Assembly: GCA_965214835.1 (NCBI GenBank) | Contig: CBDCCK010000002.1 | Span: forward strand, 1,504,001 to 1,568,000 | Reading direction: 5' to 3' | Origin: Nitrosopumilaceae archaeon | Lineage (GTDB): Archaea; Thermoproteota; Nitrososphaeria; Nitrososphaerales; Nitrosopumilaceae | Length of the DNA: 64,000 bases | In this document: piece after piece, positions 1 through 64,000 of the stretch | Numbering within the stretch: position 1 is the first letter of the stretch | Layout of the letters: each line of letters begins with the position of its first letter | The notes under the pieces: model-generated | What the model was told of the DNA's origin: nothing | Database searches by the model: none | Seen by the model: the letters and a program-made list of their open reading frames with translations, nothing else | Program-made: the position numbers and the translations under genes

Positions 1-143
1 GGGACGGATTTGCAGGAGGGAAGGGGTTTACCATGATGCTGTTTGTCGCGTGCATTGTCGATGCGGCCGACTCGTTTGTAAACGATCGCGGAAAGTAGCG
101 GAGGTGCCGTGTCGGGTCTGCAAAAGTACATCTAGGAAGTACT

Positions 144-782
144 GAAATAGGCTGGATCACGCCTAAAAGGGCCAAAAACGACATAATAAGAGCAGGAAAA
201 AGAGACAGGTTCAAGCCCACAGGGCCAAACCAGCTGTGGGAGACTGACATCACGTACGTCTGGTGCGGTATAGACGGGTGGTGCTACTGCCTTAGCGTAA
301 TTGATACGTTCACCCGGAAGTGGATAACATACGTCTTTGACACGCAGGCCACCGCACAGGTCGCAGTCGAATCGCTGACAAAGGCAGTCTCCACGATTTC
401 GGCAGACGAGGCAAGAGGACTGCTGGTCAGAAGCGACAACGGCACACAGTATACGAGCCGCGAATTCAAGGAGAGCATGAAGATTCTGGGAGTCCGGTGC
501 GAGTACATCTGGCATAACACGCCAGAACAGAACGGACATGTCGAGTCCTTCCACAAGACCCTCAAAAAGGAGTACGTCTGGCCGCATGACTTTGCCAGGT
601 TCCAGGATGCCGAGGTCGTCCTGGCAGAGGCATTTGCAGACTAAGACAGGATCCACTCGGCACTGGTACACCTGACGCCGGACGAGTTTGTCCGGAAAAT
701 GCAGGAGGTGCCGCAAAAATGAGCGATCAGAGTGTGCATAAAATGGCGCCAAAATCGTTCCTACTTACAGGGGTCCACTCCA
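144..782 (+). mobile_element. IS3-family element remnant (integrase-core pseudogene plus right end)
   Basis: Frame 3 reads PTGPNQLWETDITY...SDNGTQY...PEQNGHVESFHKTLKKE, an rve DDE core, with an in-frame TAA near 642. It ends in an IS3-like terminus GGGGTCCACTCCA at 770-782. Confidence 0.85.
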
Positions 783-818
783 GCCGACACGCATCCGGCA
801 GGCGTGAGAAAGGCGGAA

Positions 819-1907
819 TCACGCCGACTCTCTGCCCTCGGTGCATGCTCTTATGTATCCTGCCAGCCTTTTGCCGGTCTGGCTGATTGACATGTTTTCC
901 ATGTAAGGCCGCCTTCCCTGCTCGGCTATCCTCCTTCTGAGATCTGCGTCGTTTTTCAGCAGCAGTATGCCTTTGGACAGATCTTCATGCGACGCACTGC
1001 GTACCAGCAGGCAGTTCTCTCCGTCCTCCAGTCCTGCCTCGGCCGTGACATCCGTCTTCATCGTAATCAGCGGTTTTGCCGATGCCAGGATCTGGTGGAC
1101 CTTGTTGGTCAGTACCGTACGGCTTTTCCTGCTTGTGCCAAACGTCCCGAGGCACACGTCGCTGCCGTCAATGCTGTCAAGCAGCCTCTGGGTGGAGACC
1201 ATGCCGAGAAACCTCACGTTGGCCATGTTGTTTCTTTTGGCATACTCCTCGATTTCCTGCCTGTCCTGCCCGTCGCCGCAAAAGACAAACGTCACCTCGC
1301 TTAGCTGCTTGGCAGACCTTATTATGGTTTTGACCCCGTGGAGCGGGATGAACTTGCCAAAGTACAGCACTACGAACTCGTCGCGCTGCTCCTTGAACGG
1401 CAGCGGTTCAAAGAGCGGCTCGTATGCTGAGAGCCACAGCTGTCCGAACTTCTCCCTGGGCAGGCCAAACTCCGACATGAAATACTCTATGGCAGCGGTG
1501 CTCTCCAGAATTACAAGATCGGACCACCTGCATGCGGTCTTGTCGATATAGCGGATGATTCTGGCCTTTATCGAGTCCTTGTCCATCTTTTTGCGATCGT
1601 TTGTCAGCGTATCGTAGATTGAAAATGCCGGAAAGTATATGATCGGCTTCCGGCAGACCAGCCTGGCAAGGGGGAACGTTATGATTCCCCTGTACGGGAT
1701 TATCATAATGTCGTAGGCCATCCTCCTGTGCCTCAGGAACAGCCTGAGGAACGACCCAATGACAGAGGCGTACGTGCGGCAGTCCTCCCTGCACTCGATG
1801 ACCTTGAATTCCTGGGATCTGCAGATCTCGCCTATCAGATCCCCCCCGGGGCCGGACGGGATCCCGTTTGTCGAGCTTTGGTAGGAGCCGAAGAGGCATA
1901 TCCTCAT
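819..1907 (-). CDS. Glycosyltransferase family 4 (GT-B)
   Basis: 362 aa; VLYFGKFIPLHGV, CGDGQDR, and C-terminal LLLKNDADLRRRIAEQGR are typical of GT4. Confidence 0.85.
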   Translation of the reverse strand: MRICLFGSYQSSTNGIPSGPGGDLIGEICRSQEFKVIECREDCRTYASVIGSFLRLFLRHRRMAYDIMIIPYRGIITFPLARLVCRKPIIYFPAFSIYDTLTNDRKKMDKDSIKARIIRYIDKTACRWSDLVILESTAAIEYFMSEFGLPREKFGQLWLSAYEPLFEPLPFKEQRDEFVVLYFGKFIPLHGVKTIIRSAKQLSEVTFVFCGDGQDRQEIEEYAKRNNMANVRFLGMVSTQRLLDSIDGSDVCLGTFGTSRKSRTVLTNKVHQILASAKPLITMKTDVTAEAGLEDGENCLLVRSASHEDLSKGILLLKNDADLRRRIAEQGRRPYMENMSISQTGKRLAGYIRACTEGRESA

Positions 1908-2386
1908 AATGTCAGATGCGGCATGGCGGTAATAATTTTTACGTCACGCATTTGCCGCAGTCCACAAGATAGCACGCCTCGTGATGTCCAAAAAAGCGGC
2001 GCCCTGCGGTCACACAGCCGCCCCGCCACGATACGAGGACGTGGCAGATCCCGGCGATCTGCACCACAAATCATGAAATGTGGATCCTCTCCAAATTGGG
2101 CTTGGTTATTTTGCCGTATAATTTACAGAAAATCAGCCAAATAGGCCCTGCCGGCAGATCCCGGCGATCTTTCGAATAATCTGGTTCTGAGAACAGCTCC
2201 ATCATGATTTTTTCAAAAACCCTCTTTTTTGATTTCTGCAGGCGACAAAATGCCAAAAACAGTCCCGGCCTTTGCCTCCTTGTGTAATGGAACTGCCTTT
2301 TAGAAATTTGCACAAGCAAACATGACAGCCCTAGGTTCGCCGGTGCCACAGAAAGCACCCCAAGGCTTGCAGATGGCAGGTGACCA

Positions 2387-2684
2387 ATGGTACTGCAACG
2401 CGCTAGGCTGACAGGGGACGCGATGCAGCATACGTCAGAGACTCCTGGGTGCAGTGGAGTCAGCTGCAATGTTCCATACGGGAGTGGCAATTCCAGATTC
2501 ATCGCGTCAAAAAACCCGCAGAAACACTACAGGGCAGGAAGGCTTGCAGTGAAGAGATTCTTTGGCCGGCCCAGGGGCGGGTTTCGCAGTGCAAGGATCA
2601 GGCATAGAAGGGCTGCGGCAACTGCCCCGGGTCTGCCTACCGGGCATGTGCCATGACGTATTGGAGAGTTTTGGGACAAGTTCT
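2387..2684 (+). pseudogene. Degenerate IS5-like transposase C-terminal remnant
   Basis: HYRAGRLAVKRFFGRPRGGFRSARIRHRR resembles the IS5 Y..R..VERFF..L..FRR...RY signature; highly eroded. Confidence 0.4.
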
Positions 2685-3668
2685 TTATTCTAGCCTGGGC
2701 TTGATTTTGGCGGTTCTTATATAGTACTCTAATGTGTTTCTGGCATTACGAAGCAGCGAATTTTTCAAAAGCGGTCCGAGCGTCCTGGCCACGGCTCTTG
2801 CCAGCATGTTTTTGTGCGTGTCATGTGTAAATGAATACAAGACATGGTACACATGCCTGCATACTCTGATCTGCACTGCCTTTCTCCGGGCGTTGTTTTT
2901 CAACGCATCGTAGTACCGTCTCTGATCGTCGCCGCTAAGATCGGACACGACCGACAGGATGATCCTGTCCCTGTCCGTCCTCCTCTTCTCTGCATCAAAC
3001 ATTGCTTGCCCATCGTGCCTCCTGTATCCGTATATGATCTTTGGAATGTGATGAAACCTGTACTTGTACACTATGATCAGCCTCGTGTTGAACTCTACGT
3101 CTTCAGATCGCCAAAATCTTTCGTCAAAACCGCCCGCCTCCTCAAGAATGGATTTGTGTATGAGGGTCACGCCACCGCTGCCGAAAAGCCCGTAAAAAAT
3201 GGACACGCCCTGCTCAAACGCAGTCATGGAATTGTCCATGTCATACGCAAGCGTCCTGCCTGTTGGCCTTCCGTCATGGCTTAGTATCTGCAAGTCAAAA
3301 AATGGTATTATCTTGGTAGATGATGAGGAATTGAGCATTTGGCCTGCACGTACCATCTGCCCTATCGCGTCTGGATACATGATGTCATCAGAGTCCAAGA
3401 TGGTAAGCCACTCTCCTGTCATGTTATCGATTCCCCTGTTCCGGGCCGCCGCGATACCGCCATGCTTGGTGTCTATTATTTTGATCCTGCCTGAGTATTG
3501 CTTCAGTATTTCAAGCGAGCCATCCGTGGATCCGTCATTTACGGCTATGATCTCGGTGTTCTTATACGTCTGATTCAATGCAGACTCTATGCACTCTGTC
3601 AGATATTTTTCACTGTTATGTACGGGGATCACTATGGAGACTTTGCCATTCTTGTTGCTGGTCTGCAT
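2685..3668 (-). CDS. Glycosyltransferase family 2
   Basis: VSIVIPVHNSEKYLTECIES, VNDGSTDGS, LDSDD, GGFDE..SED. Likely start is MQTS at 3668; the ORF track extends it to 3866. Confidence 0.9.
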   Translation of the reverse strand: MQTSNKNGKVSIVIPVHNSEKYLTECIESALNQTYKNTEIIAVNDGSTDGSLEILKQYSGRIKIIDTKHGGIAAARNRGIDNMTGEWLTILDSDDIMYPDAIGQMVRAGQMLNSSSSTKIIPFFDLQILSHDGRPTGRTLAYDMDNSMTAFEQGVSIFYGLFGSGGVTLIHKSILEEAGGFDERFWRSEDVEFNTRLIIVYKYRFHHIPKIIYGYRRHDGQAMFDAEKRRTDRDRIILSVVSDLSGDDQRRYYDALKNNARRKAVQIRVCRHVYHVLYSFTHDTHKNMLARAVARTLGPLLKNSLLRNARNTLEYYIRTAKIKPRLE

Positions 3669-4968
3669 CGTTGGATCGTTATTTTTATCAATATTTAATA
3701 CATTGATTGAAAAGTCGCATGTGCAGACAGCCCACATCAGAAGTGGCGTTCGTTCTCCAAAGCCAGTCAGCCATGCCCATCCATGCATGATCCATTCGGA
3801 ACTGCCTTCTCCCCCCTGGCCGCACACGTTTCGTACCGTCTGTCGACCTACTTTGGATATCTTCACATGCGGTCAATAACCAGCTAAGTGAAAAGTACCC
3901 CAGTCAGGCAGAAAATCAAAGAATTTAGACCATCTTGACAACACTGGCAAATGCAAACAGATCAATTACGGTGCGGCCCCGTGGTTTTTGTTGACGCAAA
4001 AATCCAGACAGTGCCGCGATCTTGAGAACAACCCGCGCATATATGAACATGTTGCAGATGGGTTCTGTGTAATCTTCGAGACCTGAAACATGGATATTCT
4101 CCGACCCTAGTCACCATTACCCATTATTTCCATTGGACTGTTCCGGTTTTTGGTTCTGTGTAAAATTGGGGATATGGAACTTCACCGGATTCGGATTTTC
4201 CTTGGTTTGGTGGCCAGATCTCTAAGCCAGAGATGTTTGGAAATATGCATAATCTTGGACGCCTGAAAGGGGGGGATTATTTTACGCCTAGAAAGTTGAG
4301 GACCTGATGTTGTACACCACATGCAATTGCAGCCATGCCGGATCTAACTGCCTGCCGTTAGGAGGCAGGCGGATTTAATATTTTTTCTGCCTGTAATTCC
4401 TGCACTGCCGCATCTACGTTGTTTTGGCTAAAGTCGGCATTAGGTTTTAATTCAGTTATTATATCGAAAATTCTGTTCGAACATTTTCCATCCTCGTAGG
4501 ATGCTATATAATGCACAGATGCCAGCAATTCCATCTCTCTTGGGGTTTTGCCATCCAATAATCTGTGGACAAACTCGATTCTTGAATCAAGTTCCGGCAC
4601 TGTTCCAATCGATGCAAGGTGCTTCTTCCCGTCCTCTGTCAGCACCATATTGAATTGGGTTCTTCCCGGGGTGGACAATGACCTTGGTTCTATGCGGATT
4701 TGGCCATCTATGACCATGCCCTCTGACATGTACTTTACCTCCTCCGAGTACGGTCCGTAGCTGTTCCACTGGTACAGAAAAACCTTGCGCCCCAGATTCA
4801 CAAAGTAGAGTATTTTTTGCAGTGCCTTTTTGCCCTGGATTTGGCCGAACCTATCGAGGGCCTTTAGCACCACATATGACTTTGGGAGATCGCTGCCAGT
4901 TGCCTTGTTGTCCAACGTATCATACGTGGTAGAGCCTCCCGTATTTATCCTTTGTAATGCAGTACTAG

Positions 4969-6618
4969 GTACGAGTTTACCCCTCAGGCGACGCTGCCAG
5001 TCAGGGTCTTGACGAGCATTTCCCTCACGCCGCACCCCCGGGCGCGCCAATTCATCGCGCACGTCATCAATACGGTGAACATCTCCATGCCTTCCATGGT
5101 ACGGAGTCCTTGGAATACCTTGCGCGCAATTACGGACGGCCTCAGCATGCGCTCGGCCAGGTTGTTGGTGGGCTCCATGCCTGGATGCAATGTGAACGTG
5201 TAGAGAAATTCCGAGGCGTTCCCAAGCTTTGTGGCAAAGCTCTCGCATCCGGCCTCCCTGCCGAATGCCTCGGCCAGCCCGCGCGTTTCTGCCACCAGCA
5301 TGTCGTGCCGGGCGGCGCCCTCCTCCTCCGGCGGCCCCAGCCCCTTGGCATGGATGAACTTTTTCTTGAGTGTACCATACAGCGCGTGGGCCTTCCGGGA
5401 GGTCTTGCCGGCCTCCCTGGCCTCCCGGAGTATGTGTGCCCAGCACCACTGCCTGGTCTTGAATGCGGCGTATACGCCGTACCCGTCGACTGTGACCGGT
5501 TTGTCATAATACGGAAAGTTCATGTCAACTACGGCCCTGCCCCTACTGGGTGCGGCCAGCGTGTGGACGCCGGCGACGGTGCCGTCCCTGTTCCTGCCCA
5601 CGACCACCCATATGCGGGCCGTCCTGCCGTTGTATGGCATGGCAGTCTCGTCAATATGCAGATAATCAGAATCCCTGATGGCCTGCCTGATGCTCTCTAC
5701 GCCGGGCTTTATCGCATTGGCGCCGGCCCTCAGGCACTGCAGCACGCCTGCCTCTGACACTTCTATGCCTAGGATTTCTGAGCACAGTGTGGCCGTGGCC
5801 TGTATGGAGGCAGGTGCCACGCGTATTGCGGCCATCATCCCCGTGATGTTTGGTCCAAACTCGGTTCCCGGCACGTTCCATGACCTGTCGTCTTCGATGC
5901 ACATGTTGCCACAGTCGGCGCATTTGCGCCTGTATGCGGTGTGCTGTGTCGTGACCGGCTCGGGCCTCTTGGGGGTATCGGTCACAAGCTTGGAGAAGAT
6001 CTTTTTCGGCTTCTTCATGTTGGTGCTGCCGCACTTGCCGCACTTTTTGGGGCAGTGCTTTACAAACAAGGTCGGTTTTCTGGCGTGTGAGACCCCCTCG
6101 TGTCCCTGTCTGCGGCCCGGCTTTGCCTTTGCAGGTGCCGGTACATTACCTGATGCCTTTGCCGCGGCGGCCTTTTTCTGCCGGGTAGGAATAGAGTTCT
6201 GCGATGAGGGGGTGTGAGGGTTTTCGTAATATCTGATGTGCTGTCTGAGCTGCTGGTTTTCTGCTTCCAGTGCCGCGGTTTGCGCGTCAGGTGCCGTCCC
6301 TCCCCGGGGTTCGCCCTCTGGCCACCCTGGGGCGGGCCCCTTTTGCTTGAACCAGTTGATCTGTGCTGTCTGCATCAGGATTGTCACCGAGGCCTCGGCC
6401 AGCTGTTCGGCAAGCCCGACTATTGCCCGATCCCTGTCTGCGATGATTCCATCCTTCTTGTCTGATTCGGCTATGACGCGGGCCAGCTCGTCGCGCAGTA
6501 TCTTGATCTCTGAATCAGGCAATGAATACAGGTGTGGTCTTGACGTATATGGATCCAGATGGTGATCAAAAGTTGGCCTCGTACTCAACCTAAACTATAG
6601 GGAGGGGTAAACTCATAC
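4969..6618 (-). mobile_element. IS66-family element, single-ORF type
   Basis: Terminal IRs GTACGAGTTTACCCCT / AGGGGTAAACTCATAC; direct repeat CAGTACTAG at 4960-4968 and 6619-6627. Confidence 0.92.
4984..6588 (-). CDS. IS66 transposase
   Basis: Coiled coil, ENPHTPSS, CxxC zinc finger, HIDET, VDGY, CWAHILR, EPTNNLAERMLR. Confidence 0.92.
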   Translation of the reverse strand: MSTRPTFDHHLDPYTSRPHLYSLPDSEIKILRDELARVIAESDKKDGIIADRDRAIVGLAEQLAEASVTILMQTAQINWFKQKGPAPGWPEGEPRGGTAPDAQTAALEAENQQLRQHIRYYENPHTPSSQNSIPTRQKKAAAAKASGNVPAPAKAKPGRRQGHEGVSHARKPTLFVKHCPKKCGKCGSTNMKKPKKIFSKLVTDTPKRPEPVTTQHTAYRRKCADCGNMCIEDDRSWNVPGTEFGPNITGMMAAIRVAPASIQATATLCSEILGIEVSEAGVLQCLRAGANAIKPGVESIRQAIRDSDYLHIDETAMPYNGRTARIWVVVGRNRDGTVAGVHTLAAPSRGRAVVDMNFPYYDKPVTVDGYGVYAAFKTRQWCWAHILREAREAGKTSRKAHALYGTLKKKFIHAKGLGPPEEEGAARHDMLVAETRGLAEAFGREAGCESFATKLGNASEFLYTFTLHPGMEPTNNLAERMLRPSVIARKVFQGLRTMEGMEMFTVLMTCAMNWRARGCGVREMLVKTLTGSVA

Positions 6619-6639
6619 CAGTACTAGACCAATCTGTCA

Positions 6640-7956
6640 TCAATAATACTCAAAGTTTTTCCTTAAATAATCTTCAAGGTCACGTTTCCTTTTGGCGGCG
6701 GTAAAGATCCTGTGGACGCTAAAATGCCGGGCGATGGCACGTACAATCCTGGATTTTTTTTCTATTGGCTCTGTCAGGTTGGTTTTGGGATCGTAGATGA
6801 GGATGGTGTCCACGTATTTGTCAGCCTGATCGGCCAATATGTTCGAGTAGGGCTGTAGCTTGTATGGCAGACTGGTAGATCGATCAAAGATGACCTCATC
6901 GGCGTCAATGCCAATGTCGCTCAGATTTGCCTTCACGCTTGATTCTACTGCATTATGGTATCCAATGGGTTCTTCTTCCTTTTCTGGCGAGTCTGCATTC
7001 ATCTTTCTCCTGATTGTTTCAGAGTTGCTCACTTCCTTGTACGGGATTCTTCTTTCTATGTCACGAACTATGTCTTTGAGCACCTGCTTGTCGGTTGTCT
7101 TGATCTTGCTAAGAAACCACGCATCATCACATGCTGCAAATTTTTCAAAAGCTGACGGATCATCAAACTCTTTGATGGTCGGATAGCCGAGCTTGTTCTC
7201 CCTTACAAGATCTTCTGTAACCTTTGTTGCCATCCCTTCAAAGGCCCGTTTGGTTTTGTGCAGATAGACTTGGCCGAACATGTGATATCTCGCAGATATA
7301 AGCTGCTCTGCAGCAAAAAACCCGCCATCAAGTACCACCATCTGGCCGTCTTTGACCAGCAGGGAATCCAACAACCTGTCAAGATCAAACAGCCCGTATT
7401 TTACGCCGGCATAGTGAGAGTCCCTAAGGAGGTAGTCAAACTTGTCCACGTCAAGCTGCCCGGAGATGAGGCTTGTCAGAAACGGTTTCTCGGGATCGGG
7501 CTTTCCCTGGATCAGGTTGGCCACCTGCTGTGGGTCTGTTTTGGATGCGCGTATGGCATCAGAAAATCTTTTCATGACAAATGCCTCCGAATAGTCCTCG
7601 TGTGATTCCGGAAAACTCCTGTCCAGTGCGTGAGAGAACGGCCTGTGGCCCACATCATGGAGCAAGGCGGCAAATCGGACAAGACGAATGTCATCCTCCT
7701 TGACGGATAGCGGTATGTTCAGCTTGGCTGCATTGTGCTGGATCCTTCGGAGTGCCCTGTCGACAGTATGCATTGCTCCCAACACGTGGCCGAATCTCGA
7801 ATGCTCCGCCCCGTGATACACAAAATAAGAGAAGCTTAGCTGCTTTATCCTTCTAAGCCTTTGGAATACTGGATCCTGTATTATCCGTAGCTCCTCGTCA
7901 TATACTGGAATAAACCCGTGTACGGGATCACGGAATTCTTTACGAGGTGTTGTCAT
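6640..7956 (-). CDS. HD-domain phosphohydrolase, YwfO/SAMHD1-like dNTP triphosphohydrolase family
   Basis: RDPVHGFI, FQRLRRIKQL, HSRFGHVLG, ALLHDVGH, LDVDKFDYLLRDS. Confidence 0.9.
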   Translation of the reverse strand: MTTPRKEFRDPVHGFIPVYDEELRIIQDPVFQRLRRIKQLSFSYFVYHGAEHSRFGHVLGAMHTVDRALRRIQHNAAKLNIPLSVKEDDIRLVRFAALLHDVGHRPFSHALDRSFPESHEDYSEAFVMKRFSDAIRASKTDPQQVANLIQGKPDPEKPFLTSLISGQLDVDKFDYLLRDSHYAGVKYGLFDLDRLLDSLLVKDGQMVVLDGGFFAAEQLISARYHMFGQVYLHKTKRAFEGMATKVTEDLVRENKLGYPTIKEFDDPSAFEKFAACDDAWFLSKIKTTDKQVLKDIVRDIERRIPYKEVSNSETIRRKMNADSPEKEEEPIGYHNAVESSVKANLSDIGIDADEVIFDRSTSLPYKLQPYSNILADQADKYVDTILIYDPKTNLTEPIEKKSRIVRAIARHFSVHRIFTAAKRKRDLEDYLRKNFEYY

Positions 7957-8217
7957 TGCTTACGTGTTGGATTAATCTTGTGGGTATAATTACTGATCAC
8001 TGCGCATCTCATCCATATGTGAGATCAATTGATCCAACATATAACATGAATTATGCTTTGGATGCATCATGATCCATTCGGTTATAAAATAATAAAAAAT
8101 AGTGGCAGGGATATTGTAGGCGTTCCGATCGCCTTCTGCCGTCGTTGTGCTAGGCAGACCCGGACCCGCTGCGGGTTCTACAACCACTAGACCCGCCTTC
8201 CACTATGGGTTTGAGTT

Positions 8218-8468
8218 CCCCTCTAGCACGACCTTGCCGTTTGGCAGCGCGCCTGCGAATCTGTAGCCGCGCACAATCAGTACTTCGGCCTGCACGCTGT
8301 CTGCAACGACTTGGTCTGGCCCGTCTTGCCGGTGCATGTTAGCGCCTCTAGCATACGGCCAAGCTGTTCAGGCGTCGCCTCCTCTAGCGCATGCTGTGCT
8401 GCTGCTTTTGCTCGAGTATCGGATCTGCGTTGACCTGATCCAGGTGCTCCTCGGATCTGAGAAATGCC
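8218..8468 (-). pseudogene. Probable thaumarchaeal integrase C-terminal remnant and adjacent small ORF
   Basis: Broken frames read EAFLRSEEHLD...ATPEQLGRMLE and LIVRGYRFAGALPNGKVVLER; a related LPNGKVVLER fragment is at 15687-15775. Family call is from recollection only. Confidence 0.4.
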
Positions 8469-8475
8469 TCAGTAA

Positions 8476-8656
8476 CCATATGTGTCTCAAAAACGAAATT
8501 CAGATGGTGTCAAGATAAACGGCAGTGCAAACAGACAGATTACCGCAAAAAAGAGGGCACGTGTGAAATCAAAAGCAGTGCAGCAGCAGTATGTCGGCCT
8601 TGACGTGCACAAGGAGTCCATCCAGGTTGCGGTGATGGACAAGGACGGCAAGGTGC
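8476..8656 (+). mobile_element. Left-end fragment of the same IS110-family element as 43568-44986
   Basis: Near-identical to the reverse complement of about 44810-44986 (CCATATGTG...YVGLDVHKESIQ...KDGKV). Confidence 0.88.
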
Positions 8657-8946
8657 CACTGTTTGTCGACAACGCGTCGTATCACAGGGCCGCACTGGTC
8701 AGGGAGCAGCTGGCAGAATGGAATGGCGACGTGGTGCTAAAGTTCCTGCCGCCGTACACGCCGGAGCTGAACAAGATAGAGGGGCAGTGGCGCGGGTTCA
8801 AAAAGGCGACTGCAAACCGCCTGTATCAGACCGTCGACGAGATGCAAAAGTCCATACGCGTCATGTTGCGCAGGGGCGAGATCAAGATCTGCGAAATGAG
8901 CGATTATCTCAGCTAGATACTACAGCATGTCGTGAAACTACTGCTG
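8657..8946 (+). mobile_element. IS630 transposase C-terminal fragment
   Basis: LFVDNASYH...FLPPYTPELNKIEGQW; followed by a possible end motif AACTACTGCTG. Confidence 0.85.
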
Positions 8947-9048
8947 TTAAACCCGATCATCATCAAAAACGGTAAAAGAATCCAAGACCCCGTCCCATCA
9001 GCCTGGATTGGAATATGATCCCTCAAAACCAAAACAGACTGTTTGTGA

Positions 9049-10371
9049 TTATCTTCCCAGGCCGATCGCTTTAAAGTCAATACCTGAAAACTTTTCTGGC
9101 TCAAAGATCCTTCGCGCATCTATGACCCTTGGCCTTTTCATGATCTTCCTCAATTTGTTCTCGCCCAGTCTCCTGTACGTGTCCCATTCAGTCAAGATTA
9201 GACAGCAGTCTGAATTCTTTAAACACGACGCAACGGATTTTGAATACTCGATCTTTCCATCAAAAATTTTTTCAAAATTCGCCATTGCCATGGGATCGTG
9301 AACCTTGATTTTTATTCCCCGTCTTAACAGCAACTTGGCAATCTTTACTGAAATGGCCTCTCTGATGTCATCTGTGTCTTTTTTAAACGCAAGCCCCAAG
9401 ATTGAGACGGTTCTTCCCTTTTTGTAAACCCCCATCTCTTTCATTAGTTGAACAATCTTTTTTGGCTGTAGATCATTTACGTTTTTTACTGCCTCAAAAA
9501 ACCTGTCTGAATCAGACTGCTTTTTTGAATAGTGGATCAGCCCCTTCAAATCTTTGGGCAGACAGCTGCCGCCGAATCCAGGACCTGCTTTTAAAAACAG
9601 CGGTCCTGTGCGTGGATCCTTGCTAATCGCATACGTTATGGCATTCACATCCGAATTTGGAATATTTTGGCACACGTTTGCAATCGAGTTGATAAAGCTG
9701 ATCTTTGTTGCAAGAAACGCATTGTTTGCATATTTGATCAGTTCGGCATTCGAATAGTCCGTATGAATGACCTCGGGCATCTTTGAATAAAATTTTCTGT
9801 AATATCTTTCAAGCATCATGCCATGGGATCTCTCGTCTTCTCCTATTAAGATTAGATGGGGCTTTGACAAGTCCTTTATGGCAAATCCCTCCTTCAAAAA
9901 TTCCGGATTTACCACCAGAACTAGCCTGTCTTTCTCAATCAGCGTTTTGACTATGGGCCGAATGACATTCTTTGTGGTCAGCGGCGCCAGCGTGCTTTTG
10001 ACAACCAGCATGTGTCTTCTTTTTTTGTCTTTCAAGGCCGAGTTTATCTGGGAAACTGCCTTCTTTACAAACGAGAGGTCTATCTCTCCGGACACTTTTG
10101 ACGGGGTTCCTACTGTAAGAAACGTGATATCCGTCTCCCTTATCGATGAGATGTCCGTTGTAAATCTTATCTTTTCATTTTTTATGGATTTTTTTAGAAT
10201 ATCTTCCAATTGTGGCTCATAAAAGTCTGGAATCCCCTTTTTCAACCCGTTTATCTTTTCATCGTTACTGTCTATTCCCACCGTGTAAAACCCTTTTTTG
10301 GAATTGACCGCTGCCAGGGATAGGCCAACAAACCCCAAACCCACTACGGAAATCTTGTCCATGCCTGCCAT
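9049..10371 (-). CDS. ugd: UDP-glucose 6-dehydrogenase family protein
   Basis: VVGLGFVG, VGTP, VKST, NPEFLKEG, GFGGSCLPKD, GLAFKKDTDDIRE. Confidence 0.9.
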   Translation of the reverse strand: MAGMDKISVVGLGFVGLSLAAVNSKKGFYTVGIDSNDEKINGLKKGIPDFYEPQLEDILKKSIKNEKIRFTTDISSIRETDITFLTVGTPSKVSGEIDLSFVKKAVSQINSALKDKKRRHMLVVKSTLAPLTTKNVIRPIVKTLIEKDRLVLVVNPEFLKEGFAIKDLSKPHLILIGEDERSHGMMLERYYRKFYSKMPEVIHTDYSNAELIKYANNAFLATKISFINSIANVCQNIPNSDVNAITYAISKDPRTGPLFLKAGPGFGGSCLPKDLKGLIHYSKKQSDSDRFFEAVKNVNDLQPKKIVQLMKEMGVYKKGRTVSILGLAFKKDTDDIREAISVKIAKLLLRRGIKIKVHDPMAMANFEKIFDGKIEYSKSVASCLKNSDCCLILTEWDTYRRLGENKLRKIMKRPRVIDARRIFEPEKFSGIDFKAIGLGR

Positions 10372-10835
10372 GTTGTATTTGAACCATGATCTTGCACAAT
10401 AAATAAATATCACCTACGAAAAATTTACCCGTTTTTTGATCCTGTTGATTTTTCAGACATTTGTGCAATCCTTGCAACATCTGCTGCTTTTTGACCGTTC
10501 CCTTGCTGGAGCTGTTTTTTCATAACGCATCTGAAAAATCGTAACAGGTAGGGCCCTGGAAGTTCAGGCACGGGTTTTGCCGTCCTGGAGGTCTCCCAGG
10601 ATCCGAACTGCTGCGTCTGGCGTGTGTATCGTCTGCACCAAAATCCGGCAGGATTGCAGGCAGATCAGCGGGGATCCGACTCTTGCTGGATCCAAACCCG
10701 CCCGGTATTGGGCTTGTCGCACGTATCCCTTGACTGCTGAAAAGGGATGGAGTGTATGGGAACAGCCTTCCGCCTTTTGGACAAAGCGCCCCACCTCCCA
10801 ACTGCTTGCATGACGGGCCCGCCTTGGCGGCCTGA

Positions 10836-11915
10836 CTAGAAGCTGTCTTTCAGGATCCGGACGATTTTTTCGGATGCGCCACCGCGCCCGTATGGGGGGG
10901 GGGATCTACGTGCCCTGAGAGACGGCAGATTCGCAGCATCCATCATGGATTTCTGTATTTGTGGAGGCGATGTTCCGGCCATCAACGCATAACCGGATGC
11001 GATCGACTCTGGACGATCGGTGGTTTTTCGGATCACGACTGCCCTTTTTCTGATCGACGGTGCGGTTACCTCTTCTTGAATCCCGCCCGAGTCGGTGACA
11101 ACGAACGAGGATCTCTTCATAAGTTCCAGCATGTCAAAGTATCCTGCAGGATCCAGCAAGGTGAATCTTTTTGATCTTTTCATCTTTTCCAGGAGGCCAA
11201 GATGAGTCAGCCGCTTTTTTGTTCTGGGGTGAACGGGAAAGACAAAGCGCTGCTGTTTGCAACCAAGCAGTGCGCCGATTATCGAGGACAGGGATGCGTC
11301 GTCATCTATGTTCTCTGATCGGTGCAGGGTCAGCAGGGCATAGTCGTCGATGCCGATGTCAAGAGTGGACTTTGCCCGGGAGATCCTTGCATACCTTTCA
11401 ACAGAGTCAATCACCGTGTTTCCCGTCACGTGGATCCTTCCGTGGACGCATTCGGCAAGCAGGTTTGCCCTAGAGGTCTTTGTCGGCGCAAACAGAATCT
11501 CCGAGACGTGATCGACGCAGATCCTGTTGTGCTCTTCTGGCATCCTCCAATCGAAGCTCCTCAGCCCGGATTCGACATGGCTTACAGGAATCCTGGATTT
11601 TAGCGATGCGACAGCGGAGGCCAGAACCGTGTTTGTATCCCCCTGCACTATAACGGTGTCAGGTTTTGCCTTGTCAAGTATTTTGGAAAGCCGGATCATG
11701 ATCTCGCCCATCTGAACGGCCGGGACGGACTTTGAAACCTGCAGGGAATAGTCGGGTCTGCGCAGTCCGAGCTGCTCAATCAAGTCCATGCCCATCAAGC
11801 GATCGTAGTGCTGTCCGGAGAATATCAATGCGGAGTCTCTCTTGCGCAGCCGGCTTATGACCGGAGCAAGCTTGATTATCTCCGGCCTGGTTCCCACTAC
11901 AACGGCAGTCTTCAT
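10836..11915 (-). CDS. wecB: UDP-N-acetylglucosamine 2-epimerase
   Basis: VVGTRPEIIK, SGQHY, VQGDTNT, HVESGLRS, MPEEHNR, TDSGGIQEE. Confidence 0.93.
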   Translation of the reverse strand: MKTAVVVGTRPEIIKLAPVISRLRKRDSALIFSGQHYDRLMGMDLIEQLGLRRPDYSLQVSKSVPAVQMGEIMIRLSKILDKAKPDTVIVQGDTNTVLASAVASLKSRIPVSHVESGLRSFDWRMPEEHNRICVDHVSEILFAPTKTSRANLLAECVHGRIHVTGNTVIDSVERYARISRAKSTLDIGIDDYALLTLHRSENIDDDASLSSIIGALLGCKQQRFVFPVHPRTKKRLTHLGLLEKMKRSKRFTLLDPAGYFDMLELMKRSSFVVTDSGGIQEEVTAPSIRKRAVVIRKTTDRPESIASGYALMAGTSPPQIQKSMMDAANLPSLRARRSPPPYGRGGASEKIVRILKDSF

Positions 11916-12385
11916 AGAATAAGTATACAAACCCGGAACTTGTTATTAATTTATGCCAGTTCAGAAACCCCGATATTGTCGGATCATTTGGACAGGCACA
12001 CGGGACGCAACCCTCACTCAGACATTGACATTTTTTTGTAATCCTGCAAAACTTTCACATATGATTCTGGAGTGCCGACATCCAGCCTTTTTTCGTAACA
12101 GGCCGGGCTCTGGAAGTTCAGGCACGAATTTTACCATCAAAGAAGGCCGATCAAACAGAATTTGTGCCTGAAATCATAAATCACTTCGAGCCCGATCAGC
12201 TACTCAAAATGGCCGCCTCAGAATACTTTAGGACGTGTTCCATCAAGATTGACATCTACAAGTATCTTGAGTGCAGCGTGTGAGGCGAAATTTTCAATGA
12301 TCATCAGTATGGTTTTGATTAGTCGCCTCTCAGCCTCGGAGCTTTGCGGTGCTTTTGAGCCTGCTGAAAAAAGCAGGCCGGAGAC

Positions 12386-13370
12386 TCAAAGCATCTCCCT
12401 CATCAGATCCACAAGGGACTCGGCCGCCTTGTCGTTTGTGAGGTTCTCCAACGTGTGCCTTTTTCCGCGCGCCGCTATCTGCTCCCACTTTGGATCATCC
12501 GGAGAGGCCAGGTATTCTTCGAACCTTTTTTTGTAGTTCTTAGAGTCGATAAACACGGCGTTCTCCCCGTCACGGAATCCCAGATGTCCGCAGTCGCTTT
12601 CCTCTGAGACCTGCATGAATGTCAGGCATCCGGCAGCCGTGGACTCGTAGTACTTGACGGCGGGAAAGTACCTTGATGCAGCTATGGCTGCCCTGTACCG
12701 TGACAGGTGTGTAATAAAGTCCGGATGTCCGCCGTGCACACACGGCCCCGAATAGTCAACATATGGCAGGTTTTTGCATTTTCTCCTCAGTTTATACTGA
12801 TGCCAGATATAGGCCTCCGTGGGTCTTAAAACACTATTTTTCAGCAAATTGATGATCTTCATCCCCCCCTAGCCTGCCGGTGAGCAGGATCTGATCCTTC
12901 TTCCTGTCTTTGAATGCAGGCCCCCTGGGCAAATCGGGCTCGACGCCGTATGTTATCGTCTTGTATTTGAAGCTGCTTGGAAAGTACTTGTAAAAGTAGC
13001 TCCGTGGCATAAAGTTGAAACAGCAGTCGATCTTCCATTTTTCGTGAAATCCAATCAGATCCCAATGTCTTATACGGTGGGGATCGTGCGTATGGGCGAT
13101 CACCGGAATGTCAAGCTTTCTGACGTTTTCCAGGTGGGGCGTGCTCATGTCGCTGTTGGTGCACAGTATGACGTCATATCTGCCCCTGAGCTTTGCCGCA
13201 TCAAAGCTCCGTTCTGCGGGAAAATAGCCCATCTGCAGATGCCTGTTTCTTTTCAGGGCGTGAAAGAAAAAATAGTACCTGTTGTTAATGGAGTTGCTTT
13301 TGTTATAGTATCCCCACGACGGCCTGTAGATAAAGGCCGCCCTGATCTGGTTTTCTTCGGATTCGCTCAT
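12386..13370 (-). pseudogene. CgeB-like glycosyltransferase, frameshifted at a G7 tract (copy A)
   Basis: ORFs 12834-13370 and 12386-12862 join in frame if the run at 12863-12869 is 6 nt; KYYESTAAGCL, GFRDGENAVFI, IAARGKRHTL. Confidence 0.75.
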
Positions 13371-13408
13371 TTTGACCTCCTTGGCTGGGAATCCTGCCTT
13401 TTTATATT

Positions 13409-13488
13409 AGACCTTATGCATAATCGACCTGAATGAGGCGAGTTTGTTCGCAATAATCCTAGATCTGAACCGATTACGCATAAAGTCT
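13409..13488. mobile_element. 80 bp MITE
   Basis: TIRs AGACCTTATGCATAATCG / CGATTACGCATAAAGTCT with ATT duplication; absent from duplication arm B, which gives the empty site. Confidence 0.85.
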
Positions 13489-13590
13489 ATTTTACAGCCT
13501 CATGCGAAGTCTAATGCCTCTGGGTTTCATCTGAATTGCAATCCCAGCTGCAACTTCAAGCCGTTCGACCATGATGATCTGGCGTAGTAT

Positions 13591-13765
13591 CTACGTCAGC
13601 CATCTGTTCATCTTTACCATCTTTATCTCGCCTCTGCGCAGCATGACGCGTATGGACTTTTGCAGCTCGCCGACGGTCCTGTACAGGCGGTTTGCAGTCG
13701 CCTTTTTGACCCCACGCCACTGCCCCTCTATCGGGCTCAGCTCCGGCGTGTACGGCGGCAGGAAT
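13591..13765 (-). pseudogene. IS630 transposase C-terminal fragment
   Basis: FLPPYTPELSPIEGQWRGVKKATANRLY, homologous to 8740-8916. Confidence 0.85.
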
Positions 13766-13953
13766 TAGGCGACATCCATCCATGGTAAAACGCCCGCCAG
13801 TAACATGGCAACGTTCCTTTCGTCTTCTGATCCGTGCCTAGTCGGCCGGGCCGTGCTTTATAGCTAACGCTAGCAATACGCACGAGCCAGTCCTGTCGCA
13901 CCTGCCAGGGTGCGGCCGATCATTGGGTGGGTGGGGGATGGAAGGTGGTAATC

Positions 13954-15031
13954 CTATGCCGTTCCCACCAGTTCTGTCACCCTCTTGATCTTCCTGTCGT
14001 ACAGTGCAGCATTGCGCGATGAATACGCAGTCTTTGTCGTCAGCATGTGCCAGATTATCCTGAGCATCTTGTTTGCAACATGCGTTATCGCTATGACGTG
14101 GCTGTTGCCGTTCCTTTTGCGGATCCTCTCGTAGAACTCTTTCATCCTGTCGTCGTGCTGTGCGGCGACGTTGGCTATCTGGCCCATCAGCCATTTGATC
14201 CTGCGGTTTGCATCCTTTTTCATGCGGCCGTGGTACTCGCGGTCCCCAGACTGGTACACCCGGGGACACATGCCGGCCCAGGACACCAGATGATTCGGTG
14301 ATGGAAACCGGGTTATGTCGCCGATCTCTGCCAGCAGCAGCATTGCAGCAAACGAGTCTATCCCCGTCATACTCAGCAGCAGCTTTGCGTCCTCGTTCAG
14401 TCCCGCCTGTCTTCCTATGTCCTCCTCCATCTGGCCTATCTCCTCTGTGACCGATGCAATCCTCCGGGTACAGCTTGCCAGTATCCTGTTGTCGTTTGGC
14501 ATGTCCAGTTTTGTCTCGGACAGCTTCCGTATGGCCTTCCTAGAGTACATCGTGGATGCATCTATGGTTATGTCGTACTTGTCAAGCCAAGCTGTGCAGC
14601 CCGTTTACGACTGCGGTCCTCTCCTGCACCATCCGTATCCTGTACCTCATCAGCTCCCTGACATCCCTCAGGTCTGGAGGGGCCACGTAGCATCGTGGTA
14701 TGATTCCGGCCCTGAGCGTGTCGGTTATCTTCCTTGCGTCTATCGGGTCAGTCTTTACGCTGGTCTCCGATACTATCTTCATCTTGAGGGTGTTTGCAAG
14801 CAGTATGGGGATATGCTGATCCTCGAACGCCCTGAACGTCTTCAGCCACGTGTTGCCCGTTGACTCGCACGCGGCCTGGCACCTTTTGTACTCTTTTTTC
14901 AGCCTGGCTGCAAGCCTTGCTGCCTCCTTGTACGTGTTGTCATACGAGCCCTCCTCCAGTACGTGTCCCTTGGCGTCGATGACGCACACTACACATCTTC
15001 TCTTTCCAATGTCTATTCCTATGTTTATCAA
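13954..15031 (-). pseudogene. IS110 recombinase with a single 1-nt frameshift near 14588
   Basis: GIDIGK, ACESTG, KTDPIDA in one frame; LDKY...AGMCPRVYQSG in the next. TTG start at 15031 with GGAGGTG upstream. Confidence 0.88.
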
Positions 15032-15068
15032 TCCTTTTGTTTCACCTCCTCTCGGATCATGGTTCGAC

Positions 15069-15204
15069 GGATCAGAAGCTGCAGTCATCCATCAGTGCGC
15101 GAAGCACAGGAACACAGCAGCGCGGATATCCCCATTCAACTACGAGTGCGCGAAGCACATGAAAATGAAGGGGTTGATCCATCACCCTGACTACGGCGGG
15201 GGTG
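15069..15204 (-). ncRNA. Predicted bridge RNA of IS110 element B (left-end encoded)
   Basis: Two copies of hairpin AGTGCGCGAAGCACA (15094-15108, 15145-15159), each inside a closed internal loop whose strands match the element junctions. Confidence 0.75.
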
Positions 15205-15343
15205 TTTTTATCATGTGTTCAACTACTGCTATAGTGACGATTAAAAGTTTTTGAGCGCATGTGGGCATAAGCTACGCTGGAAGGCGCCTTTTGATGATCA
15301 AAGACTTTTAATCGCCACTATAGGAGAAGAATTCCTGATACAC

Positions 15344-15495
15344 ATGACTGATATCATAACGTGGCCCAACTTCTTCTATGTGGCCCCTCAAAAGACAGGA
15401 ACGACTACGATGTACCATGTTCTGAGGGGGATCCGTGAGATGTATGTACCTTCCATGAAGGAGATGGCTTACTTTACACGCCGTATCACCAAGAA
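15344..15495 (+). pseudogene. Sulfotransferase N-terminal fragment
   Basis: WPNFFYVAPQKTGTTTMY...KEMAYF, a PAPS-binding loop; similarity is lost afterwards. Confidence 0.7.
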
Positions 15496-15844
15496 GCAGT
15501 CCTTGGGAATGTTAAACATGGTTTTATCTGGAGCTCGGTCTTTTTTAGAGGTTCGCTGCCTGCCGGACCTTGAAAGGTTGTTTAGATTTGCCATGATTTT
15601 TGACCATACCCGACTAATGTTGAAAAATCAGGTTTTTAAGTGGAACTGGGACATTAACTGGTGTTTGTTCCCCTTGGGACCAGGTTGTGGCCGATGAGGC
15701 CAAGGAGCTGATATCCCGTAGATGTAGGTTCGTCGGCATACTGCCCAACGGCAAGGTGGTGCTGGAAAGGCAGGACGTGAACCGCAGTAGGTTCACATCT
15801 GCAAAGACTGGATTTAAATTGTCTTGGGAGTCATCCTGCAATCA

Positions 15845-17293
15845 ATGCCACCAATTGTCCCCAAAAAGGTAGGCGGCTCACAGTATGTCATAGAGCCTGA
15901 TTCTACAAATGACATGAGGATCCCCGTCAGGATATATGCAAGCGAGGATCTGATCTCAAAAATGATGACGGATCGAACCCTGAAGCAGGCCGCAAACGTC
16001 GCATCCATGCCCGGAATCGTAAGCCACGGGGTGGTACTGCCTGACGGCCACGAGGGATACGGGTTTCCTGTCGGAGGCGTCGCGGCCATGGATGCAGAGG
16101 AGGGAATGATCAGCCCCGGCGGCGTGGGATACGACATCAACTGCGGGGTCAGGCTGCTCCGGACAAGCCTTTCTGAAGATCAGGCCCGCGCAAGACTAAG
16201 GGATCTGGTCACTGACCTGTTCGGATCCATTCCCTCGGGCGTGGGCTCCAAGGGGGCAGTAAGGTTGAGCCGCTCCCAGCTAGACGAGGTCCTCGTCCGC
16301 GGAGTCAGCTGGGCAATCGATAACGGGTACGGGACTGCCGGCGACAGGGACGTCTGTGAGGAGAATGGCGAGATCAGGCAGGCAGACCCCGGCAAGGTCT
16401 CTGACAGGGCCCGAAAGCGGGGTGCGCCGCAGCTTGGAAGCCTCGGCTCTGGCAACCACTTTTTGGAGATTCAAAAGGTGGCAGAGGTTCATGACGAGGA
16501 GGCGGCCGGACGGATGGGGCTTGAGGAGGGCTCCATTACCGTGCTGATCCACTGCGGCTCCCGCGGGCTTGGCCACCAGGTATGCAGCGACTATCTCAGG
16601 ATCTGCGAGCAGTCCATGCGGAAATACGGCATTGATCTGCCAGACAGGGAGCTTGCATGCGTTCCAAACGCGTCCGAGGAGGGTGAATCGTACAGGAAGG
16701 CCATGTTTGCGGCGCTGAACTTTGCCTGGAGCAACCGCCAGATGATTACGCACTGGACGAGAAGGTCGTTTGAGCGCGTCTTTGGGATGTCCGAGTCAGA
16801 CCTGGACATGAGGCTGGTATACGACGTATCCCACAACATTGCCAAGGTTGAAAAACACAGGGTGGATGGAGGGGAGAGAAGCCTCGTCGTGCACAGAAAG
16901 GGTGCAACGCGGGCGTTTCCTGCCAATCGCGAGGAGGTCCCGCAAAGGTACCGCGATATCGGCCAGCCCGTGTTCATTCCCGGCTCCATGGGTACTGCAA
17001 GCTGGGTGCTGCTCGGCCAGCCCGGATCCATGGATCTGAGCTTCGGCTCCACAGCGCACGGGGCAGGCAGGACGATGTCAAGATCAAGGGCGCGCAGGAG
17101 CTTTACCGAGCACGACGTCAAAAAGTCCCTGGGCGACAGGGGCATCTACATCAAGGCGCTGACCAGGGACGGCGTGGTCGAGGAGACTCCCCAGGCCTAC
17201 AAGGACGTCGACTCCGTCGTGGACGTCTCGCACGGCTTGGGAATCGCAACAAAGGTCGCCAAGCTAACCCCGGTTGGAGTGATCAAGGGTTGA
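15845..17293 (+). CDS. rtcB: RNA-splicing ligase RtcB
   Basis: LPDGHEGYGFPVGG, GYDINCGVR, GSGNHFLE, HCGSRGLG, HRKGATRA, HGAGR, QAYKD. TTTAAA box about 30 nt upstream. Confidence 0.97.
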   Translation: MPPIVPKKVGGSQYVIEPDSTNDMRIPVRIYASEDLISKMMTDRTLKQAANVASMPGIVSHGVVLPDGHEGYGFPVGGVAAMDAEEGMISPGGVGYDINCGVRLLRTSLSEDQARARLRDLVTDLFGSIPSGVGSKGAVRLSRSQLDEVLVRGVSWAIDNGYGTAGDRDVCEENGEIRQADPGKVSDRARKRGAPQLGSLGSGNHFLEIQKVAEVHDEEAAGRMGLEEGSITVLIHCGSRGLGHQVCSDYLRICEQSMRKYGIDLPDRELACVPNASEEGESYRKAMFAALNFAWSNRQMITHWTRRSFERVFGMSESDLDMRLVYDVSHNIAKVEKHRVDGGERSLVVHRKGATRAFPANREEVPQRYRDIGQPVFIPGSMGTASWVLLGQPGSMDLSFGSTAHGAGRTMSRSRARRSFTEHDVKKSLGDRGIYIKALTRDGVVEETPQAYKDVDSVVDVSHGLGIATKVAKLTPVGVIKG

Positions 17294-17694
17294 GCGACGA
17301 CTCGGAGCTGGAGCGGCTAAAGGCAAAAAGGCTCGAGGAGATGCGAAACAACATCTCCTCGCAGCAAGGCCCGGAGCCTGCGCCTGCCGGTGAACGGCCC
17401 GGGCCTGCCAGCCATCGGGATGTTTTGCTGAGGAGCTTGGGCTACCGGGGCGAGGAGGTCCTGCGCAATGCCGAGGCGCAGTATCCGCACCAGACACCCG
17501 AGGTCGTCAGGAAGCTCGGCCAGCTTTTGGCATCCGGGGAGATCGACGAGCAGATTGACGGCGGCCAGCTCCTTGCACTGTTTCGCTCCATCGGGATAAA
17601 CGTCAGGATGGATACGAAAATCAGCGTAGAGCAGGACGGAAGGCTAGTGTCGCTGTCTGACAAGATAGGCATGGAGAGCAACGACGAGCCATGA
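17290..17694 (+). CDS. PDCD5/TFAR19-like DNA-binding protein
   Basis: DDSELERLKAKRLEEM N-terminus; LGQLLASGEIDEQIDGGQLLALF. Confidence 0.75.
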   Translation: MSDDSELERLKAKRLEEMRNNISSQQGPEPAPAGERPGPASHRDVLLRSLGYRGEEVLRNAEAQYPHQTPEVVRKLGQLLASGEIDEQIDGGQLLALFRSIGINVRMDTKISVEQDGRLVSLSDKIGMESNDEP

Positions 17695-18002
17695 CCCTGT
17701 TTGAGGCAGGCACCACCCGATATGGTGACGATGTCCTGCAGATCAAAAAGGCACTGTCGCACCTGGAGACTAGTTGCGGCGCACCTGGCACATATGTTCT
17801 GGGCCCGCCCGTATCAAGGTTCGGCTGGACCTTCTTTCAGATTACAATGAAGCCTGCACTCATCGACGGCATAGAAAAGAAATTTGCAGAGATGATCCGG
17901 AGGTACCGGGAGGGAAAACCCGAGGAAAGACTCGTCAAATTCCTGTCTGACTTTTTTGAGTCGCGCGGCTGTAAGATAAGACTAAAGATTGTAGAGTACT
18001 AG
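17691..18002 (+). CDS. Hypothetical protein
   Basis: 103 aa ORF coupled to the previous gene by an ATGA overlap. Confidence 0.75.
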
Positions 18003-18538
18003 ACCCTTCTTCCCCTCTTGCCGCCCTTTTTTCTCGTCGTGTCGTGCGGGATCGGCGTCACGTCGTCAATCCTCCCGATCTTGAACCCGCCCCTTGCAAG
18101 GGCCCTGATTGCTGCCTGCGCGCCCGGGCCCGGAACCCTTGAGCCGACCCCGCCGACTGCCCTCACCCTGATGTGAAAGCCCGCAAAGCCCTTTGTGCGC
18201 GCAGCCTCTACCACCTGGTTTGCAGCCTTCATTGCGGCAAACGGCGATGACTCGTACCTGTCTGCGTTTACGTGAATCCCGCCCGAGCTGATCGAGACCG
18301 TCTCGGCGCCGGTAAGGTCTGTCATGTGGATGATTGTGTTGTTGTAGCTGCTGTAGATGTGGGCGATTCCCCACTTTTCAACCTCCTCCTTTTTTGCCTC
18401 GGGGACAGCCTGTGCCTTTTGCTCTACTATGTCCCTGGCCTTTTGCTCTATGTCCCTCGTCTCCTCGGCTATGTCCCTCGTCTCCTCGGCCGGAACCTCT
18501 GTCTCTTGAACCTCTACCTGCGCTTCAGTCTCTGACAA
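17999..18538 (-). CDS. rps11: 30S ribosomal protein S11 (uS11) with acidic N-terminal extension
   Basis: [47 protein letters not shown]. Likely TTG start at 18538. Confidence 0.95.
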
Positions 18539-18625
18539 TGCTAACACAACTCCCAAGGGGCTTAAAAAACATTGAGTCACGGTTAACTTGCTGCACAACT
18601 GTGCCTGAACGCGTAAAAACGTAAC

Positions 18626-18715
18626 GTACGAGGTCACCTGTACCTGTCAGTCAGGCACGAATTAACATGCACAGCTATGGTTTTCGTGCCTGCCAGCAAG
18701 GACGTGACCTCGTAC
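18626..18715. mobile_element. IS66-derived MITE (90 bp)
   Basis: TIRs GTACGAGGTCAC / GTGACCTCGTAC; internal IR CAGGCACGAA / TTCGTGCCTG. Confidence 0.8.
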
Positions 18716-18716
18716 G

Positions 18717-20045
18717 CGCATGAGGCTGTAAAATATAAAAAGACAGGATTCCCAGCCAAGGAGGTCAAAATGAGCGAATCCGAAGAAAACCAGATCAGGG
18801 CGGCCTTTATCTACAAGCCGTCATGGCCATACTATAACAAAAGCAACTCCATTAACAACAGGTACTATTTTTTCTTTCACGCCCTGAAAAGAAACAGGCA
18901 TCTGCAGATGGGCTATTTTCCCGCAGAACGGAGCTTTGATGCGGCAAAGCTCAGGGGCAGATATGACGTCATACTGTGCACCAACAGCGACATGAGCACG
19001 CCCCACCTGGAAAACGTCAGAAAGCTTGACATTCCGGTGATCGCCCATACGCACGATCCCCACCGTATAAGACATTGGGATCTGATTGGATTTCACGAAA
19101 AATGGAAGATCGACTGCTGTTTCAACTTTATGCCACGGAGCTACTTTTACAAGTACTTTCCAAGCAGCTTCAAATACAAGACGATAACATACGGCGTCGA
19201 GCCCGATTTGCCCAGGGGGCCTGCATTCAAAGACAGGAAGAAGGATCAGATCCTGCTCACCGGCAGGCTAGGGGGGGATGAAGATCATCAATTTGCTGAA
19301 AAATAGTGTTTTAAGACCCACGGAGGCCTATATCTGGCATCAGTATAAACTGAGGAGAAAATGCAAAAACCTGCCATATGTTGACTATTCGGGGCCGTGT
19401 GTGCACGGCGGACATCCGGACTTTATTACACACCTGTCACGGTACAGGGCAGCCATAGCTGCATCAAGGTACTTTCCCGCCGTCAAGTACTACGAGTCCA
19501 CGGCTGCCGGATGCCTGACATTCATGCAGGTCTCAGAGGAAAGCGACTGCGGACATCTGGGATTCCGTGACGGGGAGAACGCCGTGTTTATCGACTCTAA
19601 GAACTACAAAAAAAGGTTCGAAGAATACCTGGCCTCTCCGGATGATCCAAAGTGGGAGCAGATAGCGGCGCGCGGAAAAAGGCACACGTTGGAGAACCTC
19701 ACAAACGACAAGGCGGCCGAGTCCCTTGTGGATCTGATGAGGGAGATGCTTTGAGTCTCCGGCCTGCTTTTTTCAGCAGGCTCAAAAGCACCGCAAAGCT
19801 CCGAGGCTGAGAGGCGACTAATCAAAACCATACTGATGATCATTGAAAATTTCGCCTCACACGCTGCACTCAAGATACTTGTAGATGTCAATCTTGATGG
19901 AACACGTCCTAAAGTATTCTGAGGCGGCCATTTTGAGTAGCTGATCGGGCTCGAAGTGATTTATGATTTTAGGCACAAATTCTGTTTGATCGGCCTTCTT
20001 TGATGGTAAAATTCGTGCCTGAACTTCCAGAGCCCGACCTGTTAC
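18717..20045. repeat. Arm B of the inverted duplication
   Basis: Reverse complement of 12095-13507 without the MITE. Confidence 0.92.
18770..19754 (+). pseudogene. CgeB-like glycosyltransferase, frameshifted at G7 (copy B)
   Basis: CTA-GGGGGGG-ATG at 19268-19280; G6 would fuse the two ORFs. Confidence 0.75.
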
Positions 20046-20450
20046 TGCAGAAGACTGGCAGGATCGGACTCGGGTTCTCCGGCTGCATCTTCAATGAAGA
20101 CAGGGGATGCGATTCAGACGAGAGCGTAAGGCCCATCAGGGAATACGGAATGAAGCCGAACATCAGGATGAGAGCCGATGCCGTCCGCACCAAAATGAAG
20201 CGCAGAAGGGAGGCCGTCAGGACGTTTGGCCCCGAACCATACAAGACGCGCGGGATGATGGGGGGAATCTTTGGCGCAGAGGAGACAGGGAACCGCAGGC
20301 TGACGTGCCGGTTCATAAAGGCGCCTGCCCGCAGAAGGTTCGGCCTGTGCAAGGCCATGGGACGGAACCTCGAGGCGTCAAACAGGTTCGACTGCGCCGC
20401 AAGTCTCTGGATACCGGCGGAGGCAGCATGAGTGAATTAGGAAACAACCC
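20000..20450 (+). pseudogene. Degenerate IS5/IS4-like DDE transposase C-terminus
   Basis: EDRGCDS (DxGYDS-like), PNIR, YKTRGMMGGIFGAEE. Confidence 0.6.
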
Positions 20451-20751
20451 CTGCGTCATGACACGAGCTGCATGCAGCAGCTTGATCTGATCAACACACC
20501 TGTGTTTGGAAAACCATGCGGAATTTTTAATCGCGGTCGATTGCGCATAAGGTCCAGTTGCCATACGGGGCAGGTCACGGTATGATGCGAGTCCGGATGG
20601 GATCGTCTCCGGTGGGAGATGGAGTCAGTCCTTACCGTATGCTGACTTGTGGTCACACACTCGTAGCAGTTCTATTGCTCCAGCTTGATATTGAATAAAG
20701 TATATGTATGGGGTCACCTACCCCTGCCAATCAGGCACGAATTGATATCTA

Positions 20752-21857
20752 TAGCAACGAGCATAAGTCTTTGAGCCAAAACAAGGTCATTCGAAAGGTA
20801 TAATGATCACGTAACTGGCGCAGTATGTATGACAAAAGAAACAGACATTCTGTCAGAGGCCATGCGCAAAGAAAAGGATGTCAAAGTCTACAAGAAGATC
20901 ATGGCGCTGATGTTTGTGCTAGAAGACGACATGGGCGTACCCGAGACTGCAAGAAAGATCCGGTGCAGTGAGAATTCCGTGCGCAACTGGCTGGCGAGGT
21001 TTTCGGAGGGCGGCATAGACGGTCTCCGGGATCTTCCCCGTTCCGGATGCAGACCAAAGGTGGACAGAGAAAGTATTGCAGCCATAATGGATCTGTCCAC
21101 TGCATGCAAAAGTACCGATGTCATGACGGTACGCGATGACATAAGGAATGCCACCGGGATAGAATACAGCATAGAGCATGTCCGAAGACTGATGTGCCAG
21201 CACGGCCTGTCGCGCCGCAAGGTGCAAAACATACATGTCAACCATGCCACCCCAAGCTCGGTATACTCGTGGCAGCGATACCTTGAAAACGTGCGGATTC
21301 CGTGCCTGAAAAACGACGGTTTTACGCTGGTGTCATCTGATGAGGCGTTCTTCGTGCAGGGCGCATACGACAGATACATGTGGGGTCCGGTCGGCACCAG
21401 AAGCGTGGCATCGTATTCGGGGGATCACACAAAGGTGGCCGTGTTTGGAAGCATCGCAGAAGACGGCAGAAGGCTATTCAGGACGTTTACGGGATCGTTT
21501 ACGTCGGTGCAGTTCATAGAATGTCTGGAGGCGCTGCGCATCAAGTTTGGCAAGGTTGCAGTCTTTTGTGATAGGTGGAGTGTGCACAGATCTACTGATG
21601 TCGCAGAATATCTGGCGGGCCATCCCGACGTCAGACTGATAATGATTCCGAAAGGATCGCCGTACCTCAATATCGTGGAAGAATGCTGGAACCTGGGCAA
21701 ACATTTTGTTTTCAGGGGGATAGTGTACAGAAGGATCAGCGAGCTGCGGCACACCATATCCGAATATTATAGGACGGTGTCATTTGCCCACCTTTGCATG
21801 TACAAGTACATTTACAGATCGCCGGTCAAAGCCCTCAATTACTTGTGACCGTTGCTA
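20752..21857 (+). mobile_element. IS630-family element
   Basis: Ends TAGCAACG / CGTTGCTA flanked by TA. Confidence 0.88.
20829..21848 (+). CDS. IS630 transposase
   Basis: N-terminal HTH, SDEAFF, CDRWSVH, PKGSPYLNIVEECW. Confidence 0.9.
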   Translation: MTKETDILSEAMRKEKDVKVYKKIMALMFVLEDDMGVPETARKIRCSENSVRNWLARFSEGGIDGLRDLPRSGCRPKVDRESIAAIMDLSTACKSTDVMTVRDDIRNATGIEYSIEHVRRLMCQHGLSRRKVQNIHVNHATPSSVYSWQRYLENVRIPCLKNDGFTLVSSDEAFFVQGAYDRYMWGPVGTRSVASYSGDHTKVAVFGSIAEDGRRLFRTFTGSFTSVQFIECLEALRIKFGKVAVFCDRWSVHRSTDVAEYLAGHPDVRLIMIPKGSPYLNIVEECWNLGKHFVFRGIVYRRISELRHTISEYYRTVSFAHLCMYKYIYRSPVKALNYL

Positions 21858-22099
21858 TATGACTATGATTTTCACGCCTAGTCAACAGGGGGACGTGGCC
21901 ACATACAAGTATATGATTCTATGTTTGCGGCCCAACTCATAGGAAAACGTTCTCATTCCGGATTTGTATGTGCCAAGGGCAGACGGACTATCAGATGTTG
22001 CAAGGACGGTAATTGCATCATCTACACTCTGTCTTATTTTACTGTCCAGTTTTTTGTACTGCCTGATGAATCTTTCAGACCAGATTAACTCCCACATTC

Positions 22100-22237
22100 C
22101 TATACTCTGTGCAGTTCATCAAGCAGCTCTTGAAGGGTTCCTTTTTTGTGTCCTTCGGGATGGGCGTAAAACTCTTTGATGTCCCGTATCTCCTCGTCAG
22201 ACAATGGCGGGGATTCTAGCTGCTTTGTTCCAGACAT
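22100..22237 (-). CDS. Small putative antitoxin (45 aa)
   Basis: MSGTKQLESPPLSDEEIRDIKEFY...LQELLDELHRV ends 2 nt before the toxin ATG; TATA-like box upstream. Confidence 0.65.
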   Translation of the reverse strand: MSGTKQLESPPLSDEEIRDIKEFYAHPEGHKKGTLQELLDELHRV

Positions 22238-22334
22238 GCTTGTTGTTCCACTGGCATATAAAAAAAAGATTGTGCGTAGTGGTTCTGTGTAATCTTGGAC
22301 ACCTGAAATGTGGATCTTCTCCTGATTGAAAATT

Positions 22335-22903
22335 TTAGCCTAGACAGAGTCCTTGCTTAGGCCGGCGTTCTGGATTATCATCTTCCTCTTGTTTGTACCG
22401 TCCACGCTTATCAGGTTCGATTCTGCCGGGAACCGGATCTGCCAGGTCGCGCCCGCTGCACGTGCCGCACCTGTCAGGCACGTGGCTCATTTCCCGGGTC
22501 GGGCGCCTCTTGTGTGATACGCCCTTGTGTCCGGGTTTTTGGCCCGGCCTTGCCGGTGCCCTGCCCGGTTCCCTTGCCGCAGTCGCCTTTTTCTGCCTGG
22601 TCGGTATCGAGTTCTCCGATGACGGGCTGTGCGGGTTCTCATAAAATTCGATGCGGTGTTTGAGCTGCTTGATTTGTGACGCCTGCATCTAGATTAGTGC
22701 GGCATCATCGGCCTGCCTTATGGCAGATGCCATCCTCTCCATATCAAGCTCCTCCTGCGTCTTCTGAAGCTCCGCCCTAGCGCAGGCCATCTCTTTGCTT
22801 AATGCATTGAATTCCGAGGCTGTAGGCATGTATTTTCTTGGTATTGATAGTTTATAGATCAGACGGTCACGAAAAATTAACTAGGCAGGGGCTATCCTAT
22901 TAC
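22335..22903 (-). mobile_element. IS66 left-end remnant
   Basis: TIR GTAATAGGATAGCCCCTGCCTAG (22903-22881); MPTASEF...* ...FYENPHSPSS...PGHKG...CGTC, then truncated. Confidence 0.85.
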
Positions 22904-23208
22904 GCTATTTTTAATAACCGCACCCGACTTGTCACTATAATGAATGTACTATGTGCTGTCATGCGGCAGGCAGTTCCTGTCAAATCCCTCGTGATTGGTG
23001 GTGGTGGGGTGGATCTAGCTGATTTAACCATGTCTGCACTATTTTTCTGTCAAAGACATGGTGATTGTAGGGTGGGGAGGAGGATCAGTCTTGGCCCCTA
23101 CGTCGCGGTGGCAGGATGGCCTCACCGGGACGGTCGTGACGCACTAGTACATGATCCGGACTCTGGCGGCATGGGGGCATGCACGCAGGAGGGCCATACT
23201 AGCACGGC

Positions 23209-35784
<12,576 letters not shown>

Positions 35785-35835
35785 AGCCGTCTCTGGCGCG
35801 GCTCAGCAACGAAGCCTTCCCAGATCTGGATCATT

Positions 35836-35914
35836 AGACCTCATGCGTAATCGGTTCAAACCAAAAAAAACCAGGCAGCTTTTACGTCATTTTTGGCAAT
35901 TACGCATAAGGTCT
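35836..35914. mobile_element. 79 bp MITE, same family as 13409-13488
   Basis: TIRs AGACCTCATGCGTAAT / ATTACGCATAAGGTCT. Confidence 0.8.
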
Positions 35915-36264
35915 AGTATGTGCGCCCAGCACCCCTGTATGTACTCGTATCTGCTGTGGTATTGCGCGTATCCATTGCAGGCCAGCGGCACCGAAAAGAA
36001 CCGATAGGACTCGTCGAGTATCGCTCACCCGCGCGTTGGTGCCACTTCGAGGGATCCTCACTAACAACTGTAGCCCACACGTGCGAGGATCTGCTGCCCG
36101 TCACCGGAAACGGCATTCTCGTCTATGTTCAGGCGCTTTGATCCGTCCAGATCCAACATGATCTGCTCGGAGCTCGACCCATGGGCCTTGAGGCCACCAT
36201 GATCGCGTTGCAGACGGCCGTCTTGCACAGGCAGCGCCAAGCAAGTTGAACCCCATTGACCACT

Positions 36265-36415
36265 GCAGGTCTGCGATGATCTTGTTCTTGTTGGACTTGG
36301 CTGTGGGGCGAGCCAGTTCATCGCGCAGTATCCCGGTCTCTGAATTAGCCAGTAAATACAGGTGCTGTAAGAACATGTGGATCCGGATGGTGATCAAAAA
36401 TTGGCCTTGTGCTCG
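36265..36415 (-). pseudogene. Eroded IS66 transposase N-terminal remnant
   Basis: STRPIFDHHPDP...ILRDELAR resembles the N-terminus of the 4984-6588 protein. Confidence 0.6.
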
Positions 36416-36425
36416 GCCTAATCGA

Positions 36426-36830
36426 TTACCTGACATCATCAGGGTTAGTCGACCAAGGATCTATAGAATATGTTTCAGTTTGTCCATCAATTTTTAATTT
36501 CCACAAATTGATTAAATCTCTGCCTAAGAGAACATAGTTTTTTGGCATTGCAACCACCTCAAAACGATCAAACTTTATTTCTCCAATTTGTATGGCTACG
36601 AAATAATTGAAATGCTTTGATTTCATCCCGCTTACAGATTTCACAATCGTCTCTCCAGTCTTTTTCAGTTTCAGTGTGGTGACTAGGTAATCCGGTATTA
36701 CAGTATGGCTTGCACCTGTGTCGATTTTTCCTTTTTCTGGAAAAGACCTACCGTATTTATTCCATACAACTAGATCTAGGATCAGAGAGCTGGGGTTGTC
36801 ATTCCTGTCATGCCTAAATTGTAGTGTCAA
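36426..36830 (-). CDS. Retropepsin-like (clan AA) aspartic protease
   Basis: KIDTGASHTVIP and C-terminal VLLGRDLI. Confidence 0.85.
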   Translation of the reverse strand: MTLQFRHDRNDNPSSLILDLVVWNKYGRSFPEKGKIDTGASHTVIPDYLVTTLKLKKTGETIVKSVSGMKSKHFNYFVAIQIGEIKFDRFEVVAMPKNYVLLGRDLINLWKLKIDGQTETYSIDPWSTNPDDVR

Positions 36831-37276
36831 TTGAATTCGGGAGTGTCTATTAGAATAACCTGCTTGTGGTCCGTAACCCTGTCTACGTACATGTCTACAT
36901 TGCCAAACTTATCATACATTTCGTCAATTAACGCGTTTCTCTTGTCTCCGATGGCTTGAAATTTCCCATTAACAAATGCGGCAAATTTATTTTTGTACTC
37001 GGGATTATCCAAATGGGATCTGAGAAAGCGTTCAAACGCATTTTTATTTTCTACATTTTCATTGTCTGATGGCCCGCCTGGAACTGCAAAAATATCCGTT
37101 TGTGGTTCTAACGATTCTTTGTGGCACCCATAATTACAGAAAGGCAACTCCTCTTCAAGCCAAATTTTTAGATCATGCGGGCGAATATCATGCTTGTCTA
37201 AATCCCACCGTATGACATCGTGGTCTTTTCTTTTACTAGATTCATCATCCAATCCGTTCCAAATTCGTTTAATCAA
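36827..37276 (-). CDS. Hypothetical protein with DUF5678-like C-terminal domain
   Basis: YKNKFAAFVNGKFQAIGDKRNALI...MYVDRV fits the Y.GK.VA..NG.......L pattern. Confidence 0.6.
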   Translation of the reverse strand: MIKRIWNGLDDESSKRKDHDVIRWDLDKHDIRPHDLKIWLEEELPFCNYGCHKESLEPQTDIFAVPGGPSDNENVENKNAFERFLRSHLDNPEYKNKFAAFVNGKFQAIGDKRNALIDEMYDKFGNVDMYVDRVTDHKQVILIDTPEFN

Positions 37277-37880
37277 TTATGTCATCACCAAACTTGTCTC
37301 GAAGATCCTGCATTTCAATTTTTAATGAGTTGGCTCCACTACTTAGTTTCTCGATGAATTTTTCTACCTCTTTTAACTCAAGCTGAAAGCTATATGTTTC
37401 ATCAATATTTGAGTAGTGAGTATGCACGCTTACAATCAAAGAGGGGATGACTTTTGTAATCCCGTTGTCTCCAGAGATGGGCCGGAACTCGGTTACAGTA
37501 TCGATCCCGTGAATGTGCGGGTGCCCAAATGACTTCAAAAATCTCGAGGTAACACTGGTAGATACTTTATCTAAATCAGTTTTATTGTGAATTTTTTTCA
37601 CAATCCCCCTTAACATGCTCTTTTTATCATTATCTAATTTTGACGTGTCGATGATTTTAAAAATTTGTTCCGGATTACGTTTTCCTATAGTGAAATTATA
37701 AAATGCATTTGCTAATCTCGGAATGTCATCTATCACAAAACCATTTCCTAAAATCTTTTCTAATTTAGACAGGTTTGGTTCCTTGTATGATATTTCGTCA
37801 CTAAAAAAATCACCAAGCTCAATAATTTTCTCGTTGGAAATTCTGTCAAAAACATCTAATTCAGATTGGGGATTAGACAC
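37269..37880 (-). CDS. Hypothetical protein, possibly COMM-domain-like
   Basis: 203 aa; helical N-terminus, then TEFRPI...IVSVH...YSFQLELKEVEKFIEKL. The ORF is solid; the fold is inferred. Confidence 0.6.
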   Translation of the reverse strand: MSNPQSELDVFDRISNEKIIELGDFFSDEISYKEPNLSKLEKILGNGFVIDDIPRLANAFYNFTIGKRNPEQIFKIIDTSKLDNDKKSMLRGIVKKIHNKTDLDKVSTSVTSRFLKSFGHPHIHGIDTVTEFRPISGDNGITKVIPSLIVSVHTHYSNIDETYSFQLELKEVEKFIEKLSSGANSLKIEMQDLRDKFGDDIID

Positions 37881-38450
37881 ACTTGTAAAAGACGATTAAT
37901 CCTTTAATACTTTGCCTATTCTTCCAGGTGAGTCTACTCCCCGGGCGACACTGCTGGCCGGAGCCTTCATGATCACGCCTACCACGTCGTGTCTTGGGGA
38001 ATGGGCAAGCTCTTACTCTTTCAGTTCTCCCAGAAGTTCCCCATAAAACGGTCAAGTTCGAAACAACTCAAGTCAAGTGCCTGCAGATCCTTATGTCACA
38101 ATCTGCACCGCCACGAATCGGGTTGCATCCGTGAAGATTGTGCAATCCAAAACAATTTCAAGCCGACGCATCCACATACAGAGCGAGCATCCTGATGAGA
38201 CCAGAATTTGAGGGGGGATTTCATCGTCTGGGAGCCGTGAAAAACGCATAAAGGTCTGTTGTTTCTACCCCTGCTGTAGGACATAACCCGGGGCGCCGTG
38301 TTTTCCGCCCGGCTTTTGCATTTGGTTTTTTGGCGCATTTGGGCAGCTGAGAATGGATGGGATCTTGGTAGGAAGTATGAGGCACGGCTACATGCGGGGC
38401 ACAGATGGCACGCGCTAATTCAACAAGGGCACCTCACATCAATCTCTGGA

Positions 38451-38672
38451 TTACAGCTTCAAAAACGACTTTGAGGCCAGCCTTACGTCTTCTGCCTTGA
38501 CGGTCTTTCTGCCTGCATGAATCGACATCTCCACCGCATTCTTTGCTATACCTGAGGCGGCATCCTCGATTACCCTTCTCAGCTCGTCTGCGGACTCGTC
38601 GCTCACCCTGCTTGCGCCTGCCTTTTTGAGAATCCTGTACATCGCAGACAGTCCGAGCTCAGATGACTTCAT
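38451..38672 (-). CDS. Archaeal histone
   Basis: RILKKAGASRVSDES...HAGRKTVKAEDV. Confidence 0.95.
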   Translation of the reverse strand: MKSSELGLSAMYRILKKAGASRVSDESADELRRVIEDAASGIAKNAVEMSIHAGRKTVKAEDVRLASKSFLKL

Positions 38673-38776
38673 TGCCTGATACCTTCCATTTTGGGGATAA
38701 AACGTACTGAGTGAAAAAATACCACAAAGGAATCGATTAATACAGACTATTTTAGGGGGCGATCCCAAGCCGTATC

Positions 38777-39544
38777 ATGGCTTGGCAGTTTGACGCCCAC
38801 ATCCACCTGTCTGATCCCGCATATGCGCAGGACATGGCCTTTACCCTGGCGGGCATGGCAAAGATGCAAATCAAGGCCTGCTGCGTCTCTGTGGACAATG
38901 AAACCTCCATGCAGACGTTGAGCCTTGCCAAAAAAAGCGACCTGGTGCTGCCGTTTATAGGCATCCACCCAGAGATGGCCGGCGATGATCTGGACTCTAT
39001 GGCATCGAAAATACACCGGCACCATGACGCCCTTTCGGGAATCGGAGAGATTGGACTGGATCCATCATACGCGGACTCGGAGCCCGGCTCAAGGCGACAG
39101 ATGCTGGTCTTTGAGACGCTGCTTTCTCTGGCCGAAAAATACGACAAGCCCGTATCGATTCACTCCAGAAGGTCGCTGGATGAGATTTACAGGATTCTTC
39201 CGTCATACTCTGTTCGGGGAAAGCTGCTTCACTGGTTTGATGGTAGCAAAAGGCAGCTGCGGCAGGCAATGGATCTTGGCTGCTATGTCTCCTTTGGACC
39301 GGTGATGGTGTATGCAGGCGACAAGCAAGCCCTGCTGAAAAAGGCAGACCCTGAAAGGATCCTGGTTGAGACCGACGGTCCGGTCCCCTTTTCAAGGTGC
39401 TTTGAGCGCAAGCCTGCACAGATCAGCTTTATCCCAAGCGTGGTATTTTGCGCATCAAAGGTACTTGGGATGTCATATGAGCAGGCCTCCTCCGTGCTGA
39501 GTGAGAACTCGGCCCGCTATCTTGGCATGTGTGGGCCAGGTTGA
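38777..39544 (+). CDS. tatD: TatD-family hydrolase
   Basis: DAHIHL, IGIHP, IGEIGLD, SIHSR, LHWF, ILVETDGP. Confidence 0.92.
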   Translation: MAWQFDAHIHLSDPAYAQDMAFTLAGMAKMQIKACCVSVDNETSMQTLSLAKKSDLVLPFIGIHPEMAGDDLDSMASKIHRHHDALSGIGEIGLDPSYADSEPGSRRQMLVFETLLSLAEKYDKPVSIHSRRSLDEIYRILPSYSVRGKLLHWFDGSKRQLRQAMDLGCYVSFGPVMVYAGDKQALLKKADPERILVETDGPVPFSRCFERKPAQISFIPSVVFCASKVLGMSYEQASSVLSENSARYLGMCGPG

Positions 39545-39709
39545 AGGCCCGGGCCTATGGGCGCCATGGCCATCACCCGGAGAAGACAGTCGGGCAGGAA
39601 GCAGGAGAACCTGCCGGTGCCCGAGCGGCTCATCGACTTTTCTGCCAACATGCCCGGAACAGATTCAGACTATAGCAACGAGCAGAAGTCTTTGAGTCAA
39701 AACAGGATC

Positions 39710-39750
39710 GTACGAGGTCATGAAACTGGTTTAGGAACGTGACCTCGTAC
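39710..39750. mobile_element. Minimal IS66-type TIR pair (41 bp)
   Basis: GTACGAGGTCA / TGACCTCGTAC. Confidence 0.6.
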
Positions 39751-39881
39751 AGGTTTGCGCGCGTCCAGATCCGCGTCGGCGGCTGCGACGTCAAGGCGTA
39801 CGGGTATCACGCAGTCGTCGGGGGAAGGAGCATGGACGAGATACTGGCGGCAGTCTCCAAGCTGAAAAGGTACGTAAGGAA

Positions 39882-40280
39882 ATGAACCTCTCCTCCGAAT
39901 ACCTGGCAATCTTCCTTGCGGCCGGCGTCATCGTCCCCGTCGTGCTGGCGGCGGCATTCAGCTCCGGGCAGTTTGACATTGACCGGCTTGACCTGCAGGT
40001 GAGCGCCGAGGCCAGGCGCCTGTCCCTGTCAGGCGACGTGCTCCTGAGCTATTCGCTGCACAACATCGGCAACGTGGACATAACCGGCCTGTCTGTCAGC
40101 ACCCCGTCTGACCTGGCAGTGGATCAGCCGGATTCCAGCCTACCAGCAGGAAAATCGTCCGGACTGATATCGGGAATAGTGGACGGCGCCGAAGGGGCCA
40201 CGCACGTGACCCTCATAGTGGATGCGTCGGGGACCGACGGCAGCACCATAGTCAGGACCAAGGTAGTCGAGATACGGTGA
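39882..40280 (+). CDS. Membrane-anchored protein, possibly archaeal pilin-like
   Basis: N-terminal hydrophobic helix after SSE; LHNIGNVDI beta-rich domain. Confidence 0.55.
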   Translation: MNLSSEYLAIFLAAGVIVPVVLAAAFSSGQFDIDRLDLQVSAEARRLSLSGDVLLSYSLHNIGNVDITGLSVSTPSDLAVDQPDSSLPAGKSSGLISGIVDGAEGATHVTLIVDASGTDGSTIVRTKVVEIR

Positions 40281-40436
40281 GCCCGTCCCCGCCTGCATGC
40301 CGGACAAGAAAATCAGGATTCCGGCCGCAGATCGGATCGAAGATCGCCCACCCCTCTCCCGACCGTGGGGTACGTTCCCAGCACCGGCGCGCAAGAAACG
40401 ACAAACCCTTAATTATTCAAGGGTGGAAGGCAGAAC

Positions 40437-40646
40437 ATGAAGACGGTTCAGGTCTACAACGTCAAAGTCACAGAACATTCTGAGGGGTTTACTGGGCAGT
40501 GTCTGGAACTTCCGGGGGCAATTAGCGAAGGAAAGACCCTAGGTGAACTACAGGCCAACATGAAGGAAGCCGTAGATCTGGTTTTAGAAGAGATTGAAAG
40601 ATCCTCCAAATCAGGAACGATTACCATCGAAATAGTTCGAGACTAG
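40437..40646 (+). CDS. HicB-family antitoxin
   Basis: CLELPGAISEGKTLGELQANMKEAV. Confidence 0.9.
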   Translation: MKTVQVYNVKVTEHSEGFTGQCLELPGAISEGKTLGELQANMKEAVDLVLEEIERSSKSGTITIEIVRD

Positions 40647-40649
40647 GCA

Positions 40650-40925
40650 ATGAGTCTGTACAACCATGATTGGCGCAAGGTCATAAGAGCTCTGGGCAGG
40701 TTCGGCTTTGTGGTGACAAGGCAGAGAGGGAGTCACCTGATTTTGAAAAAAGACGGAAAAATAATCTCCGTTCCAAGACACTCTCCAATCGCAATGCCAA
40801 CACTGCGCAGCATTCTTGCCCAAGCTGGAATCCCAGAAGATGACTTTGTAAGTATGAGGTCACCTACCCCTCACAATAGGGTAAACATTACTGACGGTGC
40901 TGATCCTTATACTATGATCGCGTAG
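40650..40925 (+). CDS. HicA-family toxin with its last codons displaced by IS66
   Basis: GFVVTRQRGSHLILK, VPRH. The native ending FVRLL* is at 42487-42505. Confidence 0.88.
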   Translation: MSLYNHDWRKVIRALGRFGFVVTRQRGSHLILKKDGKIISVPRHSPIAMPTLRSILAQAGIPEDDFVSMRSPTPHNRVNITDGADPYTMIA

Positions 40926-42486
40926 ACTAGGCATTGTGAAAGGTCAGCTCTCCGCATGCTACGAGATCAAGGCATCTACAGCATCGCCCACGGAGACGAT
41001 AAAGAATCTAAAAAAGGACCTCAAGGAGCGTGACAATATCATTGAGGAGCAGGGCAGGACCATTGAAAGGCTAAACAAGACACTTGAAAAGCGCGACAAG
41101 ACCATCAGGGAGCAGGACAACCGGCTCCGGTACTACGAGAACGAGAACTCGCCCCCGTCGGCAGACTCGCTGGAGTGGAAGAGGCAAAAGGCGCAGAGGA
41201 GAAAGGAGAGGGCCCGGCCCGATGCTGCAGCCGGGGATGACGGCACCGGGGAGGACAGAAAAAAGCCCGGCGGCCAGAAGGGCCACAAGGGCGTATCGCG
41301 CACCCACCGGCCCACTAGGGTACAGAAACACTGCTTTCCGGGTGGACGGGCGCCGGAGTGCAAGTGCGGCACCACCACAGAGATCATGAAAAAGCCGCAG
41401 GTGCGCGACATGATAGGATTCAAGATAAAGTACACCGAGACGCGCCACGAGACACAGAGGGCAGTGTGCCCGAAATGCGGCACCATGCATACTGCCCCCG
41501 ACGGCCTGCCCCGACGCGGCAGCTATGACACGAGCGTGGTCACAGCCGTCACAAAGCTGCGCAGCGAGGGCGTCCCACACAACAGGATCCCGGGTATAAT
41601 GTCAGATATCCTGGGCGTGCACATGTCAAAGTCAACTGCAATCAACAGCATAGGACGCGTCTGCGACGCCGCAAAGGCGCCTGCCGAGGCCATCGCAGAG
41701 GAGGTAAGAAGCTCAAAGACCGTCTGCATAGACGAGACGGGGATCAACCTGGCAGGCAGGCTGGGATGGGCGTGGGCCATGCTGTCGGCGGTGGGCGTGT
41801 TCATGATATATGCAGACACCAGGAGCGCCCGGATCCTGGACCAGTACATGGGCGGGTACGGGGGCGTCGTCACATCGGACGGATATCCCGCATACAAGAG
41901 GTTCGGGCTGCTGGGAAGGCTCCAGCGGTGCTGGGCGCACGAGCTGCGGTTCCTCCTGTATGGCTCGCAGAAAAAGGGCGCCCTGCTGTTTGCAGGAGTC
42001 CTGTACCGGCAGATGCAGCAGCTGTTCAAGGATGCCAGGGAGTGTCTTGAGGGCTGGGACAAGCTGTCCGGGGAGGATCTCCGGGAGCTCGAGGAGAGGA
42101 CGGGGATAAGCAGTGCCGACGGACTGATGGGGCGGCACTCGCCGGAGCTGCGCCGGCGGTTTGAGACCAACATGCAGAACATGCTGTTCGGATACGTTGA
42201 TGCATGGGGCGGCCCGCTGGAGCCCCTTCTCAAGAGGATGCACAGGGCCCTGCCGTGCATGTTTGCGTTTCTGGAATACGAGGGTGTCGAGCCGACCAAC
42301 AATGGTGCAGAGCGGGCGCTGCGCCCCGTCGTACTTCAATTCAAGATAAGCGGCCAGATCAAGGGCGGCCTGGTCTGGACGGAGAGGCATGGATGGCTCA
42401 ATACATGCGTGTCGACATGGAAGCTGCAGGGCAAGTCCATCATGGATGAGGTGGCCAAAATAATCTAGGGGTAGGTGACCACATAC
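40852..42486 (+). mobile_element. IS66-family element
   Basis: TIRs GTATGAGGTCACCTACCCCT / AGGGGTAGGTGACCACATAC; 8 bp duplication CTTTGTAA. Confidence 0.95.
40936..42468 (+). CDS. IS66 transposase
   Basis: ENENSPPS, PGGQKGHKG, CIDETG, SDGY, QRCWAH, EPTNNGAERALR. Confidence 0.92.
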   Translation: MKGQLSACYEIKASTASPTETIKNLKKDLKERDNIIEEQGRTIERLNKTLEKRDKTIREQDNRLRYYENENSPPSADSLEWKRQKAQRRKERARPDAAAGDDGTGEDRKKPGGQKGHKGVSRTHRPTRVQKHCFPGGRAPECKCGTTTEIMKKPQVRDMIGFKIKYTETRHETQRAVCPKCGTMHTAPDGLPRRGSYDTSVVTAVTKLRSEGVPHNRIPGIMSDILGVHMSKSTAINSIGRVCDAAKAPAEAIAEEVRSSKTVCIDETGINLAGRLGWAWAMLSAVGVFMIYADTRSARILDQYMGGYGGVVTSDGYPAYKRFGLLGRLQRCWAHELRFLLYGSQKKGALLFAGVLYRQMQQLFKDARECLEGWDKLSGEDLRELEERTGISSADGLMGRHSPELRRRFETNMQNMLFGYVDAWGGPLEPLLKRMHRALPCMFAFLEYEGVEPTNNGAERALRPVVLQFKISGQIKGGLVWTERHGWLNTCVSTWKLQGKSIMDEVAKII

Positions 42487-43170
42487 CTTTGTAAGACTCT
42501 TGTAATCTTTTTCTGTGACCGAACCATCTTTTCTGCCGCCATCACGCCGTACTTGAAATCCCAGCCAAGTGAAACGTGCCAAAAATCGGGCAAAACCGAG
42601 GCCGGACGGGAGGGCACGGCGTCCCGGCAACAAGACAAAAGCGGCAACCCGTCACGTCTTATCTGACAGGATGCCATCGCGTTTTTTTCGATGTCTTACC
42701 CTGCCGTGCGACTGTACGAGGAATTTCAGGATGCTCTGATCATTGGCGTATATGTACCGAACTGTTTTTTCAAGACTGGATTCGGTTCTTTGCGCCATGG
42801 CCGTATGCGGTACTGGCGCCACTGCCGGTTATAACTTGTTCGGGGGAAGGTCCTGTCAACTCATGGCGCAACCGTTCCCGGCGTTGACCGCCGGGTGATG
42901 CAGGAGGGTGTGGCGGCTGTCCAGCTTTTGAATCCTCCGTTTCTGCGTTTATTAACAAAACCCTGTTTGGGATGGCACGTCAGATGGAGATATCCACGGC
43001 GACGCCAGGCCTGCCACGTCAAGGCTGTGGTGGGTCGCGCACGTGTTCTTCTGGGTGATATCGGGGCTGGTATGCTATCTTGTGTGGAAGGAACGCAACA
43101 ATGATGCCGTAAAAAAACACCTCATCCACTTGCTATGGATTCCGATTGTCATTTACGGAGTCTTGATGGT

Positions 43171-43288
43171 GTAACAGGTTAGCCCCTGCCTAGGTAGCAA
43201 TCAGGCGCGAATCTGCCTGCAGTTGTGATTTTCATGCCTGTCCGGCAAGGGACGCAACTCCAACTCTAGGCAGGGGCTAACCTGTTAC
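43171..43288. mobile_element. IS66-derived MITE (118 bp)
   Basis: Perfect 23 bp TIR GTAACAGGTTAGCCCCTGCCTAG. Confidence 0.88.
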
Positions 43289-43567
43289 TATTTGATGCGT
43301 TGCTCGAGCTGCCTGTTTTCTGCCGTCAGCGCCGCGATTTGTGCGGCAGAGGCGGCCCTGTCGGATTCGCATCCTGCCTTCTCGGCGGCAAGATCCTCCT
43401 GCGTCTTCTGAAGCTTGCCTTGCGTCTTCTGATGCTCCGCTTTTTCGCGGGCAAGCTCCCTGTATAGTGCCTTGAATTCCGAGGTTGTATGCATGTATTT
43501 TCTTGGTATTGATAGTTTATAGATCAGACGGTTGCAAAAAATTAACTAGGCAGGGGCTATCCTATTA
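43289..43567 (-). mobile_element. IS66 left-end remnant, paralog of about 22700-22903, with its TIR split by IS110
   Basis: MHTTSEFKALYRELA... and TIR body CTAGGCAGGGGCTATCCTATTA. Confidence 0.85.
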
Positions 43568-43652
43568 TCTATGTGTCGTGTTTATAAGGATTCCACGCGC
43601 AACTGGGTTGTGAGGCATGGCCTTGGCTGGGGGTCTTTCCTGACAATCACAA

Positions 43653-43781
43653 GATGAAGGTCGGACATTTATCTATACGAGGATCTCCCTCAGCACCATT
43701 CTTCATCCATTTATTAGAACTGTTCTGCAGTTACTAAACGAGGATCTCCCTCAACTAGGATAACGCAGATTAAAGTTCTAA
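43653..43781 (-). ncRNA. Predicted bridge/seek RNA of IS110 element A (right-end encoded)
   Basis: Two copies of ACGAGGATCTCCCTCA (43677-92, 43738-53) inside stems GATGAAG/CTTCATC and TTAGAACT/AGTTCTAA; loop strands match donor and target. Confidence 0.75.
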
Positions 43782-43876
43782 CCGTAATGATGACGACACT
43801 CATTTCACATATCCCAATGCATGGCGGATCGCCGGGAGGGCGGCAGGGCAGGAGGTGAGACAACAGCACGTCTCCT

Positions 43877-44980
43877 TTACGCACCCCCTATGCACTGATT
43901 GAAGGTCATCTGCTTCTTTAGCATCCAGTATGATATGCGCAGCAGCTTGGATGCGGCAGCCACCGTAGCCTTGGACCTTCCTCTCCTCTTTGCAAGCCTC
44001 TTGTAAAAGACAGATACCGGCGAGCCTGGCGGCGCGTATCTTACGTGGCTGTGCACCGACTCCACCAGGAACCATCTCATCATGGGGCTGCCCCTCTTTG
44101 TTATCCTGCCATAGTGGACGGTGTCTGCAGAGTTTCTCACCGATGACACCAGTCCTGCATACGCGCACAGCTTGTGCGAGTCGGCAAACCTGTCAACGCC
44201 GTCTATCTCCGATGCAACAGTCAGCGCGGTGTACCTGCCAAATCCCGGAGTCGACGACAGCAAGACGGCATCCGGGCTGTCGGCTATTGCGTCCTTGATG
44301 CGCAGATCAGCGCGTGCCATCCTGTCGTTTATAGAGTCAATTATGCCCAGCCTGTCATCTATCCTAAAATTGCCCAGCCTTCTCACCCTTGAGATCCACG
44401 GTGCCGAGAACGGGTCTCCTCTTATCTGTATCCTGTTTTGCAGCAGTATTGCGTGTATCTGGTTCTTTAGTATGGTTCTTGACTGCACCATCTTTGCGCG
44501 GTGCCTAGTCAGCTGCCTGTTCTGTACCGTCTTGCTAGATGGAGCATAGCACGCAGATATGTATCCTCCCCTGAGAAGATCTGCCAGGATCTGCGCGTCT
44601 ACCTTGTCGGTCTTTTTCTTTGACGTTGCAATGACCTTGGTCTCAAACGGGTTTGAGAGGATCACGTCTTGCTTGAGATCGTCTGCAATGAACCTGAACA
44701 GCCCGTACCACACGGAGGACGACTCCATGACGCACTTGGCGTTCTCCGGGATCCTTGCAAACGCCTTCCTTATCTCGCTGTCCCTGTTGCGGATTCTTGT
44801 GTTGCTCAGCACCTTGCCGTCCTTGTCCATCACTGCAATCTGGATGGACTCCTTGTGCACGTCCAGGCCGACATACTGCTGTTGCACCGCCTTTTTCATA
44901 CGTATCCTTTTTTTTGAGGCAATCTGTTTGTTTGCATTGCCTTTTATTCTGGCACCATCTGAATTTCGTTTTTGAGGCAC
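43877..44980 (-). CDS. IS110-family DEDD recombinase
   Basis: VGLDVHK, VMESS, KTDKVDA, YAGL..SVRNSA, GRITKRG. Confidence 0.95.
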   Translation of the reverse strand: MPQKRNSDGARIKGNANKQIASKKRIRMKKAVQQQYVGLDVHKESIQIAVMDKDGKVLSNTRIRNRDSEIRKAFARIPENAKCVMESSSVWYGLFRFIADDLKQDVILSNPFETKVIATSKKKTDKVDAQILADLLRGGYISACYAPSSKTVQNRQLTRHRAKMVQSRTILKNQIHAILLQNRIQIRGDPFSAPWISRVRRLGNFRIDDRLGIIDSINDRMARADLRIKDAIADSPDAVLLSSTPGFGRYTALTVASEIDGVDRFADSHKLCAYAGLVSSVRNSADTVHYGRITKRGSPMMRWFLVESVHSHVRYAPPGSPVSVFYKRLAKRRGRSKATVAAASKLLRISYWMLKKQMTFNQCIGGA

Positions 44981-45026
44981 ATATGGTTACGCTATTTTTA
45001 ATAACCGCACCCGACTTGTCACTATA

Positions 45027-45353
45027 ATGAATGTACTATGTGCTGTCATGCGGCAGGCAGTTCCTGTCAAATCCCTCGTGATTGGTGGTGGTGGGGGGGT
45101 GGATCTGGCTGATTTGGCCATGCCTGCCGTGCCTTTTTACTGCCGGGATCCAGGTGACTGCTGGGTGGGGGAAAGGATCGACTCTAGCCCCGCCGTCGGG
45201 GAGGCAGGACGGCCTCGTCTGGTTCCTTACTGTATGGGGGCCGGTACGCAGCTAGACGGCATATGCACGACCCGCCGCAGGTGGCTTGTACAAGACGGTA
45301 AGCCAGGCTGCATGGTGGGGATCACACTCGAATCCGGAGGCGGTCTACCATAG
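45027..45353 (+). CDS. Putative leader ORF upstream of giant protein 2
   Basis: Paralog of 22940-23290. Confidence 0.4.
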   Translation: MNVLCAVMRQAVPVKSLVIGGGGGVDLADLAMPAVPFYCRDPGDCWVGERIDSSPAVGEAGRPRLVPYCMGAGTQLDGICTTRRRWLVQDGKPGCMVGITLESGGGLP

Positions 45354-45412
45354 CTGTCGCACGGCAGCACCAGTCCTGCCGGTTCCAGGCATGGACTGTC
45401 ACCCTGTACCTA

Positions 45413-48400
45413 GTGCTCATTGCGGTTGCCGTCTCGGGCCTGATATCCGCGGACGGTCTGCAGGAGGCACACGCGCAAAGCCAGCCCGTCAATGTGACCG
45501 CTACCGGTAGTCTGGGAGATAACAACGCCCTGCTGCTTGGCGGCGCCAACGGCGTGGATGTCTTTACAATGGGTGGCAAGACCTACGCGGCAATAGTCTC
45601 CAGAGTCGATGACGGTCTCCAGATAGTAGACGTGTCAAACCCCGCATCGCCTGGTGCCGTCGGACAGCTAAGCGACACCGACTCCCTGCTGCTTGACGGC
45701 GCCCGTGCCGTGGACGTCTTCAAGATAGGCGCCAATACCTACGCCGCAGTAGCCTCCTCTGATGATGACGGTCTCCAGATTGTAGACGTGTCAGACCCCG
45801 CATCGCCTGATGCCGTCGGACAGCTAAACGACACCGACTCCCTGCTGGACGGCGCACACGACGTGGACGTCTTCACGATAGGTGCCAATACCTATGCTGC
45901 AGTCGCTTCTAATGAAGACGACGCCCTTCAGCTTGTAGATGTCACCGATCCTGCCAGTCCGGCCGCCGCCGGGAATCTGAACGATACGGGCTCCAGAGAG
46001 CTTGGTGGCGCCTTCGGCGTGGCCGTCTTCAAGATAGGCGACAACACCTACGCCGCAGTGTCCTCCTATAACGATGACGGCCTCCAGATTGTAGACGTCA
46101 CCAACCCTGCCAGTCCGGTAGCGGTCGGGCGACTGGCAGATGGAGCACTGCTTTTTGGCGCCCGCTATGTGGACACCTTTACAATAACCGACGGCAGTGG
46201 AATCAACACCTACGCCGTGGTGACCATCGAGCACAGCGACGGCGAAGGCGGCCTTCAGCTGGTCGACATCACCGATCCGACCATGCCTACGGCCGCTGGT
46301 CGACTGCTAACCGACGGCTCCAGTCTGTTTAACCTCCCAGAAGGCGTGACAGTCTTTAAAATTGGACAGAGCACCTACGCAGCGGTGGCTTCTGATGACA
46401 GCGACGGCATCCAGATTGTAGATGTCTCCGATCCTGCCGCTCCGGCAGTGGCAGGCCATCTGAGGGATGGCGGTGATCTGAAGCTTGCCGGTTCTTGGGA
46501 CGTGGATGTCTTTACCATAAACGGCCGCACCTACGCCGCAGTCGCTTCTAATCGCGACGGCCTCCAGCTAATGAGGCTGGAAGACAGCACGCCGCCGGCA
46601 TTCGAGTCCGCCACACTGGACAGGTACGCGGGGACCATGACTGTAACCTTCAGCGAGGCCATAGACGTCTCTGAGACCGATCTGTCCATGCTGTATGTCA
46701 GCGACGATGGCCAGACAAACGCCGTCTCGCTGGCAGGTGCCGACTTTGACGACACGGCAGCCGACTCGGAGACGATATGGCTGATACTCACACCTGCACA
46801 GCTGGCAGCGATCGTTCCGATGGATACCCCGCAGCTTGACATCGCAGCAGGCGCCGCATCTGACCTATCCGAGAATCTGATAGATGCTGCAGCCGACAAC
46901 CCGATCACGACGGCCAGCCCGGACAGCCCGATCCCCTCCGGAAGGCTGGCCCACGACAGCACCTTGCTGCTAGACTTCCCCCGCGGTATGGATACCTTTA
47001 GGATAGGAGAGGACATCTACGCGGCAGTAACCTACAACGGCGGGACCAACTCCGGCCTGCAGACAATCAACGTCACCGATCCTGCCAGTCCGACTGCCGT
47101 CGGGAAGATCAAGTCCAGAACTGCTTTCTTTGGAGATACTCCCATATTTCTGAGCACTGCCCAAGAAGTGGACATCTTTACAATCGGTAACAACACCTAC
47201 GCGGCGGTGGTCGCCTTCCGTTCTGAAGCCCTGCAGATAATCAACGTCACCGATCCCTCAAGTCTGGTCGAGGCCGGGCATTTGTCAAACTCTGGTTCAG
47301 ACGTGCGGTTAAGCGGTGCCACAGACGTGGGCATTTTTACAATCGGCAGCAGCACCTACGCCGCAGTCGCCTCCTTTTCTGACAACACCCTACAGATTGT
47401 AAATGTTACAGATCCCGACAATCCGGCAGCGGCCGGGCAGCTGACAGACACCGACGATCTGTTGCTCAATCAGGCCTCTGACGTAGCCATCTTCACGATA
47501 GGCAGCAGCACCTACGCCGCAGTCACTTCATCCTTCGACGACGGACTCCAGATTGTAAATGTTACAGATCCCGACGACCCTGTTGCGGCCGGGAATCTGG
47601 CAGACACCACCTCTCTGCAGCTTCGCGATGCCACGGCCGTGGACGTCTTCACGATAGACGACTCCACCTACGCCGCAGTGACCACATTTGGCAACGAGGG
47701 CCTACAGATTGTAAATGTTACAGATCCCGACAATCCGGCAGCGGCCGGGAATCTGGCAGACACCGACGACCTGCTGCTTGACGGCCCCAGAGACGTGACC
47801 GTCCTTACCATAGGCAGCTCCACCTACGCCGTAGCTCCCTCCGCCAATGACGGCGGACTCCAGATTGTAAATGTTACAGATCCCGACAATCCGGCAGCGG
47901 CCGGGAATCTGCCAGACACCGACGACCTGCTGCTTGACAGCACCCGTGGCGTGGCCGTGTTCATGATTGGTGGGAGTCCGTACGCCGCAGTGTCTGCCGA
48001 CACGGAAGGCATCCAGATAGTAAAGCTTGGCGAGGTTATAGACATGACTTCCAACAGTCTGCCGGTGGCACCGGCCGAGATGGCAATCACTCTAGAGGAC
48101 ACACCCATTACCATAACGCCGAATATATCGGATCCCGATACATCGGATACCCCGGCAATATCGACAGTATCTGATCCGCCAAACGGGACTGCAACACATG
48201 ATGATACTACCATAATTTACACCCCGGACCAGGACTATGATGGTACGGACACCTTCAGTTATACCGTAACTGACGGCACCGACACGACACAGGGCACCGT
48301 AACTGTAACTGTCGTGCGCGGCAACAACGACCCCGTCCTGGGAACGATAGGCGACCGGGCCGCTACGGTGGGAGTCCAGCTGACCATAACGCCTACCGTA

Positions 48401-51400
48401 ACTGACGCCGACACGACTGACACGCACACGTATTCCATCACGCGCGGCACGCTGCCGGCGGCTGCCGTGTTTTCCACATCTGACGGCAGCATCACCTGGA
48501 CGCCGGTTCAGGCAGACGCCGGGCAGACCCACGAGGTTACAATAACGGTAAACGACGGCCGCGGAGGCACCGACTCTGAGACCTTTGACATAGTGGCGGC
48601 CGAAGTGGATACCACCCCCCTGATCTCGGCTACCCCTGCCGGGCAGCTGCGTGATGGCGGGCCCAGACTGCTCACTACCGCCACAAGCCTGGACGTCTTC
48701 ACGATAGGCGATAAAACGTACGCGGCAGTCGCCTCGTATGGTGACGACGCCCTCCAGATAATCAACGTCACTGATCCAGACAGCCCATCCGCCGCCGGGC
48801 ATCTGGCGGACACGAACTCATTGCGGCTTGATGGTGCATACGGTGTGGATGTATTCACGATAGACGATAAAACGTACGCCGCAGTTGCCTCACATGGTGA
48901 CGACGCACTCCAGATTGTAAATGTTACAGATTCCGACAACCCGGAAGCTTCCGGGAGTGTGGAAGACACCGAGCCTGCAGGCGGGATCGACGATGAGCTG
49001 CTGCTTGAGAAATCCCGCGGCGTGGCCGTCTTTGTAATAGGTGACAAAACATATGCGGCCGTTACATCCTCCCGCGACAGAGGCCTCCAGATAATCAACG
49101 TTACCGATCCCGACAACCCGGCGCCCGCCGGGCAGCTGAAGGATACCGCGGGCGCCGGCGGGCTTTTGCTTGCCGGCCCTTGGGGCGTAGACGTCTTCAC
49201 AGTAGGAGGTTCCACTTATGCCGCAGTAGCATCATTTGCCGACAACGGCCTCCAGATTGTAGATGTTACCGATCCCGACAACCCGGCGCCCGCCGGGCAG
49301 CTGAAGGATACCGCGGGCGCCGGCGGGCTTTTGCTTGCCGGTTCCGTAGGAGTGGACACCTTTACGACCGCACACGGCACGTACGTGGCGGTGGCCTCGG
49401 AGAAAGACAACGGCCTCCAGATTGTAAACGTCACGGATCCGCGTAACCCGGCACCCGCCGGACATCTAGCAGATACAGAACCTGCAAGCGATGGTGACGA
49501 TGAGCTGCTACTTGAGAAATCCCGCGGCGTGGCCGTCTTTGTAATGGGCGATAACACGTACGCCACAGTCACTTCCTTTGCCGACAACGGCCTCCAGATT
49601 GTAGATGTCACCGATCCCGACAACCCGGCGCCCGCCGGGCAGCTGAAGGACACCGCGGGTGGCGGCGAGCTGCTGCTTGACCGTGCCTTCGGCGTGGACA
49701 TCTTTGCAGTAGGCGGTAACACCTACGCCGCGGTAGCCTCTCGGGCCGACAACGGCATCCAGATAGCGAGACTGAGCGACATCACGCCACCGGCATTCGC
49801 ATCCGCGGCACTCGACGAGGGCACGGGCACCATGACGATCACCTTCAGCGAGACCATAGACGTCTCCGAGACGGATCTGTCGATGCTGTACGTCAGCGAC
49901 ACGGGCGGGATCGACGAGGTAGCCCTGACGGGGGCGGCCTTTGACAGCAACGCCGCCGACTCTGCCACCATATCGCTTACGCTTACCCAGGCCCATCTGA
50001 ACCGGATCATCCAGATGGGAACCCCGCAGCTTGACATAGGAGCCGCCGCGGTATATGATCTCTTCGTAAACCACATAGGCGCAGTGCCTGACAACCCGAT
50101 CACGGTCACCGCCGATACCGTAAGGCCCACATTCGCATCCGCGGCACTCGGCGAGAGTACGGGCACCATGACGATCACCTTCAGTAAAACCATAGACGTC
50201 TCCGAGACGGATCTGTCGATGCTGTACGTCAGCGACACGGGCGGGATCGACGAGGTAGCCCTGACGGGGGCGGCCTTTGACAGCAACGCCGCCGACTCTG
50301 CCACCATATCGCTTACGCTTACCCAGTCCCATCTGAACCAGATTGCCCCTATGGTGACGCCACAGCTTGACATTAAAACAGGTGCCGTATTGGACCTGGC
50401 AGGAAACGACATAGACACGGCATCGGACAACCCGATCGACATCACAAAGCCCGAGTTCATATCTGCACGCCTCGGGAGTCTGGAAGACACGTCGTCCACG
50501 GAGCTTGAAGGCGCCAGCGGCGTGGCAGTCTTTACGGTAGACACCAACACCTACGCCGCAGTGGCCTCCTATGACGACGACGGCCTCCAGATTGTAGATG
50601 TATCGGATCCTGACAATCCGGCCGCCGCCGGCAGCCTGGGAGATGACACCACCAGGCTGCTTGAAGGCGCCAGCGGCGTGGCAGTATTTACGATAGGCAC
50701 CAACACCTACGCCGCAGTGGTCTCCGAAATCGACGACGGCCTCCAGATTGTAGATGTATCGGATCCTGACAATCCGGCCGCCGCCGGCAGCCTGGGAGAT
50801 GACACCACCAGGCTGCTTGAAGGCGCCAGCGGCGTGGCAGTCTTTACGGTAGACACCAACACCTACGCCGCAGTGGCCTCCTTTACAGACAACGGCCTCC
50901 AGATTGTAGATGTATCGGATCCTGACAATCCGGCCGCCGCCGGCAGCCTGGGAGATGACACCACCAGGCTGCTTGAAGGCGCCTATACCGCGGACGTCTT
51001 TACGATAGGCACCAGCACCTACATTGCAGTGGTCTCCGAAATCGACGACGGCCTCCAGATTGTAGATGTATCGGATCCTGACAATCCGGCCGCCGCCGGC
51101 AGCCTGGGAGATGACACCACCAGGCTGCTTGAAGGCGCCAGCGGCGTGGCAGTCTTTACGGTAGACACCAACACCTACGCCGCAGTGGCCTCCTTTACAG
51201 ACAACGGCCTCCAGATTGTAGATGTATCGGATCCTGACAATCCGGCCGCCGCCGGCAGCCTGGGAGATGACACCACCAGGCTGCTTGAAGGCGCCAGCGG
51301 CGTGGCAGTCTTTACGGTAGACACCAACACCTACGTTGCAGTGGCCTCCGAAACAGACAACGGCCTCCAGATTGTAGATGTATCGGATCCTGCCAATCCG

Positions 51401-54400
51401 ACCGATGCCGGCAGTCTGGGTGACACAAGTGATCTGCTGCTTGATGGCGCCTACGCCGCGGACGTCTTTACAATAGACAGCAACACCTACGCCGTAGTGG
51501 CCTCCTATGACGACCACGGCATCCAGCTAGTGAGGCTGGGCGCGGAGGCAGAGACGCCCAACAATCCGCCGGTAGCTCCTGATGATGCGGCAACCACACC
51601 AGAGGACACGGCTGTTATAATAACACCTGCCATATCGGATCCGGACGTGGCCGACACCCCGAGAATATCGGCAGTCGATGATCCGCCAAACGGGGCCGCC
51701 ACGCATGATGATACCACGATAACCTACACCCCTGATACTGACTATGAAGGCACCGACACCTTCGGATATACGATATCTGATGGAACAGACACGGCGCAGG
51801 GCACGATAACTGTAACCGTAACGCGCGACAACAACGATCCAGTCCTGGGTACCATAGGCAACCAGGCCGCGACGGTAGGCGTGCAGCTGACCATAACGCC
51901 TACCATAACTGATGACGACACGACCGACACGCACACGTACTCGATATCGCGCGGCACGCTGCCGGCAGCCGCCGTATTTTCCACATCTGACGGCACCCTC
52001 GTCTGGACGCCTGTACCGGCCGATGCCGGGCAGACCCATACGGTCACTATAACGGTAAATGACGGCCGCGGCGGCACCGATTCTGAGACATTTGACATAG
52101 CCGTGGGTGATGCTCCGCCCACACTCACGCTGACCCCGGTCGGGAATATAGGAGACAACCCGCAACTGCTACTTGACGGCGCCCACGACGTGGACACGTT
52201 CCAGATAGGCACCAACACATACGCCGCAGTGGTCTCCGAATCTGACAACGGCCTCCAGATTATAGACGTCACCGATCCCGACAATCCTACAGCCGCCGGG
52301 AGTCTGGGAGACACCTCGGACGAGCTGCTACTTGTCGGCGCCCGCGGCGTGGACATCTTCAAGATAGGCACCAACACATACGCCGCAGTGGCCTCCAATC
52401 ATGATGACGGCATCCAGATTGTAAACGTCACCGATCCCGACAACCTAACCGCCGCCGGCAGTCTGAAAGATGATGGCTCTAGGTTGCTTGACGGTGCCGT
52501 CAGCGTATCCGTCTTCAAGATAGGCGGCTCCACCTACGCCGCAGTGGCCTCCCACAATGAACACGGCATCCAGATTGTAAACGTCACCGATCCCGACAAT
52601 CCTGCCGCCGCCGGGAGTCTGGGAGATGGTGCACAAACGATTCTTAATGGCCCCCGCAGTGTAGATGTCTTCATGATAGGCGGCAGCACCTACGCCGCAG
52701 TAGCAGCCGAATCTAATAGTAACAACGGCCTCCAGATTGTAAACGTCACCGATCCCGACAATCCTGCCGCCGCCGGGAATCTAGGTGATGATACATCTAC
52801 GCTACTTCTCGGCGCCCGCGGAGTGGACACGTTCCAGATAGGCGCCAACACCTACGCCGCAGTGGCCTCCAACAGAGAGCACGGCCTCCAGATTGTAGAT
52901 GTCACCGATCCCGACAATCCTGCCGCCGCCGGGAATCTAGGTGATAATCCATCTACGCTACTTCGCAACGCCCGCGGAGTGGACACGTTCCAGATAGGCG
53001 CCAACACCTACGCCGCAGTAACCTCCAACAACGAAGACGGCCTCCAGATTGTAGACGTCACCGATCCCGACAGCCCCACCGCCGCCGGGAGTCTGGGAGA
53101 TGATGGTACTGGCGGTACCCTGCTGCTTGACGGCGCCGGCAGCGTGGCCGTCTTCAAGATAGGCGCCAACACCTACGCCGCAGTAACCTCCAACAGCGAT
53201 GACGGCCTCCAACTGGTGAGGCTGGACGAGGCAGCAGAGACTCCCAATGCCCCGCCTGTTGCGCCTGCTGCGACGGCGACCACTGCAGAGGACACGCCTG
53301 TAACCATAACGCCTGCAATATCGGATCCGGACACATCGGACACTCCTACAATATCGGCAGTAGAGAACCCGCCAAACGGGACTACCATTCATGATGGTAC
53401 CACCATAACTTACACGCCTGATGCTGATTATGAGGGCACGGACACCTTCGGATATACCGTATCTGACGGCACCGACACCGCACAGGGCACGATAACTGTA
53501 ACCATAACGCGCGACAACAACGACCCCGTCCTGGGTACCATAGGCGACCGGGCCGCGACGGTAGGCGTGCAGCTAACCATAACGCCTGCCGTAACCGACA
53601 CCGACACGACCGACACGCACACTTATTCCATAGCGCGCGGCACGCTGCCGGCAGCCGCCGTATTTTCCACATCTGATGGTACCCTCGTCTGGACGCCGGT
53701 TCAGGCAGACGCAGGGCAGACCCACACGGTTACAATAACGGTAAACGACGGCCGCGGAGGCACCGACTCGGAGACCTTTGATATAGTCGTGTCCGGCACG
53801 GACACCGCCCCACCCGCCTTTGAGTCTGCAACCCTCGACGAGGGCACGGGCGCCATGACCATAACCTTTGATGAGACAATAGACATATCGGCTACAAACC
53901 TCTCGCTGCTGTACGTCAGTGATGTAAACCAGGCAGATACGGTACCGTTGATAGGCGCCGCATTTGACTTTGGTTCTGCTGACGTCGAGACGCTTTCACT
54001 CACGCTCGTCCAGGCCCAGCTGGACGAGATAGCCCCGATGGGCACCCCGCAGCTCGATATTACGGCAGGCGCCGTCTCAGATATGGCGGGCAACCAGATA
54101 GCAGACTCGCCGGACAACCCGATCACGGTCACAGACACGACATCCAACAGCCCGCCGCTGGCACCCGCCGAGTCGGTGACCACCCCGGAGGATGTGCCTA
54201 TAACCATAACGCCTGCCATATCAGATCCCGACACATCGGACACCCCTATAATATCTGCAGTCGGGAATCCGCCAAACGGGGCCGTCACACATGACGATAC
54301 TACCATAACCTACACACCGGACCAGGACTTTGATGGTACGGACACCTTCGGATATACCGTATCTGACGGCACCGACACGGCACAGGGCACGATAACTGTG

Positions 54401-57400
54401 ACCGTCACGCGCGACAACAACAATCCCGTTCTGGGTACCATAGGCGACCAGGCCGCGACGGTAGGGGTGCAACTAACCATAACGCCTGCCGTAACTGATG
54501 CTGACACGACCGACACGCACACGTATTCCATAACGCGCGGTACGCTGCCAGCAGCTGCCGTATTTTCCACGTCTGATGGTACCCTCGTCTGGACGCCGGT
54601 TCAGGCAGACGCAGGGCAGACCCACACGGTCACCATAACGGTAAGTGATGGCCGGGGCGGCACCGACTCGGAGACCTTTGATATAGTCGTGGCCGGCAGG
54701 GACATCACCTCGCCCGCCTTTGAGTCTGCAACCCTCGACGAGGACACGGGCGCCATGACCATAACCTTTGATGAGACAATAGACATATCGGCTACAAATC
54801 TCTCACTGCTGTACGTCAGTGATGTAAACCAGGCAGATACGGTCTCGCTGACAGGCGCCGCATTTGACCTTGGTTCTGCTGACGTCGAGACCCTCTCACT
54901 TACGCTCGTCCAGGCCCAGCTGGACGAGATAGTCCCGATGGGAACCCCGCAGCTCGATATTACAGCAGGCGCCGTCTCAGACATACTGGGCAACCAGATA
55001 GCAGACTCGCCGGACAACCCGATCACGGTCACAGACACGACATCCAACAGCCCGCCGCTGGCACCCGCCGAGTCGGTGACCACCCCGGAGGATGTACCTA
55101 TAACCATAACGCCTGCCATATCAGATCCCGACACATCGGACACCCCTATAATATCTGCAGTCGATAACCCGCCAAACGGGACTGCCACACATGACGATAC
55201 CACCATAACCTATACGCCCGACTCTGACTTTGATGGTACGGACACGTTCGAATATACCGTATCTGACGGCACCGACTCTGTACAGGGCACGATAACTGTG
55301 ACCGTCACGCGCGACAACAACAATCCCGTCCTAGGTACGATAGGCGATCGGGCCGCAACACCGGACACACAGCTGGTCATAACGCCTGCTGTAACCGACG
55401 CCGATCCGACCGACACGCACACGTACTCGATATCGCGCGGCACGCTGCCGGCAGCTGCCACATTCAATACAACCGACGGCACCCTTGTCTGGACGCCCGT
55501 GCAGGCCGATGCCGGGCAGACCCACACGGTCACCATAACGGTAAGTGACGGCCGCGGAGGCACCGACTCGCAAACCTTCGATATAGTCGTGGCCGATACC
55601 GACCCTCCCGCGATCGAGATAACTCCAACCGGGAATCTGGGAGATAACAGTACCTTACTGCTTGGAGGCCCCTACGATGTAGCCGTCTTCATGGTAGGCG
55701 CCAACACCTACGCCGCAGTGGCCTCCGATGATGACAACGCCCTCCAGATTGTAGACGTCACCGATCCTTCCAGACCCACCGCCGCAGGAAGCCTGGGAGA
55801 TAACAGCACCTTGAAGCTTAACAGCGCCCGTAATGTGGACATCTTCACTAAAGACGGCAGCACCTACGCCGCAATCACTTCGTTCACTGACAACGCCCTC
55901 CAGATTGTAGACGTCACCGATCCTGCCAGTCCCGCCGCCGCAGGAAGCCTGGGAGATAACAGCACCTTGCATCTTGAAGGCGCCTTAGGCGTGGACGTCT
56001 TCACGATAGGCGCCAACACCTACGCCGCAGTGGCCTCACACTACGAGTACGCCCTCCAGATTGTAGACATCACCAATCCTGACAGTCTTACCGCCGCCGG
56101 CAATCTGCAGGATTTGGTGAGTGGCGACACCTTGCATCTTGAAGGCGCCTTCGGTGTGGACGTCTTCATGATAGGCGCCAGCACCTACGCCGCAGTGGCC
56201 TCCTTTGATGCCTCCGCCCTCCAGATTGTAGACATCACCAATCCTGCCAGTCCAACCGCCGCAGGAAGTCTGAGAGATAACAACACCTTGGAGCTTGGCG
56301 GCGCCTACGATGTAGCCGTCTTCACGATAGGCGCCAACACCTACGCCGCAGTGACCGCCTTAAATGACGACGGCCTCCAGATTGTAGACATCACCAATCC
56401 TGCCAGACCTGTTGCCGCCGGGAATCTGGGAGATAACAACACCCTGCTGCTTGACGGCGCCTTCGGTGTGGACGCCTTCACGATAGGCGCCAACACCTAC
56501 GCCGCAGTGGCCGCCTTAAATGACAACGGCCTCCAGATTGTAGACGTCACCGATCCTGCCAGTCCCGCCGCCGCAGGAAGCCTGGGCGATAACAACACCC
56601 TACTGCTTGACGGTGCCCGCGGCGTGGATACATTCACGATAGGCACCAACACCTACGCCGCAGTAGCCTCCGATGATGACAACGGCCTCCAGCTAGTGAG
56701 GCTGGGAGCGGATGCAGAGGCTCCCAACAGCCCACCTGTTGCGCCTGACGAGACGGCAACCACTGCAGAGGATACGCCTGTAACCATAACGCCTGCCATA
56801 TCGGATCCCGACGCATCTGACACCCCGGTAATATCGGCAGTCGAGAACCCGTCAAACGGGGCCGCCACACATGATGGTACCGCCATAACCTACACCCCGG
56901 ATACTGACTATGATGGTACGGACACCTTCGGATATACCGTATCTGACGGCACCGACACGACACGGGGCACCATAACGATAACCGTAACGCGCGACAACAA
57001 CGCCCCGGTTCTGGGAACAATAGGAGACCAGGCCGCCGAGCCGGACGTCCAACTGACCATAACGCCCACGGTAACCGATGCCGACACGACTGATACTCAC
57101 ACGTATTCCATCACGCGCGGCACGCTGCCGGCAGCTGCCGCATTCAATACAACCGACGGCACCCTCGTCTGGACGCCCGTGCAGGCCGATGCCGGGCAGA
57201 CCCACACGGTTACAATAATGGTTGATGACGGCCGCGGCGGCACCGACTCGCAAACCTTTGATATAGTAGTGGCCGACGGGGACGCCGTCACACTGACTCC
57301 GGTCGGGAGCATAGGCAACGGCCCGCAGCTGCTGCTTGATCTCCCGCGCGGCGTGGACGTCTTTACGATAGGCGGCAACACCTACGCCGCAGTGGCCTCC

Positions 57401-60019
57401 TCCGTCGATGACGGCCTCCAGATAATAGACGTCACGGATCCGGCCAGTCCAACCCCGGTCGAAAATCTGAAGGATACGGACTCGCTCCTGCTTGACGGCG
57501 CCCGCGCCGTGGATATATTCACGATAGGAGGCCGGACCTACGCCGCAGTGGCCTCCACCGCCGACGACGGCCTCCAGATAATAGACGTCACGGATCCGGC
57601 CAACCCCACACCTGTCGGCAGTCTGGGAGATGCCGTGGATGCGGAGACTGAAGGCGCCGTGGTGGGGCAGCTGCTACTTGACGGCGCCCGCGACGTGGAT
57701 ATATTCACGATAGGCGGCCGGACCTACGCCGCAGTGGCCTCCTCCGTCGACAACGGCCTCCAGATAATAGACATTACGGATCCGGCCAGTCCGGCAGCGG
57801 CCGGACAGCTGGAAGACACCGAGGACTCCGACGAGCTGCTGCTTGACGGCGCCCAGGGCGTGGCAGTCTTTACGATAGGAAACAGGACCTACGCCGCAGT
57901 GGCCTCCTTTGCCGACGACGGCCTCCAGATTGTAGACGTTACGGATCCCGCCAGTCCTGTCGCCGCCGGCAGCCTGGAGGATACGGGCTCCACGGAACTT
58001 GACGGGGCCAGCGACGTGGCAGTCTTTACGATAGGAGGCAACACCTACGCCGCAGTGGCCTCCGCCTCCGGCGACGACGGCCTCCAGATTGTAGACGTTA
58101 CGGATCCGGCCAGACCTGTAGCCGCAGGGAGTATTGCTGATGGCGACTCACTACTGCTTCTCACCGCCCGCGACGTGGCAGTCTTTACGATGGGAGGCCG
58201 GATCTACGCCGCAGTGACCTCCTTTGCCGACGACGGCCTCCAGATTGTAGATGTTACGGATCCCGCCAGTCCTGTCGCCGCCGGCAGCCTGGAGGATACG
58301 GGCTCCCTGAGGCTTGCAGGCGCCACCGGCGTGGCCGTCTTTACGATAGGAGGCAACACCTACGCCGCAGTGACCGCCGAGTACGATGACGGCCTCCAGC
58401 TGGTGAGGCTGGAGGCCGCATCCGGCATCTCGCAGTTCATATCACTTGTAGGAGACAACCCGCTTATACACGAGCTGGGCACCCCGTACGTCGATCCGGG
58501 CGCCACAACGGACGACGGCTCGCCGGTCACTGTGGATTACTCGCAGGTCGACGTCGGCGTGCACGGGGACTATCAGGTGATCTACACTGCCATTGGCGGC
58601 GGTGGCAGCACGGAAACGGCGATCAGGATAGTGCAGGTGCGCGACACCCTGCCGCCGGCCTTTGCATCGGCTACCCTGGACGAGGGCACGGGGGCCATGG
58701 CCATAACCTTCAGCGAGGCCGTCGACATATCGGCTGCAAACCTCTCACTGCTGCATGTCAGTGATGTAAACCAGGCAGATGCGGTCTCGCTGGGCGGTGC
58801 CGCATTTGACTTTGGATCTGCTGACGTCGAGACCCTTTCACTCATACTCCTTCGGGCCCAGCTGGACGGGATAGTCCCGATGGGAACCCCGCAGCTTGAC
58901 ATTTCTGCGGGCGCCGTATCTGATATATTCGGCAACCGGATAGGTGGCTCGCCGGACAACCCGATCACGATCCCGGGCCGTATCCAGACCGATGACGACA
59001 CCGATGGCGACACAGTCCCGCCGACCGGCCGCAGCAGCGGAGTCGGAGGCGGCGGGGGAGGAGGCGGAGGCGGCCGCACCGGCATCGGGACCACACTGCC
59101 CGGTGCGGAGGCGGCGTACATAGCCTCCATATCATGGGACTGCGCGGCCGGATTCGTAACGATCGCCGCCGGGCCCGCATCCGATGATCTTGCCGTCTCT
59201 GTTCGCACCACGGAGCACAGCGTCACTAGGACTACGGGGGCAGGCCAGACGCCGGAGGGATTTGCCGTGTTTAAGGCGCCGATGCACGAGAGCGAGTCAT
59301 ACATCGGCGTCAGCGCAATCCTGCATTCCGGAAGCAGCGTAAGCTCCGACTATGAATCGGTAAACGTCGATGCCTGTGCCGGCAAGCGCACATACGATGT
59401 TCCGGTGTACATACCTGCAAGCACGGTTACGCAGACAGCAGGCGGGCCGGGCGATGCGGCGGTTCTGCCGCCCGTGACGCCGGAGCCTCCCGCCCCGATG
59501 CTGCCCGAGCCCGAGCCCGAGCCGCCCGTGACGCCGGAGCCTCCCGCCCCGATGCTGCCCGAGCCCGAGCCCGAGCCGCCCGTGACGCCGGAGCCTTCCG
59601 CCCCGGTGCAGCCCGAGCCCGAGCCGCAGGCAGCCTCGGAGCCCGGCGGCGCGTGCCTGATAGCGACTGCCGCATACGGGACCGAGCTGGCGCCGCAGGT
59701 GCAGGCACTCAGGGAGATACGCGACGGTGCGCTTCTCTCGACTGGCTCGGGATCCTCCTTTGTCGCCGGGTTCAACACTGTATACTATTCGTTCTCGCCT
59801 GCAGTAGCCGACCTGGAGCGCCAGAACCCGGCATTTCGCGAGGCCGTAAGGATTGCCATATATCCGATGATCTCGACGCTGTCGATAATGTCGCTTGCAG
59901 AGGAGGGCTCGGAGGCCTCGGTGCTGGCGCTGGGCGCCTCGGTCATCGCCCTCAATATCGGCATGTATGCAGCAGCCCCTGCCGCCGTCATCGTGGCTGC
60001 CCGGCGGCTGCGGGGCTGA
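45413..60019 (+). CDS. Giant surface protein 2, paralog of protein 1
   Basis: Same module types and CFI-box-CTERM; signal-peptide-like N-terminus; last 3 kb nearly identical to about 32790-35755. Confidence 0.92.
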   Translation: MLIAVAVSGLISADGLQEAHAQSQPVNVTATGSLGDNNALLLGGANGVDVFTMGGKTYAAIVSRVDDGLQIVDVSNPASPGAVGQLSDTDSLLLDGARAVDVFKIGANTYAAVASSDDDGLQIVDVSDPASPDAVGQLNDTDSLLDGAHDVDVFTIGANTYAAVASNEDDALQLVDVTDPASPAAAGNLNDTGSRELGGAFGVAVFKIGDNTYAAVSSYNDDGLQIVDVTNPASPVAVGRLADGALLFGARYVDTFTITDGSGINTYAVVTIEHSDGEGGLQLVDITDPTMPTAAGRLLTDGSSLFNLPEGVTVFKIGQSTYAAVASDDSDGIQIVDVSDPAAPAVAGHLRDGGDLKLAGSWDVDVFTINGRTYAAVASNRDGLQLMRLEDSTPPAFESATLDRYAGTMTVTFSEAIDVSETDLSMLYVSDDGQTNAVSLAGADFDDTAADSETIWLILTPAQLAAIVPMDTPQLDIAAGAASDLSENLIDAAADNPITTASPDSPIPSGRLAHDSTLLLDFPRGMDTFRIGEDIYAAVTYNGGTNSGLQTINVTDPASPTAVGKIKSRTAFFGDTPIFLSTAQEVDIFTIGNNTYAAVVAFRSEALQIINVTDPSSLVEAGHLSNSGSDVRLSGATDVGIFTIGSSTYAAVASFSDNTLQIVNVTDPDNPAAAGQLTDTDDLLLNQASDVAIFTIGSSTYAAVTSSFDDGLQIVNVTDPDDPVAAGNLADTTSLQLRDATAVDVFTIDDSTYAAVTTFGNEGLQIVNVTDPDNPAAAGNLADTDDLLLDGPRDVTVLTIGSSTYAVAPSANDGGLQIVNVTDPDNPAAAGNLPDTDDLLLDSTRGVAVFMIGGSPYAAVSADTEGIQIVKLGEVIDMTSNSLPVAPAEMAITLEDTPITITPNISDPDTSDTPAISTVSDPPNGTATHDDTTIIYTPDQDYDGTDTFSYTVTDGTDTTQGTVTVTVVRGNNDPVLGTIGDRAATVGVQLTITPTVTDADTTDTHTYSITRGTLPAAAVFSTSDGSITWTPVQADAGQTHEVTITVNDGRGGTDSETFDIVAAEVDTTPLISATPAGQLRDGGPRLLTTATSLDVFTIGDKTYAAVASYGDDALQIINVTDPDSPSAAGHLADTNSLRLDGAYGVDVFTIDDKTYAAVASHGDDALQIVNVTDSDNPEASGSVEDTEPAGGIDDELLLEKSRGVAVFVIGDKTYAAVTSSRDRGLQIINVTDPDNPAPAGQLKDTAGAGGLLLAGPWGVDVFTVGGSTYAAVASFADNGLQIVDVTDPDNPAPAGQLKDTAGAGGLLLAGSVGVDTFTTAHGTYVAVASEKDNGLQIVNVTDPRNPAPAGHLADTEPASDGDDELLLEKSRGVAVFVMGDNTYATVTSFADNGLQIVDVTDPDNPAPAGQLKDTAGGGELLLDRAFGVDIFAVGGNTYAAVASRADNGIQIARLSDITPPAFASAALDEGTGTMTITFSETIDVSETDLSMLYVSDTGGIDEVALTGAAFDSNAADSATISLTLTQAHLNRIIQMGTPQLDIGAAAVYDLFVNHIGAVPDNPITVTADTVRPTFASAALGESTGTMTITFSKTIDVSETDLSMLYVSDTGGIDEVALTGAAFDSNAADSATISLTLTQSHLNQIAPMVTPQLDIKTGAVLDLAGNDIDTASDNPIDITKPEFISARLGSLEDTSSTELEGASGVAVFTVDTNTYAAVASYDDDGLQIVDVSDPDNPAAAGSLGDDTTRLLEGASGVAVFTIGTNTYAAVVSEIDDGLQIVDVSDPDNPAAAGSLGDDTTRLLEGASGVAVFTVDTNTYAAVASFTDNGLQIVDVSDPDNPAAAGSLGDDTTRLLEGAYTADVFTIGTSTYIAVVSEIDDGLQIVDVSDPDNPAAAGSLGDDTTRLLEGASGVAVFTVDTNTYAAVASFTDNGLQIVDVSDPDNPAAAGSLGDDTTRLLEGASGVAVFTVDTNTYVAVASETDNGLQIVDVSDPANPTDAGSLGDTSDLLLDGAYAADVFTIDSNTYAVVASYDDHGIQLVRLGAEAETPNNPPVAPDDAATTPEDTAVIITPAISDPDVADTPRISAVDDPPNGAATHDDTTITYTPDTDYEGTDTFGYTISDGTDTAQGTITVTVTRDNNDPVLGTIGNQAATVGVQLTITPTITDDDTTDTHTYSISRGTLPAAAVFSTSDGTLVWTPVPADAGQTHTVTITVNDGRGGTDSETFDIAVGDAPPTLTLTPVGNIGDNPQLLLDGAHDVDTFQIGTNTYAAVVSESDNGLQIIDVTDPDNPTAAGSLGDTSDELLLVGARGVDIFKIGTNTYAAVASNHDDGIQIVNVTDPDNLTAAGSLKDDGSRLLDGAVSVSVFKIGGSTYAAVASHNEHGIQIVNVTDPDNPAAAGSLGDGAQTILNGPRSVDVFMIGGSTYAAVAAESNSNNGLQIVNVTDPDNPAAAGNLGDDTSTLLLGARGVDTFQIGANTYAAVASNREHGLQIVDVTDPDNPAAAGNLGDNPSTLLRNARGVDTFQIGANTYAAVTSNNEDGLQIVDVTDPDSPTAAGSLGDDGTGGTLLLDGAGSVAVFKIGANTYAAVTSNSDDGLQLVRLDEAAETPNAPPVAPAATATTAEDTPVTITPAISDPDTSDTPTISAVENPPNGTTIHDGTTITYTPDADYEGTDTFGYTVSDGTDTAQGTITVTITRDNNDPVLGTIGDRAATVGVQLTITPAVTDTDTTDTHTYSIARGTLPAAAVFSTSDGTLVWTPVQADAGQTHTVTITVNDGRGGTDSETFDIVVSGTDTAPPAFESATLDEGTGAMTITFDETIDISATNLSLLYVSDVNQADTVPLIGAAFDFGSADVETLSLTLVQAQLDEIAPMGTPQLDITAGAVSDMAGNQIADSPDNPITVTDTTSNSPPLAPAESVTTPEDVPITITPAISDPDTSDTPIISAVGNPPNGAVTHDDTTITYTPDQDFDGTDTFGYTVSDGTDTAQGTITVTVTRDNNNPVLGTIGDQAATVGVQLTITPAVTDADTTDTHTYSITRGTLPAAAVFSTSDGTLVWTPVQADAGQTHTVTITVSDGRGGTDSETFDIVVAGRDITSPAFESATLDEDTGAMTITFDETIDISATNLSLLYVSDVNQADTVSLTGAAFDLGSADVETLSLTLVQAQLDEIVPMGTPQLDITAGAVSDILGNQIADSPDNPITVTDTTSNSPPLAPAESVTTPEDVPITITPAISDPDTSDTPIISAVDNPPNGTATHDDTTITYTPDSDFDGTDTFEYTVSDGTDSVQGTITVTVTRDNNNPVLGTIGDRAATPDTQLVITPAVTDADPTDTHTYSISRGTLPAAATFNTTDGTLVWTPVQADAGQTHTVTITVSDGRGGTDSQTFDIVVADTDPPAIEITPTGNLGDNSTLLLGGPYDVAVFMVGANTYAAVASDDDNALQIVDVTDPSRPTAAGSLGDNSTLKLNSARNVDIFTKDGSTYAAITSFTDNALQIVDVTDPASPAAAGSLGDNSTLHLEGALGVDVFTIGANTYAAVASHYEYALQIVDITNPDSLTAAGNLQDLVSGDTLHLEGAFGVDVFMIGASTYAAVASFDASALQIVDITNPASPTAAGSLRDNNTLELGGAYDVAVFTIGANTYAAVTALNDDGLQIVDITNPARPVAAGNLGDNNTLLLDGAFGVDAFTIGANTYAAVAALNDNGLQIVDVTDPASPAAAGSLGDNNTLLLDGARGVDTFTIGTNTYAAVASDDDNGLQLVRLGADAEAPNSPPVAPDETATTAEDTPVTITPAISDPDASDTPVISAVENPSNGAATHDGTAITYTPDTDYDGTDTFGYTVSDGTDTTRGTITITVTRDNNAPVLGTIGDQAAEPDVQLTITPTVTDADTTDTHTYSITRGTLPAAAAFNTTDGTLVWTPVQADAGQTHTVTIMVDDGRGGTDSQTFDIVVADGDAVTLTPVGSIGNGPQLLLDLPRGVDVFTIGGNTYAAVASSVDDGLQIIDVTDPASPTPVENLKDTDSLLLDGARAVDIFTIGGRTYAAVASTADDGLQIIDVTDPANPTPVGSLGDAVDAETEGAVVGQLLLDGARDVDIFTIGGRTYAAVASSVDNGLQIIDITDPASPAAAGQLEDTEDSDELLLDGAQGVAVFTIGNRTYAAVASFADDGLQIVDVTDPASPVAAGSLEDTGSTELDGASDVAVFTIGGNTYAAVASASGDDGLQIVDVTDPARPVAAGSIADGDSLLLLTARDVAVFTMGGRIYAAVTSFADDGLQIVDVTDPASPVAAGSLEDTGSLRLAGATGVAVFTIGGNTYAAVTAEYDDGLQLVRLEAASGISQFISLVGDNPLIHELGTPYVDPGATTDDGSPVTVDYSQVDVGVHGDYQVIYTAIGGGGSTETAIRIVQVRDTLPPAFASATLDEGTGAMAITFSEAVDISAANLSLLHVSDVNQADAVSLGGAAFDFGSADVETLSLILLRAQLDGIVPMGTPQLDISAGAVSDIFGNRIGGSPDNPITIPGRIQTDDDTDGDTVPPTGRSSGVGGGGGGGGGGRTGIGTTLPGAEAAYIASISWDCAAGFVTIAAGPASDDLAVSVRTTEHSVTRTTGAGQTPEGFAVFKAPMHESESYIGVSAILHSGSSVSSDYESVNVDACAGKRTYDVPVYIPASTVTQTAGGPGDAAVLPPVTPEPPAPMLPEPEPEPPVTPEPPAPMLPEPEPEPPVTPEPSAPVQPEPEPQAASEPGGACLIATAAYGTELAPQVQALREIRDGALLSTGSGSSFVAGFNTVYYSFSPAVADLERQNPAFREAVRIAIYPMISTLSIMSLAEEGSEASVLALGASVIALNIGMYAAAPAAVIVAARRLRG
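50500..51410 (+). repeat. About six near-identical 156 bp (52 aa) tandem units
   Basis: GAAGGCGCC recurs at 50507, 50663, 50819, 50975, 51131, 51287. Confidence 0.9.
53240..55600 (+). repeat. 900 bp (300 aa) period repeat, about 2.6 copies
   Basis: Sequence at 53701 recurs at 54601 and approximately at 55501. Confidence 0.85.
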
Positions 60020-60103
60020 AATCCGCCGACTACTGCAGAGCAGCTCCTCCCCATTCGATGTTTGAACCAATTTTTTTAAAGGCATTGGTGCCGCATTCTA
60101 CCC

Positions 60104-60496
60104 ATGTTGCGTGCAGACCACATATTGGAGAAAAAATCCGCATTATTTGGAATTGTGTTTACGGTAGTCGTCGGTTCCTTGGCAATTCCAGTGATCGTAC
60201 CGCACGCGTTTCATGGGTTTCACGTATTTCACATTCTGCTACACGTTGCAGGAATAACCCTGTCATCGTTTCTTACGGTGATTGCCGTCACTGCATGCTA
60301 TCGGTTGCGCACGAAAAGGATGGGCCTGACCATGACTGCCTTTATGATATTTTGCGGTGCAGAATCACTGGCACTGCTTGAGACGACCTGGCCTGGCCTG
60401 TATAGTGTGGGAATGGTATCTTTATTAGAGGTGGGCCACCTGCTAATGATCACCTCGATGGGGCTACTGGCCCTGGGAGCGTTCAGAAATGACTAG
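60104..60496 (+). CDS. Small integral membrane protein
   Basis: About four hydrophobic segments with a His-rich loop; overlaps the regulator start. Confidence 0.75.
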   Translation: MLRADHILEKKSALFGIVFTVVVGSLAIPVIVPHAFHGFHVFHILLHVAGITLSSFLTVIAVTACYRLRTKRMGLTMTAFMIFCGAESLALLETTWPGLYSVGMVSLLEVGHLLMITSMGLLALGAFRND

Positions 60497-60992
60497 CGAT
60501 AGAAAGTTACAACTAACCGAGATAATCCAGAAAAACCCCGGCCTCAACTTTCGGGATCTGATGAGGGCCACCGGAATGAAGAACGGCGTGCTCAGCCACC
60601 ACTTGGGCCACCTGGAAAAGCTCGGATCAATCTCCGTAGTCCGGGGCCCCAGGCAGTCAAGATTCTATCCGCCCAGCTTCTCAGAGCAGGAGTCAAAGAT
60701 TGTCAAGGCGCTAAGGCGCCAGACGCCAAAGCTCATCCTCCAGTCCCTGATTCTGCACGAGCCGCTGGAATTCAAGGACATAGTCTCGTACACCAAAAAG
60801 TCCCCGTCCACTGTCTCTCTGTACCTGTCCCAGCTGGTAGATGATCAAATCATCAAGACAAGGCTCGTTGAGAGAACCAGGACGTACTGCATCGATGACA
60901 GGCATACCATTGACCGCCTGATAGACGACTATCAGCCGGGAATGCTGGACAGGCCGGTATCCGGACTAGAAGATATTATTAGTTCGTTGTAG
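60489..60992 (+). CDS. Double winged-HTH transcriptional regulator
   Basis: IIQKNPGLNFRDLMRATGMKNGVLSHHL and KSPSTVSLYLSQL. Confidence 0.88.
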   Translation: MTSDRKLQLTEIIQKNPGLNFRDLMRATGMKNGVLSHHLGHLEKLGSISVVRGPRQSRFYPPSFSEQESKIVKALRRQTPKLILQSLILHEPLEFKDIVSYTKKSPSTVSLYLSQLVDDQIIKTRLVERTRTYCIDDRHTIDRLIDDYQPGMLDRPVSGLEDIISSL

Positions 60993-61003
60993 GTACTATC
61001 CTC

Positions 61004-62077
61004 GTGAAGTGTATACTGGGGCTTGGCATCCTGCTTGCGTTCGTACCCCTAGCATATGCGGAGGTATACATTCCGGAATCCGAGCTGGCCGGATACTTTG
61101 ACTCCCGTGGCACGTATACTGTGGTGGGCGCCATCAAGAACGGCGGGGATGACTGGGTTGTCCCAAGCGTCACAATCTCCATTGACGGCCTCCGGGCACA
61201 TGACAGGGAGTTTACGTTTGCGCCGGTCGGCCCCGGATCCGAGCTGCCCTTCAAGGTAAAATTCCCGAATCTTGCCCTAGATGATCCCGAACTGCTTGAG
61301 CCGGAGCTAAGCTACCGGGTTGCCCCGCCGGAGACCACGCCTGATGTGCAGGTAATCTACGACGATACCCTGATCCTGCATCCCGACGGACACAAGACCG
61401 GCAGGATAATCAACAGCGGGGACAAGCCCGTTCACCACATCAGGGTCCATGCATTACTGTACTCGTATGATGGAACCCTGCTGGACATGGGGCAAAGCGT
61501 GGAGATCTTTGAGACAGTCGAGCCCGGAGGAATCCGGGAATTCAGCATGTATCCAGATCCCTCCGTGGCCGACTTGGTCGGCTCGTACAGCTGCTTTGCG
61601 CTGATGGATACGTCGGTAATCGCCGTGGACTCGGTACGAAACAGCCTGCCCTATGCCTTCAGGTATGACTCGGGCATATGGCTGTACGACTTTGGCTTTG
61701 ATGATGGCGGCAAGAGGCTATCGATGACCGGCTATAACGGCCTTCCGCTGGGAATCCAGGCAAACTTTGAGTTTCCGCGAAGCAGCGATTCTGAACGGTT
61801 TCAGGTATTTCTGGAGGATGAGCCGCTCGAATCCAGCCAGAGCATCGGCGAGATGGGCAACTGGCACCTAGTATTTGAGATTCCTGCCAGCAACGTTGAC
61901 ACCATAAGCATTCTGGGGTTCGAGGATCCTGGTACGGTAACCCCGCTTGATGACATGCTGATGCCGGACTCCGGCCCCGATGCCTCGACTAGCGATGATG
62001 TCTCGGCAATATATCTGGCGGCAATACCGATCATTGCAGCCATCGCCGGCATTGCAGCCTACAAAAGGCGGGGCTAG
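61004..62077 (+). CDS. Secreted, C-terminally anchored protein, FxLYD-like
   Basis: Signal peptide, VVGAIKNGG, ALLYSYDGTLLD, C-terminal TM helix followed by KRR. Confidence 0.7.
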   Translation: MKCILGLGILLAFVPLAYAEVYIPESELAGYFDSRGTYTVVGAIKNGGDDWVVPSVTISIDGLRAHDREFTFAPVGPGSELPFKVKFPNLALDDPELLEPELSYRVAPPETTPDVQVIYDDTLILHPDGHKTGRIINSGDKPVHHIRVHALLYSYDGTLLDMGQSVEIFETVEPGGIREFSMYPDPSVADLVGSYSCFALMDTSVIAVDSVRNSLPYAFRYDSGIWLYDFGFDDGGKRLSMTGYNGLPLGIQANFEFPRSSDSERFQVFLEDEPLESSQSIGEMGNWHLVFEIPASNVDTISILGFEDPGTVTPLDDMLMPDSGPDASTSDDVSAIYLAAIPIIAAIAGIAAYKRRG

Positions 62078-62146
62078 GCGGCCGCCTTGGTACATTTTTC
62101 GAATGTACTATGATACTCATATACGCAGTACCGGAAAACCCTTACA

Positions 62147-64000
62147 TTGTACAGGTCAAACAAGGCAATCCTGCTGCTGCTCTCCGCGGCAGTGGGCCTG
62201 AGCGTATTTGCGTACATTGACAGCCAAGCGACCGGCGGTGATCATGATCCTATCCAGAATTATCTTGGCATGCAGGACGTTTGGGCCCATGACGGCGACG
62301 GCGACGGATTCGACGATGATACCCTAAAGCCAGTCGTCGATGACGCATCAAACGATCCCTTTCCCGGCTCCGGCCGGGACTTTACATCCACGCTGACGCA
62401 CGCCAAGGTCGTCGGCAGCCCAGCATCAAACAGTACCGGCATCAACGCCACTGCAAGCTTTCTTTGGAGTGAAAACCAGGAGCGACTGCAGTATGAAATA
62501 AGGTTTACAAACTCCTCGTACCCACTGCTGCTGGACAAGTCCGCAGGCGACGGTTCGGCAGAATCCGTTACCAAGATCCACATCCACGTGGGAGACTCCT
62601 CGTCCAACGGATACCACGCGCTCAACATCTTCGGCGCCCCTGCAGAAGACGATGCGGAGATGGAGGTTCACCTGGATGACCTGGAGATCCACGGGGTATG
62701 GGGGGATATTGACACGGGCTCGCTGACCTCCGATACCGCGCGCAGCAGGCAGCTGGCAGACATGCGCGACGAGCTGTGCTCGGGCGGCCTGTATTTGCAG
62801 GTACACACAAGCTGGAGTGATCAGCTCGGTGCAAAGGGCGCCATCAGGGGCCAGATCGACGTGGCCTCTGAGCTGTGCGACTTTGACCTGGGCAGGCAGG
62901 AGTTTGAGTCCTTCCTTGGCGGCGCCCAGGTGGTACCGCCGTCGGACAACCGTGGATCCGGTACTGCCGAGCTGCACTTTGATGAGGATCGAGGCTCGCT
63001 GCACTACAGGATCAAGCTGGCCGGCTTTGACATTGCCTCCAATGCCACTGCCACCACCGACGACGACCTGGCAGCCCTTCACATCCACCGTGGCGCCGCA
63101 GGCGCAAACGGGCCCCATGCGCTCAACATCTTCGGCGCCCCATGTGCCATCACTGCCAGTCCATTTGATGCCGTCTGCGACGACGCCCAGATGGATGTGG
63201 ACATCGCCAACGGAGTCATTACCGGCGTCTGGGATGATACGGACAGGACGACGACCGGCTCTGAGGCCGGACGCTCCAAGAACCTTTCTGACATGATAGG
63301 CGAGCTTTGTGATGGGAATCTCTACTTCCAGGCCCATACCCCCACCGGCGGAAACATTCGCGGCCAGATCAACCTGGCAGACGGCCAGCTGTGCGACTAT
63401 CCCGGCCATGACGACTTTACTGCCGCCCTGGACGGCACCCAAATTGGCGGCGGAACCGGAAGCCACGCAACGGGCACTGCCGGCCTGAGATTCAACACAG
63501 GCGGGGACAGGCTGCAGTACGAGATTGACCTAGACGGTCTGGACACTGACGATGTCCAGACCCTTGCAACGACTGCCGATGATCTAACCAAGATACACCT
63601 GCACAATGCCGCCTTTGGCAAGAACTCCACCGTACACCTGCTCAACATCTTCGGACCCCCGGCATTCGATGACGGCGACTTTGAGCTGACGCCTGGAACC
63701 GGCCTCATTACCGGAATATGGGACGATGCCGACGAGTCCTTTGCGCCCAGCGACGGTGGGAGAACCAAAAAGCTGACTACTAGCATAGGCGAGCTGTGCG
63801 CCGGCAGGGTGTACATCAACATCCACACGACCGCGTTTGAGCGCGGGGAAATTCGCGGCCAGATCGTTCCGACCCCTGACAACGTAAGATGTGAGTTTGA
63901 CGTGGCAGAACGTGACTTTGCCGCCGAGCTTGATGTCGCCAACATCGCCGCCGCCGGAGACACCACGGACGCCCCCCCAACTGCGACTGCCCACGCCGAC
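62147..64000 (+). CDS. Secreted tandem CHRD-domain protein, running off the window
   Basis: Frame open from TTG 62147 (MYRSNKAILLLLSAAVGL). Three copies of HIH/HLH...LNIFG.P...ELC.G..Y...HT...IRGQI; a fourth repeat is starting. Confidence 0.85.
   Translation, partial: MYRSNKAILLLLSAAVGLSVFAYIDSQATGGDHDPIQNYLGMQDVWAHDGDGDGFDDDTLKPVVDDASNDPFPGSGRDFTSTLTHAKVVGSPASNSTGINATASFLWSENQERLQYEIRFTNSSYPLLLDKSAGDGSAESVTKIHIHVGDSSSNGYHALNIFGAPAEDDAEMEVHLDDLEIHGVWGDIDTGSLTSDTARSRQLADMRDELCSGGLYLQVHTSWSDQLGAKGAIRGQIDVASELCDFDLGRQEFESFLGGAQVVPPSDNRGSGTAELHFDEDRGSLHYRIKLAGFDIASNATATTDDDLAALHIHRGAAGANGPHALNIFGAPCAITASPFDAVCDDAQMDVDIANGVITGVWDDTDRTTTGSEAGRSKNLSDMIGELCDGNLYFQAHTPTGGNIRGQINLADGQLCDYPGHDDFTAALDGTQIGGGTGSHATGTAGLRFNTGGDRLQYEIDLDGLDTDDVQTLATTADDLTKIHLHNAAFGKNSTVHLLNIFGPPAFDDGDFELTPGTGLITGIWDDADESFAPSDGGRTKKLTTSIGELCAGRVYINIHTTAFERGEIRGQIVPTPDNVRCEFDVAERDFAAELDVANIAAAGDTTDAPPTATAHAD

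What the first reader, a model, noticed from the sequence alone, without database searches (positions are those of the whole stretch)
8469..44990. Both IS110 guides appear programmed against the ends of other IS families
Seen: element A sits at the G-TAA tip of the IS66 TIR GTAATAGGATAGCCCCTGCCTAG, intact at 22881-22903, with a variant GTAACAGGTTAG in MITE 43171-43288. This would explain why only GTAA of the left guide is consistently matched, and the 8476 fragment also follows GTAA. Element B sits in TA-TAGCAGTAGTT (15233-15221). That resembles the IS630 end TA-TAGCAACG and shares AACTACTGCT with the end of the IS630 fragment at 8936-8945, and a same-strand IS630 tail lies on its other side. 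Established: IS4321/IS5075 target Tn21-type IRs. Inferred: RNA-guided hyperparasitism that uses multiplying IS ends as safe sites and may immobilise those elements. The IS630 case is weaker than the IS66 case.
Basis: partly seen in the sequence, partly recalled or inferred. Interest (0 to 1): 0.78.

Follow-up and report, generated by a model that had tools for sequence, protein, structure and literature searches.

The report
IS110 elements aimed at transposon ends
Two RNA-guided IS110-type jumping genes in this archaeal genome carry guide sequences that match the very tips of other jumping genes, a known habit of this family, seen here in several lineages at once.

Summary

Element A (window 43568-44986) is an intact IS1111-like IS110 element. 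It sits after GTAA at the tip of an IS66-family terminal inverted repeat (TIR). An uninterrupted paralogous site at 22881-22903 fixes its ends to the base. A 9-nt loop segment in its 3' non-coding region pairs with TIR bases 5-13. In the closest relative genome, 4 of 5 A-like copies sit at the same TIR position with a matching guide.

Element B (13777-15221) is a frameshifted IS110-type copy with a two-loop bridge RNA in its 5' end. That string is not an IS630 end. Full IS630 copies begin differently. It is the exact tip of a 1368-bp ISH3-like element. The window copy keeps only the left half-site.

Sister lineage B1 differs in both target guides. In 10 of the 14 B1/Bx 3' junctions it sits in IS5-family TIR tips. 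A third lineage targets a MITE tip.

IS110 members that target transposon inverted repeats are already known (IS4321/IS5075, IS1383). Immobilisation of the host elements is untested.

The parts
43568..44986 (-). Element A: IS110-family (IS1111-like) insertion sequence, 1419 bp, single copy at this identity
   Evidence: Ends are fixed by the uninterrupted paralogous site. Related copies at 87-89% lie at C2:1472858-1473970 and on contig C1.
43877..44899 (-). A transposase, 340 aa from the ATG at 44899 (ORF listed as 43877-44980 from an upstream GTG)
   Evidence: PF01548 3e-26 and PF02371 1.1e-18. NF033542, 221 bits against cutoff 140.
43725..43768 (-). A target-binding loop: stem CUGC/GCAG, 5' side GUUAUCCUA (43756-43764), hairpin GAGGGAGAUCCUC, 3' side GUUUAGUAA (43731-43739)
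   Evidence: GUUAUCCUA pairs with TAGGATAGC of the IS66 TIR (8 Watson-Crick pairs plus 1 G:U). The 6-mer varies among copies with the flank.
43653..43707 (-). A donor-binding loop: stem GAUGAAG/CUUCAUC, AUGGU (43695-43699) complementary to the 5' end, AUAGAUAA (43669-43676) identical to the 3' end plus core
   Evidence: Read. The same layout is seen in 18 relatives.
43565..43567 (.). TTA copy at A's 3' junction (core region); second copy at 44987-44989
   Evidence: The two BLAST arms overlap by 3 nt on the empty site, 22900-22902.
43546..43567 (-). IS66-family TIR interrupted by A (its terminal base is C at 44990 on the + strand)
   Evidence: The adjacent 43289-43490 (-) reads as the N-terminus of an IS66-type transposase (read).
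22881..22903 (-). Uninterrupted paralogous IS66 TIR GTAATAGGATAGCCCCTGCCTAG: the empty site
43171..43288 (.). 118-bp IS66-type MITE with GTAACAGGTTAG ends
8476..8657 (+). A-family 5' fragment (182 nt) preceded by GTAA (8472-8475), fused to an internal IS630 fragment (8658 to about 8927)
13777..15221 (-). Element B: IS110-type copy with TG core at both ends, 92% identical to the B1 copies and 87.7% to the intact copy B513
   Evidence: Ends come from 8 other full copies and from uninterrupted targets.
13954..15088 (-). B transposase in two frames (14582-15088 and 13954-14550), split by a 1-nt insertion shared with all B1 copies
   Evidence: PF01548 8.3e-26 and PF02371 1.5e-26. Frame break.
15130..15173 (-). 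B target-binding loop: UCAUUUUCA (15160-15168) and GUAGUUGAA (15135-15143) around hairpin GUGC-UUCGC-GCAC
   Evidence: These are the hypervariable blocks in an otherwise conserved RNA. They covary with the flanks. Structure support.
15076..15123 (-). B donor-binding loop: UGUGUUC (15110-15116) complementary to the 5' end, AUGGAUGA (15085-15092) identical to the 3' end plus core
15222..15228 (-). Left half-site CAGTAGT: the first 7 nt of the ISH3-like ISx TIR, matched by B's left guide over GTAGT plus TG
   Evidence: 5 of 6 Bx-type 5' junctions read CAGTA|GTTG.
13580..13776 (-). B's right flank: 12 nt GATGTCGCCTAA, then the C-terminal tail of an IS630 transposase. It is not the predicted AAAATG half-site.

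Best explanation
Both elements are IS110-family insertion sequences. They choose their insertion site through a non-coding RNA with two internal loops (a bridge RNA, also called seekRNA). One loop pairs with the element's own joined ends. The other pairs with the target on both sides of a short core.

In this genome the target loops are complementary to the outermost 10-18 bases of the terminal inverted repeats (TIRs) of other resident transposons:
- Element A: RNA in the 3' non-coding region, IS1111-like, core within TAA. It recognises G-TAA-TAGGATAGC, bases 1-13 of an IS66-family TIR. It has inserted there, 420 nt upstream of a giant gene.
- Element B: RNA in the 5' non-coding region, core TG. 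It carries guides for CAGTAGT-TG-AAAATG, the tip of a 1368-bp ISH3-like element. The window copy is frameshifted. It retains only the left half-site, because its right side has been rearranged.
- B1, a sister lineage, differs from B in both target guides but not in the donor loop. It sits in TAGNCTGT-TG-CATAAC, the tip of an IS5-family element and its 80-bp MITEs.
- B3, a further lineage, targets the tip of a roughly 90-bp MITE.

Shown here: the insertion positions, the empty or uninterrupted targets, the guide-target complementarity and its covariation, and the RNA fold conservation.

Inferred: that the RNA is made and bound by the transposase (by analogy with IS621, ISEc11 and others); that TIR tips are favoured because they are neutral, numerous and self-renewing sites; and any effect on the host element.
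For: Family membership and element A:
1. A and the intact B513 score 221 and 234 bits on NF033542 against cutoff 140. Both Pfam domains are present.
2. An empty site for A shows a 3-nt overlap of the two arms.
3. A-clade guide covariation: Awin AUCCUA with TAGGAT, 6 of 6; contig C1 copy AAACUA with CAGTTC, 4 of 6; A191 GAUGUA with AACATC, 5 of 6.
4. In the relative genome, guide AACCUA matches TAGGTT in L010 and L011 (6 of 6) and matches 5 of 6 in L008 and L009. 4 of 5 3' junctions there lie in IS66-type TIRs.
5. Across 18 elements of the clade, the longest guide-flank complement averages 5.78 nt for cognate pairs against 4.44 for 298 non-cognate pairs. Matches of >=6 nt occur in 10 of 18 cognate pairs against 28 of 298 non-cognate pairs. 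The elements are kin, so this overstates independence.

B family:
6. Uninterrupted B1 targets TAGNCTGTTGCATAAC give 51 hits at <=1 mismatch to the 12-mer.
7. 10 of 14 B1/Bx 3' junctions read TG|CATAAC, in three different TIR contexts.
8. B1 guides are CGUUAUGCA and CCUGUUGAA. Bwin and B513 guides are UCAUUUUCA and GUAGUUGAA. These are the only clustered differences in the 5' end.
9. B513 sits in CAGTAGT-TG-AAAATGCACCCCATTTTTAAGTGTCT, an ISx-type TIR.
10. Relatives in two other genera show the same covariation. G004: guide GUC with flank gtc in 3 copies, and guide UUU with flank ttt in 1 copy. G010: UUCAUUUG and CCUUUG match their flanks.
11. B3 guide GUCUUCCCA matches TG-GGAAGAC in 3 of 6 3' junctions, and at 6 of 7 bases in a fourth (GGAAAAC).
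12. B-family RNA fold: 94.2% of cells are paired, 7 pairs change on both sides, 0 of 500 shuffles reach this, and slid controls give 26-50% paired.

Target elements and literature:
13. Tips of the target elements are fixed by TSDs: ISx 5 bp in 6 of 7 pairs; IS66-type 8 bp in 19 of 31 pairs; ISy 8 bp in 5 pairs. Families are assigned.
14. The flank bases beyond the guide match are conserved too (CA in CAGTAGT, TAG in TAGNCT). This is expected if the sites are TIR tips.
15. The mechanism and the loop layout agree with the literature. The NCR lies 3' in IS1111 types and 5' in IS110 types, and the order of the top- and bottom-strand matches is reversed between them (sections 5, 8 and 12 of bioRxiv 10.1101/2024.04.26.591405; passages of PMC11208160).
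Against: - Only 2 of 6 A-family 3' junctions in this genome lie in IS66-type TIRs.
- Awin is single-copy. Its guide matches the minor TIR variant GTAATAGGAT (12 genomic sites, 6 of them in TIRs), not the common GTAATAGGTT or GTAACAGGTT.
- 76 IS66-type ends at <=1 mismatch stand uninterrupted.
- A's left guide matches only GTAA.
- The window's B copy lacks the predicted right half-site and has a broken reading frame, so it is a relic and not a working example.
- Among Bx-type copies, only 1 of 3 3' junctions (B513) lies in an ISx-type TIR.
- Several decayed fragments have guides that no longer match their flanks (655671, 3124524, 504222, 2915636).
- MFE folding of B's 5' end alone is unremarkable (z -0.61).
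- Nothing shows that the RNA is expressed.
- No Rfam family matched the window (0 hits at gathering thresholds).
Confidence: 0.85

Rival explanations
1. One reading: its guide is aimed at the end of an IS630-family element. B inserted into the left TIR of the IS630 whose tail still lies beside it.
For: An IS630 C-terminal tail lies on the same strand directly 3' of B. AGCAGTAGTT recurs at 8936-8945 near another IS630 fragment.
Against: - Full copies of this IS630 (about 1145 bp; 3 full-length and 3 more with left ends) begin TAGTAACTATGTG... and end ...GATACTAC(G).
- The 8936-8945 string lies outside the element.
- The other IS630 in the window begins TAGCAACG.
- 0 of 14 B1/Bx 3' junctions lie in an IS630 end.
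- The 15-mer spelled by the guides is the exact tip of ISx.
- Twelve bases that are not IS630 separate B from the IS630 tail.
Confidence: 0.03
2. The mechanism is the same, but there is no parasitism. Guides drift, and any lineage whose guide happens to match a multi-copy neutral repeat multiplies and is therefore what we see. Transposon tips are simply the commonest such repeats here. Insertion neither harms nor exploits the host element (safe-site commensalism, as with REP or attC targeting).
For: - The genome is packed with repeats: 76 IS66-type ends, 60 ISy-type ends and 31 ISx ends, 106 sites of the B3 target at <=1 mismatch and 141 MITEz ends.
- Most tips are unoccupied.
- Sibling A copies with other guides sit outside IS66 TIRs.
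- REP and attC targeting by family members is established (titles in the reference lists).
Against: At least four lineages all hit the outermost bases of TIRs and not repeat interiors. The A lineage keeps the same TIR position in a second genome. This suggests more than drift, but the argument is weak. Nothing here measures an effect on the host elements.
Confidence: 0.3
3. The association runs the other way or is inherited. Either the IS66/IS5-type elements inserted next to IS110 ends, or a few composite units (host element plus IS110) were copied by the host transposase or by segmental duplication.
For: - The A locus itself lies in an old segmental duplication.
- Three B1 copies lie in the same 80-bp MITE subtype.
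- In relative G010, two IS110 copies share both MITE arms with different 8-bp TSDs. This fits either composite transposition or two targeted insertions.
Against: - The empty paralog shows the TIR existed before A.
- B1 splits the TIR, leaving 8-10 tip bases on one side and the rest on the other. Only insertion of B1 into a TIR can produce that.
- B1 copies occupy three kinds of TIR context and three tip variants (TAGCCT, TAGTCT, TAGACT) at 10 different places.
Confidence: 0.04

Closest known systems
[quoted passage not shown]
   Same: A DEDD transposase with the long non-coding region 3' of the gene, subterminal inverted repeats, and oriented insertion at one fixed position inside another transposon's TIR. 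Element A shares all of these.
   Different: The host is an archaeon (relatives are Nitrosopumilaceae). The target is an IS66-family TIR, hit after its first 4 bases. Protein identity to these bacterial elements was not measured here.
IS1383, which integrates into the inverted repeats of IS1384 in Pseudomonas putida H (Muller, Lauf & Herrmann 2001; title only, in the reference list)
   Same: An IS110-family element whose specific target is the inverted repeat of another insertion sequence. This is the same relationship as B1 with ISy and Bx with ISx.
   Different: Here several lineages in one genome are each matched to a different IS family, and the guide change between sister lineages is visible. 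I could not read the paper, so positions within the repeat cannot be compared.
IS621 bridge RNA (Durrant et al. 2024, PMC11208160, passages read) and the seekRNAs of ISEc11, ISPa11, ISKpn4 and ISEc21 (Siddiquee et al. 2024, sections 5, 8 and 12 of the preprint read)
   Same: A two-loop RNA in a non-coding end. One loop is for the target and one for the donor, each with a strand-specific left and right guide around a short core. The RNA lies 5' in IS110 types (B) and 3' in IS1111 types (A).
   Different: The cores differ: TG in B and within TAA in A, against CT in IS621. The natural targets are transposon tips and not REP elements. None of this is tested at the bench for these elements.

Membership tests
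IS110 family (RNA-guided DEDD transposases) | N-terminal RuvC-like DEDD domain plus C-terminal Tnp domain | tested here: met
   PF01548 and PF02371 are present in A and in both halves of B. NF033542 gives 221 bits (A) and 234 bits (B513) against cutoff 140.
IS110 family (RNA-guided DEDD transposases) | No long terminal inverted repeats; a short identical core at both junctions instead of a conventional TSD; sequence-specific target | tested here: met
   A has TTA at both junctions and an empty site. B has TG at both junctions and uninterrupted targets.
IS110 family (RNA-guided DEDD transposases) | Non-coding RNA with target- and donor-binding loops complementary to target and ends | tested here: met
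   Complementarity, covariation with flanks and a conserved fold are shown. Expression and protein binding of the RNA are not testable with these tools.
IS1111 group (element A) | Long non-coding region downstream of the transposase gene | tested here: met
   A has 87 nt 5' of the ATG and 309 nt after the stop codon.
IS1111 group (element A) | Subterminal inverted repeats of 7-17 bp | tested here: inconclusive
   Only a 6-nt contiguous inverted match (TATGTG/CACATA), 7 of 10 overall, lies 2-4 nt from the ends (read).
IS110 group (element B) | Bridge RNA in the left (5') end | tested here: met
   Both loops lie within element nt 51-148, upstream of the ORF. B also has a 177-nt 3' region whose role was not examined.
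   Full IS630 copies begin TAGTAACTATG.... The string is the tip of an element with a 5-bp TSD whose best NCBIfam match is ISH3 (111 bits, below cutoff 225) and which carries Pfam DDE_Tnp_1.
IS66 family as A's target | The TIR belongs to elements that encode an IS66 transposase and make 8-bp TSDs | tested here: met
   The 1.6-1.9 kb elements with these TIRs encode NF033517 at 201 bits against cutoff 180. An 8-bp TSD is found in 19 of 31 end pairs.

The most novel reading that the evidence does not exclude
In Nitrosopumilaceae genomes, IS110-family elements may form a guild of RNA-guided parasites of transposons. Each lineage's target loop is tuned to the outermost bases of a different resident transposon family: IS66, IS5, ISH3-like, or a MITE. 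Lineages would switch host transposon by coordinated changes in both target guides while the donor loop stays fixed (B1 against Bx). The expanded B1 lineage shares a frame break but keeps its own guide RNA. It would then be either a non-autonomous 'guide-only' rider on another copy's transposase or dependent on a +1 frameshift at GCU-UGA-C. Insertion would cap or disable the host element's end, so these elements would act as a check on transposon spread in IS-rich symbiont-like genomes.
Probability: 0.3. Interest if true: 0.7.

Novelty: new member of a known kind. Interest (0 to 1): 0.5.

Why it matters
IS110 recombinases are being engineered as programmable genome-editing tools. Natural cases that show how guides are reprogrammed are therefore useful. 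Here two sister lineages, 92% identical, differ in both target guides and sit in the tips of two different transposon families. This is a clean natural reprogramming event, with the donor loop as an internal control.

The finding also extends the 'IS that targets another transposon's inverted repeat' habit from bacterial plasmid transposons to archaea, and to several IS families in one genome. It offers a testable system for asking whether such insertions disable the host transposon.

For annotation, it explains the nested IS debris in this window. It also corrects a wrong target assignment: the target of B is ISH3-like, not IS630.

Tried and rejected
- Rfam at gathering thresholds on the whole window gave 0 matches. 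No curated bridge-RNA family picked these up.
- MFE folding of B1's 5' end alone was not better than shuffles (z -0.61). A's 3' end folded better (z -3.34), but the MFE paired the two guides with each other, so I relied on comparative evidence.
- Sequencing runs: no RNA holder was listed. Contigs of four runs laid on 43300-45300 showed a joint 43564->44987 (skips 1422, 3 shared letters, side 24) in X1 and X4. The genome holds a paralogous empty site with the same letters, so I do not count this as excision. Loose ends at 43565-43567 and 43546 show A-like 3' ends next to other sequences in those runs, including one that reads like an IS66-type MITE interior. These are short contigs and may come from the sample the relatives were assembled from, so I do not count them as support.
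- I first took B513's right flank as AATATG from a MAFFT misalignment. The direct junction scan shows AAAATG.
- I first placed A's 3' end one base off (43569). The BLAST arithmetic and the joint give 43568.
- I checked whether the many solo 5' fragments of A reflect a systematic mechanism. Their break points differ and abut various other repeats, so I read them as ordinary decay by later insertions and deletions.
- I considered that the IS66 TIR might be part of A's own end. This is rejected because other A copies lack it.
- My first script for the guide-flank control failed on a wrong pattern and was corrected. L019 and L034 dropped out of that count because the donor-loop anchor was not found. 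By eye their guide UGAACUCG matches their flanks at 8 of 8 and 7 of 8.
- Composite transposition against independent targeted insertion in G010 (L070/L086) could not be told apart.
- Literature: my searches found no paper on IS110 targeting in Thaumarchaeota (47 papers held >=4 of 5 terms, 12 were listed, none relevant). Supplements of papers were closed and not consulted. The target tables of Siddiquee et al. and Durrant et al. may already list archaeal IS110 targets.

Full report
WHAT IS IN THE WINDOW

The window is G000:C2:1504001-1568000 of a 3.22-Mb, two-contig genome with 52.6% G+C. The nearest relatives of its IS110 transposases are in Nitrosopumilaceae MAGs.

The span named in the finding holds the following:
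- An intact IS110-family gene at 43877-44980 (-) (element A).
- A split IS110-family gene at 13954-15088 (-) (element B).
- An IS630 gene at 20829-21848, and an IS630 fragment at 8482-8916.
- An IS66 transposase at 40936-42468.
- Two giant ORFs.

ELEMENT A: ENDS AND TARGET

BLAST of 43500-45050 against the genome split into two arms. The arms meet, with a 3-nt overlap, at window 22835-22963. A longer comparison gives 43421-43567 ~ 22756-22902 (87%) and 44987-45216 ~ 22900-23123 (85%).

This is an old duplication of the region upstream of the two giant genes. One copy is empty and the other carries A. A proper is therefore 43568-44986 (1419 bp), with TTA on both sides.

In A's orientation the site reads ...AAAAATAGCG-TAA-[A]-TAA-TAGGATAGCCCCTGCCTAG. 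The empty site reads ...GCG-TAA-TAGGATAGCCCCTGCCTAG.

GTAAYAGGNTAGCCCCTGCC is the terminus of 1.6-1.9-kb elements that encode an IS66-family transposase (NF033517, 201 bits against cutoff 180). It is also the terminus of 118-bp MITEs. An 8-bp TSD in 19 of 31 end pairs fixes G as the first base.

ELEMENT A: THE GUIDE

A has 87 nt before its ATG and 309 nt after its stop codon, which is the IS1111-type layout. In the 3' region there are two stem/internal-loop/hairpin units with the same hairpin, GAGGGAGAUCCUC.

The first unit (43725-43768) carries GUUAUCCUA on its 5' side. This pairs with TAGGATAGC, TIR bases 5-13 (8 Watson-Crick pairs plus one G:U). On its 3' side it carries GUUUAGUAA. Only GUAA of that segment equals the left flank plus core.

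The second unit (43653-43707) carries AUGGU, complementary to A's own 5' end. It also carries AUAGAUAA, identical to A's 3' end plus core. This is the donor loop.

The 6-mer in the first unit differs among copies and follows their flanks:
- Awin: AUCCUA with TAGGAT, 6 of 6.
- Contig C1 copy: AAACUA with CAGTTC, 4 of 6.
- The internally deleted copy at C2:191521-192102: GAUGUA with AACATC, 5 of 6.

ELEMENT A: CENSUS AND A SECOND GENOME

In this genome, 11 of 12 A-family 5' junctions follow GTAA, with unrelated sequence further out. That is what one expects if the left side of the target is the outside of a transposon.

Of 6 3' junctions, 2 lie in IS66-type TIRs: Awin, and a relic at C2:1267408 in a variant TIR, again with TAGGAT at the same offset. 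The other 4 do not.

In the closest relative genome (MAG record OZ243974.1, 83% protein identity), 5 of 5 full copies follow GTAA. There, 4 of 5 3' junctions read TAA-(C/T)AGG(T/A)TAGCCCCTG..., and three of them sit inside 118-bp-type MITEs. Their guide is AACCUA, which complements TAGGTT, the common TIR variant.

More distant relatives (49-57% identity) keep the two-loop layout with other guides. In 18 elements the longest guide-flank complement averages 5.78 nt for cognate pairs against 4.44 nt for 298 non-cognate pairs. These are kin, so the contrast is illustrative and not a formal test.

ELEMENT B: ENDS, CORE AND RNA

Eight other full copies (the B1 lineage, 98-100% alike, about 92% to the window copy) and one intact copy (B513 at C2:513240-514651, with a 378-aa ORF) define the ends.

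Uninterrupted B1 targets read TAGNCTGT-TG-CATAAC. Occupied ones read TAGNCTGT-TG-[AACACATG...CCATGGA]-TG-CATAAC. The core is therefore TG.

The 5' end holds a two-loop RNA:
- Target loop: CCCCU / [right guide] / GUGC-UUCGC-GCAC / [left guide] / UGGGG.
- Donor loop: GAGCUGC / UGUGUUC... / GUGC-UACGC-GCAC / ...AUGGAUGAA / GCAGCUU.
- In the donor loop the two segments match the element's own 5' end and its 3' end plus core.

In an alignment of 10 copies from three genera, the only hypervariable blocks are the two target guides. The proposed fold has 94.2% of cells paired and 7 pairs with changes on both sides. None of 500 shuffles reaches this, and sliding the partners drops pairing to 26-50%.

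ELEMENT B: WHAT THE GUIDES SPELL

B1 has CGUUAUGCA (complement of TG-CATAAC) and CCUGUUGAA (equal to CCTGT-TG plus the first two bases of the IS).

The window copy and B513 have UCAUUUUCA and GUAGUUGAA.

I recovered full copies of the IS630 subfamily that flanks B. They are about 1145 bp, begin TAGTAACTATGTGTAGTAACC and end ...GATACTAC(G). The prediction fails for IS630. The AACTACTGCT at 8936-8945 lies 9 nt outside that element.

CAGTAGTTGAAAATG is instead the exact terminus, on both ends, of a 1368-bp element:
- It has 31 ends at <=1 mismatch.
- 6 of 7 end pairs have a 5-bp TSD.
- Its transposase has Pfam DDE_Tnp_1 and matches ISH3 best (111 bits, below cutoff 225).

B513 sits in CAGTAGT-TG-AAAATGCACCCCATTTTTAAGTGTCT, a variant of that TIR. 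Five of 6 Bx-type 5' junctions read CAGTA|GTTG with variable sequence before it. The CA lies beyond what the guide pairs with, as expected for a TIR tip.

The window copy keeps this left half-site (15222-15228). Just outside it is a TA-flanked 92-bp palindromic repeat. On its right, however, come 12 bases (GATGTCGCCTAA) that resemble the tip of a very abundant repeat (141 ends). These are fused to the inside of an IS630 gene. That side has been rearranged, so the window copy is a relic.

SISTER LINEAGES

Of 14 B1/Bx 3' junctions:
- 10 read TG|CATAAC.
- 1 is B513.
- 3 are other sequence, including the window copy.

The CATAAC flanks fall into three contexts. These are an 80-bp MITE and the two ends of a 1.2-1.5-kb element. 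That element has an 8-bp TSD and an IS5-family transposase (NF033579, 166.7 bits against cutoff 140).

A more distant lineage, B3, has guides GACUUCUGAA and GUCUUCCCA. It sits in ACTTC-TG-GGAAGAC, with 3 of 6 3' junctions exact. This is the tip of a roughly 90-bp MITE (106 sites at <=1 mismatch).

Relatives in two other genera show the same guide-flank covariation.

HOW IT MOST LIKELY WORKS

By analogy with IS621 and the seekRNA elements, the non-coding RNA would bind the transposase. It would pair with the circularised element's junction through the donor loop and with the target through the target loop, and strand exchange would occur in the core. I read passages of PMC11208160 and sections 5, 8 and 12 of bioRxiv 10.1101/2024.04.26.591405.

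What the sequence shows is the outcome of that process. There is exact, oriented insertion at sites complementary to the loops. The loops change together with the sites.

That transposon tips are favoured because they are neutral, numerous and replenished is inference. So is any disabling of the host element. After A's insertion the TIR still reads A-TAATAGG... instead of G-TAATAGG.... Whether that end still functions is unknown.

COMPARISON AND NOVELTY

IS110-family members that target the inverted repeats of other transposable elements are on record. IS4321/IS5075 target Tn21-type repeats. IS1383 targets IS1384's repeats. I saw only the titles, in reference lists. One of these papers is not held.

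The RNA-guided mechanism has been known since 2024. This finding is therefore a new member of a known kind. The fresh points are:
- An archaeal host.
- Several lineages in one genome, each matched to a different transposon family.
- A natural guide switch between sister lineages.
- A shared frame break in an expanded lineage.

One search for IS110 targeting in Thaumarchaeota found nothing relevant among the 12 papers listed of 47.

VERDICT

Interest is moderate.

Noticed in passing
window 14560-14600; all B1 copies, e.g. L006: All B1 copies and the window's B share a 1-nt insertion relative to the intact B513. It gives ...AGC TTG GCT TGA C... Skipping one base at GCU-UGA-C restores ...DKYDI... 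The lineage has nevertheless spread to about 10 sites at 98-100% identity. Possible readings are a +1 frameshift at a stop, a split recombinase, or mobilisation in trans with its own guide RNA.
   Followed up: partly
window 23209-35784 and 45413-60019: Two giant ORFs (4191 and 4868 aa) have internally repetitive, mutually similar 5' parts. Their upstream regions are paralogous (85-87%), and each carries an IS66 left-end fragment.
   Followed up: no
window 15231-15322: A 92-bp palindromic repeat (TATAGTGACGATTAAAAG... ends, TA on both sides) directly abuts B's left half-site. About 30 related copies exist in the genome. It looks like an IS630-type MITE, but the family was not checked.
   Followed up: no
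window 13765-13776; genome-wide: GGGGTTGTCGCCTAATTC is the tip of a very abundant repeat family (141 ends at <=1 mismatch to a 13-mer). A 12-nt piece resembling it separates B from the IS630 tail. A full end of the same repeat truncates an A fragment at C2:1795616.
   Followed up: partly
window 8476-8927: An A-family 5' fragment is fused at 8657/8658 to the inside of an IS630 gene. The IS630 copy at C2:1681722-1681986 is truncated within 28 nt of the same point.
   Followed up: no
genome C2, 34 places: tblastn finds 34 IS110-type loci in 3.2 Mb. Few are intact: Awin, the copy at C2:1472970-1473965, B513, and distant ones near C2:312336 and C2:1651339. Short solo 5' ends of both families are common.
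   Followed up: partly
L070 and L086 (relative G010): Two IS110 copies lie at the same place inside the same TIR-bearing short element. That element is flanked by different 8-bp duplications (CAAACACA, AACCTTAC). Either the composite moved as a unit or two copies were hit independently.
   Followed up: partly
L019, L020, L034 (relatives); window 20707-20745: Distant A-clade elements abut TA-CGAGTTCACGTCCCC-like flanks. These resemble the tip of another repeat family also present in this genome (..TACGAGGTCACGTCCC.., ..GGGGTCACCTACCCC..). Transposon-tip targeting may be widespread in the clade.
   Followed up: no
window 36426-36830: An ORF with a retroviral-type aspartyl protease domain (PF13650, PF13975, PF00077) lies in a low-G+C (41.8%) stretch at 36-38 kb, next to unannotated ORFs.
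   Followed up: no

Follow-up and report, generated by a model that had tools for sequence, protein, structure and literature searches.

Mobile elements guided by their own small RNA have been known since 2024, and bridge/seek RNA recombinases are under development as programmable genome-writing tools. To our knowledge, almost all characterised recombinases of this kind are bacterial. RNA guidance has been demonstrated experimentally for proteins of the IS110 family (PMC11208160, PMC11187229). Members of the IS621-like IS110 group carry their RNA upstream of the gene, within the left end, repeats are absent or 2-3 bp long, and the left guide is located 5' of the right guide; in IS621 itself the LTG (50-58) precedes the RTG (77-80) (PMC11208158). 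IS1111-type elements have the RNA downstream of the gene and near-perfect subterminal repeats, usually of 11-13 bp. Their RNAs have the segment matching the top strand on the 5' side of the one matching the bottom strand, and the asymmetric tips measure 7 bp on the left and 3 bp on the right (PMC11187229). A few IS1111-type exceptions with an upstream RNA, which are ISHvo10-like, are listed by Siddiquee et al. 2024, who discuss ISHvo10 among the diverged relatives of the IS1111 cluster (PMC11187229).

The window, a stretch of 64,000 nucleotides from a Nitrosopumilaceae archaeon, contains on its minus strand (13777-15221) a sequence that homology identifies as an IS110-family element of an archaeal lineage, present as a slightly damaged, decayed copy. 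It extends from the left core TG (15221-15220) through the body to the right core TG (13778-13777). These limits are where the homology with eight other full-length genomic copies begins and stops. Both ends are non-coding over approximately 180-190 nt. The first-pass annotation had taken GAA as the core. This is wrong: in the copies of the main sister subfamily, B, the filled junctions are CCTGT-TG-AACACA and GGA-TG-CATAAC, and TG is the only dinucleotide common to both, which makes TG at 15221-15220 the crossover core. We put the probability that the element as a whole is RNA-guided, with a bridge RNA that would read both target and donor, at about 0.9.

The recombinase gene is split by one nucleotide, confirming the original reading. 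The N-terminal part with the DEDD (RuvC-like) domain DEDD_Tnp_IS110 occupies positions 14582-15031 (minus strand; PF01548, E 5.5e-26), from a TTG start, placed by homology to an intact paralogue, to a premature TGA. The C-terminal part with the Transposase_20 domain (13954-14604, minus strand; PF02371, E 1.5e-26) follows in the +1 frame. The intact paralogue scores 234 bits with NF033542, "IS110 family RNA-guided transposase" (cut-off 140); NCBIfam has only this one general IS110 model. An alignment of nine copies places the break at 14587-14590, where the minus strand has TTGG and the intact paralogue CT-G. Thus the "1-nt repair" proposed for this gene does correspond to a 1-nt insertion; however, the insertion is common to the window copy and all seven B sister copies, and the broken frame (GCT TGA C) is present in 8 of the 9 full-length copies. 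A programmed +1 frameshift is unsupported, and the break site is not slippery. The sharing of the break and the dN/dS ratios between the window copy and one B copy (0.36 and 0.29 in the two gene halves) favour a frameshift. Against it, recombinase matches in other genomes are mostly open, and the closest of them, 46-62% identical, all lack a stop. Also against it, a gene-conversion patch could have spread the break, since the surrounding 300 nt are 92-98% identical between subfamilies, compared to 84-93% across most of the remaining gene. Because of the break, the copy at 13777-15221 is probably not autonomous.

The left non-coding end is predicted to encode a bridge (seek) RNA of about 125-145 nt with an outer helix around two internal loops, both of them interrupted by a small hairpin. 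The covariance-model match in the window covers 143 nt (15051-15193, minus strand, 159.5 bits, two loops) and lies directly upstream of the recombinase gene, on the same strand. Read on the minus strand, the outer helix is formed by GATGGATCA (15183-15175) and TGATCCGTC (15074-15066). Loop 1 is closed by CCCC (15173-15170) and GGGG (15133-15130), and its two guides are separated by the hairpin GTGC-TTCGC-GCAC (15158-15146). Loop 2 is closed by GCTGC (15121-15117) and GCAGC (15082-15078), with an identical hairpin between its guides (15107-15095). This two-loop arrangement had been described at the outset, and the sequence is as stated there. The candidate guides, all on the minus strand, correspond to four different DNA segments. 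The 5' guide of loop 1, TTCATTTTCAT (15159-15169), is complementary to the top strand of the core and right target (TG-AAAATGA). The 3' guide of loop 1, TCGTAGTTGAAT (15134-15145), is identical to the left target GTAGT, the core TG, and the AA with which the left end begins. The 5' guide of loop 2, TGTGTTCCT (15108-15116), is complementary to the core G and the left end AACACA, leaving the core T unpaired (CC instead of the expected CA). Finally, the 3' guide of loop 2, TGATGGATGACT (15083-15094), reads as the right end ATGGA, the core TG, and A.

The same structure was found at related loci. The covariance model matches 25 out of 30 of them (24 at E<0.001), upstream of the recombinase, and in all 24 relatives that were checked the RNA is encoded on the strand of the gene, 2-254 nt upstream of it. 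A model of five helices accounts for pairing in 96.2% of 607 cells, with compensatory changes on both sides in 21 of 26 pairs, although the underlying alignments were fitted to the covariance model, which biases these counts in its favour. None of 500 shuffles reached the observed values of pairing or compensation, and slid controls were 33-45% paired. The strand is indicated by 32 G.U cells versus 6 A.C cells. Both the fold and the RNA strand are thus supported by covariation and by these counts. The single-sequence fold of the left end is unexceptional when taken alone (z = -1.53). No Rfam family was found over the window at gathering thresholds, and a search of 13700-15300 at E up to 10 produced four chance-level matches only. 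Of the four sequencing runs listed for the organism, which belong to one study, none is recorded as RNA.

Three guide matches had been proposed in the first-pass annotation, and all are exact. In the 3' guide of loop 1, GTAGTTGAA coincides with 15226-15218 (9/9). In the 5' guide of loop 2, TGTGTTC is fully complementary to GAACACA at 15220-15214 (7/7). In the 3' guide of loop 2, GATGGATG coincides with 13780-13773 (8/8). The last match gains from a 4-nt duplication, GATG, that no other copy has; the other copies end with ...CCATGGATG, which gives 7/7, or 9/9 (ATGGATGAA) over the inferred end-to-end junction. The remaining strand, the 5' guide of loop 1, indeed has no partner at the junctions of this copy, the longest match being 4 nt. 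Could such matches arise by chance in a single copy? A shuffling test, suggested earlier as a possible refutation, searched 5000 randomised versions of the four loop strands for matches to 36-nt windows at the two junctions. A single strand reaches 7 nt fairly often, at least one doing so in 871 of 5000 shuffles. However, matches at least as long as those observed occurred in 15 (9-mer), 101 (7-mer) and 68 (8-mer) of the 5000 shuffles, and three or more strands with matches of at least 7 nt in two, so that the guide reading stands. Since the prediction for the fourth guide also came true and none of 20000 permutations of guides and flanks equalled the observed agreement (both described below), the chance explanation is already refuted, and its probability is negligible.

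The right junction predicted from the fourth guide, GGATGAAAATG, is present in an intact sister copy, G000:C2:514651(-), whose left and right junctions are cAGTAGT-TG-AACACA and CATGGA-TG-AAAATGcacc. The predicted empty target, GTAGTTGAAAATG, has 23 exact matches in the genome, and the 5' guide of loop 1 fits these sites as well as the right junction of the intact copy. The 23 sites form inverted pairs about 1363 bp apart and belong to the terminal inverted repeats of a DDE insertion sequence of 1.37 kb; an ORF inside one of these is DDE_Tnp_1. The left target half CAGTAGT, adjacent to the window copy at 15222-15228 (minus strand), represents the first bases of the same repeat. Judged by its guides, the RNA of the window copy is directed at GTAGT-TG-AAAATG, a site within the terminal repeat of this insertion sequence.

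The guides differ between sister subfamilies. Copies with unrelated right flanks, named earlier as an outcome that would speak against the guides, do exist, but they carry correspondingly different guides. The proteins of the sister subfamilies are 80-100% identical, and the loop 1 guides differ and fit the flanks of their own subfamily. The empty site of the B copies, CCTGTTGCATAAC, is found in the genome in four exact instances and 26 with one mismatch. The guide classes A, B and D are directed at three different ISs or MITEs, in each case at the terminal repeat. In total, at least four loop 1 specificities reside in one genome, with empty and filled sites side by side, which constitutes a natural series of reprogramming. 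The genome also contains miniature recombinase-less derivatives of 372-377 nt that retain the whole bridge RNA and the right end and have their own loop 1 guides. By description, the preference for terminal repeats of other mobile elements resembles that of IS4321 and IS5075; these, reportedly analysed by Partridge and Hall in 2003, are said to be site-specific IS1111-family elements that insert in the terminal inverted repeats of other transposons. The latter, however, have bacterial hosts and target transposons of the Tn21 family. The derivatives are similar to ISPpu9/ssr9, where scattered recombinase-less modules of an IS110-family element are presumably moved in trans; however, the small RNA is reportedly dispensable for transposition there (Pares-Guillen et al. 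2025, PMC12288879), whereas the derivatives here keep the entire bridge RNA.

Guides and flanks covary across relatives. The left guides agree with the cognate flanks at 4.28 of 6 positions, compared to 2.12 after permutation (32 unique pairs), the first position of the 6-nt guide seldom matching. For the right guides the values are 3.85 of 7 and 2.05 (27 unique pairs), with some right ends, e.g. that of L010, misplaced by a regular expression used to locate them, so that the best right pair is absent from this test. In the donor loop the 5' guide covaries with the left ends of the relatives (4.86 versus 4.04, 14 pairs). None of 20000 permutations reached the observed value in any of these three tests. 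The covariation of the 3' guide of loop 2 with the right ends is weak, as 446 of 20000 permutations reached the observed value. It might be argued that the internal copies of flanks and ends are not RNA guides and function as DNA sites, being either protein-binding repeats or remnants of nested insertions. Indeed, the guide RNA is predicted from the DNA sequence, the long inverted repeats at the ends could work as DNA, and the right end holds a further DNA-level complement of the left end. However, the helices around the guides covary and show an excess of G.U over A.C cells, the guides change together with the target while the protein remains 80-100% identical, and the protein family is experimentally RNA-guided (PMC11208160, PMC11187229). 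We consider an explanation by DNA sites very improbable.

The analysis establishes the sequences, their fold and covariation, and the existence of both empty and filled sites; beyond this, the RNA-guided reading leads to the following proposed mechanism. Loop 1 would read the target: its 5' strand would complement the top strand of the core and right target, and its 3' strand probably pairs with the bottom strand, since its sequence is that of the left target followed by TG. This 3' strand would run two nucleotides (AA) further into the element's own left end, i.e. into the product junction. Loop 2 would read the donor in a parallel arrangement, the donor consisting of the right end, TG and the left end as joined in the circular element. 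By analogy with the work on IS621 and ISEc11, the DEDD recombinase with the RNA would join the circle junction with the target, strand exchange occurring at TG. A handshake-like pairing had been proposed from a single T, which turned out to be nearly invariant. A clearer handshake-like feature is located in the 3' guide of loop 1, where TG is followed by an AA that fits the left end of the element rather than the target in several subfamilies.

The right side of the window copy is irregular. The extra GATG (13773-13776, minus strand) between the right core and the flank is a tandem duplication seen in this copy only among eight right junctions. The flank (13594-13772, minus strand) is non-cognate: TCGCCTAATTCC is fused to a DDE_3 transposase remnant consisting of the final 56 codons (PF13358, E 1.6e-5, under the Pfam cut-off). 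TCGCCTAATTCC is the part to the right of TG in an abundant MITE/IS630-like terminal repeat, and 113 genomic ends read GGGGTTG followed by TCGCCTAATTC. The cognate right flank has evidently been replaced by the right half of the target of another subfamily. Such misfits between the right flank and the own guide occur in several copies, including the window copy, two MITE-like copies and others. In the A-type copy 1302401/1301361 the right flank is AAGTGTA where the guide calls for AAAATGA (3/7), and the flanks of L067 and L063 match at zero and four of seven positions, respectively. The recurrent half-matched flanks resemble the half-match recombination reported recently for IS621 in a preprint (10.64898/2026.08.31.748434).

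The ends contain subterminal inverted repeats, identified as a pair in a repeat search. The left one, ATGATAAAAACACCCCCGCC (15195-15214, minus strand), follows the 7-nt tip TGAACAC, in which the core is counted on the left; beyond the right one, GGCGGGCGTTTTACCAT (13782-13798, minus strand), lie the 3-nt tip GGA and then the core TG. In genome G152 the tips are TGAATGC and AGG. ATGATAAAAAC pairs with ATGGTAAAAC, the first 11 nt containing one mismatch and one gap, and the pairing extends imperfectly to about 20 nt. The left and right repeats pair in the junction folds of all five elements considered.

By the order of guides, the subterminal repeats and the 7/3-nt tips the element is supported as IS1111-type, while the upstream RNA and the long non-coding ends are as in ISHvo10. 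In both loops the guide for the top strand precedes the one for the bottom strand, the tips are asymmetric, and the repeats are longer and less perfect than is usual for this type. The RNA lies upstream, and not downstream, of the gene in all 24 relatives that were checked; there is also a downstream non-coding region of 175 nt. The "mixed layout" noted in the first-pass annotation amounts to an IS1111-type element with an upstream RNA, which is already on record as a rare exception. Of the features of the wider IS110 family, the recombinase domains, the two-loop RNA, and a target and a donor loop are present, the guide to the donor right end being weak. With ISEc11, ISKpn4 and ISPa11 (IS1111-type, PMC11187229) the element shares the DEDD recombinase, the guide order, the subterminal repeats and the asymmetric tips, as well as RNA segments that match both target strands and natural reprogramming among relatives. 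It differs from them in the upstream position of the RNA, the non-coding regions of about 180-190 nt at both ends, the imperfect repeats and the archaeal hosts. With IS621 (PMC11208160, PMC11208158) it shares the left-end RNA upstream of the gene, one target and one donor loop, one guide per strand in each loop with the guides overlapping at a 2-nt core, and a 2-nt extension of one guide that fits the other DNA. However, the guide order is reversed in both loops, the core is TG and not CT, the repeats are long, and the protein similarity is at E about 1e-8.

The alternative is a member of the IS110 group with circularly permuted RNA loops and no special kinship to IS1111. The upstream RNA is as in that group, among proteins of solved structure the search found no relatives besides IS621 and ISCro4, which match in the C-terminal domain only (E about 1e-8), and the single NCBIfam model is general. 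The motif GL-P----SG of the recombinase does not settle the matter in favour of IS1111: ISCro4 has it too, so it is not diagnostic of that group. On the other hand, the guide order in both loops is that of IS1111, the repeats span about 17-20 nt, the 7/3-nt tips fit the IS1111 definition, and the best named relative of the protein is the archaeal ISHvo10 from the plasmid pHV4 of Haloferax volcanii (30% identity, query coverage 93%, E 2e-37), which is discussed among the diverged relatives of the IS1111 cluster and also has long non-coding regions upstream and downstream of the gene (PMC11187229). The IS621-like alternative is therefore unlikely. Under the IS1111-type assignment, the combination of guide geometry and ends of this type with a left-end RNA bears on the move of the RNA between the ends at the IS110/IS1111 split. 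The layout is unusual, yet the current understanding is not overturned. The upstream region of ISHvo10, inspected by eye, contains an outer helix GTGAATCA/TGATTCAC. The covariance model, applied with filters off to the ISHvo10 and Haloarcula loci, produced no match (best E 0.3).

The right end contains a further segment complementary to the RNA. The segment ACGGATCAGAAG (13824-13835, minus strand) is a perfect complement of 15067-15078, i.e. of the 3' strand of the outer helix and the linker, with 12 pairs. Its position is conserved in several subfamilies. In a fixed register 8.3 of 12 positions are paired in cognate combinations as compared to 7.2 in non-cognate ones (nine elements, two of them mis-anchored, rows from the same genome being left out), so the complementarity is conserved but weakly covarying; the duplex energies are -16.0 versus -12.0 kcal/mol. 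The alignment fold of the right ends, with seven rows, one of which had wrong coordinates, produced no consensus structure. A conserved motif, CTAGCGNTAGCTWTAAA, lies about 85-100 nt from the tip and is a candidate archaeal promoter. One could imagine that the right end has a promoter of its own and duplicates the 5' strand of the outer helix in a version that pairs better, the two together forming an RNA switch, although we regard this as quite unlikely. In such a scheme, only the circular or tandem form would make a longer bridge RNA, starting in the right end and crossing the junction. In this RNA the subterminal repeats would form a hairpin tipped by the donor core, and the alternative helix would enclose the two guide loops. 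From integrated copies, a left-end promoter would yield the short form alone. If true, this would be an RNA-level switch between the integrated and excised states, unlike the hybrid sigma-70 promoter of IS621.

Several minor observations concern the surroundings and relatives of the element. The outer left flank of the window copy is a 95-bp MITE (15229-15323, CTATAGTGGCGATT...AATCGTCACTATAG), four other genomic copies of which end at the same base. One of the recombinase matches, on a Klebsiella plasmid, is annotated as "IS110 family transposase". The search of genome contigs produced a single locus, L031, on a MAG contig labelled Nitrosopumilaceae; this related copy retains the first 482 nt only and is 95.6% identical.

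The outer helix of the candidate bridge RNA (15183-15175 paired with 15074-15066, minus strand) encloses two internal loops, both of which are interrupted by one and the same hairpin, GTGC-TTCGC-GCAC. When the region was re-read, the minus-strand layout and the three guide matches of the first-pass annotation, made from the sequence alone, proved exact. The 3' guide of loop 1, GTAGTTGAA (within 15145-15134, minus strand), is identical to 15226-15218. In loop 2 the 5' guide TGTGTTC (15116-15110, minus strand) is complementary to 15220-15214, and the 3' guide GATGGATG (15093-15086, minus strand) is identical to 13780-13773. To estimate the chance expectation, the four loop strands were shuffled 5000 times and matches to the junctions were scored; at least three strands with a junction match of at least 7 nt were obtained in 2 of 5000 shuffles.

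The window corresponds to G000:C2:1504001-1568000 of the host genome, which contains eight further full-length copies of the element. The A copy (G000:C2:514651, minus strand) is 86% identical to the window copy, and the seven full-length B copies are 92% identical. In addition, the genome has a rearranged eighth B copy, a pair of C copies that are 65% identical, and many fragments. Across its first 100 nt the window copy is identical to A and in the remainder it is nearest to B, which makes it a mosaic.

The left junctions of the B copies read ..TAGCCTGT-TG-AACACA.., and the right junctions ..CCATGGA-TG-CATAAC... Only TG is common to both, and thus the core is TG (15221-15220 in the window copy) and not GAA as initially proposed. 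The junctions of the A copy are cAGTAGT-TG-AACACA on the left and CATGGA-TG-AAAATGcacc on the right, the latter being the right junction that had been predicted from the fourth guide. The inferred A empty site GTAGTTGAAAATG is present in 23 exact copies and 17 copies with one mismatch. In 2 x 3.2 Mb, chance would by our arithmetic yield about 0.1 exact copies of a 13-mer. The 23 exact copies are arranged as inverted pairs with a spacing of approximately 1363 bp and mark the tips of an IS that encodes DDE_Tnp_1. The B empty site CCTGTTGCATAAC occurs in 4 exact copies and 26 with one mismatch, and some of these copies form the ends of an IS that carries DDE_Tnp_1/DDE_Tnp_1_5. In a third guide class, D, the reverse complement of the loop 1 5' guide is A-TG-TCGCGTAA, which fits GGGGT-TG-TCGCCTAATTC. 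The latter is the terminal repeat of a MITE/IS630-like family, of which the genome contains 113 ends. Several IS110-type right ends adjoin the terminal repeat of this family, GGGGTTGTCGCCTAATTC (at 13594-13772 in the window and at the 113 genomic sites), precisely at the TG within it, in place of GGGGTTG.

The five-helix structure is 96.4% paired in an alignment of 14 left ends from the host genome. The covariance model built from this alignment has a single match in the window, at 15051-15193 (159.5 bits); a search of Rfam found no family for the RNA. The intact protein was searched against 301 genomes of the same class, 45 of which contain a match at E ≤ 1e-30, and the model was applied to 30 related loci (29 from this search and L031). 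By its rough E-values the model matches 25 of the 30 loci at E ≤ 1, and for 24 of them the value is also below 0.001; no match was observed in L048, L055, L058, L060 and L061. All 24 matches in loci from the protein search share the gene's orientation and begin or end within the region 5' of it, at a distance of 2-254 nt. In the 25 matched sequences, whose alignment had been fitted to the model, 96.2% of 607 cells are paired and 21 of 26 base pairs have changes on both sides. None of 500 shuffles reached the observed pairing values, and slid controls were 33-45% paired. There are 32 G.U cells versus 6 A.C cells, which favours the gene's strand as the predicted RNA strand.

Guides and flanks covary. 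Loop strands were taken from the model alignments, element ends were placed by conserved end motifs, and cognate pairs were compared with 20000 permutations; since the relatives are kin, the permutation counts make the pairs look more independent than they are. The loop 1 3' guide matches the left flank at 4.28 of 6 positions (32 unique pairs; 2.12 when permuted), and the loop 1 5' guide matches the right flank at 3.85 of 7 (27 pairs; 2.05). For the loop 2 5' guide and the left end the values are 4.86 of 6 and 4.04 (14 pairs). No permutation was as high in any of these three comparisons. For the loop 2 3' guide and the right end (8 pairs; 4.12 of 6, permuted 3.60) 446 permutations were as high. 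Different relatives have CA, UG, CG or UA as the core-complement of the loop 1 5' guide, and all four can pair with TG if G.T wobbles are permitted. In most relatives AA comes directly after TG in the 3' guide of loop 1. This is the dinucleotide with which the left end begins and not that of the target, which is CA in B and TT and CC in the related genomes G152 and G036, respectively. The feature resembles the handshake guides of IS621 (PMC11208158), but here on the other guide. On the other hand, several details speak against the guide reading. The outermost left-guide position seldom matches, the loop 2 5' guide leaves the core T unpaired, and 8 of the 27 right-flank pairs have at most two identities out of seven, some of them because the end-finding pattern misplaced the right end.

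The one-nucleotide frame defect noted earlier was confirmed by comparison with the intact paralogue as a 1-nt insertion at 14590-14587, common to all seven B copies. The frame break (GCT TGA C, 14582-14604) is shared by eight of the nine full-length copies (a B example is G000:C2:677612-679062), and the A copy is the only one with an unbroken gene (359 codons). In the window copy, PF01548 and PF02371 are found on the two ORF pieces, and dN/dS relative to a B copy is about 0.3 in both gene halves. The shared break might be explained by trans-mobilisation, by a gene-conversion patch, by a split enzyme or by recoding.

The right flank of the window copy reads ..CCATGGA-TG, followed by an extra GATG (13776-13773), which was not found in the other seven right junctions examined, and then by TCGCCTAATTCC. 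The latter corresponds to the right half of the D-type target and is joined to the final 56 codons of a gene for a DDE_3 transposase; the cognate half (AAAATG...) has been lost, as the first-pass annotation supposed. The left flank consists of a 95-bp MITE (15229-15323; ends CTATAGTGGCGATT and AATCGTCACTATAG; at least four other copies in the genome), CA, and GTAGT, with which the A-target repeat begins. Derivatives of the element lacking the recombinase gene combine the left 165 nt, with the full bridge RNA, and roughly 200 nt of right end. The complete ones number four (372-377 nt; G000:C2:639987-640363, 2955617-2955990, 3124155-3124524, 2139575-2139946), and two more are partial (655395-655671, 10106-10408). 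They are 84-90% identical to one another and have loop 1 guides of their own, of several different sequences. In two of them (639987 and 3124524) the left flank again fits and the right flank is TCGCCTAATTC. Homologous exchange between copies may have produced this recurrent pattern, as may guide-independent (half-match) recombination.

The right end contains a segment, 47-53 nt away from the tip, with complementarity to the outer helix on its 3' strand, at 12 of 12 positions in the window copy (13824-13835 with 15067-15078), 12 in a C copy, and 11 and 9 in the related loci L037 and L077. Its distance from the tip is conserved in several subfamilies. When a hypothetical RNA that spans the junction is folded to minimum energy, the segment pairs with this strand in all five elements, from four genomes; covariation is weak. 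The motif CTAGCGNTAGCTWTAAA, about 25 nt upstream of the segment, is conserved in 6 of 6 correctly placed rows. We take it, together with GATAAAAAC in the left end, to resemble the archaeal TATA box, making both putative promoters.

In the IS621 RNA (PMC11208158) LTG occupies 50-58, RTG 77-80 and the handshake bases 81-82; relative to this, the guide order here is reversed in both loops. It is the same as in IS1111-type RNAs, where the top-strand match is 5' of the bottom-strand match (Siddiquee et al., PMC11187229). The same study describes the subterminal repeats of IS1111 members as bordered by tips of 7 bp and 3 bp, and here the inverted pair 15214-15195 and 13798-13782 leaves tips TGAACAC and GGA. 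The non-coding region of that type is mostly downstream, with a few exceptions: ISMtsp17 has it upstream, and ISHvo10 and ISAcp5 have it on either side of the gene (PMC11187229); here the non-coding regions are about 190 and 175 nt. The nearest named relative of the recombinase is ISHvo10 (30% identity, E 2e-37). From these features and this kinship the element is read as probably IS1111-type, its RNA being encoded at the left end. The upstream RNA, subterminal repeats and guide order of the first-pass annotation stand, and its mixed layout would be an exception within the IS1111 type.

Another IS110-family gene at 44438-44872 (minus strand; G000:C2:1548438-1548872) has a 369-aa open frame with PF01548 (E 8.8e-27) and is presumably the "first IS110" of the earlier annotation. 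The covariance model has no match at this gene, which is therefore assigned to a different subfamily. Two loci of the related genome G012, L066 (G012:C1:1326264-1328731) and L068 (1541778-1544245), are missing the initial 8 nt of the left end (AACACATG) and lie within another repeated element with ends CTGTGTCCTAC.../...GTAGGACACAG; they look like a single insertion that was afterwards duplicated. Of the neighbouring host ORFs, 15251-15697 (plus strand, 148 aa) has no Pfam match, and 15824-17293 (plus strand, 489 aa) presumably resembles an RtcB-type RNA ligase.

What the first reader, a model, noticed from the sequence alone, without database searches (positions are those of the whole stretch)
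43558..44990. Intact archaeal IS110 with a readable two-loop bridge RNA and its empty target site in the same window
Seen: 22891-22910 (GCTATCCTA-TTA-CGCT) is the unoccupied allele, so the element ends are exact. In element orientation the target is AGCG-TAA-TAGGATA and the inferred circle junction is ATAGA-TAA-CCAT. The non-coding right end has two modules around an identical hairpin GAGG-GAGAT-CCTC. Module 1 (43714-43781) carries TATCCTA, which is 7/7 complementary to the right target, and TTAGTAAC, which matches GTAA here and 7/8 of TCAGTAAC at the second insertion (8469-8476). Module 2 (43653-43707) carries ATAGATAA, 8/8 identical to left donor plus core, and ATGGT, complementary to the right donor. 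Established: IS110/IS1111 recombinases use bridge/seek RNAs with target- and donor-binding loops. Inferred: this is a compact (about 130 nt) programmable thaumarchaeal bridge recombinase. The two loops differ by about 1 nt in register relative to the core, which I cannot explain.
Basis: partly seen in the sequence, partly recalled or inferred. Interest (0 to 1): 0.88.

Follow-up and report, generated by a model that had tools for sequence, protein, structure and literature searches.

The report
Archaeal IS1111-type element with bridge RNA
This is a mobile DNA element of an ammonia-oxidising-type archaeon that carries, behind its recombinase gene, a small two-loop guide RNA whose loops spell out its own ends and its insertion site, an archaeal member of the recently discovered bridge-RNA recombinases.

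Summary
A 1,420-bp IS110-family element lies on the minus strand at 43568-44987 with a TA core on each side. It has a 340-aa DEDD recombinase gene and a 132-nt two-module RNA gene (43652-43783) in its 3' end.

I built a covariance model and found 62 homologous RNA genes in related archaeal genomes. The five helices are 94.4% paired, against 36-50% in slid controls, and 18 of 27 pairs show compensatory changes.

The module-1 loop strands covary with the DNA flanking each insertion, on both sides (0 of 20,000 permutations each). Module 2 matches the element's own ends. A sister genome shows a single compensatory change: guide TAACCTA with target TAGGTTA, against TATCCTA with TAGGATA here.

- The core is TA, not TAA.
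- The "empty allele" is a paralogous copy of a repeated intergenic motif.
- The "second insertion" is a 182-nt left-end fragment.
- The 1-nt register shift arises because the donor loop is one base longer next to its hairpin on both strands.

No RNA data exist. This copy has a weak left-target match (2 of 5) and a Pro-to-Ser change at a conserved site.

Verdict: a real, well-supported new member of a known kind.

The parts
43568..44987 (-). Body of the insertion sequence (1,420 bp). The left end starts ACCATATGTG at 44987 and the right end finishes CACATAGA at 43568.
   Evidence: Comparison with the unoccupied paralogous site. The same ends occur in copies B and D and in 11 left-end and 5 right-end copies in the genome.
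44988..44989 (-). Core dinucleotide TA at the left junction (left target - TA - left end).
   Evidence: The 48 left junctions all carry TA here, but the script kept only candidates with TA, so that count is by construction.
43566..43567 (-). Core dinucleotide TA at the right junction (right end - TA - right target ATAGGATAG...).
   Evidence: TA follows the right end in 37 of 41 events.
43877..44899 (-). Recombinase gene, 340 aa from ATG 44899 plus stop codon. It has a DEDD RuvC-like domain and a Tnp domain.
   Evidence: Pfam PF01548 and PF02371. NCBIfam NF033542 scores 221 bits against a cutoff of 140. It matches IS621 (8wt6, E 6e-11) and ISCro4. E59, D98, D101 and S257 are invariant in 33 homologues, and S252 replaces a Pro present in 32 of 33.
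44900..44987 (-). Short left non-coding end (88 nt). It holds the subterminal repeat CATATGTG (44978-44985).
44951..44961 (-). CAGATGGTGCC, a second copy of the 5' strand of the donor loop, inside the left end. Function unknown.
   Evidence: The last 7 nt of the donor-loop 5' strand recur exactly in the left end in 25 of 38 distinct elements, against 26 of 1,302 mismatched pairs.
43652..43783 (-). Bridge/seek RNA gene (132 nt). It consists of two stem-loop modules, each an internal loop capped by a hairpin.
   Evidence: Covariance model R1 scores 121 bits here.
43754..43763 (-). Target loop, 5' strand, UUAUCCUAGU. This is the right-target guide and pairs with the top strand of A-x-TAGGATA right of the core.
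   Evidence: Here 7/7 plus the core A match. Family-wide covariation gives 0 of 20,000 permutations.
43739..43753 (-). Capping hairpin of the target loop, UGAGG-GAGAU-CCUCG.
   Evidence: helix 3 is 82.9% paired, and 4 of 5 pairs show double changes.
43730..43738 (-). Target loop, 3' strand, UUUAG-UA-AC. It reads left-target guide, then core, then two bases equal to the first two of the left end (handshake-like).
   Evidence: Family-wide, the 5 nt beside the core match the left flank at a mean of 3.50 of 5, against 1.27 for mismatched pairs. The last two bases equal the start of the left end in 38 of 41 and 32 of 41 events. In this copy only 2 of 5 match.
43693..43703 (-). Donor loop, 5' strand, AAGAAUGGUGC. 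AUGGU pairs with ACCAT at the start of the left end.
   Evidence: The mean is 4.42 of 5 against 3.23 for pairs whose left-end start differs.
43678..43692 (-). Capping hairpin of the donor loop, identical to the first hairpin in this copy.
   Evidence: helix 5 is 98.4% paired.
43668..43677 (-). Donor loop, 3' strand, UAUAGA-UA-AA. AUAGA-UA equals the last five bases of the right end plus the core.
   Evidence: All 26 of 26 match 5/5, but the right ends were located with this motif, so the count is partly circular.
43663..43708 (-). Donor module including its basal stem GGAUG/UGUCC.
   Evidence: Helix 4 is 98.4% paired, with 3 of 5 pairs showing double changes, for example GCGCC/GGCGU in a distant relative.
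43568..43651 (-). Right-end tail. It holds a conserved motif (family consensus CTAGCGAAAGCYATGC; here CCAGCCAAGGCCATGC), a TATA-like box CTTATAAA (43581-43588) pointing out of the element, and the subterminal repeat CACATAGA (43568-43575).
   Evidence: Alignment of 42 tails. A strict TT[TA]A[TA]A[AT] box lies 20-22 nt before the core in 21 of 39 distinct tails.
22891..22906 (+). Unoccupied paralogous copy of the target, GCTATCCTA-TTA-CGCT.
   Evidence: It is one of 14 TANTAGGATA sites in the genome.
8473..8656 (+). Truncated left-end fragment of a related copy: core TA plus 182 nt, 88% identical.

Best explanation
This is an IS1111-type member of the IS110 family in a thaumarchaeal (Nitrososphaeria) genome. 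It moves by RNA-guided recombination.

The RNA: the 3' non-coding end encodes a bridge/seek RNA of about 132 nt. It is probably made as the 3' part of the recombinase transcript. It folds into two tandem modules, each an internal loop capped by a hairpin.

The target loop (first module):
- Its 5' strand pairs with the top strand just right of the insertion point, from the second core base onward.
- Its 3' strand has the same sequence as the five bases left of the insertion point plus the core TA, so it pairs with the bottom strand.
- It ends in two bases that match the first two bases of the element, like the handshake guides of IS621.

The donor loop (second module) does the same for the joined ends of the excised circle, ...CACATAGA-TA-ACCATATGTG...

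The reaction: a DEDD/serine recombinase tetramer would hold both loops and exchange strands at the shared TA.

The target: this copy's guide aims at GTA-A-TAGGATA, part of a repeated intergenic motif of the genome.

What is shown:
- The protein belongs to the IS110 family.
- The element ends are exact.
- The RNA structure is conserved, with compensatory changes.
- Loops and flanks covary.

What is inferred:
- Transcription of the RNA.
- Circle formation.
- Binding of the RNA by the recombinase.
- The chemistry of strand exchange.
For: Protein:
- Pfam, NCBIfam and PDB matches, with E59, D98, D101 and S257 conserved.

Ends:
- An exact unoccupied paralogous site.

RNA structure (62 homologous RNA genes, 50 distinct):
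- 94.4% of cells are paired, against 36.3-49.6% when partners are slid.
- 18 of 27 pairs have changes on both sides.
- 0 of 500 shuffles reach the observed values.
- Conserved G-U pairs exist only on this strand.

Right-target guide:
- The longest match outside the core averages 5.25 against 2.47 for mismatched pairs.
- Runs of 7 or more occur in 19 of 52 events, against 5 of 2,600.
- 0 of 20,000 permutations over 37 distinct guides reach the observed sum.

Left-target guide:
- A mean of 3.50 of 5 against 1.27.
- 5 of 5 in 12 of 48 events, against 0 of 2,210.
- 0 of 20,000 permutations over 33 guides.

Evidence close to this copy:
- Near-identical copies A, B and D differ at 6 of 19 target-loop positions but at 7 of 113 elsewhere (Fisher p 0.0037).
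- Each of their guides fits its own flank: A 7 of 7, D 6 of 7, B 4 of 7 (by eye; longest runs of 7, 6 and 4).
- A sister genome pairs guide TAACCTA with target TAGGTTAGCCCCT, against TATCCTA with TAGGATAGCCCCT here.
- A right-end remnant sits at a second copy of the same target motif.

Agreement with published IS1111 features:
- The long non-coding region lies downstream of the gene.
- The top-strand match lies 5' of the bottom-strand match (PMC11187229, sections 6 and 9).
- The bridge RNA lies in the right end for IS1111-group elements (PMC11208160, passages).
Against: - No transcript evidence exists. No RNA run was listed, and only DNA contigs could be laid.
- In this copy the left-target guide matches only 2 of 5 positions.
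- This recombinase has Ser at position 252, where 32 of 33 homologues have Pro in the conserved GL-P----S motif. It also has four other departures from positions at least 90% conserved.
- Eight of 52 right-side events have runs of 2 or less, and 11 of 48 left-side events have 2 or fewer matches of 5.
- The alignment used for pair counts was fitted to the model's structure, which leans towards it.
- The right ends were located with the donor-loop motif, so the perfect left-donor match is partly circular.
- No circle junction was seen in the contigs.
Confidence: 0.88

Rival explanations
1. The family works as described, but this particular copy is a decaying or inactive relic. Its open reading frame is intact, yet the recombinase is impaired and it no longer moves.
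For: - S252 replaces a Pro found in 32 of 33 homologues, next to the catalytic serine region.
- The left-target guide matches 2 of 5 positions.
- It is the only copy in the genome with both an intact gene and the RNA. Copy B has in-frame stops, C lacks the RNA, D is an internal deletion, and there are many left-end-only fragments.
- It carries roughly 85-96 extra bases between the stop codon and the RNA gene that relatives lack.
Against: - The full-length ORF has all catalytic residues.
- The RNA scores as high as any homologue, 121 bits.
- The right-target guide still fits its flank perfectly.
- All eleven left junctions in this genome share little beyond G-TA, so a short left match may be normal for this subfamily.
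Confidence: 0.35
2. The two modules are protein-binding DNA repeats in the right end, or a DNA hairpin, rather than an RNA. On this view the similarity to the flanks reflects protein-read target preference.
For: No RNA evidence is available. The modules are tandem repeats with an identical 15-nt palindromic hairpin.
Against: - Helices keep pairing through compensatory changes.
- Near-invariant G-U pairs would be C-A mismatches on the other strand. Examples are columns 26-86, 115-187 and 130-176 in 47-48 of 50 rows.
- The loop strands, not the stems, covary base by base with flanks that differ between insertions.
- Homologous proteins have been solved bound to such RNAs.
Confidence: 0.03
3. The loop/flank matches are chance, or a by-product of paralogy between insertion sites.
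For: The target of this copy is a repeated motif, so some insertion sites are related. Copies within one genome are not independent.
Against: - Permutations over distinct guides only (37 and 33) never reach the observed sums, 0 of 20,000 each.
- The guides and flanks differ between families from many genomes.
Confidence: 0.01

Closest known systems
IS1111-family elements with seekRNA (ISEc11, ISKpn4, ISPa11, ISPst6; Siddiquee et al. 2024, PMC11187229)
   Same: - The long non-coding region lies downstream of the recombinase gene.
- There are subterminal inverted repeats.
- The recombinase is about 340 aa with a GL-P----S motif.
- The RNA segment matching the top strand lies 5' of the one matching the bottom strand.
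- The target is a repeated host sequence, as with ISPa11 and REP (the REP example is recalled, not from a call).
   Different: - The host is archaeal, and the recombinase is at most about 36% identical to any plasmid-borne relative.
- The core is TA.
- The conserved serine is followed by Ala, not Gly.
- The subterminal repeat is only 6 bp in this copy.
- A clear second (donor) loop has the same design as the target loop.
- The RNA sequence family is not detected in ISHvo10 or in the bacterial relatives tested.
IS621 and ISCro4 bridge recombinases with bridge RNA (Durrant et al. 2024, PMC11208160; Hiraizumi et al. 2026, PMC13626964)
   Same: - The domain architecture and catalytic residues are the same.
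- The RNA has a target-binding loop followed by a donor-binding loop, each a simple internal loop with two guide strands that read opposite DNA strands.
- Target and donor share a dinucleotide core.
- Two bases behave like handshake guides.
   Different: - The RNA lies in the right end rather than the left end.
- The order of the top- and bottom-strand guides within a loop is reversed.
- The core is TA instead of CT.
- The RNA is about 132 nt, against about 177 nt (the second figure is recalled).
- Protein similarity is low (E 6e-11, partial coverage).
- The promoter signals would have to be archaeal.
ISHvo10 family of Haloferax volcanii (ISfinder; described in PMC11187229 section 6 as a diverged IS1111 relative)
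   Same: It is an archaeal IS110-family element. It is among the closest annotated relatives of this recombinase, at 34% identity over 97% of the query.
   Different: Model R1 finds no match around ISHvo10 (best E 1.4 with filters off). The paper reports long non-coding regions on both sides of that element.
ISPpu9 with the Ssr9 small RNA (PMC12288879; only the abstract in the search listing was seen)
   Same: It is an IS110-family element that inserts into repetitive extragenic sequences, with a small RNA gene downstream of the transposase. Extra RNA-gene copies lie elsewhere in its genome. Here, model R1 finds 10 matches in this genome, and copy D, an internal deletion without a recombinase gene, keeps its RNA gene.
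   Different: It is bacterial, and its sequences were not compared here.

Membership tests
IS110 family (DEDD RNA-guided transposases) | [quoted passage not shown] | tested here: met
   Pfam E-values are 3e-26 and 1.1e-18, both above the curated cut-offs. NF033542 scores 221.3 bits against a cutoff of 140.
IS110 family (DEDD RNA-guided transposases) | Catalytic D-E-D-D and the conserved serine of the Tnp domain | tested here: met
   In the alignment to IS621 (8wt6), GLDVHKE aligns with GIDTAKE, MESSS with IEATG, KTDKVDA with KTDTVDA, and NSAD with ESGS. E59, D98, D101 and S257 are invariant in 33 homologues. The IS621 residue numbers are recalled, not taken from a call.
IS110 family (DEDD RNA-guided transposases) | No terminal inverted repeats or target duplication; a short core shared by the element junctions and the target | tested here: met
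   A single TA in the empty site corresponds to TA at both junctions. TA follows the right end in 37 of 41 events. TA at the 48 left junctions is by construction of the script.
IS1111 subgroup | The longer non-coding region lies downstream of the transposase gene | tested here: met
   The left end is 88 nt and the right end 309 nt (43568-43876). The criterion comes from PMC11187229 section 6 and PMC11208160 passages.
IS1111 subgroup | Subterminal inverted repeats of 7-17 bp | tested here: inconclusive
   This copy shares TATGTG (6 bp) between the ends. Relatives share ATGTGAAT (8-9 bp) (by eye).
IS1111 subgroup | Transposase of 330-350 aa with a GL-P----S(T)G motif | tested here: inconclusive
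   The length of 340 aa fits. The motif reads GLVSSVRNSA here and GLVPSVRNSA in relatives, so the serine is followed by Ala rather than Gly.
IS1111 subgroup | Phylogenetic placement with IS1111 transposases | not tested
   No IS1111 reference sequences were at hand. The only link is 34% identity to the ISHvo10 family, which PMC11187229 section 6 treats as a diverged IS1111 relative.
Bridge RNA / seekRNA | A structured non-coding RNA gene in a non-coding end of the element | tested here: met
   The structure is conserved with compensatory changes in 62 homologues. No Rfam family matches.
Bridge RNA / seekRNA | A target-binding loop whose two strands match opposite strands of the target on either side of the core, and covary with it | tested here: met
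Bridge RNA / seekRNA | A donor-binding loop matching the joined element ends | tested here: met
   In this copy ATAGA-TA matches 7/7 and ATGGT matches 5/5. Family-wide the right-donor mean is 4.42 of 5, against 3.23. The left-donor test is partly circular.
Bridge RNA / seekRNA | The RNA is transcribed, bound by the recombinase and required for recombination | not testable with these tools
   No RNA run was listed.

The most novel reading that the evidence does not exclude
A clade of IS1111-like elements spans several archaeal lineages: Nitrososphaeria, and by weaker model matches Archaeoglobi and Thermoplasmata. It uses a minimal, symmetric two-loop bridge RNA placed after the recombinase gene.

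Two features are not described for the bacterial systems:
- An outward-facing archaeal TATA-like box about 20 nt from the right end. After circle formation this would drive transcription across the junction into the recombinase gene and on into the bridge RNA.
- A covarying third copy of the donor-guide strand inside the left end. This could act as a decoy, a regulator or a split guide.

If so, the archaeal elements solve the expression and excision problem differently from IS621.
Probability: 0.2. Interest if true: 0.65.

Novelty: new member of a known kind. Interest (0 to 1): 0.5.

Why it matters
Bridge and seek RNAs were described in 2024 from bacterial elements. Here the same logic is documented in archaea, purely from natural variation.

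- One RNA family occurs in 25 of 151 genomes sampled from the class.
- Dozens of independent insertions each show a guide that fits its own site.
- Near-identical copies differ mainly in guide bases.

This gives a ready-made natural specificity table for a compact RNA of about 132 nt and a 340-aa recombinase. It also gives a covariance model for annotating such elements in archaeal genomes, where they are now labelled only "IS110 family transposase".

Weaker matches in Archaeoglobi point to possible thermophilic orthologues. The finding also explains insertions next to a repeated intergenic motif in this genome.

It does not overturn anything. Specialists already expect most IS1111 elements to carry such an RNA.

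Tried and rejected
Led nowhere:
- Rfam 15 scan of 43400-45200 at E up to 10: only two lncRNA noise hits.
- Single-sequence MFE folding closes the loops and does not show the functional structure. Its z-score of -2.78 says little by itself.
- No RNA holder was listed among sequencing runs.
- Laying four DNA runs gave a joint 43564 to 44987 (skipping 1,422 nt) in one contig each of X1 and X2. With only 24 nt on the shorter side, it cannot be told from the paralogous empty site at 22891. I do not count it as evidence of excision. No circle junction was seen.
- RNAalifold on the right-end tail gave no consensus structure.
- Model R1 on ISHvo10, a Halorubrum relative and a Sphingobium relative gave nothing (E 0.7 or worse).

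Considered and rejected:
- Copy D's left flank holds CGAGGATCT followed by ACATCAACG, which resembles the reverse complement of D's own target module. I considered guide acquisition from the flank. However, 9-nt or longer hairpin matches occur in 65 of 2,256 mismatched hairpin/flank pairs (2.9%). The guide-like part is explained by an internal repeat of the host gene. I reject this as chance.
Comparative data support GGATG/TGTCC instead.

Rows left out of the counts. Of 62 model hits:
- 5 had no right end found by my motif rule (L035, L090, L052, L081, L044).
- L043 was dropped from the right-side counts because its right end was mislocated.
- L041 was kept there (run 3), although its located end (AAGGT, followed by AA, not TA) departs from the rest.
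- 10 had no left end with TA found (L059, L073, L042, L022, L087, L026, L025, L041, L081, L044).
- Duplicates were collapsed, leaving 52 right events and 48 left events.

Literature:
- Two searches for thaumarchaeal bridge RNAs listed no paper on the subject. One search was loosely framed and shows little.
- Supplements are closed. Supplementary Table 5 of PMC11208160 lists bridge-RNA predictions for ISfinder elements and may already include archaeal ones.

Unpublished genome: the tally of 49 of 301 genomes with a recombinase homologue includes G282, which is marked unpublished. No locus was taken from it, and no other claim rests on it.
Full report
**What is there**

On the minus strand of the window lies a 1,420-bp element (43568-44987), bounded on each side by TA (43566-67 and 44988-89).
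- It has an 88-nt left end.
- Its 340-aa open reading frame runs from 44899 to 43877.
- Its non-coding right end is 309 nt.

The protein carries both Pfam domains of IS110-family transposases and passes the NCBIfam model "IS110 family RNA-guided transposase" (221 bits, cutoff 140). It also matches the solved IS621 and ISCro4 bridge recombinases (E 6e-11 and 9e-11).

In that alignment the acidic residues and the serine line up. E59, D98, D101 and S257 are invariant among 33 distinct homologues that I extracted. This copy departs from positions at least 90% conserved at five places. One is Ser252, where 32 of 33 homologues have Pro.

**The ends and the empty site**

The site at 22891-22906 reads GCTATCCTA-TTA-CGCT and matches the two flanks of the element exactly. 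It is not an allele. It is a paralogous intergenic region upstream of a second giant repeat-protein gene. It is 86% identical over 140 nt on the left. On the right it is 68% identical over about 1.2 kb; by eye the first ~100 nt look the same.

The deletion copy D has TAA at its left junction but TAC at its right junction. The script that located the left junctions kept only candidates with TA, so their TA is not an independent count. The core is therefore TA, and the third A is the first base of the left end (ACCATATGTG...).

The target is part of a repeated motif, GTA[AG]TAGGATAGCCCC..., and the genome has 14 TANTAGGATA sites. A 45-nt right-end remnant sits at another copy of that motif. So the same target type was used at least twice.

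**Other copies in the genome**
- B lies on the small contig and carries in-frame stops.
- C has a recombinase 85% identical and open, but its right end is replaced, and model R1 finds no RNA gene there.
- D is an internal deletion of about 580 bp that keeps both ends and the RNA gene.
- Eleven left-end junctions were found in all, counting those of A, B, C and D; the other seven belong to truncated left-end fragments.
- Two more distant subfamilies are present.
- Model R1 finds 10 matches in the genome.

**The RNA**

A protein search of 301 genomes of the same class found homologues in 49 (this count includes the unpublished G282). I took 15 right ends as a seed (A1). RNAalifold recovered the two-module design. 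I built model R1 and found 62 matches in 72 loci, each just downstream of the recombinase gene where one is present.

Structure counts on the resulting alignment:
- 94.4% of cells pair, against 36-50% when the 3' partners are slid by 1-3 columns.
- 18 of 27 pairs have changes on both sides.
- No shuffle of 500 reaches any of the five measures.
- Several nearly invariant G-U pairs exist only on this strand. This argues for an RNA made from the recombinase strand.
- The alignment is fitted to the model, which favours the structure somewhat. The slid controls share that bias and still fail.

The structure has two parts:
- Target module: outer stem P1 and stem P2 enclose an internal loop (10-nt 5' strand, 9-nt 3' strand) capped by a hairpin.
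- Donor module: a GGAUG/UGUCC stem encloses a second internal loop (11 and 10 nt) capped by a second hairpin.

In this window these parts lie at the coordinates listed under parts.

**Loops against flanks**

For each model hit I located the right end (the recurrence of the donor-loop motif after the subterminal repeat). I located the left end from the subterminal repeat with TA five bases upstream.

Right side:
- I compared the reverse complement of the target loop's 5' strand with the flank, ignoring the constant core.
- The longest exact run averages 5.25 in 52 distinct events, against 2.47 in 2,600 mismatched guide/flank pairs.
- Runs of 7 or more occur in 19 of 52 events, against 5 of 2,600.
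- With one event per distinct guide (37 guides), no permutation of 20,000 reaches the observed sum.

Left side:
- I compared the five bases of the 3' strand next to the core with the five bases left of the core.
- The mean is 3.50 matches in 48 events, against 1.27.
- Twelve events match 5 of 5, against none of 2,210 mismatched pairs.
- Over 33 guides, 0 of 20,000 permutations reach the observed sum.

Misses exist:
- 8 of 52 right events have runs of 2 or less.
- 11 of 48 left events have 2 or fewer matches.
- Some of these are visibly rearranged sites.

This copy itself has a perfect right match (7 of 7 plus the core A) but only 2 of 5 on the left. The eleven left junctions of this subfamily in the genome share little beyond G-TA.

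**Evidence close to home**

Copies A, B and D are about 90% identical, but they differ at four consecutive bases of the right-target guide and at two of the left-target guide. That is 6 of 19 target-loop positions, against 7 of 113 elsewhere (Fisher p 0.0037). Each guide fits its own flank: A 7 of 7, D 6 of 7, B 4 of 7 (by eye; longest runs of 7, 6 and 4).

D has no recombinase gene but has its own guide. It was probably moved in trans using its own RNA.

In a sister genome (recombinase 83% identical), three copies of the element carry the guide TTAACCTAGT and sit next to TA-A-TAGGTTAGCCCCT or TA-A-CAGGTTAGCCCCT. This is a single compensatory change relative to TTATCCTAGT and TAGGATAGCCCCT here.

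**The donor loop**

AUAGA-UA equals the right end plus the core, and AUGGU is complementary to ACCAT at the left end.
- Across 26 distinct combinations, the right-donor guide matches at a mean of 4.42 of 5, against 3.23 for pairs whose left-end start differs.
- The left-donor guide matches 5 of 5 in all 26. I used that motif to find the ends, so this count is partly circular.

**The register question**

The donor loop has one extra base beside its hairpin on both strands. Counted from the basal stems, the core sits two bases from the stem on the 3' strand of both loops.

Those last two bases of the target loop equal the first two bases of the left end in 38 of 41 and 32 of 41 events, including cases where the left end differs (AA, AT). 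They behave like the handshake guides described for IS621 (PMC13626964, abstract and section 4). The corresponding two bases of the donor loop match the right target less often (19 and 13 of 41).

**Comparison with what is known**

The position of the RNA after the gene matches the IS1111 type described by Siddiquee et al. (PMC11187229, sections 6, 9 and 13 read) and by Durrant et al. (PMC11208160, passages read). So does the order of guides, with the top-strand reader 5' of the bottom-strand reader.

Both loops here are simple internal loops, as in IS621. Durrant et al. note multi-loop donor sites in many IS1111 orthologues.

Archaeal IS110 recombinases as such are known: 662 in 2,835 archaeal genomes, according to Vaysset et al. 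(10.1101/2024.06.21.599552, passages read).

The nearest plasmid-borne relatives are only 34-36% identical and include the ISHvo10 family of Haloferax. R1 finds nothing there.

Where R1 does find matches:
- 25 of 151 sampled genomes of the class.
- Just after the recombinase gene in four Archaeoglobi contigs, weakly (E 6e-6 to 6e-5).
- One Thermoplasmata contig (E 6e-4).

Rfam 15 has no matching family. I found no paper linking bridge RNAs with these archaea in two searches. Supplements, which may list archaeal predictions, were closed.

**What remains open**
- No RNA data exist.
- The DNA contigs show neither a circle junction nor an unambiguous excision product.
- Whether this copy is active is uncertain, given Ser252 and the weak left match.

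Three conserved features are unexplained:
- A TATA-like box about 20 nt inside the right end, pointing outward. I read it as a candidate junction promoter.
- A conserved right-end motif, CTAGCGAAAGCYATGC.
- A copy of the donor-loop 5' strand inside the left end. It covaries with the loop, including at the two spacer bases that do not pair with the donor. It is exact in 25 of 38 elements, against 26 of 1,302 mismatched pairs.

**Verdict**

The observation and the interpretation are both right, with small corrections. It is a well-supported new member of a known kind, and an archaeal RNA family worth describing. It is not a new mechanism.

Noticed in passing
window 44951-44961 (minus strand), and the left ends of loci L009-L090: The left end holds a second copy of the donor-loop 5' strand (here CAGATGGTGCC). 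It covaries with the loop across 17 distinct 7-mers, including at bases that do not pair with the donor. It also forms an inverted repeat with the element's first 8 bases. Its function is unknown.
   Followed up: partly
window 43581-43588 (minus strand CTTATAAA): A TATA-like box preceded by A-rich bases lies 20-22 nt before the core at the right end and points out of the element. It is conserved across the family. It could be a junction promoter after circle formation, or it could read into the small ORF at 43288-43494.
   Followed up: partly
window 43600-43640 (minus strand): A conserved motif in the right-end tail, with family consensus CTAGCGAAAGCYATGC. It resembles the start of the left end. 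No structure or role was found.
   Followed up: partly
window 22880-22925 and 43540-43567; genome C2:396198, 479187, 1267420, 1662117, 1663848, 1666563, 2262121, 2344851, 2347149: A repeated, partly palindromic intergenic motif, GTA[AG]TAGGATAGCCCC[TC]GCCTAG..., serves as the insertion target. It is reminiscent of the REP-like targets of bacterial IS110 and IS1111 elements.
   Followed up: partly
window 45413-60019 (+), and about 22900-35000: A 4,868-aa ORF made of many internal repeats (FG-GAP/beta-propeller-like and cadherin-like by eye). A paralogous giant gene lies downstream of the empty site. The element sits in the divergent promoter region of one of them.
   Followed up: no
genome C2, at least 19 places (for example 504026, 749512, 1187522; window about 5027 and outside): Another repeat family appeared as a by-catch of the hairpin motif search. 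It begins TATTGATGACGTGCGCGATGAA... and contains TGAGGGAAATGCTCG. It is probably a different mobile element.
   Followed up: no
L094 (2944-3241) and L095 (right junction): In the sister genome, right ends are joined to the DNA that encodes the 3' strands of the target or donor loop of another copy. This DNA has the same sequence as left target plus core, or left donor plus core. These look like insertions into the guide-encoding DNA itself.
   Followed up: no
L075 (G036:C1, right end): The last ~53 nt of the right end are duplicated in tandem. The internal junction lies at TA-CATGT, which matches that element's own right-target guide. This suggests recombination at an internal pseudo-target.
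   Followed up: no
genome C2:1472858-1473969 (copy C, L002): This copy has a recombinase gene 85% identical and open, and an intact left end. Its right end is replaced by unrelated sequence, and model R1 finds no RNA gene there. It is a recombinase without its own guide RNA.
   Followed up: partly
window 43790-43878 (minus strand): This copy has a GC-rich stretch of roughly 85-96 nt between the stop codon and the RNA gene. Copies B and D and metagenome contigs lack it (joints 43789/43793 to 43879 in runs X1 and X3).
   Followed up: no
run X7, joint 43961 to 44765: A contig from another sample carries an internal 803-nt deletion of the recombinase gene while keeping the ends and the RNA gene, like copy D. 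Non-autonomous derivatives seem common.
   Followed up: no
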